64,000 bases of DNA, taken from contig BFEA01000046.1 in NCBI GenBank assembly GCA_003427395.1, positions 2,754,509 through 2,818,508 of the forward strand. The letters run 5' to 3'. Position 1 is the first letter of the stretch, and the number at the start of each line of letters is the position of its first letter. Of this stretch, positions 1 through 64,000 are shown one piece after another. This DNA is from Chara braunii. Its lineage: Eukaryota > Plantae > Charophyceae. The notes below the pieces were generated by a model that searched no databases, was not told the DNA's origin, and saw only the letters and a list, made by a program, of their open reading frames with translations. Made by a program: the position numbers and the translations under genes.

Positions 1-83
1 AAGATGGAATTGAGATTTGCATCGACTCACCATTTTTTAGGAAAATAGTCACTAGGTCAAAAAAAAAATACAAGTCCAAGGGG

Positions 84-1232
84 GTGAAGAAAAACCCAGT
101 GGCAGTCCTAATAGAGAAAGATTATGATGAAGCATTGGAAAAGGAAAGACAAATTATAAAAGCATTGAGGGAATCAACAAAACTGGAGAATAGGCTCACC
201 AAAGAAAGGTTTGACACAATGAAGATAGGCTCGGATCAATTTATCCTACCTAAAAAGAAAGAATATATCTTCAAGATGTGTCAGGAATTATCTGGTGCTT
301 TCTCCCTTAATGATGAAGAGAGGGGGCGATTGAACGTGGACATGATCAAGATGGCCAAGATTTGGACAGTTGACCATGTTCCATGGAATGATAGACGAAC
401 CAAGTATGCCTTGAAGGAAGAGGCAGAGGTTGTGAAGTATTTTGACAAAAAGATTGCATCTAATGTTGTTGAACCTGCTGATGGACCTAATGCTAACCAC
501 TGGTTTTGTTTCTGGAAAATGGATACAGAATCTTCAGAAGCGCAATTCTGTGACGGTACGTGATGCAGGTAGTCTTCCTAATGCAGACCTCCTCCCTGAA
601 TCATTTGCTGGTCGATGTATTTATTCCCTAGTTGACCTGTATCCCGGCTATGATCAGTTCCCTATTGATCCCACTAGCCGACCCATGACTGCCATGCACA
701 CACCAAGGGGGCTTATTCAGATTTGTGTGGTACCTAAGGGCCGGACTAACAGGGTGGCAGTGGTTCAAAGGGATATGATCAAAGTCATGCAGGATATTTT
801 TCCTGAAATAACCAGTCCCTATATTGATGACAATCCTGTAAAAGGACCCTTGGTAAGAGATGAAACATTGGTCGCAGGGGGAGTCAGAAAGTTTGTCTGG
901 GAACATGCGAAAGGAGTAAAGATGGTCCTAGAAAGACTTCAGAAGTATAATCTCACTGCCAGTGGACCAAAGTCTCTTCTCTTCCAACCAGAAGTGATAA
1001 TCATGGGCTTCAGATGCTTCTCCAAGGGTAGGAGTCCAGATCCCAAGAAGATAGACAAGATTGTGAACTGGTCTCTGCCTCTCAAAAGAGTGACAGATGT
1101 CAGGAGCTTCTTGGGAGTCTGTCGATTCTGGAGGATTTTTATTCCTCGTTTTGCTGCCCTTGCAGAGCCTCTGAGAGAAATGGTAAGACAAGGGGTTAAT
1201 TTAGCATGGAATGATAAAAGACAAGCTGCAGC
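84..1232 (+). pseudogene. pol: Ty3/Gypsy pol fragment: reverse transcriptase (frameshifted, truncated before RNase H)
   Basis: ORF 84..563 ends in an RT domain-1 sequence (VVEPADGPNANHWFCFWK). It continues in another frame (ORF 442..1284) with WIQNLQKRNSVTVRDAG, DLYPGYDQF, MHTPRGL, YIDD and VRSFLGVCRFWRIFIPRFA. Similarity stops at WNDKRQAAA (~1232). Confidence 0.93.
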
Positions 1233-1467
1233 GCTGCATCAAGGATATAGTGTCATTAACTTAGTTGCTTGCCGAAATAAATAATGAAATGACTTGCTGA
1301 AAACTGGAATATTGAAACAGGGATGCTGAAACTGAAGTGCTGTTACTGAAATGCCGAAATTGAAATGCTGAATAAACTATGCAAGAATGATCATTGTCTG
1401 CTGATAACTGAGCCTCACTATCTCAGTGTCTTATTGTACTCTTTCTCAGTCCTTTATGACCGTTCTC

Positions 1468-3467
1468 TTACTTGGATGGTTGACTTCTCTTTCCTCTCTT
1501 CGGAGTCACTGTAGGGATCAAATCAGGGTCTCTAAAGATGAACTTAAGAAGTTTTGACCCTGACACCATATCGTGAACTCTAGATCCATCAATTTCTAAT
1601 ATCTCATAAACTTTGGCCTCTGCTTTTCCTGTAATTCTGTAAGGACCAAGCCATCTCGGCGCCAATCTTTTAGTCCATTGAATCTCAAGAGAACTGTCAA
1701 ACAAAAGAACAACATCTTCAATCTTCAATTTCTCTTTTCTTATATACCTTTTCTTGTTCCAACTCTCTTGATCCGATAGTCTGCTGGATGACATTCTCTC
1801 TGCTGCATCCATCACTGCCTGATCAACTTCAGATATCTGCCTCATCCTAATCTGAAGGAGTTCTGAAATAGAATAATCCTTGCCACTCTCTTGACTTGAC
1901 AATGTCTTGACAATACTCTCAATTGGTAACATAGCATAACGGTCATACCACAGTGTAAAAGGTGCATAACCAGTAGTTCTCTTGACTGTGATATTATCAA
2001 CATATACAGCAACTCTTAACACCTTTGGCCAGTTACTGAGTTTCACTTCACACCAGTTGGCCAATGAATCTTTCAGAGTTTTGTGGCCTTTTTCAAGAGG
2101 TGTATTCGCTTGAGGATGGTAAGTAGTCACACACCGAATTCTGACACCCAATCTGAGTGTAATTTTTTTGACAACCTCATTTCTGAATTCTGATCCTCTG
2201 TCTGAGACAAATTCTCTGATGAAAAAATACCTAAGATATACTTCCTCTATCCAATCAGTTACTTGCTCTGCTGTCTTCCTTTTCATAGTTTTTGCCTCAA
2301 CGTATCCAGGAAAGTTATCTCTCATGTTTAATATGTATCTCATCCCACCCTTGCCTAGAGGCATAGTGATGAGATCCAGATGAACTCTACTACCTGGCTC
2401 TACCAGAATTGTAGGGAACAAGGGCTCAATCATCCTTGTGGTAGACCTCTTCTGACACAAGACACATGATTTACAGTATCTGAAAATCATGTCTCTCATG
2501 CCAGACCAGAAGTAGAGTTTGACAGTCTTGGAGTAGGTAGCCTCAGCAGCCCTGTGTCCACCAGCGACCCCCTCATGTATGGCAGCAATTATCTCTAACT
2601 GCCTCTCTTTACTGCAGACCACTCTTAATGGAGGTAAGCCTCCCTTACCATCCACAAAGAGATGTTCTCTCTTTAATTTGAATTTCTTCTTTGAATCTTT
2701 ACAATAATATTCTTTTAGCTGCTCCCTTTCCATCTTCCTGCCAATCTCTTGATAATCTTCATCATATTCTTCACAGGAGAAAAATATCTCTTCTTCCTTC
2801 TTTTCACTCTCTTCTTTTTCCTTTAAACCTGAACTTTCTCCAATTTCATGAGCAGTCACTGTTGCTGCATAAACTTTTGCATACCAATCGTTTGGTTCAT
2901 CATCTTCTTCTTTCCCTAGAATCGACTCATAGACGTATGCACTNGGAATTTCTCCCCAACTGTCTCTCTCTTCAGGCCACAGACTCCACCGGTAGGAGCA
3001 TGGTGCCTCATAATCCTCATCATCCTTTTCATTAAGAAAATTATCAACATAGGCAGATTCTTCAATTGTTTCATTCACATCTTCTTCTTCTTCTTCTCGC
3101 CACTCGATCCGGCTTAAGCCATCCGCTCTGTTATTCTCGGTGGGAATCTTTTCCAATTTAAAATCATATGTCCAGATGAAAGCGATCCACCTGCTGACTG
3201 TTGGATCTACCTGTTCGTGTTTTAAATGACACCTATCACAGCATATGCATCAGTCCTCAGGATGAATCTCCTTCCCAAAACGTAGTGCCTGAAGCACCTG
3301 AGGCTATTGATGATTGACAGTAGCTCTTTCCTGAATTGGGTGTAGCCTCTTTCAGTAGAATTGAGGGTTCTGCTTTCAAATCTTAGAGGCATCTCTTTCT
3401 CATTTTCATCTTTCTGAATAAGCACTCCACCCAGAGCAACTGGTCCTCCATCCGCCTCAATGATGAG
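1468..3467 (-). pseudogene. pol: Ty3/Gypsy pol fragment: RNase H, acidic linker and integrase (frameshifted)
   Basis: RNase H motifs EADGGPVALGGVLIQ, FESRTLNSTERGY, KELLSI, ILRTD (ORF 3222..3473) and NNRADGLSR. Integrase HHCC (IHEGVAGGH...CKSCVLCQK), core HLDLI / VSDRGSEF / YHPQAN, and a GPY/F module (WLGPYRI). No chromodomain before the stop. Confidence 0.93.
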
Positions 3468-5826
3468 TGTCAAACCCTGAGAGTGGGGAGTAACTATGAG
3501 TACAGTTCTGAGAGCCTTGATACAGTGTCAAGATCTGAGAGACTCATGGCTGTGGCACGTCAAGTGATATAAGTGGTATTATCCTTATCACAAAAAGAAA
3601 GTCTGACGGACATAAAGAAGTTCTGTTCTGTCTGATTGAAAGTTATTAGCAGAAAGACTTTGTGTCTCTGACTAAGTCGTTCTTTCAAGAGATTCAGACG
3701 AAGGCAAGCATAAAGAAGTTAAACTTTACTTGACTGAGAGTGGTCAGTAGAGGGACTCCGTGCTTCTCGGCTAAGGGTCTGTCTTCACTTAGATGAGGGA
3801 AGGGACCTCTCTGAGATCAGTGTTTCAACATTTCCTTGAGACTGACGGGACGTCTCTTGGAAAAAGAAATCCCAGTTGAGGGAAGGGACCTCTCTGGGGC
3901 TAGCACTAATTTTTTTGCTTGAGGCCGAATGGAGGTCTCTTGCGAACTTTTAGTGTTCGCTAGCATGTTATTGTTCAGTGCCTCTTGAGACTGAAGGGAC
4001 GTCTCTTGAGCAGTGTTTGTCCTGTTATGGGGCGTGGGCAGTCTGCTTGTGGGTTATGATATGCTTGCCTGGTTGTCTGTGTAAGGGGTCATCTTCTCTA
4101 ACCTAAGGATGTGTTGATTGCTGGGGCCAGCCAGAGCCTTACAGCAGTAGGTTGCAATCTGGTGGGGTCAGCAGGTCCCCGACGTGAGTGTCGAATTTCG
4201 TAGTCAGCTGAGGCTAAGACTCCGGGGGTCTGGCCTATGAGGCTGAAAGGGGTCGGCTGGAACCCTACCGCAGTCAGAGAATGCAATCCAGTGAGGTTAG
4301 CCAGAGCCTGGAACTGTGGTTAGACCGGGTCCCACGTTTAAAAATCTGGGCGGGGTAGCCAACACCCTTGGCCAAAAACTGGTAGGTGAGCCGGTCCCTG
4401 ACCGCAGTGGTTAAATCCGGATTCGGGACAGCCAGACCGACGAGACGTCTACTGTCATAGGGTGACCAGACCCGCTATAGTCTGGGTGTCCTAGCGAGAG
4501 TGCCAAAGGGCTGCCATACTCGAGTAGTGGGTATGATTGGTCCTGACCTGGAGGCAGGTCAAAGGGGCTGTCAAGGCAAATGGTCTGATTAGTCCTGGCC
4601 TGAGGCAAGCCGAATGAGGTATGTCAGACTGACGGGACGTCTGACATTCTTGGTCAGTGGTGGGCCGAAACCAAGGCAATAAATAAATCCTAGGTACCAA
4701 GAGTTGTGATGTATTGATTATTATTTATTATTTATTGTTTTATTTATGGGTTTTATTTTAACTTGTTGATGCTTAACTGCTGGCTGTCAGAGGGTCTGCT
4801 TGCTGGGGGATGGTTGTTGTCTGTGTGACTTGTTGGTTTTGCAGGTATACAGATACTTACATGAAGTTCCCAGGCCAGGAAAAAGAAAAAAGGGTTTGGT
4901 ATTCCTTCCCTTTTGTCTGAGAAGTTGAGGAGACGCCTCACTCAGGCTAGAGAAAGAAAACAAGCGTTTTTTATCTCCATCAAGTGAGGAGCTGAGAAAA
5001 TGTCTCTCAGACTAGAGAACAGAAAAGAGGGTTTGGTATACCCTACTCCCAGCATAGCAGATAGAGTGAGTACCCTCGTTACTAGGGTAATCCTTGGCAT
5101 AAATGCCTGATCAAGAGCTGAGGTAACCTCCATGTGAAAAACCAACGGATGAACAAGTCAAACGTTCAGACGAAATCCTTCTTAAAATTTTATTTGGTGG
5201 CCGACAAGCGGTCTGGTTCACGAGGAACCTGCATCCCTGGCCTTAAAGAAGCCAAACTCTCAAGCCTGGGACGCTATGGAATGAACAGTGAACTGGAAAT
5301 TTCATGAGCCGAAATCTGACTCATAAAGCAGAAAAGAAGTCGCGCTTATATAGGACATAAAAGACAGCCATGAGTTCAAGCTGGAAAAGAAAGAGAAGGA
5401 AGAAGATGCTAAAGAGTGCAGTGATTAGTGTGATGAGGAGATGAGACAGCACATGGAATAGAGGAAGGTGGAGCAGGCACTATGGCCTTGCTTACAGCTG
5501 GAGTAGAAGGAGCTCTAGGATATAAGGAGAAAAAGAGGCGTTGGGCGTACCATAGCGCGCATCGAATTTCTTGCGAAGGAACTTCATCCTGTCTGGTGAT
5601 GGAGTTCTCTCGTACCACCCTCCTAACGGGTAGCGAGGGTGTGACCTTAAACGGCCATAGCCTCGCGGCTCCTCATCTTCCTCCTCCTCTGAGAATGATA
5701 CTAATGACGTATAGGATTGGGCTTAACGGGGTCCTACCCATAAGGTACATTTGTGGCTTGTGTGAGGGGGTCAAACACCCTAATCTTCTAGTTAGCTGGG
5801 CGATTGAAGTGTCTGATTATTCCACA
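3468..5826. mobile_element. Unclassified repeat-like segment, possibly an LTR fragment
   Basis: Starts TGTCAAACCC exactly where the RNase H frame is cut off. Contains short internal repeats (GGGACCTCTCT, GACTGACGGGACGTCT). No TSD or second copy; the right boundary is a guess. Confidence 0.35.
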
Positions 5827-6007
5827 CAATAGGATATTTCGTTGAGAAAAGTTTGAAAACGATCTACGACTTAGTGGAGTATGAATGATCGTTGTAATCC
5901 ACCACTGGATTGAGTTTTAGCTAGTGGTTGGATGATCGGGGTGCCTGGCGCAATGAAATATCGTTCAAAGAGACCGGAAGTATTGTAGTCCTAAGTTTGG
6001 CATTGGA

Positions 6008-6333
6008 TGACTTCCTATCCGTGATTGTAGTGGGTGGGGAGTGGTTTTATCCACTTTGTTAAAATTAGAGGTTGTAAAGTGTTCATGCTTAGCCGATTAT
6101 TCGGCTATTATAGATTTTCATCTTGATCAGGAATTAAATGGTATTTCTTGATTGTTGACTTTTGCTTAACTAATTTTGAGGAGTCAAGGCTTGAAGTGGA
6201 TACAACTAAATGACCATTTTGGCTGAAGGTAAAAATTCGAGGAAGTTACCGTATACTTTTTCTGAAGGTTATGTTTGAATGGTATTTGGTTTAAGCATCC
6301 GTTGCGACGCGGACGTTGCAGGTCCGGACAGGC
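6008..6333 (+). repeat. 3' internal (pre-LTR) region of the giant-LTR element, copy 1
   Basis: Aligns with 13441..13773 from TGACTTCCTA(A)TCCGTGATTGTAGTGGG up to the TGTC LTR start. Confidence 0.85.
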
Positions 6334-9300
6334 TGTCATACCAAATACCCTTACAAGGGTATTTGGCGTGTTTTCTGCAAGTCACGCGAGTGTGGCGTCG
6401 CCCGCCCGGCGACGTGCGCGCGAGAGAAAGCTTAGTTCCTCACAAGGGTGAGCGGCTCGCGCGGGGTATTGAGAGCGAGGCACAACCATGCGCAGGCTGG
6501 GTGTGCGTGGTGTTATGGGCCAGGCAGACGCACGACACTTCGTCCCCTTAATTTCTTTGTGTCTTCACGTTTATTCTTATTTTTACTTATTATGTTTCCT
6601 AATTCTAAATTTTGTTAAGTTCCTTTGACTCGATGATCAATTCCGAGGCCGATGTCGGGACCAACAGGCCTGGCTCCGTTACAGTATTGCCGGGCACGGA
6701 TGGCCGTCACGGTAGTCGAGGACCTTGGGTGCGCGCCCTTCGAGTTGGCCCACAGCGCAGGTGAAAAGACTGAGTGGCGGGGCCAGCCGATGCGCCGCAC
6801 CGTCCACCGACCACGAATACAGTGAGAGGTCTGTGTGTGAGCATGGTAGTGTGCAGGAGGACGGAGCGACTCAGGGCACTATGGGGAGGTCGCTGTAGCG
6901 GTTGCTCCCATACGGGGCCCTTCTCCACTACGGGCCTCAAAGCTTCCGTGGTAAAGGTGAGCTATTACTACCAAGATCTACATTAGGTCCGCTCCACCTG
7001 GAAACATGCTACAGGTCACCGCAGGCCCATGCCTACGATTTCTCGGCCCGCTACCTCTGGGTGGGCAAGCCACTAAGGTCGTAGGATGGTGAACTTGCCT
7101 GGGCAGATTGGGCCCAGGGGTACTATGGCAAATACTGTCGGATTGGGTATAGGAGCGGCAGGCTAATCGGACGCCCTACTAACGAGCTCCCTCAGAAGTT
7201 TTCTCAAGAGAGTTGGTGCTACTGAGCAGGACAGACCATGCGCTACAACGGAAGGACGGCGAGGAGTTGTTACAGGTGCCTTCGTTGATCCAACCTCCAT
7301 GACCACCGGCCCACTGTCGATTTCAGACCGCCCCACTGTGGTATCTGTGATAGCGTATCGGTTGGCGCAGAGAGCATGCGACAGGCGCCAGGACTGTGAG
7401 GCGGAGCAGCAAGCGACGAGCAACTGCAGAAGGGGAGTTGGAGGAGGAACCAACGGCCGAAATGAATCAGGGTGTGTTTCGGGGCCGGATTCATTCGAAG
7501 AAAACAGCTATGGAGGGAGGGGTGAGTAAGATTGGAGAGCAAAACGCCCGCCCGATTCTTGATGAAATCGGGCAGGGAAATAAGTGATTCTGAGACTCTT
7601 GTACCGGGCGACCTCGTTTTTCACGTCGAAATTAGTAGAAGGTTAGTGTAGGGAGAAAAACAAGGGAAAAACAGTGCGCGGAGATGCAGCAATGGCGGAG
7701 ATGGGAAGATGTGATTATCACTAAACTCGGTCGATTCTCGACAAAATCGGGCGAGGAAAGAAGCAATTTAGGGGTGTTTCGTCAGGGCTAGTCCATTAGA
7801 AGTGTTAGAATAGCAAAAGAATTACTGTAGAGGGAGATTAGTAGTGAAAAGCTTGCGCTGGGAAATAGCAGGAGCGAAGGAGAAAAGAAGCGGGAATCAT
7901 AAGTCTTGCTCATTTTTAGGTGAAGGCGGGCCAGAGAAGATCCTAAACAGGGGGTTCCAATGTCGAGCGGACTCATAGGTGGTGTTAGTTGTAATAGGAA
8001 GTCAGTTGGAGTAGAGTCGGGAGAGAAAGAGTGTGCGTAGGAGTGTACGGAAGACGAATATGGCCGCTCGAGAAAATGAAAGTCAGGCTTTATCCTCGAC
8101 GAAGTCGAGCGAAGGAGGATAGCCGAAGATTTTTGGCCATCAGGAATGCGATGACAATGACAGATTTCGCTATGGAGCTGCTGTTTTGGTTGTACAATAG
8201 TTTGAAGTTGCGCCTAGAGGGGAAATCGAAATAGTAATGTATCTTTCCGAGTTCTAGAGGAAGATTCATTTGATTATGCCCGTCATTTCTATGGGAGTTG
8301 CCGAGGGAAGGCGACGGAAGATAGACAGTACTTGTTAGCTGGTGTGATGTTCTTCCTATCTATAGAAAGTTAATCTCTCTCTATCTCCTTAGGTGCATCG
8401 TTGGAGGTGAGGCGGTTACAGCAGCCAGGTGTTACGCTGACATTCGACTGTGTAGTGGCGCTCCTGACGTAATTTGAGGTGGCTGTTGCCCGACTAAGGT
8501 TATGGCGGGATTCGATGAACGCAGTACACCAGCGGGATAGGAGAGCTTACCTGCATTTACCACAGATGAGAAGGACAAAACAGAATTTACCCAAGGGAAT
8601 ATATATTCTTGTGTCAACGGCGCAGTGCTCCTGCAATTGAGGGAAGGAGAGGGGGAGTTGTTGTTTACAAACAAACGAGTGAACTGCAGGTAGCCGATTC
8701 TGACTACTAAGGGCCGACTATAACAGGTCATTCGTAGGTGAGTCGGACCAGAGTGTTGGTCTGAAGAATCAAAGGAGCAAGTGGGAGGGGACGGCAAAAG
8801 TATGCTCTCATTGATATTCGGATTCGGTGCTTTGGTTCGCCGTTGGTAGAATACTGGTGCATTTATGTTCTCCAAGCGGCATTGTAACTGCCAGGGAGTG
8901 CGGTGGCCTCCCAACATTGAGAGAGTGGTGTGTGTGGGGCTGGTCGCCATCAGCAAGTGAGCAGGCGTATTATAAACGGATTGGAAGAGAAGCACAGTTG
9001 CCGTTTGAGGCGCTGTTGAGGAGCATTGTGCACTTGCCATACGTACAGTAGGGTGACGGTTGGTTGCTGTGTTGTGGCTGCGCGGATATCGTGCATGTTG
9101 TGCACTGCTAGCTACGAGTGTGGTGTGACCTGCGCTACATACTATTACGGTGCTTTGTCTTCTGCGCGCAGTTTTTGCGCACACCATGTGCTTTGCTCGA
9201 TTGTACCTCCTCTAGGCAATGAGGTGACAACTCGATTGGAGGCGGAAGACGGTGTAACTTGTGGGTGTGATCAGCTTATGCAAGGGGGTTACCGCTACGA

Positions 9301-10032
9301 TTGGGAGGATCATCAGGGAGTCAACAGTCAACAGTTTGACTTCAGTTGACCAACAGTTGCGCATGTTGGCCATCATTGCGGGGCCCTCAGGAGACTGAAG
9401 ATTATAAGGCCCTCTCCTACGAGTTGAGTCAGTCCCCCTCCTGTATCTCGAGAGTCTCAAACCCCTTGTCTTCTGCCCTTCTTACTCTCAGTCTAATCCT
9501 GTTCAGCGAGGAAGGCAGCAGGCGGGATTGCAACCCGTAGGACTGCAGCAAGACTCTGTGGGGATTCAACCCACCGATTGCGGGAGCTCTGTCGGAACTA
9601 AGGAGGAGTTCTGGAGGCAAGGAACTGAGAGGTAAAGGTTTCGTCTTCCCTCTATAAACGCAGTACAGGCCCTACTTGTATTCATTACTATGTTTGACTG
9701 AGTATGTTCCCTGTCTCCCTATTTTGACTTTCGGTTTGACCTTCAGGACACAATCCAGACTAAGTAAAGGAATGATTGTGCAAAGTCTGTTTCAGTTTTA
9801 TTTTGACTGAAAGAGGATTGTGGGATTGTATCTGGGGGAAAGGTGGGAGGAAGGCAATATTGCATGTTTGACTGGGTCCACCAAAGGCTGGGAGAGTCTC
9901 CATAAGTTTGGAGGGCTCAGTGTTGTGTTTATTTTGGATTGTTTGGGGCATCAGACCATTCGATAAGTTTGGGGGGTCTGATTGCTCTGGAGGCTGGGAA
10001 GTCCTCATAAGTTTGGGGAGACCTAGTGCTGT
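6334..10032 (+). mobile_element. Giant LTR copy 1 (3'-truncated)
   Basis: Starts TGTCATACCAAATACCCTTACAAGGGTATTTGG. Collinear with 13774..15046 + 19451..21093 + 28568..~29345. Homology stops at ~10032. It provides the uninterrupted (empty-site) sequence for both nested insertions in copy 2. Confidence 0.85.
9653..9658 (+). promoter_or_regulatory. Candidate LTR TATA box (CCCTCTATAAA)
   Basis: The same motif lies at the homologous positions 25133..25138 and 28968..28973. It is not recognisable in the minus-strand copy. Confidence 0.3.
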
Positions 10033-10966
10033 GGGGTGTTGTTATCTTTCCTATGATAGGAGAGTAACTACATTGTCTCTTGAGAGAGAAGGAAAGGGCT
10101 TGTTACCTTGCCGAAACTGTAATGACCAGGTAGAACAACTGCTGCTTAGTGAGACCGGTTCTGGAGTACCGACCTAGCCGCGTCTCCTGTTAAGTAGGAC
10201 CACCATATTTATAAGGGTGCGAATTCGCAGTTCGTTGCCTTGTTAGGTATGAATGAGGTTGTCCATCTGACCATGATTGGGTTCAGTGAGGTGCAAGCGC
10301 TGGAATCAGTGAGGGTTTCGGTGAGGCTTGATCCTTAGAGCGGGGCTCATGAGTCAAGATGTTATCTCATGAGGATTACACCGCTCGTCAGTATTATATG
10401 CTTTGCTTAAGGATTGAAAGGGTAACAATTGTATCATGTTATTTACTCATTGCTAGTCTTATTTCGACCTTCAAGAATATGAAATATGTTGTTGAGATTT
10501 ATCTTGTTATAGGACTGACAGCTGAGTTGGCTTCATATTGTTGTTTATAAATTTTGTCGTGCTCTTTAGTTACAACCCTTGACATTAAGTTGTGCCTATT
10601 ATGTTGTGATTATTGTTGTAAGTATATGGTATTTATCATGGGTTGTACTGCATTTTGGATTCATGTTTGGAGTATCCACCTATATGACATATGTATATTG
10701 TGTTCTTCCTTGATAGTAGAAGTAATATTCGGTTAGTGTCTGAGTTATGATCTAAGGGTTTTATCAGTGAATATTTATGTCTTATTTCATATGGATATTT
10801 GTCTAAAGACTCTATTCGATGTCGCCGTTGTTCTGAATAGGTTCTTACGTGCGCCCTCATGATGAGTGTCGAGGGAACTTTAGTGGGATATATTATACAT
10901 TAGATGTGGTTGAGTGACTTCCTTCGAGCTTCGATCCTAACGCCGCTCGCTGTTGTTCAACAGGTG

Positions 10967-12019
10967 ATGGAGTCGAGGGGGCTCGAGATGGAAGGCTCTC
11001 AAGGGAAGATTGGGGTCGAGGAGTTCGCCTCTCTACTGGGTCTGCGAGATTGGGAGCGAGACAACCTACCTAAGGTTAAGATCGAGTTCTTCAAGGGATA
11101 TCACGTTTCTGACTTCCTTGACAAGTTTGGGCAGATAGCTTCTCACTTTGAGTGGAATCAGGAGGAGATGCTAAAGGAGGTTATGAAGTATATCCATATA
11201 AGCCTGAAGGAGGAAGTCAGTGGGTTGGTTAGAAGAGTGGGGTCATCATGGAGGAAGTTCTATGATGACATGTGGAATAAATACCGACTAGGTGAGGAAC
11301 AACTGATCAAAGATGATTTTGAGAAGATAGATCGATATAGTTATGTGTCAGTAGGGCACTTCCTGGTGGAGTATGAGCGTGCATCGCGTAAGGTCTGAAC
11401 GTTGTCTGAACATGACAAGTGCTTTCTCTTCCTTATGAACTTCACAGACGCCGTGCAGCGAGACTTAGTTCGTAGGACAGAGGGAAAACTAATATGGGAT
11501 AAGATTTGAGAGAACTTTGAGCTGGGGGATTTCGACCTGTACCTTTGTCATACTTTGCGGGAAGCAAGGAAAAGAAAGGAGTTGCAAGACTGTGGTAAGA
11601 ACAAGTTGGATGAATATGCAAAGGAAGTTGTGACATGTGTTAGACAGAATACGGAAGGTGAGCCCCAGGAGAAGGTTAAGAAATCTAAGTGAAATAATAA
11701 GTGGGTTGAAAAGAACAGGGTGAGGGCATGCATTGGTAAAGCAGGGAAAGTTGAAGTTAGAAACACAATGCCTCATACCTGTGAGAGGACAATTGATGTC
11801 CCGAATAAGGAGAGAAAGAGAGGACATAAGTCAGTAGATATGGCCCCATCTATTGCTAAAAGAAGAACGGATCGTAGAATGATGAGAATGCGAGACCGGC
11901 AGACAAAGATAGTATGTGCTCGTTGCGGAAAGACTGGTCATACCCCTCGTAGATATAAGGTGGCGGAGAAAGCGGTTAAACCGTTGTGCTTTGGGCAAGG
12001 GTTTGGTTTCTCCCAATAA
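10967..12019 (+). pseudogene. gag: Retrotransposon gag-like pseudogene with degenerate CCHC zinc knuckle
   Basis: ORF 10904..11398 (FKGYHVSDFLDKF...W...MLKEVMKYI...SWRKFYDDMWNKY) resembles a Gag capsid N-terminus and reads on past stops. A knuckle remnant CARCGKTGHTPRRY lies in ORF 11720..12019. Homologous to 39987..40924. Confidence 0.75.
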
Positions 12020-13014
12020 GTATCACCATTTTATTTGTCGTGTAGCAAGAAAGTGATAGAATGGTGTCATAAATTTTGAAACGACTTATAAATAAGCATT
12101 TGAGAGGCTATGATGGTGTGGAAGACTCATCTGCTAGATAGATAAGCGATTATCTGCTCATTTTGCTTTTAAAGCTGAGTCTCAAAGTTTTATGAGACAT
12201 AATTCTGATTTCAAATGAGCATCCTCACTTTTGGGACTATGCATACGCTCCAAGTTTGACTATCCACCAACTAAAACTGATTCTAGGCTTGGTTGAATGC
12301 AAGTAGAGGTTATGTAAGGTTCGATTGTCCGTACGCTGACATCCTTTCACCTCTACGGGAACGCTTGGGATTGTTTTGTGTATATCAGTCTTTTATGACT
12401 TATAAAGTATGATATACGAGGTCATTTGTTTCTAATTGAGATCTGGATTTGTTGTGATTTGAGGCTTGTAAGAATTTCAGACTCGAGATAATCTTATTTT
12501 TTTTTCTAAGAGTCATTTTGGTACGGGTTTCGATTCCCCCAGGTTGCAGAGTCATGCGTGTTCTGGGTGTCATTGGCATTCTCATCATTATGGCCTTGTG
12601 GGGTTTTCTGTGTCTATTGTAATTGACATATGAGGAAGAAAAAAATTAACATTGCGAAGTAAAGGAGTGAGAAAAAGTCAAATGTCTGAACCAAAGAAGG
12701 TTCGATGAAGGGAAGAAAGGGTGATTATCGGTGAAGGATTTATGGGAGGTTTGAAGAGTCCAGAAAACTATATAAAGAGAGAGGTTATGCCTGAAGGTGG
12801 CCTAATTGGTTATTGGTTTCATCTGGACTTATACTGAAGCGAAAGATATTTTGGAGGTTATATGGATAGCTCATCCATAAGTGGGAGAAAACTGACAATT
12901 TTTTATGGTTGATTCTCCTTCAAGAGGGAAGGGGTCTTAATAAATTATATGGAATGCTCATCCTTGAGTGGGAAGGATAGCTGAAAGATTTTGGTTGAGA
13001 GATTTGCCTTTCTG

Positions 13015-13302
13015 ACATGTATACAACGACCACTCTGCCCAGGGCTCATAACTGTCAGTAAGGGACTCGCGGTAGGGAAACCTGTCATGTATACAGGACC
13101 CTCACTTAACCCTTGGTTATGGACTGCGAGTGGTTTAGTCTGCGTCAGAAGGTAGGGGTTATACTTTCATGTATACAACAATGTCACCCTACCCAAGGTT
13201 CACGGTTGCCAGTAGGGGAGACATGCGGCAGGGAAACCTGTCATGTATATGGGACCCTCACTTGGCCGTTGGTTGTGAACTGCGACTGACTAGCCTGCGA
13301 CA
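13015..13302 (+). repeat. Two-copy ~153-bp tandem repeat between gag and the 3' LTR
   Basis: CATGTATACAAC...GGGAAACCTGTCATGTATA...GGACCCTCACTT occurs at ~13015 and ~13168. Confidence 0.85.
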
Positions 13303-15046
13303 GTATTTTCCGTGATTGAGAAAACCCAAGGGGAAATGGTTGATTGTGGTGAGATTTTGAGAAGTATAGACTTTGAATTTTATGTGGAAGAAGATTATGA
13401 GAGTTTGCTCACTAAGCAAAGCCTATGAATGAGATTGATATGACTTCCTAATCCGTGATTGTAGTGGGTGGGGAGTGGTTTTATCCACTTTGTTAAAATT
13501 AGAGTTTGAAAAGTGTTCATGCTTAGCCGATTACTCGGCAATTATAGATTTCTATCTTCATCAGGAATTAAATGGTATTTCTTGACTGTTACCTTTTGCT
13601 TAGCTAATTTTGAGGAGTCAAGGCTTGGAGTGGATACAACTAAATGACCGTTTTGGCTGAAGGTAAGAATTTGAGGAAGTGACCGTATACTTTTTCTGAA
13701 GGCTATGTTTGAATGGTAATTGGTTTAAGCATCCGTTGTGACGCGGACGTCGCTTAATAAGATCCGGGCAAGTTGTCGTATCAAATACCCTTACAAGGGT
13801 ATTTGATGTGTTTTCTGCAAGTCACGTGAGTGTGGCCTCACCCACCCGACGGCGTGCGCGCGAGAGAAAGCTTAGGTCCTCGCAAGGGTGAGCGGCGCGG
13901 GCGGGGTATTGACGGCGAGACACAACCATGCGCAGGCTGGGTGTGCGTGACGTCATGGGCCAGGCAGACACACGACACTTCGTCCCCTTAATTTCTTTGT
14001 GTCTTCACGTTTATTCTTATTTTTACTTATAATGTTTCCTAATTCTAAATTTTTGTTAAGTTCCTTTGACTCGGTGATCAATTCCGAGGCCGATATCGGG
14101 ACCAACAGGCCAGGCTCCATTACGGTATCGCCGGGCACGGATGGCCGTCGCGGCAGTCGAGGACCTTGGGTGCGCGCCCTTTGGGTTGGCCCACGACGCA
14201 GGAGAAAAGGCTGAGTGGTGAGGCCAACTGATGCGTCGCACCGTCCGCCGACCACAATTATAGTGAAAGGTTTGTGTGTGAGCATGGCCGGGTGCAGGAG
14301 GACGGAGCGGCTAAGGGCACTATGGGGAGGTAGCTGTAGCCGCTTCTCCCATACGGGGCCCTTCTCCACGACAGGCCTCAAAGCTTTCATGGTAAAGGTG
14401 AGCTATTACTACCAAGATCTACATTGGGTCCGCTCCACGTGGAAACATGCTACAGGCCACCGCAGGCCCATGCCTACGATTTCGCGGCTCACTACCTCTG
14501 GGTGGGCAGGTCACTTAGGTCGTAGGATGGTGAACTTGCCTAGGCAGATTGGGCCCAGGGGTACTATGGCAAAGACTGTCTGATTGGGTATAGGAGCGGC
14601 AGGCTAATCGGACCACCTACGAGCGTGCTCCCTCAGAATATTTCTCAAGAGAGTTGGTGTTGTTGGGCGGGACGGACCGTGCGCTACAACGGAAGGCCGA
14701 CCTGGAGTTGTTACAGGTGCCTTTGTAGATCCAACCTCCATGACCACCGGCCGACTGTCGATATCAGACGCCCCACTGCGGTATATGTGATACTGTATCA
14801 GTTGGCGCAAAGAGCATGCGACAGGTGCCAGGACCGTGAGGCAGAGCAGCGAGCGACGAGCAGCTGCGGAGGGGAGTCGGAGGAGGAACCAACGGACGAA
14901 ATGAATCAGGGCGCATTTCAGCGCCGGATTCATTCGAAGAAAACAGCTATGGAAGGAGGGGTAAGTAGGATTGGAAAGCAAAACACCAGCCCGTTTCTTG
15001 ATGAAATCGGGCAGGGAAATAATTGATTCTGAGACTCTCGTACCGG

Positions 15047-18000
15047 TGTCGGGCGGTCGAAGGTCAGTCGGCCACCCTAGTTTTGGCAGATTGACCCTTG
15101 GAATAATTGGCTAGAGGGGGATCGACCGGGACTTTCGCCCGAACTATTGGAAAAAATTAGGGGTACCCCGAGCACCCTTAAAATTGGATATGACGACCGC
15201 TAAGACTAACCCTCGAAATTGACGAGAGGGACTGCCTCTTTTACCGCACTGACGTCTACCTCATTTCCGTCCGCTCCAAGCCTATCTCCGGAATGACTGG
15301 CCACGGGACGACAATGTGAGAGTGGGCCTTGGGATGGTCTTTCTACGTCCCACAACTGGCGCGGGGATGGGGCCTCAGATATAATTTATTTTAATATTAA
15401 AATTAAAAATGAAAAAGGGAATTAAAAACAGTGGAAGGGAGGAGAAAAATGGGATATTCTTTATTTTATTAAGTTTCCTTGCTATTTAATTTTAATGGGA
15501 TCGCCCTCATTATTTGTATTTTCCGGTAATAGAATTAAAAAAAATAATAATAAGAAAAAAAATCAAAACTATAAAAGAGGAAGAAAACATGAGAATTTTC
15601 GTTATTTAATTGAATTTTATCGAAATTCATTTTTGATGAAATTGCCTTTATTTGTATTATTTTCGATAATAGAATTAAGAAATACGAAAAACGATTAAAA
15701 AATGATAAAGGGAAAAAAACCGATAATTATTAAATGCTTGATCAAATTTTATTCAAATTATTTCCGATCGGGTTTAACCTCGGATTATTTATTTACTCGG
15801 TAATCGAGATCGCTTGCATGACTCACCTGACTTGCCTGATTCCCAGCCTTGCCGCGACCTATGTGTTATGAGTGTAGGATTGGATGGCTGCCGTGGTCTT
15901 GCCGCCGTGCTACTTCGGTTGCGCCGCTCGGCTTCTTTGCTTTGGTGTGGCTGCTGGTTCGGTTCGGGTACATGGTTCGGGGAGTTTCGGTATCACTACG
16001 GGGTTGCGGCATTCTACGTTGGTTCGACATCGGAGTGGTGCATGTCGCTCCGTCGTTTGCAGGATCGGTTTTGGTCTGGCATGGACATGGAACTGTTGGC
16101 TGGTGCTTACTTTCAGGTCCGGGACATGTTCGGTACTATCATGCCGCATCCGCATAACATGGTATTCTGCATCGAGCTGGTATGATGACGAAACAAACCG
16201 TTGTTCAGGTTCCATATTGGTACGGTATTCGGCATCAATCCAGTTCTCCATTGGTTCCGCACAGTGGGACAGGTACGACACATTGGGTCAAGACAGGCTC
16301 GGATTCGGTATGGTCGGTCGGGCATCGGTAGCGGCGAGGGTTACTTCCGATTGGCAACTGCAATATGGAATTATTAGCCAGGTACGAGTGTTCACACAAG
16401 AACCTTCCGGTACGACTACTGGGTTGATACAATCTATCCGGACGCAGCGAATGGCACCGCCATTACCGGTGGATCTGAGTTGTGGCTTAGGCCCTAGGTA
16501 CTGGTGCTGATTCAATAGCACAACTGGCCTTGGTGCAGATACTGGTGGGCTCCCTAGGACTGTGTGGGACCATCGCTGTTGTGGGTCTGCAAGCCTTGAT
16601 CCCCAAAAAACCTTATTTTTTGAGGCCCTCGGCCTGGCGCAGGGATCCGCATATAGCCAGGACAGTTGACAGATGACGGGGGGTTCCTTCGGAAGGGCAG
16701 GTGGAGGCAGTGTACCAGGTGTACCCCTCCCACGCAACAGTGCGGAACAGAGAGACACGAATACTGGTGAGCTGGGGTGAGTTTGTCGTCGGGGAACGGG
16801 CACCAGCGCTTGGAGCAGGGATTGATCAGCCCGGTTGGGGGCTCAGGCCGGGGGAGCATGGACATGGGGGATACGGACTGAGGGAGACGACAGCATAGTG
16901 AGCCGGGTGTACACAACCCACATCGGAGCGCGATCCGGAGAGGGTCGAGTTGCTCTCGTAGCGGGCCGTCGTTCCTGGTGTCTGCCACTCGCACCTTCAC
17001 ACAGCCCGGTTGGAGTCGAGGAGTAGGCGGACAAAGGTTATTAGGGGGCGTTCATAGTCCACAACAGGTTTTGATTGGTCAGCGAGAGAGGGGAGATTCG
17101 AGGCGGGCGCAGAGGCAGTAGTGCGCCTGGCGTGCGCCGCTCAGTATGAAGTACACGAGCGAGCTTGCTGAGAGAAGTCGTCCTGAGCATGTGGATAGAC
17201 GGGGCGATATCGAGGACAACCAAAGGGAGGCACAAATGAGCTCCCGTGAGTGAACAGGGAAGCGGCGCGCAGGTCGGGAGAGAATAATGGGCGTGGTGTA
17301 ACCCGTGTGCAGGAAGGAAGGTTGGGGTAAAGGGAGCTCTGTCGACACCCCTTCAAGGGTGGCTTAGCGGGGTGTGTGTAATTGCGACAGCGCCGCCTAT
17401 CAGACTGCTCCAATCTGGAACGCATTGAGTAGGGTCGAATCCTGCCCGAGAGAGGTAGGGGCTGTAAGGGGAAATCAGCGCGCTTGAGAAGACTCTTAAA
17501 GTGGGAGGTCTTGCCACCATCTTTTGCTCTTGGGTACTACCCTCCCTGTGAACCGTTATCTTTCTCCCTCGCGAATAACACCTGCGCTGTGAACTGTGGG
17601 AACGGCGAGAGGTCGAGGGAGGGAGTGTACCCGAATTCGAGCCATGACTGGGCACAGTAATGACAACATGATCGCGTGTGGGGCGGTATCACAGCGTCAT
17701 GCTTGCAGGAATGAAGATGACTTTCAGACCAATAGGTGACAGACGTTGGGCTCGTCCCATGACCGCCCGATTGGTAAGTAGTGTTGACCAGAGGTCCCTG
17801 AAGGAGTTTACCAGCGGGAAAGTTCTCAGAAAGGAGCATTTGTTTAGGTCAATCGTCTGAGATATGACTCTGGCTGCGAAAACGTTCACTTCAGCGTTAC
17901 CACAATCGTCGTCCCTAGCGTGTGTAGGGTGATGGAGGCTAACTGTAATCGGGCTACACTTTGGCTACTTCAGACTCGGAACAAGGGCAGACTCTCGGCT

Positions 18001-19446
18001 ATACTTCGGATTAACCCGTTCTGTCGAACGGTCAGTCCGCCATCTGAAATGAGCTTTGAATTTCTTTTCCTTTTTTTTGTTGAAAGGGACTCTTTTAACA
18101 ACGAACTGTGAGGGAGACAAGAGGGAGAATAAAGGGAGAGAGAACAGCGGGATAGATTAGAGAGAGAGAATGTGAGACGGAGCGAGTGAGAAAGAGGGAA
18201 CTGGAAACGAGACAGTGAGAAGGGGGAAGAAGTCCCCCCCAATCGTCCCTTTTGAATACTGCGAATGGCTGAATAGAACGAATTGATTTGAGTGTTCGGC
18301 CGAGAGGGGTCACACGTTTGTGTATTACGTTTCCCTTTCATTTATAATCAATTTCTTTTCTTATTTCCTTGGAACAAGGACTGCGATGATTATCTGAACT
18401 AGTTATTTAAAAAGTTTCTGGGAAAGTGAGTGGGAGAAGGAGATATGGTTGATGTTGCTGAAGTGCATCGGCGCTCTGAACGTTCAAGCGCAACTTCCAC
18501 AGACATACTGTTTCACATGTTTGGCTAACGGCCCTCCCCGTTTGTGAAGGGAAAGATGATCGGGAAACGTACACCCCTTAGTGTTTTAAGGGGCAGCTTG
18601 TCAACCGGCGCTCGATCTATTGGGAACAGAGCTCGCTAGGAGAGCTCGAGGCCTCGCCAGTGAAAGCGTCCAGCTTTTGGGCGCCAAGGGAGCACACATG
18701 AGACAAGAGATCCTACGACCAGGGTTAAAGCACAGCCTTGTTGAAACAGAAAAGGTTTGACTTTCGTAATTCATATTTCGTGATCTAATTGTAAATCGGT
18801 CCTGGTTGAGTGGTAATTCAAAAGGGGGGGAAGGAAGGCTATTCCCTGGAAAGGTTACCGGAGATGATCAGCGGGGCGGGAACCGTTACTACTCACTGAA
18901 AAACATCTTGGTTACCTGCATAATATTTGTGTATATATGTATATATTCGTATAAGAGTATATATATATATATTTATAAGTACTTATCTTGAAGGAGAGAG
19001 GAAAAAACAAGGGAATACTTTGGGGAACCACTAATTAGCGGTGAAGCGAAGGGTACCATTCTTTGGAAGCACCCCGAACTGGAACTCAAAGCTGAGACTT
19101 TTGCTGTGAGTGCTCGAGGCTATTTGATATTTGATGCAAAAGCTCTTCCAATTATATCTTCGTCTTTTCATGATCTTTGACTTTGTATAAAGCTCCCCCA
19201 TTTCTAGCAAGCCCTTGCGCTCTGATGATGGAGGGAAAAGGAACATAACTAGCGGTAAAATTTCCTCCACTCGCTGATGAAGAGATGGGGCTCACAGTGA
19301 TTACGCCCAAGAGTGTGACAGGCAATAACAAGCACAAATTCCCTGCTGGTCGCTGAGTACCTCGGAAGCGAACGCGGCGAGGTGACAGGCGCCGTAGCCC
19401 ATGGCTTCAGCGAACAGCAAATGACCCCTCCCCGGGTTTCCTCACA
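15047..19446 (+). mobile_element. 4.4-kb solo-LTR-like insertion (second family) with CCGG TSD
   Basis: TGTCGGGCGG...CCTCACA is flanked by CCGG at 15043..15046 and 19447..19450. The empty site GTACCGGGCGACC is seen at ~7601. A related 5' end recurs at 63164. Orientation is assumed. Confidence 0.88.
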
Positions 19447-22400
19447 CCGGGCGACCTCGTTTTTCACGTCGGAATTAGTAGAAGGTTAGTGTAGGGAGAG
19501 AAAGAAAGGAAAACTGGTGCGCGGAGATGCAGTGATGGCGGAGATGGAAAGATGTGATTATCACGAAACTCCGTCGATTCGCGACGAAATCGGCCGAGGA
19601 AAGAAGCGATCTAGGGGTTTTTCGGCAAGGAAAATCCATTAGAAGTGTTAGAATAGCAAAAAAATTAGTGTAGAGGGAGATTAGTACTGAAAAGCTTGCG
19701 TTGGGAAACAACGGGAGCGAAGGATAAAAGAAGCGGGAATTACAAGTCTCGTTCGTTTTTGGGTGAAGGCGGGCGAGAGAAGACCCTAAACAGGGGGTTT
19801 CAATGTCGAGCGAATTCATAGGTGGTGTTAGTTGTAATAGGAAGTCAGTTGAAGTAGAGTCGGGAGAGAAAGAGTGTGCGTCGGAGTGTATGGGGGACGA
19901 ATATGGCCGCTCGAAAAAACGAAAGTCCAGCTCTATCCTGGACGAAGTCGAGCGAAGGAGGATAGCCCAAGATTTTTTGCCATCATGAATGCGATGACAA
20001 TGACAAATTTCGCTATGGAGGTGCTGTTTTGGCTGTACAATAGTCTGAAGTTGCGCCGAAAGGGAAAATCGAAATAGTAATGTACCTTTCCGAGTTTTAC
20101 AGGAAGATTCATTTGATTATGCCCGTCATTTCTATAGAATTGTCGCGGGAAGGCAACGAAAGATAGACACTTCTTGTTACCTGGTGTGAGGTTCTTCCTA
20201 TATAGAGAAAGTTAATCTGTCTCTTTTCCCCTAGGTGCATCGTTGGAGGTGAGGCGGTTATAGCAGCGAGGTGTTACGTTGACACTCGGCAGTGTAGTGG
20301 CGTTCCAAACGTAATTTGAGGTGGTTGTCGCCCGACCAAGGTTATGGCGGGATTCGATGAACGCCGTACACCAGCGGGATAGAAGAGCTTACCTGCATTT
20401 ACCACAAATGAGAAGGACAAAATAGAACTTACCCAAGGGAATATATCGTTGTGTCAACGGCGCAGTGCTCCTGCAATTGAGGGAAGGAGAGAGGGAGTTG
20501 TTGTTTACAAACAAACGAGTGAACTGTAGGTAGCCAATTCTGACTACGTCAGGGCCAGCTATAACAGACCATTCGTAGGTGAGTCTGACCAGACTGCTGG
20601 TCTGAAGAATCAAAGGAGCAAGTGGGTGGGGACGGCAAGAGTATGCTCTCATTGATATTCGGATTCGGTGCTTTGGTTCTCCGCTATTGGAATACTGGTG
20701 CATTTTTGTTCTCCAAGCGGCATTATGACTGCTAGGGAGTGCGGTGGCCTCCCAACATTGGGAGAGTGGTGTGTGTGGGGCTGGTCGCCACCAGCAAGTG
20801 AGCAGGCATATTATAGATGGATTGGAAGGGAAGCACAGTTGTCGTTTGACGTGCTGTTGAGGAGCATTGTGCACTTGCCATACGTACAGTAGGGTGGCGG
20901 TTGGTGGTTGTGTTGTGGCTGCATGGATATCGTGCATGTTGTGCACTGCTAGCTACGAGTGTGGTGAGACCTGCGCTACGTACTATTACGGTGCTTTGTC
21001 TTTTGCGCACAGTTTTTGCGCACACCACGTGCTTTGCCCGATTGTACCTCCTCTAGGCTATGAAGCGACAGTTCGATTGGAGGTGGAAGACGGTGTCGGC
21101 GCGAATACCCTTACAAGGGTATCCGCCCTGGTTTTTGGATATGACAGAAAGTAGGTTTGGTTTAAAAATTGAAGTACACCGCGCGAGTCGCGACAGCCTC
21201 AACGGTTTATGTTGACTGGAAGATTGACTAGAATAAAGGGTGTGTGGGCACGCGGATTTAAGGCGCGCGTGATCTTTTTATTTGTTGATGATTGAAAAGC
21301 CGACGTGATCGCCGACCATATTTTTTCCTTCTCATTAAATAGGGATTAAGAAGACTGCGTCTCGTTGGCTGATGTGCTAGCGTGCGACCTATGCGTACGT
21401 GCGAAGGACGGCATCGACAACAGTGTGACTCCTGAAGGCGTTGCGGTAGCTTGGCGCGTCGCACAGTGCCCGTGTGGTTAGGCGTCCGTAAGAGGACAAA
21501 TCTGGACTTGGGCGTCGTGTTAGTGGTTACGGCGTCGGGCGTTCACTAGGGAGATTCAGGGAGCGAGATCGGGCAGCGACGACGTGCGGATATCAGAGTA
21601 GCACGGAAGGATCGAGGGGTTGAGGGTCTGGCGGGGCTATCCCCCTTGGTTTCGCCGATGGCGACGGCGAGACGGTGTTAGCATCCCGTCCTTTTTTCCC
21701 CGTCTGTCGTCCCTTGACGGTTAGGATTTCCCTAGATACCTTATTATTTTTGTCGTCGCCCGCCAACCACGAATTGGCCGCGGCGCGACGAGCACCGGGC
21801 ACCTCAAAGTCCCCATTTGAATGTTTGCTACTGCCTCCGAAGGTCGCACCGGGCCCAGAGCACCAAGGCCACGCATAGGCCTTGCAGCGGGCCGTGTGCA
21901 GGTTCCGTGGACGAAAATCCGGGGGGTCTGTTGCTCCCTGAATTGTAGTTTTGAGAGGCAACCTCTGCAGAGGGCCGCACTCTCAGCTCCGCGGCCAGCC
22001 GTCTGAACAAGAGCTTGCCCTTTGGGGGGCCGAGGCAGCAACGGGCACTGTGTGCATCGAGGAAGCGGTAGCAACGGGCGCCAGCATTTAGGTGGTGGGC
22101 AGCGCTCAGGGAGCCGACTGTAGTTAGTAGGGGCGGGGAAAGGAAGTCAGGAAGTGGGGGAATGAAACCGGAGGGGTTTCTGTGCCGGGTACATGCGCGG
22201 AGTAGCCAAGCGGAGCAGCGGTAGAGGGAGGATGAAAGGAGGCAGCAGGTGCGCAGGGGGGGCGGAGGACTGAGGTAGCGGGGCTGACCGGGCAGCACTC
22301 CGCGACACCGGACGGACTGGACGGGTGGGGCTGTGCGTGCAGATGGAGCACATAAGTCGGGGCGGGTCCGACAGTCGGCTGTTTGGAAGGATTGAGCACT

Positions 22401-24586
22401 GTCGGACCGCGCAGCGTCGAAGAGCCCAGGTGGTGACAACGAGAGTGGAGGAGGGGAGTGCAGGCCGGTAGTGCGGAGTAGCTGTAAGGGAAAGAAATGA
22501 TGACCGTGGGGAAGGAAATGGGTGGAGCCGGAAGAGATAGCGCAGGGGACGACTGGGAAAAAGCGGGCAGGTGGCACAACAGCGGGCGAACCCGGACGGG
22601 GGCAGGCACCAGGTACATGTAGGAAGAGGAGGCAGCGAGGGGGGCGACTGCGTTGGTAGGAAGAAGAGACCGTGAGGCGGAGTGGCGGGCGCAGCGTGGG
22701 GCTAGCCGGGCGACGCAGCGCAGCAGGGGGCGGACTGAGGGCTGGACGCAGCAGCGAGAAGTGAGGGAGAGAGGAAGGGACCCGGGCACGAATTTGCGCC
22801 GGGTACATCCAGCGAAAAAGGGGGGTTGAGGATGGCGGACTGCGAGCTTGAGCGCAACGGGAAGCGAGATCACGACCGATTGGAGATGGAATTGGGGGAA
22901 GGAAGGACCATAGTGACCTTTTTTACCCCGGGCGAGTTCAATGGTGTACTTAGTTTGGTGAAAGAGTCAGTAGGTTAGAAGTTAGTGAAGAAAAGTCCCG
23001 CGCCGAGCTATGGCGGGAGGGGGAAAGGAAGAAGAGGAAACGGGCATATCTCGCCCGATTCCCAACGAAAACGGGCGAACAAAGATCGGTTTTGGGGGTT
23101 TTGAGGTGGTCCGGATTGAATGGCCGCGCCTGATTTTCAAGATGAGCAGCGGGTTGGCTGGTACGGCGCGTTTGAGCTGCGCCTGGTGTTGGCTGGCATA
23201 CGGATGAACTTGGCCGTGATGATGGCCAGGTGCTTTCAACTCTTGAGATGAGCACAGCAGGGTAGGAGGGAAGTATGTCGGGGTCAGACGGCTAAAGGTA
23301 GAGTGAGCAGTGAACGTACCTGCCCGTATTCTAGCGGGAAGTTCATGCCCATCTTCCGCACCTGATGGGCGGAGGAATAGTCGCGGTGTTAGTACCCCTG
23401 GGCTATATCTCAGTCGTGCTCCTCTTTATCTCAACCTCGGCTGTCGTCCTTGTCAAGGAGGTGACTGCCGCTGAGTGGCGATTGTGGTGGGGGGGGGGGC
23501 AAACCGTTTTTTTCTAATTATTGCTTTTTTTTTTTTTTTTTTTTTTTTACGACGGCTACTTCCTCAGCCTCGAAGTAGTAACCNCCGCCAATCGACCGAC
23601 CATTTCCCATTCGAAGGCCACCGCCGCCGTCATCTGTGACTAGTAGTAGTCCTGACTGCAGTCCTGAGTCCATCCGTCTCTGGCCGGATTTCGGCCAGAT
23701 ACAACTATTGACCGGTGTTTGCAAAGGATGCATCGGAGGAAAAGGGGTGACACGTACCAGGGCTCGCTGAGTGTGGACAAGGGACCGTCCAGGTCCATTA
23801 AAAGGAGAGGGTGAGCGCTAACTAGGAGGATGCGAGGATAACAGATAGAGGAGAGGGGAGAGGCTGGCGAGCAGCGGGAAGACCGCGTGCAGACGGGCGG
23901 GAATTGAACATCGCATGAAGGGAAAGGAGACTAGGAGATGGCGAGTAGCTGGAGGAATTCGAAGGGCTTACCTGCCGATCGTATGAATTCCCTCATGTGG
24001 CCCGTTCTGATTTTGGGCAAGCAGACGGAGTGAGTATCTGACTGTCGGCAGAAATGTAAAGGACTGATACTTATAAAATTACGGGTGCTGATGTGCGGCA
24101 GTGGGTTGTGAAGTCCTTGATGGGCTTTCCCACTCACAGGTGTTGCTGGACTTTGTGGGGTGTGGCTGCTGCTGGCTGCCGCTAGCCGCATGAGCTACTG
24201 CTGCACACTGTTGCGCGTTGCTACCGACGACTACTACTGTTGCCATTGACCGGCGCTGAGTATTACCGCTGCGTCTGAAGGCTGCTGCAGGCTGAGGGAA
24301 ACGACCGTTGCTGCGTCGGTGAACGGTATACGGACTGCTGCTACCGGCGACTATCGCTGTTGCTATTGATTGCCATGGAGCACTGCTGCTGCTGGTGCTT
24401 GCCGTTGTTGACTGTTTTGGGCTGCTGTGCGGCCGTGATTGGGCTGAGGGGAGGAGTTGAGCATTGGGAAGGTAATCTGACCGAGCAACTCGAGGGTTAG
24501 TGCTGCAAATTGGGATGCCGTCAGGGGGTTGACTGCGGCAATCTGATTCCTTTAACCAAGTTGTCAGTTGGCTGTCATTGTCGGGC

Positions 24587-24771
24587 NNNNNNNNNNNNNN
24601 NNNNNNNNNNNNNNNNNNNNNNNNNNNNNNNNNNNNNNNNNNNNNNNNNNNNNNNNNNNNNNNNNNNNNNNNNNNNNNNNNNNNNNNNNNNNNNNNNNNN
24701 NNNNNNNNNNNNNNNNNNNNNNNNNNNNNNNNNNNNNNNNNNNNNNNNNNNNNNNNNNNNNNNNNNNNNNN
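24587..24771. other. Assembly gap (185 N) with duplicated flanks
   Basis: 24493..24586 is identical to 24772..24865, consistent with an unmerged contig overlap. Confidence 0.92.
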
Positions 24772-25384
24772 AGGGTTAGTGCTGCAAATTGGGATGCCGT
24801 CAGGGGGTTGACTGCGGCAATCTGATTCCTTTAACCAAGTTGTCAGTTGGCTGTCATTGTCGGGCCCTCAAGCGACTGAAGATATCGAGGCCCTCTCCTG
24901 TGAGTTTAAGTGCACCCCTCTTGGATCTGAGAGTCTCAAAGTGACTCCTTCTGCCCGTCTTGTTCTAAGTCTAGTCCGTTTGGTTCTGAGAGGAAGGCGG
25001 CAGGCAGGATTGCAACCCGTAATCCGCGCCAAGGCCTCTGTGGAAGGTTGCCCCACCGATTGAGGGAGCTCTGCCGGAACTCAAGAGGAGTTCTGGAGGC
25101 AGGGAACTGAGTGGTAATTCCCTGATTCCCTCTATAAACCCAGTCATAGCCCATATCTATACTTCTTTGTACGTTTGACTAATTGTGCTGCATGCATCCT
25201 GTACTTTGACTTGGTTTGACTTTCAGGATGCGAACTCAGACTGAGATAAAGAAATGTGTGTGCAAGTTCAGTTTCAGACTTTGTTTTGTTGCCTGAAAGC
25301 AGACTGTGAACAGAGGGGGTTGCATCTGGGGGAAGGTTGGGAGGAAGGCAGTGTTGCACGCACACTGATTGGGTCGTTAAGGCT

Positions 25385-26315
25385 GGGAGGTCCCCATAAG
25401 TTTGGGGAAGCCGAGCGCTTTGTTTATTTTTGGGTTGTGTGGAGCCTCAGGCCGCTTTATATGTTTAGGTAGCCTGAAGCTCGGGAGGCTGGGATGTCCC
25501 CATAAGTTTGGGTATCCCCAAACTTATGGGGACATCCAGTGCAGTGAACTGTATGGAGAGTCAGGACGCTCTATAACTTTAGGTGACCTGACTGCTCTGA
25601 TTTGTGAGGGTTTGACTGTGAACGACTTTCAGGGACCCAAGGCGCTCTATAAGTTTAGGTATTTTGGGTTGCCCTGTTTTATTTGGGGTTTTCTCAGTTT
25701 CGTTGGTTATGAACGAGGAGGTCTGAACCGCTCTATAAGTTCGGGTGGTTCGGCTCCTCTCGTGTTTTGTTCTGAGGGGGTAATTTTGGCAGGGGACAGA
25801 CCGCTCTATAAGTTTAGGTAGCCTGGCCTATTGCCTCACACAGATTGGATCAGAGAGAAACGAACGTGGCAGGGGACCATATATGTTCCATAAGATTGGA
25901 TGGTCTGGCCCAATGCCTCGCACATGCTGGAACCCGAGAGGTTACAATTTGGCTATACTTTATTATTATTTTATCTACGAACAGGCTAGTCAGGCACGGG
26001 TTCCATAAGATTGGATGGCCTGGCTATAGCTTATCATAAGTTGAAGAGAGTACAACTTAGAGTATAACTGAAGGTAACCTGGACCGACTGAGCATTGTTT
26101 CTAAGATGAATGACTCAGTCCTACGCCTCTTTGAAAACTAAGTTCAGAGAGGTATATATAACTTGGGTATTAAATAGTTCAGGGCGACTAAGCATTGTTT
26201 CTAAGATGAATGGCTTAGTCATATGCCCAAAGGAAGAGAAAAATAGTTGTGCAGCCTGTTCGTGTATACTTGATGGTTGAGTCAGGCATGTTCCATAAGA
26301 TTGGACGGTCTGGCT
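25385..26315 (+). repeat. Array of stem-loops with conserved (C/T)ATAAG(T/A)TT-type loop inside the LTR
   Basis: About 12 motifs, each enclosed by its own inverted repeat, e.g. AGGAG..CTGAACCGCTC-TATAAGTTC-GGGTGGTTCGG-CTCCT (~25716) and GACTAAGC...GCTTAGTC (~26186). Homologous arrays at 9893..10025, 29205..30005 and 59140..59750 (minus strand). Confidence 0.75.
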
Positions 26316-29300
26316 TTATGCCTTATGTAAGCAGGTTATAAAGGGGTAAATCATTGAAAGATTATGAACTATTGTTTGCTTAGGTTGACTTGGGGATGGT
26401 AAGAGTACTTACCTTTGTGGTTTGGCCTGCGTGTGACTGAGTGAGGCTACTACTTGGTTTGAGTTTCAGTTGGATAGGTAGTTGCTTTAGTCGCTCGCTA
26501 CGTGCTAGAGCCATAGGAGTTAGTTTCAATTTCTGCATTTTTTTAGCTTAGTTTTTTACTTGGATCAATTTTCGCATTTTCTGGGATCTTTTGTTATACT
26601 TGGTATTGTATAAATTTTGGTACGGTACTTTCTCTACGGGAAGCGCTGCCGAAATTTTTACAAATCCAAGGAGTTGCTGCCAAAATCTTTGCTAATTCAG
26701 GGAGTTAAACAAAATTGGACTTTGGAAACTCAAAGGCTATTTCTGTTTTGATATTCGGGCTGATATAAATTTTGAAAAGACACTTTTCCTACGGGAAGCG
26801 CTGCCGAAATTTTCTTAGTTTAAAGGAGATAGACTATATTTTGACAGGTGGCGACTCTGGCGATCCACTCTGTATATGGGAGACTATGCTAGGGTGTGCC
26901 TTTGCTTTGGGCACTGCTTAAAGGTAGATTCAGGCTTAGTTAACTAAGAGGATTTGAGTGAGAATGTGTTATAAAGTTGTAGTCTCCATACACTTATGAT
27001 TTCAGCTTGGGGATTGGCCTGTCATGTGTTACAGGTCCTCTTGGTCGTTTGATTCAGGATTGAGACTAGTTTCATCTTGGTCCTACAAGGATCACATTCT
27101 GTTATCACTGATAACAGGTCGGTTGCCGATTCGTCGGTTTACGATTCAACTCCAATTCACTCCTGCCACTCAACCTAAAGGCTTTAGCCTTGTGATTTGA
27201 ACTGTTTTGTTGTCTTTTCACCTGGATTTTATTGAATGGCCATCCAACAAGAGTACTGAGTATTTATTTAAGAGTTGCACGAGTGAGGCTTGTATGGCTA
27301 GGGCGAGGGGTATGAGTGCAAAAAATGTTTGAAGTTGACTCCGTGTAGTACGTGCGCTTGTGTTGGACTTTTGATGTGATTGTAGGTATGTTTGTGGTTC
27401 AGACTCTGGATGTAACTGTCTGCGATTACATACATATATGGCTGAGAGGAGCCCCACTGTGACTGTGAGAAGTGATCGTCCTGTATAATTAACCCTTATA
27501 TATTATAAGTGCCCTGAGTGTTTGAGAGGCGACTGTGATTGTGCATAAGGGTTAACTAGATTGTGTCCTGAGAGAAGGGGGGTTCCCTTTTCACCCTTGC
27601 TTTTTAGAGTTTGTGTGGTTGGACGTTATAGTATGTGGCAGCCGTCAAAGTCAAACCCCTTGACTTCCGCCCAGGCCTGGAGTAGGTCTCATCTCCAGGG
27701 CAGTAAGAAGCGGATGCCACCACAGGTATGGACCTGTGTACCACCCACTCGGCACATGGTGCAGAAGAGGGTGTGTGGTGCTCAACCGCGCATGGCAGTT
27801 GTCCAGCGTCGAGAGATTAACCCTCAAGGCGCGTGTCAGTCGACACTTGAGTGTCGAACGCCACCCTCGAGACTAACGAGGACCGGGTGAGTATGGGTAC
27901 TACATAGTACGCCGTCATTGCGACCACTTGCATCCATTTGCATTGCGAGTCGATATGAGTTAGCCCTGCGTCCGCGCGGTTTTATATCAAGTTTCGCGCG
28001 CGACGCCTATCCGATTTCTGCGTCGAAAAGTTATGGGACGGCTACTGAAGGGACTAGGAGTGTTGTCGCGTTATTTGATGTGTGTGTGCGTGTGTTTTAT
28101 TTTTGTGTCGTAAAGTGGTGTGCGCGTGGTGTGTGGGATGCGTCCTAGTCGACCGACGACGAGCCGCGCTTAGGACTTCAGCCCCCCAAGATGTCGGTTC
28201 GCGTGCGGGCCCGATAGGCGTATTACCGCTCGTACCCCCTATGCTACAGCAAACGAGAAATGCCCTCGGCTGGTCCACCTTTGCGATTGCAACAGATTAG
28301 CTTTCGTACTGTGAACTGGTAGCTCGGCGGGGATACACCAACCGAAGGGAGGTGACAGCTCCCGTAAGGTGGAGGTAAGTTGTGCCTCGCGTAGGCCCTA
28401 TCCTGTCGTAGGGGCTCGCGAGAGGTATGGCTGGCGCACTCGGCCGGAGCGGCCTAAGGAAGCTCCATTTGTGTGTTCGCGGCAAGGTTGGTCCAACTCC
28501 TGCGTGACGCGGCCGAGAGGGTCCCGCGTCGCTATGTGCGGTGCCAGACCGATGCGATCGACAACGGTGTGATTTGTGGGTGTGATCAACTTATGCAAGG
28601 GGGTTACCGCTACAATTGGAAGGATCATTAGGGAGTCAATAGTCAATAGTTTGACTTCGGTTGACCAACACTTGCGCATGTTGGCCATTATTGCGGGACC
28701 CTCATGAGACTAAGAATTACAAGGCCATCTCCTGCGAGTTGAGTCAGTCCCACTCCTGTATCTCGAGAGTCTCAAACCTCTTATCTTCTGGCCTTCTTAC
28801 TCTCAGTCTAATCCTACTCAGAGAGGAAGGCGGCAGGCAGGATTGCAACTCATAGGACCGCATCAAGACTCTGTGGGGAGTCAACCCACCGATTGTGGGA
28901 GCTCTGCCGGAACTCAGGAGGAGTTTTGGAGGCAGGGAACTGAGACGTAAAGGTTTCGTCTTCCCTCTATAAACGCAGTACAGCCCCTACTTGTATTCAT
29001 TACTATGTTTGACTGAGTATGTTCCCTGTCTCCCTATTTTGACTTTCAGTTTGGCCTTTAGGACACAATCCAGACTAAGTTAAGGAATGATTGTGCAAAG
29101 TCTGTTTCAGTTTTATTTTGACTGAAAGAAGATTGTGGGATTGCATCTGGGGGAAAGGTGGAAGGAAGGCAATATTGCATGTTTGACTTGGTTCACCAAA
29201 GGCTAGGAGAGTCTCCAGAAGTTTAGAGGGCTCAGTGCTGTGTTTATTTTGGATTGTTTGGAGCATCAGACCATTTTATAAGTTTGGGTTGTCTGATTGC

Positions 29301-32300
29301 TCTGGAGGCTGGGAAGTCCCCATAAGATTGGGGAGACCCAGTGTTGTAAAATTGCATGGAGAGTCGGACCATTTTATAAGTTTAGATGGTTTGGTTGCTC
29401 TGACTTGCGAGGGCCGACTATAGTTGATCTTTTAGGAATCAGGCATTGTCCCATAAGTTTAGGTGGTTTGGTTGCCTTGTTTATTTTGGGTTTTTTCTGT
29501 TTCCTTTGGTTCTGAACGAGGAGGTTTGAGCATGTCTCATAAGTTTGGGTGACTCAACCTCTTCCTTCTTTGACTTTTAGAGAAATGAATCAGGCTGAGG
29601 ACAAAGACATGTTCCATAAGTGTTGGTGGTCTTGGTCCAACGCCCCACACATGCTGAAACCAGAAGGTTATAATTTGGTTAATTTTATTACTATTCTATC
29701 TATGGACAGGTTAGTCATACATGGTCCCATAAGTTTGGGTGGTCTGACTATAGCTTATCACCAACTGAAGAGAGTACTAATTAAGAATAAATTTGGGATG
29801 ATCGGTTAAGATGATCGGTTAAGTTATATGCTACATCAAAAGACTAAGTGCAGACAAGTATATAAAGTTGGGATATTTAAACAATCCAGGGTGACTAGGG
29901 TGGTCTAGTCATATGCCTAAAGAATAGAAAAATTGTTGTACCCTGTGTTTGTGTATACTCCATCACAGAGCTAGACATGTTCCATAAGTTCGGGTGGTCT
30001 AGTTTTATTTCTTGTGTAAGCTGGGTATAAAGGTGTAAATTATTGAAAGACTACGAACTATCGTTTGATAAGGTTAACTCGGGCTGGTGAGAGTACTCAA
30101 CTTTGTGGCTTGGTTTTATGTGTGGCTGAGTGAAATCACTACTTCGTCTGAGTTCAGATTGACAGGTAGTTGCTTTAGTTGCTCGCCACGTGCTATAACG
30201 ATAGAAGTTAGTTCAATTTCTGCATTTTCCTGAGCTAACTTAATTTTACTTAGATCAATTCTCGCATTTTCTGGGATCTTTTATTATACTTGGCTTTGTA
30301 TAAATTTTGGTAAGCTACTTCCTCTACGGGAAGTGTTGCCGAAATTTCTGCAAATCCAAGGAGTTTGTCAAATTTTAACTTTTCAAAGTTCAACTTGTCT
30401 AAAGTTCATATATGACTTAGTAAAAATCTGGAAAGTCTCCTTTTCTAAAGGGAGTGCTGCCAAAATTTTTGGTAATTTAGGGAGTTAGACAAAATTTGAC
30501 TTTGAAAGGTTGAATATTATTTCTGTTTTCAGACTGATATAAATTCTGGAAAGACACTTTTCCTACGGGAAACGCTGCCGTAATTTTCTTAGTTTAGAGG
30601 AGATAAATTACATTATGACAGGTGGTGATTCTGATAACCCACTCTATATGGGGGATATTTTGTCATAGGTCTACCTTTCTTTAGCCACCGCCTTAGAGGT
30701 AGACCTAGGCTTGGTTATTAGGAGAGTCTTGAGTAAGAATGTGTCATGGGAATTTGATCTCCATAGTTTGACGATTTAGCTTGGACGTTGACCAGTCGTA
30801 TGATACATGTCTTCTTTGGACATTCGATCCAGGATTTGGACTAGTTTCAGTCTGATCTCACGAGGATCATCTTCTGTTATCACTGATAACAAGTCGGTTG
30901 GTTGATCGCCGACTTGTCGGCTCACCACACAACTTTGCTTATACATGTGCCTCAACTTGGTTGCCTTAGCCCTGAGATTTGATATGTTTCCTTGAAAGTT
31001 TTAACCGGACTTCTTTTAAATGGCCATTATAAAGAATTTATTAGGTTTATGGAAAGTTGAACTATGACTCGGGCTTGAGTGTGTGAGGCATGGTGTGAGT
31101 TACAGGCAAAAGTAAAGTTGACCACATTAGTGTATGACAATGTGGCTATTGTGTGTGTCTGTGTTTTATGCAGGTTAGTATTTAGGAGCTTGGTTTATGG
31201 GCCATACTTTGGAGGCAGTGAGAATGACAACAATGTATCGCACAATCTGCATACCTGATGGATTTATGTTTTCCCCTTCTTTTGTTGTTATCTCGAGTCC
31301 TGATTTGATATATGAGGGTTTGGGTGTTTGTTTATTGATTGATTTTGCTTGTTAATTTTTATAGTTGGACGTTGTAGTCCGTGGTAGCCGTCAAAGTCAA
31401 ACCCCTTGACTTCTTCCCTGACCCTGGATGATGGAGTCGGTCTTCAGGGTAATAAGAGACGATTGTCACCACAGGTATGAACCTGTGTACCACCCACTCT
31501 TCGCAGGATGCAGAAGAGGGTGTGGTGTTCAACCACACTTGGCGGTTGTCCAGCGTCGAGAGATTAATCCCTCAAGGCGTGTGTCAGCCGACACTTGAGT
31601 GTCGAATGCGACCCTCAGGATTAACGAGGACCGCATGAGTATGGGTACTACATAGTATGTCATCATGACGACCCCTCGCGTAAGCTAGCATTGCGAGTCG
31701 ATATTAGTTAGCCCTGCATCCGCTCGGTTTTATACGAAGTCTCGCGAGCATCGCCTATCCGATCTCCGCATTGGAGAGTTACGGGATGGCTACTAAGGGA
31801 CTAGGAGTGTTGTCGCGTTGTTTGTTCTGCGTCGTTCTGTATATATGTGTGTGCGTATGCTTTTATTTTTTTTATATATGCTCTTTATAGTGGTGTGCGC
31901 ATGGAGTGTGGGATGCGTCCTAGTCAACCGCTGACGAGTCGTGCTTGGCACCTCAGCCCCCTAAGGTGTCGGTTCGCGTGCGAGTTCGATAGAGGCGTAA
32001 TACCACACGTACCCCCCATGCTACATCGAACGAGAAACGCCATCGGTTGGTCCACCTCTGCGATTGTAGTTGATCAGCTTTCGTACTGTGGACTGGTAGC
32101 TCGACGGGGATACGCCCACCGAAGGGAGGTGACAGCTCCCGTAAGGTGGAGGTAAGTCATGCCTCGCGTAGGCCCTATCCTATCGTAAAGGCTCGCAAGA
32201 GGTATGGCTGGCGCACTCGGTCGAAGAGGATTGCGGAAACTCCATGTACATTCGCGACGAGGATTTAAACCAGCTCCTGCGTGACGAGGCCAGGAGGATC

Positions 32301-32340
32301 CCGCACTACCTTGTGCGGTGCCGGACCGATGCACTCGACA

Positions 32341-33577
32341 GTGTGGTGTGAGTTACAGGGAACAGTAAAGGTGACCACATTGGTGTATTGCAATGTGGCT
32401 ATTGTGTGTGCCTGTGTTTTATGCAGGTTAGTATTCTTGGAGCTTGGTATTTGGGCCATATTTTAGAGGCAGTAAGAATGTTAACCATGTGTCGCATGAT
32501 TAGCATAGCTGATGGGTTTATGTTTTCCCTTCTTTTATTTTGTCTAGAGTTCTGACTTGATATACGAGTGTTGGGTGTTTACTTATTTACTGATTGATTT
32601 TGCTTATTAATTTTTATAGTTGAACGTTGTAGTCCGTCGCAGCCGTCAAAGTCAAACCCCTTGACTTTCTTTCAAGCCCTAGATGATAGAGTTGGTCTCA
32701 AGGGCAATAAGAGACAATTGTCACCACAGGTATGAAACTGTGTACCACCCACTCTCCGTAGGGTGCAGAAGAGGGTGTGTTTCTCAACTGCGCTTGGCAG
32801 TTGTCCAGTGTCAAGAGATCAATCCCTCAAGGCACCTTAGTGTCGAGTGCGACCATCGAGATTAACAAGGACCACATGGGTAGGAGTACTACCTAGTACG
32901 CCATCATTACGAATGCTTGTGGATGATTGCATTGCTAGTCGATATGAGTAGGCCCTGCGTTCGCTCGGTTTTATACTAAGTCTCACGTGTGATGCCTATA
33001 TGATTTCCACGGTGGAAAGTTATGGGATGGCTACCGAGGGACTAGGTGCGTTATCACGTTGTTTGTTTTGTGTCGTTTCGTGTATGCGTATGTGTGTGCG
33101 CGTTTTTATTTTTATGCTCTTTATAGTGGTGTGCGTGTGGCGTGTGGGATGCGTCGTAGTCGACCGGCGTTCAGTCGCACTTGGGACCTTAGCCCCCCAA
33201 GATGTCGGTTCGCATGCGGCTTCGATAGAGGTGTATTATCGCGCGTACCCCCTATGCTACAACGAACGAGAAACGGCCTCGGCTGGTCCACCTCTCGGAT
33301 TGCAACTTATCAACTTTCTTAATGTGGACTGGTAGCTTGGCAGGGATACGCCCACCGAAGGGAGGTGACAACTCCTATAAGGTGGAGGTAAATCGTGCCT
33401 CGCGTAGGCCCTATCCTATCGTAGGGGCTTGCGAGAGGAATGGCTGGCGCACTCGGTCGGAGCATCTTGCGGAAGCTCCATATGCATTTTGTGACGAGGC
33501 TTCAGACCAACTCTTGCGTGACGCGGCCGGGAGGGTCCCGTGCGGCCCTGTGCAGTGTCGGACCGATGCGCTCGACA
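32341..33577 (+). mobile_element. 3' terminal 1.24 kb of another giant LTR (probable host of copy 2)
   Basis: Diverged copy of 31088..32340. Ends CCGATGCGCTCGACA, followed by ACGA. Confidence 0.8.
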
Positions 33578-34530
33578 ACGATATATCCCGAAGTGTTTTC
33601 AAATTTCGTTATTGAAATCCACTTCGGGATTTTCGGGATTTTACCGAGTTCGGTTTATACGATTTATCCGAAGTGTTTTCGGGATTTCGTTATCGAAATA
33701 CACTTCGGGATTTTCGGGATTTTACCGAGTCTCGTTTCAACGTTATGTCGCAAAGTGTTTTCGAAAATTTTGTTATCGAAATACACTTCGGATCTATGAG
33801 ATTTCGCTAAGTCTCGTTTGTATGTTATATCCCCCTGGTGTGTTTTCGGGATTTCGTTACCAAAAAATACTTCGGGATTTTCGGGATTTTAGCGAGTCTT
33901 GTTTCCACGTTATATCCCGAAGTGTTTTCGGGATTTCGTTATCGAATTGCACTTCGGGATTTTCAGGATTCTACTAAGGTCCTTTTCTATGTTATGTTCC
34001 GAAGTGTCTTCTGGATTTCGTTATGGAAATACAGTTTGGGATTCTTGTAAATTAGTTAGTGTTGTTTTTACATTATATTCCGAAGTGTTTTTCGGATTTC
34101 GTTACCGAAACACACTTCAAGATTTTGGGATTTTACTAAGTGTAATCTCTTCTTTATATCCCGAAGTGTTTTCGAGATTTCGTTGCCGAAATACACTTCG
34201 GGATTTTACTAAGTCTTGTTTCTATGTTATATCCCGAAGTGTTTTCGGAATTTCATTAACAAAATACACGTCGGGATTTTTCGTACATTAGTTAGTGTTG
34301 TTTTTATATTATATCTCGAAGTGTTTTCGGGATTTCGTTACCTAAATACACTTCAGGATCTTAGGGATTTCACTAAATCTCTCGTTTCTACAAGATATCC
34401 CGAAGTGTTTTTTGGATTTCGTTCCGAAATACACTTCGGGATTTTTATGATTTAGAAAGTCTCGTTGTTTCGTTATATCCTGAAGTGTTTTGGGGATTTC
34501 GTTATCGAAATACACTTCGGGATTTTTGGA
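33578..34530 (+). repeat. Array of palindromic ~80-bp units (left subterminal array)
   Basis: Unit core ATCCCGAAGTG-TTTTCGGGATTTCGTTATCGAAATA-CACTTCGGGAT, with an 11-bp inverted repeat, repeated about 12 times. Confidence 0.92.
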
Positions 34531-34561
34531 ATATACTGATCCCAGTTCAGTGCGTGTGCAC

Positions 34562-34564
34562 GAG

Positions 34565-34632
<68 letters not shown>
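34562..34632. repeat. (GATA)n-(GA)n microsatellite
   Basis: Direct reading. Confidence 0.95.
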
Positions 34633-34633
<1 letters not shown>

Positions 34634-35311
34634 CTATTCGATGGTGTTGCTATTGTATAAAGCCTTGTTTGTTGATGCACTGAATAACTTTTGCCGAGGA
34701 AGTTTTTTTATTGGGCTAGGTGTATTCTGATCTTTAAATGATTGCTAGTGCGCATGTGCTTAGCTTTTTCTTTGTGATTAAGTAACACTTGCTCAATGCC
34801 ACAGCGGTCCACCCTGCAAGTAGGTGGAAGAGTACGGTCTGATTGAAATCTGAGTACCTGGTCCGTAACTTGGTTACAACTTAGTATCATAATGCAGTGC
34901 TACCTGAATCTAAGAAGGTACTCTCTGGCTTGGCTATAAATAAGTGTTGGCATTTTACTTAATGTTTTTTTATACAAAGTATAAATGGTCTGCAAAGCAA
35001 GTGTGTACCGAGTTGTGTTACCAGCAAGGTCAATGTGGCATGTGTTCTTATGCAAATTTAAAAAATTGTGAAAACGTTAAGGGGGAATCCCAAAAATTCT
35101 GAGAAAAAATCAATGTCATGCAAAATTCTAAACCGAAGAACTTTTGGCTGAGGATTATGTGAAAATCCATTATAAAAAAAAAAATTATTGAAAATTTAAA
35201 AATAAAAATTTAAATAGAGGGGAAAAAATATATATAAAAATAAAAATAGAGGAATATTTTCATGCCCGGTCGGGCGTCCAGGCGTGACGCTCAGGGTACC
35301 CAGTCATGCAA

Positions 35312-35314
35312 TTT

Positions 35315-35367
<53 letters not shown>

Positions 35368-35387
35368 TTTTTTTTTTTTTTTTTTTA
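35312..35387. repeat. (TTTA)n / poly-T microsatellite
   Basis: Direct reading. Confidence 0.95.
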
Positions 35388-37869
35388 TGCGTATTCCCAG
35401 AGGACCCAAAATCCGGGCTCTTCCCTTTTTTTTTACAACTGGGTGCGCGGGCGCCAAAAAAAACAACCTAGGTACTAAATTATATTATATACCTTCACAC
35501 ACTTTTAACCTGTTTGTGCTATAGACCCGTTGGTGAGATATCACAAAATTCAAACATACATGTATAATGTGTTAGACTTTTCTTATATTTTGTTTTCTGT
35601 TATGGTATATTCTTCTTTTGTTTATGTTGTCGTTTTCTGTTATGGGACAAAATTGCTTTATCATGGTAGAAGGCCCCACGCACCAATCGACTACCATCCT
35701 TCCTCCCTTCTTACCTTTACTAGCTGACAAGGCATGATATGCTAGGGCAACTAGAGAAGCAACCAAAGAATCATTTTCAAATAAAAAACCTACAACCGAA
35801 GTTACTTTAAAATTAGTTATAGACAACAGCGGACGCGCAACAACAACACTTGCTCATTCTTCCTACTTCACGCAAGATAATTGTAGATTTATCGACAATG
35901 CACACACACATTAGCGATGCTGCGAGCACAAATAAATCGATCTAGTTGGAATGTATTGTCTGCAAGGTCGCAATTCATTTAGGAGATGTTGTTCCTTACT
36001 GCTTAATGAAGTACGTCCATATTCTGACAAATGTTTTAGGCCTTCTCCACATCACATAGTAACATTTTCCAGACAATCATCCCATTATGCATGCATCAAA
36101 GAGCCATCATCAAGGTAACCATGGATGCAAAACGGCATAACGAAGATACGAATAAGACCAAGTACAACAAGACCAACAGATCAAGCAATCCATGCAACCA
36201 GTCTCTATGCATTTCAACTAACCTGCACATACCCTCACCAAGAGGATTAAAAACTAACCCAAATACGCAATAACTTACTACAGGGGACTATTCCAATCAA
36301 CAAACCTCCTTATATACCATATCATCCAAGTCATATCTGGAAGAGAAGGAGCATTGACATGTCACAGCGCAAACCAGAAGAGAACGCAATACCAAACCTC
36401 TGAATGGGATGCGTTGGTATAGAACACGGGTGACCGTCAATTAGAACACGGCCTGCCTTGGCAGTGGAGAAGGGGGGGAAGGGACAAAGCAGGGTGCACA
36501 CACACAAAGGAACATGTACAAAGTCTCTCGTAGACAATGATCAGCAAAGACCCGCAGAGCGGGATGTCAAATAGGAAGAAGTAACATCATGGAGGTCCTA
36601 TCCCGTCGCCTTCCACTATCGCCCCAACAAAGCCTACAAATCGTCAAACGTTCCGACAAAATTGGCAGTGTTTTCAAACAGCACCAATACTCGCAAGTAA
36701 CAATACGTAAGACCTTCACTGACGGCCACTCAATGCCTTGAAGAGAAGCAGCAACAAGCTCGAACACAACAACCGCAACAACCAAAAGTAAGACAATTTT
36801 TCTGCTAAAGACAACCTGCAGCTATCCGCTGGAGGGTCAACAGAAGTGTGTTGAAAAAAACAATAATTCGCCTTTCAATCACAACAATAAGTTGCTCACA
36901 TCTTAGTTGCAATTTGTTGTCTGAAGACTTAGTAGCAAATCACCTGAAACAGAGCGGTAGCCCTGCTGCTCAAGAGAAAGCCAGCAGCTTCACAAAGCCC
37001 CACTCAAGAGTAATCTCTGGTGCCGTACGTGAGTAACACACAGGTTGCACGAACACTAATAAACATTCTCAAAACGACGAAGAAGCAGCAGTGAGAACGA
37101 TGCATCCATAGCCGAAGTAGCTGCCCATATTGACTAGTTGCATCTCATGATATTCGAGTTCGCCCTCGTGTTACCTTCGTTTTTCTCACTGCAGTTTTCT
37201 TCGTTTGTATTTAAGACCTTGGCGTTTGATCTTGTCAGCATATGTGATGTTTTTTTTTCTCATGGTCAATTTGACAGATAATTGACAGAAAAAAGTTCAA
37301 CCTTATTCTTTTAACGTACCTGTATCAATACAGATCCAAAATGATAGTTACCATTGGAGTAAGTTGAGGGTAAATTTTACCTGCAGCAACACAGCTAGAT
37401 TTTTACACATTTTTTTCCCACCGTTTTTTATTTGATTCTAAATCTGTTTATTTTTTTTTTATAATTTTTCTTTGTTTTTTATTTTAATTTTGCACTTCGA
37501 CCCTTAATCTTTTATCTTTTTTTCCATAATTTTGGTATTTGTTTTTATATTATTGTTTTAATACACATAAGGATCTGTTCTCAAAATATCACTAAATATA
37601 TTTTGAATTTGCTCATATGCTGAACAAAAAACTTGAAAAAAGAGAAAAAAAAGATAATTTTTTGTGTCGTCAGGCTAGTACATATTGTATTTAACTATTT
37701 TTAATTGTTACCTAATTTGTTTTCCACCGTTATTTTTATAAGATTCCAATTTTGTCTTAAAAAAAAAAAAATCCTTTGTTCTTAATTTTAATTTCACACT
37801 TCCACCTTTAATGTTGTACCTGTTTCTTTTTTTATTTCAATTTTTGTATCCGTTTTTTTTTTTGTTTTT

Positions 37870-39960
37870 TATACACATCGGGATATGTTCTAGAAATATC
37901 CCAAAGTAGATCCCAAATTTGCTCTAATGCCAAAAAAGAAGATCCCGAAATTCTTGAAGTGCGATTCGGTAAGAAAATTGTGAATCCATTTGGGAAGATA
38001 ACCAATGAAATCCCGAATCCACATGAGCATCTGACCGATTGAATCCCAAAAATTTCGAAGTATGATTCGGTAACGCAATCCCGGATCCACATCGGGATAT
38101 AATCGATTGAGTCCCGTAAGCCCCAAATTACGATCCGGTAACGAAATCCTGGATCCACATCAAGATATAGTCTTAGAAATCACACTAAGTAAATCAAGAT
38201 AATCCCGAAGTGCGATTCGATAATAAAATTTTGAATCCACGTCGGGATACGATTGATCGAATCCCGAAAATCCCGAAGTGCAATTAGGTAACGAAAACCC
38301 GAATCCACATCGGGATATGATATACAAATAACACTAAGTGAATCACGAAAATGCGGAAGTGAGATTCGATAACGAAATCCCGAATACACAGCGGGATATA
38401 ACCGATCGAATTTCGAAAATCCCGAAGTGCGATTCGGTAACGAAATCTTGAATACACGTCGGATATAACCGGTCGAATCCTGAAAACCCCGAAGTACGAT
38501 TCAGTAACGAAATCCCGAGTCCACACCAAAATATAACCCATCGAGTCCCGAAAATCCCGAAGTGCGATTCGGTAACGAAATAGCGAATCCACATCAGGAC
38601 ATGGTGTATAAATAACAATAAGTAAATCACGAAAATCCCAAAGTGAGATTCGGTAGTGAAATCCCAAATGCACATTGGGATATAACCGATAGAATCTCGA
38701 AAACCCCGAAGTGCGATTCGGTAACGGAATCCCGAGTACACGTCCGGTTGTAACCGATCGAATCCCGAAAATTCAAAGGTGTGATTCGGTAACGAAATCC
38801 CGAATCCACGTTGGAATATAACGGATCGAATCCTGAAAATCCCAAAGTGTGATTCGGTAACGAAATCCCGAATCCACATCGGGACATGATGTACAAATAA
38901 TACTAAGTAAATCACGAAAATGCCGAAGTGAGATTCGGTAGCGAAATCTCGAATATACGTCGGGATATATCAGATTGAATTTCGGAAATCCCGAAGTGCT
39001 ATTCGGTAACAAAATTGTGATAGGGTGTATAAATAACACTAAGTAAATCATGAAAATCCTGAAGTGAGATTCGGTAGGGAAATCCCGAATACACGTCGGG
39101 ATAAATCTGATCAATCCCAAAAATCCTCATGTGCGATTCGGTAACGAAATCCCGAATACACGTCGGGATATAATCGGTCGAATCTCGAAAATCCCGAAGT
39201 GCGATTTTGTAACGAAATCCCGAATCCACGTCAAGATATAATCGGTCGAATCCGGAAGTGCGATTCGGTAACGAAATCTCGAGTCCACGTCAGGATATAA
39301 CCTATCGAATCCCGAAAATCCCGAAGTGCGATTCGGTAACGAAATCCCTAATCCACATTGGGACGTGGTGTATAAATAACACTAAGTAAATCACAAAAAT
39401 CCCGACGTGAGATTCTGTAGCGAAATCCCAAATACACGTCAGGATATAACTGATCGAATCCCGAAAATTCGGAAGTGCAATTCGGTAACGAAATCCCGAA
39501 TACACGTTGGGATATAATTGGTCGAATCCTAAAAATCCTGAAGTATGATTTGGTAACGAAATCTCGAATCCACGTCAGAATACAACCGATCGAATCCCGA
39601 AAATCCCGAAGTGTGATTCGGTAAAGAAATTCCGAATCCACACCGGGAAATGATGTACAAATAACACTGAGTAAATCACGAAAATCCCAAAGTGAAATTC
39701 AGTAGCGAAGTCCCGAATACACGTCGGCATATAACTGATCGAATCCCCAAAATCCTGAAGTGCGATTTGGTAACGAAATCCCAAATGCACATCAGAACAA
39801 GATGTATAAATAACACTTAGTAAATCACAAAAATCCTTAAGTGAGATTCGGTAACGAAATCCTGAATCCACGTTGGGATATGACTGGTGGAATTCGGTAG
39901 GGAAATCATGATTCACATCGGGATATGGTGTATAAATAACACTAAGTAAATCACGAGTGT
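37870..39960 (-). repeat. Array of palindromic ~68-80-bp units (right subterminal array, inverted relative to the left)
   Basis: The unit AATCCCGAAAATCCCGAAGTGCGATTCGGTAACGAAATCCCGAATACACGTCGGGATAT is a reverse-complement variant of the 33578..34530 unit. Short and long (AATAACACTAAGTAAATCAC) variants alternate. Confidence 0.92.
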
Positions 39961-39986
39961 ATGTTCGATAAAAATACATTTGTAGT

Positions 39987-40924
39987 GAGAAAGAGTGTTT
40001 CCGTAAGATGTTTGGTGGAATATATACCATCCATTAACCATCTCTCAAGGATGTTTGCTCCGACAACGGACAATGCTCAAGAGGGTGATGGCATTGATAC
40101 ATATAAACGTGCACGATGATGTAGTGAAGCTGGTTTCCAAAGCCAAACGTTGGAATGATTTTGATCAAGCAATGATCAGTACATTCCAACTTGGTAATGA
40201 AACTTTGACTTGTGACGATCTTCGTAATGTATGTCGGGAGAAATATCCTACGTTCAGGAAGTTCCTCGTTGTGTTTGAGTGAGCATCCCGTCTTGTTCCA
40301 AACCTCTCAGAAATTGATGAGAGTACGATATTCCTTGCGACTTTTTCAGAGGTTGAAATACGGGTTTTATTCAAAGGTGTTAAGTCTTCTTTTGTTATGG
40401 GAGAAGACCGCGACAATGCCCTGAACGATGGTTTTGATCAGATTCTTCATCAGGATCTGAATAACATGCATCGGCAGTTAGTCTCTAATAGTAGTTCAGA
40501 CCAATGTGATGAACTAATTTTGAAAGAACTTTCTAAGGTTAAAGAGTCTTTGAAAGTCATGAGAGAAAATGATTCCGAAACGACTACCACTATCGAGTTC
40601 TCGAAAGGATGTAGTGGTGAGAAGCAGAAGGGCACGGTTGACTTTTCTGTTAAAAGTATAAGGCAGAAACATGAAGAAGTTTGGCCTGTTGTCTGGACCA
40701 CACGGGAAGTCGCTAATATTGAGAAAGCGGCTAAGGAAAATTCTGACAATTGTCGCTCTCGAAGTACAAAGGGTTGGTGGAAGAAAGTAAGGTGCCCTTC
40801 TAGTGGTTTGAAATGGCACACCCCGCGTTACTGTCCATCTCAGCAGAGCGATGATGCAAATAAAGTAATTAGCAAGACTCATCCAATCGAGAAGCAACGA
40901 GAGGCTGTTTCGATAAATTTATAA
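39987..40924 (+). pseudogene. gag: Second gag-like pseudogene (5'-truncated by the CACTA element)
   Basis: MLKRVMALIHINVHDDVVKLV...WNDFDQAM...FRKFLVVFE*ASRL aligns with MLKEVMKYIHISLKEEVSGLV...WRKFYDDM...GHFLVEYERASRK of the first gag. Knuckle remnant CPSSGLKWHTPRYC. Confidence 0.72.
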
Positions 40925-41079
40925 GTGAGTCATTGGTTTGTTGGAAGAAAATGGTATTTAATGTTTGATTTTGGTAAATTGTGGTAAATTCGATTTTTCT
41001 CTGGCAGAATCTTTTCTTTTTGAATTGTCATTCCCTAAAACATTGACTGAATGTTTAATAAACAGATGTTTATTTCTCA

Positions 41080-41960
41080 GTCATGATTGGATGTATGACG
41101 CTAAAGTGTGCAGTCATTCCGTAGTTAAGACTGGATGTATGACACATTTGAGTTTTCTATTTCCTGACTTGAGTTGAATGTATGGCAGCGCCGATGTATC
41201 TATTCCCCAGATTGTTCTCGATGTGTGGATTTTAGGTAAACTTGTCATTTCTTGACGGAAGTCGGATGTATGATGCACAGTTGAGTTGTCCATTCCCTTA
41301 CTTGAGTTGAATGTATGGTATTTTGACCTATGTATATATTTCACAGTTTGTCTCAATGTATGAATTTCAGGTTAACCTGCCCTTTTTTGACACGAGTCGG
41401 ATGTATGGTGCACACTTGGGTTGTCCATTCCCTGACTTGAATTAAATGTATGGTGTCCAACCTATGTATTTATTTCCTAGATTATTCTCGATGTATAGAT
41501 TTCAGGTGAACCTCAGGTGAACCTGCTTTTCTCGACAAAAGTCGGATGTACGGTGTACACTTGAGTTGTTCATTCCCTTGCTTGAGTTGAATGTATGGTA
41601 TTTTGGCCTATGTATTAATTTCCCAACTTATCTGGATGTATGGATTTCACGTAAACCTGCCATTTCTCGACACAAGTTAGATGTATGGTGCACGCTTGGG
41701 TTGTTCATTTCCTTACTTGAATTGAATGTATGGTGTTTGACCTATGTATCTATTTTCTAGTTTGTTCTGGATGTATGGATTTCAAGAGGACTTTCCATTT
41801 CTCAATGACAGTCGGATGTATGGTATACAACTGCATTTCCTTGCAATGCTTGGATGTATGGAGTTCAATTTGAATGTTTATTTCTCAGTTCCGACTGGAT
41901 GTATAATTCTCGGATTGAGTGTTCATTCCCTAAGCTTAGTCGGATTTATGATGTTCAAAT
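41080..41960 (+). repeat. Tandem array (~135-150-bp unit built from ATGTATGG subrepeats) between gag and LTR
   Basis: GTCGGATGTATG...CATTCCCT.ACTTGAGTTGAATGTATGG recurs about 5-6 times. Confidence 0.88.
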
Positions 41961-43492
41961 ATGACGAATTTTTATTCCTCGTCCTATAAGACCGAATGTT
42001 TGGAAGTTGTCATATTTTTCAGCTAATGTTGCTTGAGGTGACACTTAGGGTAACCACAACTCAATATTATGGGTATCTCGCAAGACATGGATAAAAACTT
42101 TTGAAAGAATGGTTTCTCTCTCAGTGGTTAGTTCGGACTACATTTGAACAAGTCCAAGAAGTTGATACGTTTAGAAGACCTGTGAGCGGTTATTCTTGAC
42201 TCACTTGAGTTGTACTCAAGTGCAACATAGGTATCAAATGAATGATTCGTTGTGGATCTGGTCGAAAAGTTTTCAGTACCAATCAGAGAGACTAAAACAT
42301 TTTTGTGTGGCCGCCATTGGGATGATGCTAGAATCATTCAGGAAAAGGTCCGCGTGTAGGTTTCCAAAGAAATAATCTGGCCTACGGACACGAAATTTCA
42401 TAGTATTGAAAAGTAAGAATTTGTATGATTGATGAAAAGTTCTGGTTTGATACCAATGTTTGCTTTTGTGTGAATGACGTAGAGGTCATTCAATGGGGTC
42501 CGGGAATGTTGTCGGAGCCGAAACCCTTACAAAGGTATTTTCTCAGGTTTTGAACCGTTTTTCAATATCAGACACTGTTCAACGTTTTTGTTCAATTTAG
42601 AGACTTGATGAGATTGTCGTCTGCCAAAAGTTTATTCATACTAACTTATAGTCGAGATTAAAATGTTTTGCCTAAATTTAAACGTTTGCGACCTGCGGAG
42701 CAACGGTGAGGGGATAGGCAAACTGCATCTGCACAGACCAGGGGATAGGTGGACTGCACTTGCCTACGTCAGGGCGTAGGCGGCCTACTAGGCCGCAACC
42801 CTTCAAATAGAAGAGCGGTAGGTATAGCTCCCGTGATAGGAGGTAGCCTAGTAGGTACCGCACTCAACTTTCACCCAGCAGATGCTGCGATCGAGTTTGG
42901 CGATACGCTACTTGGGCTCGCTCCTTTGGAGCTGCCCATCATATAGGCAAAAAGAGTGATTATTTTCATCCACGAGATTGTCAGATCGCATGGCCAAAAA
43001 CGGTCGCACGGATACTGAGTAACCCCTGAGGAGTAGGTGACACAAATAAATTAAGAAATGGTTCATATCTTTCGATTCCCTGATGGAATCGAACTCGAGT
43101 CTATATATCGCAAAGAGGAGGGGGAGGCGCCAACAACGCCTGACACTCGTTACTGCATGATTACTAAAAAAAAGAAAGGGAGACGCAAACAGCGTCAAAT
43201 GACGCTCAGAGAAGTGACGAGGGACTTAGTGTCTCCAGATAGTACAGTAGGCGCCCATTGAAAACGAGCAGCCGCTTTTTATTGTAGGTAAGTTGGTTTG
43301 TTTTTTTAAAGATTTTTTTTTTCTTTTTTTTAATGTTCGTTCTTTCTTCTTAGATCCCCCTCCTTCTCTTTTCGTTCTCTGGAGTGCCGTTTGTCGAACA
43401 CGAACGGGAGAAGTCTCCAATCCATCGAATTCTATCACTTAACCTCCAACGCGAGGAAAAATTGGATGAATCTACCCTACAACGTGGAAATA

Positions 43493-43493
43493 C

Positions 43494-43571
<78 letters not shown>
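43493..43571. repeat. (GA)n microsatellite
   Basis: Direct reading. Confidence 0.95.
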
Positions 43572-43572
<1 letters not shown>

Positions 43573-45695
43573 AAAGAGTAAGGGAAAGGGGGAGTCACGG
43601 ACTTACCTGCGGTTGGCCCCTCAATGTTGTTTCCTACGATAGAATGAGCAAAATTCAATGAATGTACTGCTATAATGTGGAAATATACACGGCCCAGGTT
43701 ATTTGGATTTCCCAGGCGCCTGTCTGTGAGCCAAACTACCGAGGTAAATACGTTTTCTTTTTATTTTTTTTTTGTTTCCGTTTTTTTTTTTTTTTTTTTA
43801 CTTTTTGGTTGTTTCCCCTTTTGATTAGTGGTTGTTGGGAACGTGGAAAACGAAAGAGGTTGGGACGAGGCAACGAGGGAAAACGGCCTCTTGAAAACAA
43901 AAGCAAGGGAAAAAAAATATTTTCAGGTTGTGTGGGAGCAAGCTCAGCTCCGCACTTAGAACAACGAGAATAGTGGTGGCGACGCGAGATCTAGAATCTC
44001 GCGGCACTCGACACGCGCGTGAAAAAGACATCAAGGAGATTGGAGAAATTGGAGGGAGAGAGGGAGAACGTGGGAGTTAGGAGGAGGGGGTCCTACTCCT
44101 CCCAACTTGACAACTGTCCTCCTCGTTTTCAAGGGAGGGCAGAGCAAAAGGTGGAAGGGTTGTGGCATGCAACAACATGCATCTGGCTGAGGTATGAGTC
44201 AGGTGTAGTATAGTTAGAATTAGTTTTATTTTATTTTTCTTTTGTTTTGTTTTCTTTATTCTTGTGAGAACACTTGTCCTCACGGGGTGCTACGTCTGGC
44301 AAAAACTGCCAGAGGTAACTGTCAGACTTTCATTTTTGGAGGGAGCCTGAAAATTGAGGGGTCATAGAGGAAAAGGGTAAGTACAAGCTTTTCCCCGATG
44401 TATCTACCTTGGGAAAAGGGTCCGGGTACATCAAACTGAAAGGGGTTGTATCGCTCCAACCCCATATGAGAAAAATAAAAGAAAAGCAGTTTCAAAAAGG
44501 TCACGACCTCACCTATCTCGTGAAATTCCGAGATAGTTGAGGACGAAAAAAGAAAAAAAAATAGGACAGTTAAAGAAACGACCCCCACTAAGGTTATGCC
44601 TGTCGTGCGGCCACAGTTCGCCCTTGATCTTGGCCAGATCAAGGGCTCACTGTGAGCCCGCAATTTTGCCTAGGGGCTGGAGTGATGTCCCCAGGTGCCA
44701 ACACAGAAAACACTCGTGCTGCCAGTGTGTGGCAAGCACACTTTAGTGTTGCTGGGCTGTTGGAGGAGCTACCAGAGGCAACGTGGGAGGAGGATGGAGG
44801 TCTGCAGTGGAGTGATAGAGAAGTAAGGCAGCCATAGTCGGGGTAGGGAGCACACTGCTCTACTTCCCTCTGGCAGGTGTTGGTCTAGTGGAGGGGCACT
44901 CGGGACTCTGCGGGACAAAGGGGGCATGACAGGAGGTTGTTTTGGGCTTGGACTTTGTCCAGGGCCCAAAATTTTATTAATTTGATGGTGGTTTTCAGCG
45001 GCAATGACGAGACATCAGGACTTCACCGACGGTGGTACCGGTGGGCAGACCTCAGCAGGCTGTTTTCCCACTTTTGAGGGGAAATGCTGTCGAAAATTTT
45101 CAGCGTCATCGACAACCACTTTTACAACATTATGCTGCCGACATTGGGGTTCGTCAGACAGACACTAAGTGGAGGGAGACTGCAGAATATTTTTTGTGCG
45201 ACGAGGGGCTTGCTGTCAACATCAGTAAAGGGGGAAATTGCAACGTGACTATTGTGGCGGTAGGGCAGACGACACTGGAGGTATCGGCGATAGTCTGTCA
45301 ATTGGACCAGGTTTGTCAAGGTGGAACGACATTTCGTTTTTTTTTTCGTATGTGCGCGCCGGCAGTAGCGAGGCCATTGAACATTGACCTAGTGACATCT
45401 TTTGGGACCGACGAGGCATGCGATTAGAATAGGCGGTGCCGGTAGAATCGACACTCGTGAACTTTTTTTTTTTTGTGAGGCTTGGTAAAAGTGGTTTGGC
45501 GGGCGTCATCATTTGGTGCTTGAGGAATAGTGCAGGACCACCTGGGACTAATTGGGACCAGTTGACATTGATGTGGGACCAGTGCGTTTTATTTTTCTTT
45601 GGGACGTGTGCGGCTCGTCATTTTCACACTTGGGGTTATCACATATGGGATTTGAAAGTCGGGAACGAAGTGGGACTAGCTGTTGGTCTGAAACT

Positions 45696-46421
45696 TGCCT
45701 TGGGACTTCGGTTTTCCTCGACGACGAGTATATTTTACTTGACTTTCTTAAGTGAGTCGGGGGGTGTTCGTCACCACTTCACTTAAGGTCAATTGATTGA
45801 CTCAAATTCCTTTTCACCCCTGTATGAACTCACACCTTGCTTGGTCTTGTTGGTTTTGAATGTTCAAAAGGAAGGTTGAGTAAAGCGTGTGTGGTCATGC
45901 ATGTGAAAAGTGGAATCTAACGAGAGTATGGGTTGCTGAATTTTTTGGACCTGTGGTTGTTTTTGTGTGTGCAGGTAAGTAGAAGGATGTTTGCAAAGGA
46001 GATTGATTATGCCTATTTGAGAAAAAGGAAAAGGATTGTGTTCTTTTTACTTCTCACCTGCCTTGGGACTTCGGTTTTCCTCGACGACGAGTATATTTTA
46101 CTTGACTTTCTTAACTGAGTCGGGGGGTGTTCGTCACCACTTCACTTAAGGTCAGTAGATTGACTCAAATTCTTTTTCACCCCTGTGTGAACTCACACCT
46201 TGCTTGGTCTTGTTTGTTTTGAATGTTCAAAAAAAAGGTTGAGTAAAACGTGTGTGGTCATGTATGCGAAAAGTAGAATCTAACGAGAGCACGGGTTGAT
46301 GAATTTTTTGGACTTGTGGTTGTTTTTGTGTGTGCAGGTAAGTAGAAGGATGTTTGCAAAGGAGATTGATTATGCCTATTTGAGAAAAAAGAAAAGGATT
46401 GTCTTCTTTTTACTTCTCACT
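45696..46421 (+). repeat. 363-bp tandem duplication within the LTR
   Basis: TGCCTTGGGACTTCGGTTTTCCTCGACGACGAG begins at 45696 and 46059; the copies are near-identical. Confidence 0.92.
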
Positions 46422-46885
46422 TGTCTGCATATAAAAACGATTCGCTGTTTTGAAAAACATTAATTATATGTGTACCGTAAAATGAATTCGATTGAAATGA
46501 AGCAGATAAGGTCAAATGAGCTCAGTCTTTTCGTGAGGATTGACCCTTTCTATCCCGAATGACCATATCTACCTATACATATCCAAAGTATTCTCATTTT
46601 TTATCACCTTTGACTCTTTTTGTCTAAATTACCTTGGACAAGAGAGGATGGGAACAACTGAAAAAAATACATGCGTTGAACATGTTTTCTCTTTCAAGGA
46701 AGCATCTAGAGTGGGGGTTCATTGCTGTAGGAGCCGAACCTGTTATCGAACCAAAGTGGACCGTTCTACAGAGAGGTACTTTGTCGATTTGGTGGAGACG
46801 ATCCGACTTCTGAGATCCGAGTCTTCTGCTTGGGCGAGAGAAGGTTAACAATAGTCGTATTTTTCATCACCACTTCAGGACACTC

Positions 46886-47280
46886 TTCACCACTTCAGGA
46901 TGCAGCCTGCCTAAACAAGTGGTTTTCAGGGTCTTCGGACCTTTCACCACTGCATGACCATTCAGGTTTGAAAATCCTGAATGGTACTGAGACCTGAATG
47001 GTCCTGAAGTGGTGAAAGTTCCAAAGACCCTGAAAACCACCTGTTTAGGCAGACTGCATCCTTACGTGGTGAAAGGTGATTTTCATGGTCTTCGGACCTT
47101 TCACCACTTCAGGACCATTCAGGATTTCCAGACTGCCCAAAACTCTCACTTGACCACTTCAGGATACCCTTCACCACTTCAGGATACAGCCTGCCTAAAC
47201 AGGTGGTTTTCAGGGTCTTCGGACTTTTCACCACTTCAGGACCATTTTGGATTTTCAGACTGCCAAAAACTCTCACTTTA
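46886..47280. repeat. Fold-back (~82-bp arms) plus further direct copies of the same unit
   Basis: 46886..46967 is the imperfect reverse complement of 46992..47073. CACCACTTCAGGA units continue to ~47280. Confidence 0.88.
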
Positions 47281-48278
47281 GAATTTTCATTCTTGAATTT
47301 TCAGTTACCCGATAACCGCTTGTGGCTCGGGCGAGGAGGAGTACTCAGACCACTTCCTAGAGGGAAAGGCATGCAACACCTTAAGTAATGCACCTGATCA
47401 AAAATCATTCGCAAAACAGTTTGTCATCCCGGAAAACCAAGGATCTGTGAAGACGGATGTGCGTGCCTAATCTTAGGTCGGCGGCAGGTGGAATGAATAA
47501 CTTTGGCAATGTATCTCATCAAGTCAAAACTAAGGTTATTCGACTACCTTGTCAGCTGCATTGAGGTTATTGTCGAAGCCAACTTTTAGTTGGCGGCTTA
47601 TTATGATATTTTGTTTTATCGATTCCGACTCGAGGTGGTCGGATTTTATTTTTATCTTATGTTCATTGTGTGTACCATATGATGATTTGGATTCTTTCAC
47701 ATTGGATTTATATTCCTGTCGACTACGGTCCACTATTTTTTATGTAACTATGTGTGGTTGTTATAACTTTTTTTTAACTAGTGTTTGAAGGGGCAAGGGG
47801 GTTTCACGCTTGGTTGAGACCGTCCTTGTCAACCGGCGTATGCTCCGGACTTAGGAGATCAGCGCCCTAAGGAACGGGCGACGTTGGGGTTCAATAGGCG
47901 TTTTAACCTCGCGTACCTATACTACATCGAGCGAGCAAATGCCCTCGGTTGACCCACCTCTGCAACTGCATGTAAACATTTTCGCACGTGGGTCGGTAGC
48001 TCGGTAGGGATACACCCCTAAGGTTGGTGACAGGCCCTTAGGGAAGCAAGTTATGCCCCGAGGGAACCTATCATATCGTACGGGACGGCGGGAAGTAGAG
48101 TTGGCACACCTGGTTACAGCGACGAAAGGACGACGTGACTGCGACTGTTTAGGTGGTTTGCGGTGTTAATTATGCGTCATCCCCAGTTATCTCCAACTTT
48201 TCATTTAAACTCCCACGTGACATGGTCGGGGTGGCTCTCGCCTTTCGCGAGAAAAGGGCGGGGCTGATGCGCTCGACA

Positions 48279-49075
48279 CCGCAACTTCGATTTTTGACTT
48301 TTTATAGTGTAGTATATTTTATCTCTCTTGTTTGACAATTTTTCTACTGCTATCTAAATTGCTACTTTGATTCTTGCTCATACTACCGTTATACATGTGT
48401 TTTGTCTCTCGTCTCTCAAAGTTTGAAAGTTTAGGTCAATCTTCCACTTGGAAGTAAATCACAAATTTGATTCTTGCTTTTTCTAATGTAGTGTGCTTTA
48501 TCTCTCTTGTTTTTTTAATTCTTCTAGTACTATGTAAATCGCTACTTTGGTTCTTCCTTACACTAACTTTGTGCATGTGTTTTGTATCCTTTATCTTCAA
48601 GTTTTGATCAATCTTCCATAAGGAAGTAAATCATAACTTTGATTCTTGCCTTTTTCTAATTTAGTGTGCTTCATCTCCCTGGTTTTGTGCATAGCATGTA
48701 AATCACCACTTTGGTTCTTGTTGATACTAGCCTTATGCATGTGTATTGTCTCTCTTTTCTCCAAGTTTTGATCACTCTTCCACTTGGAAGTAAATCGCAA
48801 CCTTGATTCTTGTTTTTTTAGTGCAGTGTGTTACGTCTCTCTTATTTTGTCCATTATTCCACTACTACGTAAATCGCTACTTTGGTTCTTGACCATATTA
48901 TCCTTGTGCATGTGTTTTATTTTTTCTCTATCAAAGTTTTGATTAATCTTCCACTTGGAAGTAAATCGTAACTTTTATTCTTACCTTTTTCTAGTGTAGT
49001 ATGCCTCATTTTTCTTGTTTTGTTTATTATTCCACTACTATGTAAATGACTACTTCAGTTTTTGCTCATACGAGC
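48279..49075 (+). repeat. ~170-bp tandem array
   Basis: TTCCACTTGGAAGTAAATC-type anchor at ~48442, 48615, 48778 and 48949. Confidence 0.88.
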
Positions 49076-49730
49076 CTTGTGCAAGTGTTTTGTCTAATCT
49101 CACTCATGCATTTTGTCAATCCTTCACTCAGTGATTTTTCGCTTCACTCTTGGTTGCTTCACTTGTCATGTGCAAGTGTTTTGTTAGGTGTTTCTCATGC
49201 ATTTCGTCAATCCTTCACTTTTTGATATTCTACTTCACTCTTGGTTGCTTCACTAGTCACGTGCAAATGTTTTGTCTAGTGTCACTCATGCATTTTGTCA
49301 ATCCGTCACTTGCTGATGACCGCTTAACTCTTAGTTGCTTCACTAGTCATGTGCAAGTGTCTTGTCTAGTCTCATTGATGCATTTTGTCAATTCTTCACT
49401 TCGTGATGTTCCGCTCCACCCTTAGTTGCTTTATTTGTCATATGCAAATGTTTTGTCTAGTTGCACGCTTGTGTTAGGTCTCTCGTTTGGTGACGTTCCG
49501 CCTCACTCTTGGATGCTTCCACTTATCATATATATATGGTAAGACTGCGTGCTTGAAACAGTTTGTCCCCTTGTGCTCTATTTGGCCAACACTTCACCCC
49601 CTGTGCTTTATTGAACATCGCTTCACCCACCCCGTGCTCTATTTGAACACCGATTCACCCCCCGTGCCTTATTTGAACACAACTTTATCCCCCCCCACTC
49701 CTTGCTCTATTTGAACGCCACTTCTCCCCT
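49076..49730 (+). repeat. ~90-bp tandem array followed by a ~30-bp array
   Basis: GTGCAAGTGTTTTGTCTAG...CATGCATTTTGTCAATCC recurs every ~90 bp (5 copies). CCCCGTGCTCTATTTGAACAC recurs every ~30 bp from ~49565. Confidence 0.85.
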
Positions 49731-50594
49731 CCCCATAACAAGTGTCGGGAATCATGTCCCCTATGAGTTCAAGTTATGTTTGCCTACCCTCCTTATGTAC
49801 TATTTGAATCCCGTTGATTCAACTCTAGACAAACTAAAATTGTGTTTTCCATACTCAAAAGTCGGCGGTGCAATAGGAAAACATGGGTAAATAAAAGACA
49901 GGTTGTTGCTGCCAGTGATGATTGGATTGCTACTGTTGTTGCTGCCAATGATGATTGGATTGCTATTGTTGCTGCTGTTGCGTGGCCAAGCACTTGGTTG
50001 TTGCTGTTGTTGAAACCGTTTTCTCGTCCCCCGCCAAAGACAGGTTCGAAATGATCAACTGTTAGCGCGACCCAGGGGGCCGGGGCGCCAAGAACGAACC
50101 CCGCCGAACAAAGGGTATGGGGGCTGCGACTTTACAAACCTCATGTCCTAGGCATAGGTAGATGGCCCAAACAATCCCCAGGCCATCTAGGTCCATTTTC
50201 CGACAAAAACAGAAAATGGACTTCTTCGAACTGTTCGCTTAGAGCCTCGGGCGTTGCCCACAAACGACAAGTAGGGGCAAACAGCTAACTTGAGGAGGGT
50301 CATGAGGAGGGGCATATGTAGGATATATACAGAAGGTCTCTGAAGTTGCAGACCTTTCTGATATCGTTTAAATTAACAAACGCAAATATGAGTTTTTTGG
50401 CTTCCCCGCCACTTGAACAATCAACAAAAACAAAAATTTGAGAAATCAGAGTTTTTCGGTAATGTAAGTTTTTGCAAGTCTGAGTTTCAGCACAGTCAGA
50501 GTTTCTGCAGCAAGTCTGAGTTTAGAGAGAATTCAGACATTGGGGTAATGCAAGGAGGGCAAAACCGGAACTTAGAAAGTACCGTAGTCAACCC

Positions 50595-52420
50595 CTCTCC
50601 ACCTTCCTCCTCTGCCCCTATCAACCATCCACCATAGCTAACCACCTCGCGCCTCTTTCCTCCTCCACCTCCATCACCAACCCACCATAACCAACCACCT
50701 CACACCTTCTTCCTCCTCCACCTCCTTCACCCATCCGCCATAGTCAATCACTTCATACCTTCTTCCTCCCCCATCTCAATCACCCATCCACCATAGCCAA
50801 TAACCTCACACCTTCTTCCTCCTCCACCTCCATCACCCATCCACCATAGCCAACCACCTCACACCTTTTTCCTCCTCCATCTCCATCACCTATCCACCAT
50901 AGCCAACCACCTCACACATTCTCCCTCCTCCACCCCGCTCACCCATCCACCATACCCAACACCTCACACCTCCTTCATCCTCCACCTCCGTCACCCATCC
51001 GCCATAGCTAACCATCCCCAATCTTCTTCCTCCTTCATCTCCTTCACCCATCCACCATGGTCAACCACCTCACACCTCCTACCTCCTTCACCTCCATCGC
51101 CCATCCACCATAGCCAACCACCTCACACCTTCTTCCACCTCCACCTCCTTTATCCATCCACCATAGCCAACCACATGACTCCTCTCTCCTCCTCTGCCTC
51201 CATCGCCCATACGCCATAGCCAACCCCCTCACACCTTCTTCCTCCACCTTCTTCACCTATCCACCATAGCTAACCACCTCACACCTTCTTCCCTCTCCAC
51301 CTCCACCCATCAACTATAGCTAACTGCATCACACTTTTTTCCTCCTCCCCCTCCATCACCCATCTACCTTAGCCGACCACCTCACACCTTCGTCCTCCTC
51401 CGCCTCCTTTAGGCAACCACCTCGCACCTCCTTCCTCGTCAACCACCTCACACCTACTTCCTCGTCAACCACCTCACACCTCCTAACTCCTTCACCTCCA
51501 TCGCCCACCCATCATAGCCAACCACCTCACACCTTTTTCCACCTCCACCTCCTTCACCCATCCACCATAGCCAACCACCTCACACCTCTTTCCTCCTCTG
51601 CCTCCATCGCCCATACGCCATAGCCAACCCCCTCATACTTTCTTCCCCCTCCACCTCCTTCATCCATCCACCATAGCTAACCACCTCACACCTTCTTCCC
51701 CCTCCACCTCCTTCACCCATCAACTATAGCCAACTGCATCACACTTTTTTCCTCCTCCCCTTCTATCACCCATCCACCTTAGCCAACCACCTCACACCTT
51801 CGTCCTCCTCCGCCTCCTTTAGGCAACTACCTCACACCTCCTTCTTCCTCCACCTCCATTACCCGTCCATCATAGCCAACCACCTCACACGTTCTTCCTC
51901 CTCCACCTCCACCTTTCCACCATAGCTAGCCACCTTCCACCTTCTTCCTCCTCCACCTCCTTCACCCATTCCTTATGGCCAACCACCTCACACCTTCCTC
52001 CTCCTCCACCTCCTTTACCTATCCACCATAATCGACCACCTCACACCTCTTTCCTCGTCCACCTCCATCACCCATTCACCATAATTGACCACCTCACACC
52101 TTCTTCCTCCTCCACCTCCTTCACTCATCCACCGTAGTCAACCACCTCACACCTCCTTCCTCCTCCACCTCCATCACCCAGCCACCATAGGTAGCCGCCT
52201 CCCACCTTCTTCCTCCCCGACCTCCTTCACGCATCCACCACGGCCAACCACCTCACAACTTCTTCCTCCTTCACCTCCATCATCCATCCAGCATAGTCAA
52301 CCACCTCACACCTTTTTTCTCCTCCACCTCTATCACCCATCCACCATAGCGGACCACCTCACACCTTCTTCCTCCTCCGTCTCAAGCACCCATCCACCAT
52401 AACCAACCACTACACACCTT
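50595..52420 (+). repeat. C-rich 53-bp minisatellite (about 34 units)
   Basis: Unit CCACCTCACACCTTCTTCCTCCTCCACCTCCATCACCCATCCACCATAGCCAA; anchors at 50791 and 50844 give the 53-bp period. Confidence 0.95.
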
Positions 52421-52544
52421 ATGCCCCCCACCTTATTCGCCGAGCGACGCCATGTTCAAAGGAATATGTGATTGCGAAACATAGAAGGGGTCTTAGGTAG
52501 GACGGTAGGACATGCAAGGGATAAGTTTTGATTAGACATAAGGA

Positions 52545-52575
<31 letters not shown>

Positions 52576-53949
52576 CCCCCCTTCTCTCCTTATTTGTTGA
52601 ATCCCCCTCATCTACCCCTCCCATAAGTTTAATCTTCATTGTTCTCTTTTTTTTTTTTTTCTTTTGGGCATGCCACTAACCCTCCCCCATTCACTTGTCC
52701 CATTGTTAGGGGACAAACGGTGAAAGAACTTTTATCGCACTAGGTGGAAAGAGAGGGGAACGGGAGGGATGTCGGTCCCTTGCGCCACCAAGAAGAAAAA
52801 ATTATTGAGGATTGAAAGGACCAGTAAGCACAGGGGACTTGAGGGTTGACAAAGTCCCAAGGATTGAAGAAACTTGTTGAGTGAAAGAGAGGTCAGTGGA
52901 CTCGACCAATAGCCCGACTGCATGTGAGAGAAGAAGAGGATGGTTTGGACAATGGAAAGGAATGGAGAAGGAAGAAACCAATAGACAAAGAGAATAGGCA
53001 TGCGGGAGGGATTATGTGTTGACCCCGAATAGGGGTTGTGCTTGTTCCTATATTGCATTGAATGTGCAGGTGAGTAACCGCCTAAGATGTCTTGAGCGGG
53101 ATAACACCCAGTTGGGCTGAGCGGTATAAGGACAGAAGTTGAATGAGTTGTGAACGTAACACTCACATATGAATGAGTTTTATGTTGCATGGCGTTCGCA
53201 CTTTGAAAGAAAATGTGGTTTGAATGGTTGGATGTCTGCGGGAGCGACGGATGGTCAAAAGGGTCACTAAATCACGTATGGGCAGGACCCCGAAAGGACT
53301 AACGGGTGTAATGAGATGCGACGTGAAATGTGATTGATGCATGAAGATAGAGGAAGCAAGCACTTAAATCGGTTTGAGGCTCGAGCAGAGGGCGCCCTAG
53401 TGAGGCGACAACGGTCATCGTGACTTAATCAACATGCCTAAGTCGAGGGGCGGCTCTCTACCTTGATGACGCCGTTAGACAATACACTTAGTGAATGGAT
53501 GCGTGACCCAAGGAGACGTTTGGCCTATGCATAGAAGATACACTTTCAAAGGACTCTCTGGACTGCTTGAGTATTGGAAGGAGCGATTGTATGCGGACAT
53601 AACAAAGTATCAAGAAAAGGACCCTTGCGAAGAATCACTGAGACTACCCACCTCGCGCGAGAGTTAAGCTACATCCCCAATCTCAAAGTTCTCTCGCTCG
53701 TTGGCCCACCTCTATTCATCTCAAAACACTTGGTGGGGGTTGACTCTGTGACGAATGGCTCCGCGCCCTGAGCATGAGCGTGGGCGGAGCCGAGCCAACT
53801 TAGACCCGATGAAGGGTCGACTTAGGCTCGAAAGTCTATCAAGGTGGGGCCCTACACAATGCCTTCTCTACTTCCTTGGAGGCGAACCTCCACGATCTTC
53901 CCATTGTTTTCTTGATACCCTACTTCCGTACTGCCTGCTCTCTTCTGCC

Positions 53950-54464
53950 GGTTTTTTTTTTTTTTTTATTACTGGTCTCCGCTTAGCTTTCTTCGGTGTA
54001 TTTCATACCTTAATAGATCTTAGGTTGCCCGACAGTGACCAGTGCCTTATCAATGTGCTATTGACAAATTTTAATTTTGCATGATCTTCACTAGTGAATA
54101 AAGGCAGCGCGACATATTGGTGAGCACCCATCTTTCTTAACCAGTTGTATAACTGCGTCCTTCGCTTAGTCCTTTTCTGCCCTTGACTGAAATGCTCTCA
54201 CCAATACGCCCACAACCCTCTCTTAGTTAGACCGATGTATATTTGCTTATAGCATAAGGATATTAACATATACACATAACTCGTTGGCTCCGATAGCTCC
54301 AATTTCCCTTTTTCCACGTCGTCCCACCAATAGTCTAAAGATTCCTCTCCCCATTTCAAATACCTTTCCAAAATCAGCCCCCTTGTAGCCGCACGAAGAA
54401 GCCCTTCATCTATTTTACACTTACTGTTATTATATAATCTATGATCGCACAGTCGTTTGATCAC
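53950..54464 (-). pseudogene. GIY-YIG endonuclease remnant (Penelope-like retroelement)
   Basis: SYVYMLISLCYKQIYIGLTKRGLWAYW*EH...QLYNWLRKMG matches the GIY-(X10)-YIG signature. No RT motif recognised downstream. Confidence 0.7.
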
Positions 54465-54494
54465 CTTAAGGTAGTCGTCGTGACAACAAACTCC

Positions 54495-55600
54495 TCATTC
54501 AGATTCCTCCTCGAAGTATGATGATTCGAATCCGAAAAATTCCAAAATACTCTCGTCCTTGACTTTCTTGATGACAACTTCTTTGGTATCGTTCGTCTTA
54601 GTGGGTGTTGTCGACAACAATGAGATATTCGATGGATTATAGGTCACTACCGATTTCGGGATAACCTGCCTCTTGATGGCCAATTCACGGTTTTCATATG
54701 CCACCTTCTCGCGCCGACATGCTTCATTGAGTTCATCGATGGTCAATGCATTATAGAGGTTATGGAAGTCTAGCTCAGATTTCTCCTTACCACCAACACA
54801 ACATGACGTCAAGATGTGCTTAAGTGAGGGATCAATTTTTAATGGTGCGCTCGTCGTACCAGGATCCGTGCTAGGTTCACTCTTAAGTTGCTCTATATGC
54901 GTTTCTGATTCCTCTGTCAATTTGGCGTTCGATTTCTAGACTATTCCCAACTAGCAATTTTGAACCCCGCTTCCGTTTTTCCACCATGTTTAACTTTATC
55001 GCCATCATTCTCAATGTTAAGAGTTCCTCGTCCTCCACTTCGTAAGCAAAACCGAGGGTCTCCAAGGTGATCAGACATTACAGTCACTCCTTTTCGGCCT
55101 CAGGCCTACTTATCTTAACTATCGTTTTTTTTTTTCTTTTCTTGTACATCTCTCTTTCTTTCTCCCGATCCTTACGCATCTCGCTTCGCACTATTCATAG
55201 TAACTGAGCATCACGCTCCGCCTTAAGCCCCATTTGCTCTTCATATCATGACAATCTTTTATTCTCTCTCAGACGCCCCTCCTCCTCTTCCTTATGTTGT
55301 CTCGACTCCTTTGCTTCACGCTTTACACGAAGTCTTCGTTCTTCCGCCATCTGTAGGAAATACTCCTGCATTAGTGCATTAGTGACATCTACTATCTCAC
55401 TTATTTCGCTGCCACTCTCTGTCGACCGGCTCTTTCGAGCCATCGTATTCATGCTCGTAGTAGTCAGTTTTCTCGTACTCATCGGAGCTGATGTTTGCGA
55501 TGATGGTACAAATGTACGTCAGAGCGCCCTCACCGGCCATAACTTCCCACAATCCCGAGTGAAGTGACCGCCTTCTCCACACTTGTAATATATTTTATTG
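54495..55600 (-). pseudogene. Decayed upstream ORF: CCHC knuckle, coiled coil and SAP/HeH-like helix
   Basis: ~55545..55590 on the minus strand reads YYKCGEGGHFTRDC. An E/R/K-rich coiled coil is in ORF 55246..55482. LTIDELNEACRREKVAY is in ORF 54495..54920. It lies directly upstream of the GIY-YIG remnant. Confidence 0.55.
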
Positions 55601-56051
55601 TCTGGCAGCAATCCCCCACTTCTTCCTCCTTCCATATTTTCTCTTGAAACTCAAGCTCCGCTTATCAGGCAGGTTACTAATTTTCTTGACTCTCTGCCAA
55701 ACCGACTTCTCATTCGTACTTCTTATTATCACATAGCATTCCGCACGCAGGCTCGTTTCCACTTCGTTGTAAGTCGTCACCTCCGCTAGGTATGATCTTC
55801 TTAGATGGTTACGATTTTGAATGATAATCATTGAAAGACTGCCAGATAAAACACGCAGTACAACACACTGACAAAGGTCATAGACGCTGCGTCATTAAAG
55901 CATCATCATTAATAAAAAGAGACTCATGCTAACACGTGATGTGACGCACCCGTCGTCATGTTGACGACCAATCCATTATCATTCCCTTTAGTCCACACCA
56001 CAGTCGTATCACCGCCACTCGACGGAAGAGGAGTGATTTTATTAGCACCGT

Positions 56052-56884
56052 GTTATTTATCCATTTGTCAATGAAATATCCTCCTGCTTTGATATCGGGT
56101 TGTCGGTACCTCGCCAAACCACTCCACACTTGACCCTTTCGATGGTTGTAGGGCCCATAAAATCAAACAATCATACGAATCTACTGATGTACCTTAGTTC
56201 TCCAACTGCCTATAGTCTATGGTTCAAAACCCAAAGTCGGAATTCAAAAGGTTCTGGACCGGTCAAACTACATCCCTAGAGGTCACCGGTTCAATGCCAA
56301 GTTGGTCGGATGGTCTAGTTGCTACCGGCTCATAGGGCAAACCCTGGTCACAATAAAGCATCCCTCCCTTTCAATTGGTAACGAGTTTGTGCCTCCCTTC
56401 AAGTGGTAACAAGCTCATGCCTCCCTCGCCCCCTTCGCAAAGAGAAATCATTATCGTTGGTGCCCTTCGTCCCCAGTTCAATGGAAAACATGTCCAACCA
56501 CCAAGACAATATCGATCTTGCACTCATGATCTTCACATGCATGTCATGGTAAATCACGTGCGTAATTCTTTTGAGTTTCGCAAGCTCCTTCCTTTTGATA
56601 TCGTTCATCCTTCATGGATACGAATGGTCCGGTATTACTATCGTTGGTTATGCGCACACCTTCTTGCAAACTACTATCATAATATTGCTTCACTCATGCC
56701 TCTCTTCCTTATCCGTAGTGTTCTCTACTCCTTAACTTGTAAGGAATACAATTTTTTTTTTAATTATGTCACTACGAATTTCCCTCCGGAAAGGGCATCA
56801 AGAACAGTCCGAGAGAACGTCGTGCCAACGTGGCCTACTCTCCATTGGGATTATTTGCATAATCTTCCGGGACAATTGCATTAG
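56052..56884 (+). pseudogene. Possible second, highly decayed GIY-YIG ORF
   Basis: VIYPFVNEISSCFDIGLS at 56052 and QREIIIVGALRPQFN in ORF 56375..56884 (different frames) resemble the first and last GIY-YIG motifs. Confidence 0.35.
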
Positions 56885-57006
56885 TTGATACAATATCCTT
56901 GCCAGATTTTTATGTATGTTGTTTCATATGATGGACCGGAGCTTGACCTCTATCTCCCTCCGTTTCTTGAAGGTCTTTGTCGTCGCATTTTTTTAATCTT
57001 TATCCT

Positions 57007-60000
57007 CCTCGTACGTTGTAGCATAGGGGGTACGAGTGGTCTCACGCCTCTATCGGACCCGAACACGAACTGACGCATTGGGGGCCTGAAGTCCCAAGTG
57101 TGACTTGTCGTCGGTCGACTAGGACGCATCCCACTCATACGCGTTACACCACACTTTAAAACATAAAAGTAAAAACATACTCAAACAACGCAACAACACT
57201 CTTAGTCCCTTTAGTATCCAAATCATAACCTTCCGACACAGAAATCGGTTAATTAATACGCGTGCGACTTAGTATACAACCACTCGGTCGCAGAGTCTTC
57301 TCATGCCGACTAGCAATGCAAGCATACATAAGCAGTCGCAATGATGTCGTACTATGTAGTACCCATAATCACACGGTCCTCGATGGTTTCGAGGGTTGTG
57401 TCCGACACTCAAGTGTTGACCGACACACGCCTACAGTAGTTAATCTCTCGATGCTAAACAATCGCCAAGGCGGTTGACCACCACACCCTCTTCTGCCCCT
57501 TGCGAAGAGTGGTGTTACTGGGTGGTACACAGGTTCAGACATGTGGTGGAAGTCATTTCTCGAGGTCGTGGAGACAAGCTCCATCAGCCAGGGTCTGGAA
57601 AGAAATCAAGGCTCGTATACCAAGCTCCAAAGTAAGGCTCGTATGCCAAGCTCCAAAAATACTTCCTCCAAAGTAAGGCTCGTATACCAAGTTCCAAAAA
57701 TACTAACCTGCATAAGGCACAATCACATACGAGAGCCACATTGTCATACTTCAAATTGAATGTGGTCAACTTTATTGTTCCCGGTAACTCACACCACACC
57801 TCACACAATCAAGCCTCAGCCATTGTTCAACTTTCCATAAGATCTCATCAGTTCTTTATAATGCTTATTAAACGAAGTCTGGTTAAAACCCTCAAAGAAA
57901 TATATTAAATTACAGGGCTAAGGCATGAAGTTGAGGTATAGGTGTAAGCAGAGTTGTGTCGTGAGCCGATGGATTGGCGATCAACCAACAGATGTATTAT
58001 CAGTGATAACACAATGTGATCCTCGTGGGATCAAGCTGAATCTAATCCAATCTTGAGTCGAATCAATCAACGAAAGACTTGTAGCATAAGACAGGTCAAT
58101 TCCCAAGGCTAGACTATCAGTGCATGAGGAATGAATCTCCATAGCACATCCTCACTCAAGATTCTCCTGATAACTAAGTCTAAGTCCACCTCTAAGTCAG
58201 TGCCCAAAGAAAGGTAGACCTATGGCAACATCTCCTATATGAAGGGTGGATCGTCCGAATCGCCACCTGTCAAAATATAATCTAACTCTTTGAAACTAAG
58301 AAAGTTTCGGCAGCGCTTTCCGTAGGAGAAGTGCTTTCTCAAAATTTATATTAGCCCGAATACAAAACCAAAATAATTAATTCTAGAAAGTCAAATTTTG
58401 TCTAAATCCCTGAATTAGTAAAACAATGGGCATCATCTCCTTTAGAGAGGTAGACTTCTCAGATTCATACTGACTCAGATATGAACTCAAACATAAGACT
58501 TTATTTTTATCAAGACAAAATTTAACTAGCTCCTTAGATTTGTAAAAATTTCAGCGACGCTTCCCGTAGAGAAAGTAACATTCCAAAATTTATACGAAAC
58601 TAAGCTCAAAACCTTAAATAATGCTGACTTTTCCAAAGTCAAATTTTGTCCAACTCCCTAAATTACCAAAAATTCGGGTAGCACTTCCCCTAGAAAAGAG
58701 GGTTTTCCATATTTTTACTAAGCCATATATAAACTTAAACAAAAAGTTGAACTTTGAAATCGAGATTTGACTAACTCTTTGGTTTCTTAGAAATTTCGGC
58801 AGCACTTCTTATAGGAGAAGTACCTTTCCAAGATTTATACAAAGCGAAGTATAACAAATGATCCCAAAAAATGCGAGAATTGACCTAAAAAAAAAAAAAA
58901 ATTACCTCAGAAAATGCAGAAATTGAACTAACTCGTATAACTCTAGTACGTGGCGAGCAACTAAAGCAACTACCTGTCAAATTGAAACTCAGACTAAGTA
59001 GAGATCTCACTCAACCACATACAAGGTCAGACCACAATGGTAAGCACTCTCACCCATTACTAAGTTAATTGCTCATAAAATAGTTCATAGACCCCTAAGA
59101 TGATTTATCATTCTATACTTAGCTTACATATGGCATGATGCTAGACTATTCTGCTTAGAAACAATGTCTAGCATGCCCTAGGATATACACGAACATGTTG
59201 CACAACTACTTTTCTCTTCTTTGGGCATATGACTATACCATTCTGCTTAGAAATCATGTCTAATCGCCCTGAAATGTTTAATGTCCAAAGTTTAATATTT
59301 TCGAACTTATTCTAAAAAAGAAAGAAAAATATAGGCAGGGGATTGAGTCATTTTGCTTAAAAACAATGCTCAACCTGCCCAAATTATTTTTTGTTGTGCT
59401 TTGTAGTTTCTCTTCTCTTCTTAGTGATATGACTTAACGTTAGACCATTCTGCTTAGAAACAATGTCAAGCCGCGTGTTCATATGCAAATATCATTAAAG
59501 TACTTCCAGTTATACTCAATTTACGCTTTTGTATGTGGTTTCAAGCTAAACCATTCTGCTTAGAAACAATGCTTAGCCTTCCACGAAGAGTCCTCCCTCA
59601 AATAAAACAAGAGATCGAACCCTTCAGCCAGGAAAACCCTCAAAAATAAACACATCAAGGAGGTCATTCTGTTTAGAAACAATGCCTGGTCCGTCAAAGA
59701 ACAACCAAATAAACATAGCCTTGGGTCATTATGTTTAGAAACAATGCCCAGTCTTTGGTTGACCCGGTTAAACGCATGCAAAACTTCCTTCGTCCCACCT
59801 TCCCCCCAGTTCATCCCTTAGTCTGCTTTCAGTAAAAATAAGAAGAAACTTAAGCTTTACATACGCATTCCTTCCACTCAGTCTGCTTAAGTCCTGAAAA
59901 TAATCAAAGTCATAAGGGAAAACATGCATACATCAGTCAAACTAAAGGGAAATAGTCAAACAGACAAGTAGTGGGTTCATCAAGTGAGAAGGAGGTATGC

Positions 60001-61527
60001 CTGACAGTTCTCCGCCTCCAGAATCTTGCCTAGGTTCCGGCAGAGTTTCCGCAATCGGTGGGCAGACTCCCCACAGAGTCTTGATGCGGTCCTACGAGTT
60101 GCAATCCCGCCTGCCGCCTTCCTCTCCAAACCAATAGACTAGACTGAGATTAAGTACGGCAGAGAGATAAATATTTAGTCACTCAGATATAAGAGAGGTG
60201 CACTCAAACTCACGTGAGAGGGTCTTGGTTTCTTCAATTGCCCGAAGGCCCCATAATAATTGTCAAAAAGTCTGTTGCAATTTGGTCAACTGAAGTCAAC
60301 TCTCCGACCGTTGACTCACTTATGACCTCTCAATTTGCAGCAATATCCCCTTTTAAAATTGTGGCGCCACCCCCTTTGTTTTGTTCGAAATGCCGACAAC
60401 AACGGGAAAACTCAACCAAAAGTCATTCGCACAGCAACTGCGCGCGACTGCAAGATACAGTATGATATATGGTGTCAATTACATCAAACTATAGCATTGT
60501 CAGTAAATCACTTTAATGCGTCGACATTTATTTAGCAGGATGCACATCGAAGCGCACCGTAGACCTTGAATGTACACCATAACAAGGTTCAACCGCACCT
60601 CAGCGAAGCACCACGGCAACACACAACAGTGGAGCACAGCCGCAAGTCTTAGCTGCGATGCACAACGCAATACTTGACAGAACGCAGCTAGCTCAATGCC
60701 ACAGCAACAACACACAACAACATCGTATAGTGATGAAGTGCAGAGACGAACACCGCAAGCGTGTTGTAAACACAATAACGCACTGTGGGAACTTTAGCAA
60801 GGGCCACTTAATCCACTCAAAGGCCATAACAGATGTAGCTTTCGGCTGTAACAGCCACTCTGAGTGTCATATCGGGACACATAGCTGTGAAACCCAGCAG
60901 CAAAGCGACAACAACAAGGCAAGAGAACGAGCAGCCCCACCTCTTCTTGGGCACTTTGTGCTCAAATTGCAGCTTCTACACAGTCTAGCAATCTACAGGT
61001 TGACAATGCATCCTGCTGACATTAGCAGCAACCACCGAAGTGCATGAACACGTTGACCTTGTAAAGTCGGCAATGTAGACCATCGCCAGGACCAAGTACA
61101 TGCCCTCACATCACCATCCTCATTCTCCTTTCTTAGTCTGTTCACATTCGAGTACCCCAATTCGGGGTCGCCGCTGGATTTGAGCTCAAGTCTGCAGTTC
61201 AACTGCTTCGTGAATCGTGTGTGCATCAACTGAGCAGCCTGCCAATATGCCCAATAAGAAGGAATCTTCCACACGAACATAGGAAGATACACCTACGAGA
61301 AGGATACCAATTACGTACCCCTCTCCTTCACCTTTCCCTCTTCAGACGTTTCCTCTCTAAATGCCCCTAGCCCGAAGATAAGACCAGGTCTACTCCGCTT
61401 TGGCTTCCTGCATCGTAACCAAGCAGGAACGAATGTGGTCGGCTAGAGGTGACTATGTCCCTCAATGCAGATTCGACCATGCAGATCTTTGCCTTGGCCA
61501 GGTACGTGCCCTGCACCCACTTCTTCT

Positions 61528-61582
<55 letters not shown>

Positions 61583-63163
61583 AGCAAAATCGGAATAAAT
61601 CTTTCGCTGAGGCGTGGGCAGATTCACAGCCAAATTCTGCACCGAGTCTGCCTTCGAGATTCAGCTTTGTAGTTGATCTCCTCAGTTCCTCCCCTGTCTC
61701 GTTCGCCCAGGTGGATGCGGCCCCACGAAGGAGAGGACACCTCACCGTCGAAGAGAACCACCGCACGCATGGAGAGAAAGCCGCGCTATGAGGAGAGATA
61801 CGATGAGCAGTTCCGGAATGAATTTCTCGCTAGAGAGCGGGAATATTCATTACTATTGAGAGGCCGTTATGGCCTCCGGCAGGCAGCCTATGAGCCACAT
61901 AGTGCCAAATCCGCAACGTCATCGGGGAATCCGACCACGTCATCGAGCTCGCCGTAGTCGAGAACCGCCATTCTGCCTTTTAGTTTGCTCGATTCCTTGT
62001 GGGATGGAGTGAGATCTCCGTTTTTCAAATCCTGCCATATCTTCTTCCCGACACCACTTGCACAGTGCTTTTCTCTACGAACACCCATCCTACTAATCTA
62101 TCCCCAAAACTAACATCGCCATCAGGCTTAGCCACCTTCAGAACCCCCATTTTGCATCTTACCTCGCTCGAATCCATCGAGGATCGAGCGAGATACAAAC
62201 TTTTCACTCCCATCATCTTTCCCTCTCGACACTCTCCGCGCACGACTTTTTCTATCTAACTTTCATTTCACTAACCCAAAGACGAATCTAATGCTTCCAC
62301 TGATTTCGCCCGGCCCAAAAACCCCAATCTAGCACTTTCTCTTGCCCGATTTCGATTAGAGATGAGTAAGTTACAGTTTCACTCTTCTGCCATAGCTCTA
62401 GCTACTCCCCCGTCGTTGTGCTCTTCTCTTCTGCGCACGCACCCGGCGCAGAAGCCCGTCCAGGTTCGTCCTCCTCTCTGCCTCCGTTTGCTTGTGCCAA
62501 ACTGCGCTCTAACGCAGCCACCGCACAGGGGCGGATGAACGCAGCCAGCGGGAGGGATCATGGAAATCGAAATCCGCTAAAGGAGTGTGTAACAATTCTC
62601 CTCTGGATCTGTCCGCCTGGACAGTAGCTGGCTTTGAAGCGTGCGGCATGTGCTCGACAGTAGTGGCTGCTCCGACGCCCGCGACAAGTAGGAGGGCAAA
62701 GGCCCGCTGCAAGGCCTGCAACGTGAGTCTTAGTGACGTGAATCCGGATGCAGAATTCAAGTGAGACATTTGAAGACTGAAGTGGGGGCGTGTTCCCTGG
62801 GAACAACGGCCTGAGCTAGGCGGCCCCCTCCTCGACGCTGAGTGGCCCCTGCCCAGGCATAGCACACCACCTTACGGGTCCCAACAGGTGCACTCACACT
62901 CAAACCTCTCACAGCAGATGGGGGGGGAGCGGACGGTGCACCGCAATGGCTGACCCCACCACTCAATCTTTCTCCTACACCTTGGGCCAACTTGAAGGGC
63001 GCACACCCAAGGTCCTTGACCGCCGTGTCGGCCACCCGTTGCAGTTTCAATCGCTCCCCGCTGTAGAGAAATTTCGCCAGCATCTCGAATACGCCGGAAC
63101 CCGAGCGGGCCCGTCGAATGAGGAGCGTGATCAAGGTCCTCGACTGAGGCGACGACCACCCGT
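57007..63163 (-). mobile_element. Giant LTR, minus-strand copy (3' terminal ~300 bp missing; 5' part interrupted at 63164)
   Basis: 57007..60350 is the reverse complement of the conserved LTR 3' half (compare 28600..32035). Assigning 60350..63163 as its variable 5' half is inferred from position. Confidence 0.75.
61533..61578. repeat. (CT)n microsatellite
   Basis: Direct reading; a shorter (CT)n lies at ~52545..52572. Confidence 0.95.
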
Positions 63164-64000
63164 TGTCAGGCGGCCACAAGTAGTGCGCCGCCTGAAAACG
63201 GCAGTTTAGGGGTTTAGGCTCAGGGTTAAGTCCGCGTTTTGACAGTGCTTTGGGATGACCGGGCTGCAGGAATTATGAGAACTCAGGGTACCCCTGATTC
63301 TGCACGCACTAGATTTTAAGAGTAACCCCCAAAGACAGCAAGAAGGGTAGGTGCACTGAGCACGGCTGGAGACCGTCATTTCCGATCGCTCAGAGGACTG
63401 GGATCGTTTTGGCCTGCCGCGGAGAGAGATCGTGGAAACAGACCTCGCCGCGGCATTTTGACGGCATACAACCGGGGCCGAAATGAGGCCTCGGATTTTT
63501 GTCTATTCTAATATCATAATTAAAAATAAAAGAAAAAAATTAAGACCAGAAGAGGAGCGGCGAAAAACGCAATATTCCTTATTTTCTTCATTTTTCACTA
63601 CATTTAATCTTAGGGGAAATTCCCTTGTTATTTTATGTTTTCGGCAATGTAATTAAAAACATAGAAAAATATTAAAAAATGATAAAAGGAAAAAGAAACA
63701 AAACGAAATCGGTTATTTATAAAAATTTTCTTGGAATTTAATTTTGGCAAACTTACGATTAATTTAATATTTCCAACGATAAAATTAAGAAAAGGGAAGA
63801 ATGATGAAAATTGATGAAAGGAGCGGGAACGCATGATTATCAGGAGGGAGGCCTAATTTCGCCTCGATTATCCCGACGTTAGTTTTGACCCCGGATTGAA
63901 TATTTTCCCTGGGTTTTGTCATTTTTTTTACTACCCCTGACGGCTGAGATTTCCTGAGTCGCTTTCCCTGGTTTGCTTGATCACTAACACTGACCACTGT
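63164..64000 (+). mobile_element. Start of an LTR related to the 15047..19446 element (runs off the window)
   Basis: TGTCAGGCGGCC start with a terminal hairpin. GGGTACCCC and a GGCCTC(A/G)GAT + AT-rich block occur in the same order as in 15047..15800. Left flank CCGT. Confidence 0.7.

Follow-up and report, generated by a model that had tools for sequence, protein, structure and literature searches.

The 64,000-nt stretch of Chara braunii DNA analyzed here (hereafter, the window) is best read as a nest of giant long terminal repeats (LTRs) of non-chromovirus Ty3/gypsy elements, the integrase of which makes a 4-bp stagger and strongly prefers targets with a central CpG (NCGN); we give this reading a probability of about 0.8. 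The LTRs found in the nest, solo or partial, measure about 4.4 to 8 kb. The giant units devoid of proteins belong, as LTRs, to autonomous Ty3/gypsy elements equipped with a primer binding site, a polypurine tract and an integrase whose DDE triad is intact. The features of the window are compiled in Table 1.

Table 1. Repeat units and target-site tetramers in the window (positions are those of the whole stretch).
Feature	Positions	Strand	Description or basis
Gypsy internal-region remnant	1-6333	+	Pfam RVT_1, Integrase_H2C2, rve; tblastn with Chara proteins
LTR copy U1	6334-10032	+	starts TGTCATACC; homology to U2 breaks off at 10032; holds both empty sites
Host LTR U2	13774-33577	+	pieces 13774-15046, 19447-21093, 28564-33577; broken by E1 and E2; ends ...GCGCTCGACA
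E1 insertion, second LTR family	15047-19446	+	4.4 kb, TGTCGGG...CCTCACA
E2 insertion	21094-28563	+	TGTCGGCG...GATCGACA; includes assembly gap 24587-24771
LTR U4	42510-48278	+	5.8 kb; TGTCGGAGCC...GCGCTCGACA
Partial LTR U5, same family as U4	57008-60334	-	
E1-like LTR, 5' part	63164-64000	+	starts TGTCAGGCGG; runs off window end
E1 duplication, CCGG	left copy 15043-15046, right copy 19447-19450		coordinates and junction alignment
E2 duplication, ACGG	left copy 21090-21093, right copy 28564-28567		coordinates and junction alignment
ACGA, single 3' flank of U2	33578-33581		first bases of 82-bp satellite array (33578-34526)
CCGC, single 3' flank of U4	48279-48282		
CCGT, single 5' flank of element starting at 63164	63160-63163		

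Five flanks with a central CG had been listed in the initial annotation, and a coordinate check found all of them, positions and tetramers, as given there. Two are full target site duplications (TSDs), those of insertions E1 and E2, and the empty sites claimed for them were recovered by self-comparison and junction alignment: repeat copy U1 holds a single CCGG at 7604-7607 and a single ACGG at 9249-9252. As each empty site has one copy of the tetramer, the CG is target DNA and not part of the element. The junctions by themselves give a TSD length of 4 or 5 bp for E1, since an A precedes CCGG at both sides, and of 4 to 7 bp for E2, since the flank past ACGG is TGT, identical to the element start. 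A length of 4 bp alone keeps TG...CA ends for both insertions. The flanks at 33578 and 48279 abut tandem arrays, and their reading as target DNA rests on the corresponding units being 3' LTRs. Other termini were rejected as target flanks. The joint 32340|GTGT is internal to a tandem duplication of the last 1.25 kb of U2 (31091-32340 / 32344-33577), and the LTR starts at 6334, 13774 and 42510 are all preceded by one conserved pre-LTR sequence, for which the autonomous element at another locus (L005) has a match on its polypurine side.

Self-blast of the window showed U1 to be 90-92% identical to 13440-15046, 19446-21096 and 28564-29347; the pre-LTR tail preceding it (6007-6333, about 334 bases) is present again at 13440-13773. 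The internal-region remnant upstream of U1 carries reverse transcriptase at 436-1281 (+ strand) and RNase H-integrase at 1471-3467 (- strand), segment 1323-3466 being inverted with respect to the intact order in the complete element L001, and it is 85-88% identical to L001 21153-26867, where the internal region lies in that full-length giant-LTR element. E1 is distantly related to the element starting at 63164 (69% identity, 15352-15713 vs 63468-63822). The two E1 open reading frames scanned (15878-16507 and 16291-16842) contain no Pfam domain, and no autonomous partner of the E1 family was found. The 3' half of E2 (24846-28563) is colinear with U2 28680-32340, and its 5' half has no homologue among the sequences compared. 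E2 contains the gap and may be either a solo LTR or a full element that was collapsed in assembly; its junctions are independent of the gap, as both flank one host site and the gap is internal. A 2018 short-read contig (28539-28765) bridges the 3' junction of E2 with one mismatch. This bridging contig and a depth step, a drop of about 45-fold just beyond 28563, are what the Logan contigs over 27800-33700 provided, with no flank logo. U4 agrees in its first 29 bases and in its 3' terminal block with the 5.8-kb LTR of L005, an autonomous element. U2 and U4 were rejected as the LTR pair of one element, their identity being ~69% over ~300 nt only and their outer flanks being different. No terminus was located for U5.

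Comparison loci were fetched from the C. braunii assembly GCA_003427395.1. Locus L001 holds a complete gypsy element of 27.2 kb including gaps, with giant LTRs TGTCGG...GACA at 7830-16351 and 27506-35049. Its 5' LTR starts with TGTCGGAGG and ends with GCGACA, followed by AAAA and the primer binding site TGGCGCCGTTGCC; a G-rich tract (gggtggggg...tatta) precedes the 3' LTR. CCGC stands at both sides of this element, a TSD of exactly 4 bp that excludes 5 bp and sustains the 4-bp stagger proposed in the initial annotation. LTR pairs are likewise present at L005 and L002. The L005 element, of about 26 kb, has a gap-free 5.8-kb LTR (15627-21448), homologous at both ends to window family B, and a 14-kb internal region; its 5' LTR is followed by GG and the primer binding site, cagggaagac precedes its 3' LTR, and its 3' flank is GCGT. 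The 3' flank at L002 is CCAG. In all three elements the primer binding site lies 2-4 nt past the LTR end. Related copies of it occur at L003 and L004, which yield no flanks, their outer LTR ends lying in assembly gaps or beyond the fetched range.

We then considered how far a central CG exceeds what composition predicts. CpG frequency is 0.041 window-wide, 0.017-0.087 in local host-side sequence and 0.049 in the host LTR, and the CpG observed/expected ratio of the window is 0.79. All five window sites have a central CG (P = 3.7e-7), beyond composition as had been claimed. Upon adding L001, L005 and L002, the count is 7/8, with P = 1e-8 on local CpG content; the sample is small, of eight independent events, and only these last three were picked blind to their flanks (2/3 with central CG, P = 8.5e-3). 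The one departure, CCAG, may have had a CpG that has since decayed, or it may be a true exception. When the flanks are tabulated as half-sites, C occupies position 2 in 11/11 reads and G position 3 in 10/11, T is absent from position 1 and A occurs once at position 4.

The proteins encoded by these elements were analyzed as well. Protein P0002, encoded between the LTRs of L002, shows matches to RVT_1 (100-271), RT_RNaseH (336-471), Integrase_H2C2 (663-716) and rve (732-826), that is, the order reverse transcriptase, RNase H, integrase. The integrase aligns to those of Ty3 and PFV with the DDE triad kept, the triad being intact in both copies examined (P0001 and the window open reading frame). 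No chromodomain was found in the 214 residues past rve of the window integrase frame, nor in P0001. A protein search with a pol/integrase query, limited by words, gave high scores from Chara proteins only, two protein searches with LTR open reading frames found nothing, and a protein atlas search gave no lineage information.

According to the mechanism that we propose, the integrase would join processed CA-3' cDNA ends to the target across a 4-bp stagger, targets with CpG as the two central bases being strongly preferred, with a leaning to C at position 1 and to G at position 4; repair of the stagger would leave the 4-bp NCGN duplication. The preference is probably intrinsic to the integrase-DNA complex, although a host tethering factor may account for it instead. 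A two-fold symmetric intasome may bend the DNA at the pyrimidine-purine step in the target center, which it would read base-specifically, and the same or closely related integrases would serve both LTR families.

An alternative, which we consider unlikely, is that the integrase or a partner protein recognizes methylated CpG, or CpG-methylated heterochromatin, and thereby steers insertions into silenced repeats. By self-comparison, every insertion in the window sits within another repeat, the observed/expected ratio given above is compatible with CpG methylation, and Phygy elements of Physcomitrella often nest too, into Tcn1 elements (PMC6911290). However, the integrase-bearing proteins showed neither a methyl-binding domain nor a chromodomain, and the repeat background is dense enough for nesting anyway. 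CpG in the host LTR is barely above the window value, and a CpG preference alone would therefore not steer insertions into repeats. That the NCGN preference depends on cytosine methylation, with 5-methyl-CpG being read by the integrase or by a host factor bound to it so that the elements home to silenced repeats, seems to us improbable. If true, it would represent a self-limiting safe-haven strategy common to Chara and the moss Phygy elements, and thus old in streptophytes.

Less probable still is a generic taste of short-stagger integrases for a flexible central pyrimidine-purine step, with no base-specific reading of CG. Short-stagger integrases are the ones that most favor such steps at the center, a preference documented for retroviral integrases and strongest at short TSDs (PMC4422553), and all eight sites, CCAG included, have a pyrimidine-purine center. 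Nevertheless, CG makes up only ~18% of the pyrimidine-purine steps (0.041 of 0.228), so that 7/8 CG has a P of ~4e-5, and the dominance of TA, CA and TG that this explanation predicts is not observed. Chance, selective flanks or mis-set boundaries (a true 5-bp TSD, or a CG belonging to the element) are largely refuted and scarcely credible: E1 and E2 by themselves allow the longer TSDs and four termini (that at 32340 and those 5' of 6334, 13774 and 42510) had been left off the first list, but each empty site has exactly one tetramer copy, L001 fixes the TSD at 4 bp, the omitted termini are internal joints, and the pattern recurs at independent loci (P about 1e-8).

The reading of an integrase with a central-CpG preference has a precedent in plants. 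Phygy, a non-chromovirus lineage of Physcomitrella patens (REXdb, Neumann et al. 2019), is described with '4 bp (100%) (NCGN)' targets over 186 elements (PMC6317226). The proposal that the window reveals a new system is thus not borne out: Chara is a new host with a new member. The assumption that TSDs of 5 bp, with a weak preference, are usual among plant Ty3/Gypsy elements stands for the majority but not for Phygy, nor for Selgy, TatI (100%), TatII (49%) and Galadriel, in which 4-bp TSDs are also frequent (PMC6317226). Plant 4-bp TSDs have GC-rich centers (PMC6911290). The novelty lies in the host, a charophyte, in the giant size of the LTRs and in what would be a different primer binding site. 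The Chara elements resemble Phygy in the 4-bp TSD, the NCGN preference, the lack of a chromodomain and the frequent nesting, a likeness in traits. Phygy elements, however, are of 7.7-10 kb with the polyprotein filling the internal region, whereas those of Chara are of about 26-27 kb, with LTRs of 5.8 to about 8 kb and long stretches of internal non-coding sequence. Most Phygy members (81%) have a primer binding site complementary to tRNA-Trp, while that of Chara reads TGGCGCCGTTGCCGGGGA. The latter would match plant tRNA-Asp, not tRNA-Trp; ARAGORN found no tRNA gene with which to compare it.

In their very large size, very long LTRs and large non-coding regions with tandem arrays, the Chara elements are like the OTA superclade (Athila, TatI-III, Ogre, Retand), in which tRNA-Asp primer binding sites are common (Athila, TatII) and 4-bp TSDs occur (TatI, TatII). 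Unlike them, most of that superclade has 5-bp TSDs, and a sequence preference is not reported for it. For the additional RNase H (RVT_3) of the Tat clade, the Chara gene models P0001-P0005, which are partial, gave no match. The Drosophila gypsy-group elements, which belong to another kingdom, are characterized as a clade by 4-bp TSDs and palindromic target motifs (PMC3276498). One of them, ZAM, integrates at CGCGCg, a site bound directly by its integrase (PMC2527525); its motif is longer and requires another binding site at a distance of 40-56 bp, whereas Chara constrains the central CG only. PFV and MLV integrases share with the Chara elements the TG...CA ends, the 4-bp stagger, the symmetric intasome proposed here and the central pyrimidine-purine preference (PMC4422553), although the target preferences of retroviruses are weak and show no specificity for CG.

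Targets of 4 bp with NCGN, known from one moss lineage, hence occur also in a charophyte alga, in elements of far greater size, and their presence in both implies either an old trait of the streptophyte non-chromovirus gypsy elements or two separate origins. Additional copies were also searched for. A metagenome scan with the LTR 3' end GACCGATGCNNTCGACA returned 120 loci, all chance matches without homology past the seed, and a representative search gave low-complexity matches only. Pairs of TGTC[GA]...[CT][GC]ACA with equal 4-nt flanks numbered 247 vs 223 expected and included no new element. For annotation of the Chara genome, TGTCG...CGACA ends together with a 4-bp NCGN TSD provide a rule. 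Judging from its sequence, the integrase with an intact DDE triad should be a tractable protein for understanding how an intasome of the retroviral type recognizes a CpG at the target center; at the position of PFV Ala188 / HIV-1 Ser119 it carries Ser.

Comparison of the window with itself revealed a long repeat present in two copies of 90-92% identity, the second of which is split by two insertions, E1 and E2, that account for its breaks. For these insertions, the initial annotation had proposed full target-site duplications (TSDs) of CCGG and ACGG, with empty sites as proof, and had listed flanking tetramers at seven window coordinates; when checked against the sequence, all the tetramers were found as described. 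These are genuine duplications, and their CG is part of the target DNA, since in copy 1 each tetramer occurs once, while copy 2 has the same tetramer on either side of each insert (CCGG for E1, ACGG for E2). Because of chance identities beside the duplication, its length is left ambiguous by E1 (4 or 5 bp) and E2 (4 to 7 bp); 4 bp is the only length that leaves both with TG...CA ends.

An assembly gap lies within E2, whose 5′ half has no homologue elsewhere in the window or in the loci fetched for comparison; E2 may represent a solo LTR (about 7.4 kb) or a full-length element that collapsed during assembly. The TSD finding is independent of this gap, as the two junctions lie on either side of a single host site and the 3′ junction is spanned by a contig of 2018 short-read runs (28539-28765, one mismatch). 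Summed depth drops about 45-fold from bin 28391-28587 to bin 28588-28784, so that the edge of a very abundant family sits at this E2 terminus.

Coordinates of features in the window and in two fetched loci, L001 and L005 (repeat copies from window self-comparison)
Feature	Coordinates	Detail
Repeat copy 1	6007-10032	homology stops at 10032
Repeat copy 2	13440-15046, 19446-21096, 28564-29347	three pieces
E1	15047-19446	ends TGTCGGG...CCTCACA
E2	21094-28563	ends TGTCGGCG...GATCGACA
Empty site for E1, tetramer	7604-7607	GTA-CCGG-GCG
Empty site for E2, tetramer	9249-9252	GAAG-ACGG-TGTAAC
Assembly gap in E2	24587-24771	
Pre-LTR bases of host LTR copies	6007-6333, 13440-13773	same 334 bases; left edge sharp
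Segment between repeat copies	10033-13439	3.4 kb
Hairpin AATACCCTTACAAGGGTATT or variant	6340-6366, 13780-13806, 21100-21126, 42516-42542	perfect
Coding remnants	219-3467	RT (+ strand), RNase H-integrase (- strand)
RNase H-integrase segment	1323-3466	inverted relative to RT segment; compared with L001 22481-24611
Tandem duplicate of host LTR end	31091-32340, 32344-33577	last 1.25 kb, 82% identity
Satellite arrays	33578-34526 (+), 38042-39893 (-)	inverted around 34527-38041
Tandem arrays past U4	48282-49461	164/173-bp, then 91-bp units
53-bp array	50603-52420	about 35 copies, C-rich, GC skew -0.61
L001 element	7830-35049	about 27 kb; 5′ LTR 7830-16351, 3′ LTR 27506-35049
L005 element	825-21448	about 26 kb; gap-free LTR 15627-21448

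Coding remnants are confined to one part of the window, and a protein search gave Chara braunii proteins as their closest relatives (53-84% identity). Five loci of C. braunii assembly GCA_003427395.1 (L001-L005) were fetched around those proteins. L001 is a complete element, with LTRs that start TGTCGGAG and end G(C/T)GACA; AAAA and then the primer binding site TGGCGCCGTTGCC directly follow the 5′ LTR, a G-rich tract lies just before the 3′ LTR, and window 1-5514 matches the internal region at 85-88% identity. The primer binding site of the Chara elements, TGGCGCCGTTGCCGGGGA, is presumably complementary to the 3′ end of plant tRNA-Asp. The L005 LTR shares its first 29 bases with U4, the window LTR at 42510-48278, and its 3′ terminal block with family B, the window LTR family that includes U4. 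Moreover, some 35-40 conserved bases precede each of the units that start at 6334, 13774 and 42510, and they match the polypurine side of the L005 3′ LTR. From these homologies and shared pre-LTR bases it follows that the giant protein-free TGTCG...CGACA units are LTRs that belong to autonomous Ty3/gypsy elements, either as solo or as 3′ copies. LTR lengths range from 5.8 kb (L005) to about 7.5-8.5 kb (L001, gap estimates included). Pfam matches in window ORFs and Chara proteins comprise RT, RNase H, the integrase zinc domain and the integrase core; neither a chromodomain nor an extra RNase H was found in the window ORFs and partial Chara gene models. The integrase can be aligned to those of Ty3 and PFV and retains the DDE triad. 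As RT, RNase H and integrase all lie on one strand in L001, the gypsy remnant of the window carries an internal inversion.

Every outer terminus of the fetched loci not lost in a gap was then scored. The L001 element has CCGC on both sides, with 5 bp ruled out (left CCCGC, right CCGCG), and the 3′ flanks of L005 and L002 are GCGT and CCAG. Together with the five window sites, a central CG was found in seven of eight events, and with the 4-bp L001 duplication this upholds the earlier reading of an integrase with a 4-bp stagger around CpG. Under a chance model using the CpG frequency in 300 host-side bases per site (range 0.017-0.087), P is 3.7e-7 for 5/5 window sites, 1e-8 for at least 7/8 events overall and 8.5e-3 for at least 2/3 among the loci, which had been picked blind to their flanks. 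Read outward from the element, the eleven available half-sites have C (6), A (3), G (2) and T (0) at position 1, C at position 2 (11/11), G at position 3 (10/11), G (6), C (2), T (2) and A (1) at position 4, and no pattern at positions 5-10.

The flanks at 33578 and 48279 adjoin tandem arrays and are the least secure of the five in the window; they were counted as target DNA on the ground that the opposite side of each unit carries 3′-LTR pre-LTR sequence. Rejected as target flanks were GTGT at 32340, where the two tandem copies of the final 1.25 kb of U2 (the host LTR) meet, and the sequences 5′ of 6334, 13774 and 42510, which are internal, so that their omission from the initial annotation was legitimate.

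Retroviral integrases have a preference for pyrimidine-purine steps at the target centre, strongest where the stagger is short (PMC4422553), and the preference seen here might be merely for such a flexible step. This does not suffice, because only about 18% of pyrimidine-purine steps here are CG, and 7/8 would then have P of about 4e-5 by our own arithmetic. The elements end in TG...CA, integrate across a 4-bp stagger and prefer a CG in the target centre; the DDE integrase encoded by the family is intact. A two-fold symmetric intasome would bend the target at its central step and would read the central CG specifically; such an intasome agrees with CG being symmetric and with positions 1 and 4 leaning towards complementary bases. 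The integrase might also recognise methyl-CpG; no methylation-reading domain was found by Pfam in the integrase-bearing proteins. CpG density alone would not steer insertions into repeats, being 0.049 in the host LTR versus 0.041 in the window.

TSD length, 4 or 5 bp, is characteristic of lineage (Neumann et al. 2019, PMC6317226). The summary table of that survey lists Phygy, a non-chromovirus Ty3/gypsy lineage of the moss Physcomitrella patens, with 186 elements of 7.7-10 kb, '4 bp (100%) (NCGN)' and tRNA-Trp; TSDs are of 4 bp in 96% of Selgy and 100% of TatI, 5/4 bp in TatII and 5 bp in Athila, the last two with tRNA-Asp (PMC6317226). Plant 4-bp TSDs have GC-rich central dinucleotides, and Phygy is often nested (Jedlicka et al. 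2019, PMC6911290). In Drosophila, the gypsy group is marked by 4-bp TSDs and palindromic motifs (PMC3276498), and ZAM integrase binds its own CGCGCg target (PMC2527525). Given the NCGN of Phygy and the other precedents, the target rule is already known, and the new system suggested by the initial annotation was not borne out. The Chara elements obey the same 4-bp NCGN rule as Phygy, but differ from it in size (about 26-27 kb, over the survey maximum of 24.1 kb), in LTR length (over the survey maximum of roughly 5 kb; PMC6317226) and probably in primer binding site; their architecture is like that of the Athila/Tat superclade. They belong to a kind already described, the host and the unusual dimensions being new.

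Several further features were observed. The segment between the repeat copies matches nothing else in the window or the fetched loci. The two duplicates of the host LTR end both finish in CGACA, with GTG between them. The satellite arrays are of one satellite, with 82-bp and 68-bp units that are mutual reverse complements; the first begins at the very first base past the LTR end, and the arrays past U4 begin three bases beyond it, so that each of the window's two 3′ LTR ends adjoins tandem repeats. About 5% of sampled 31-mers of window 27800-33700 are present in a 2023 soil metagenome run. The 53-bp array and a short stretch on each side recur at L001 5937-6562. The hairpin lies 7-10 bases inside the 5′ end in all four family B LTR starts.
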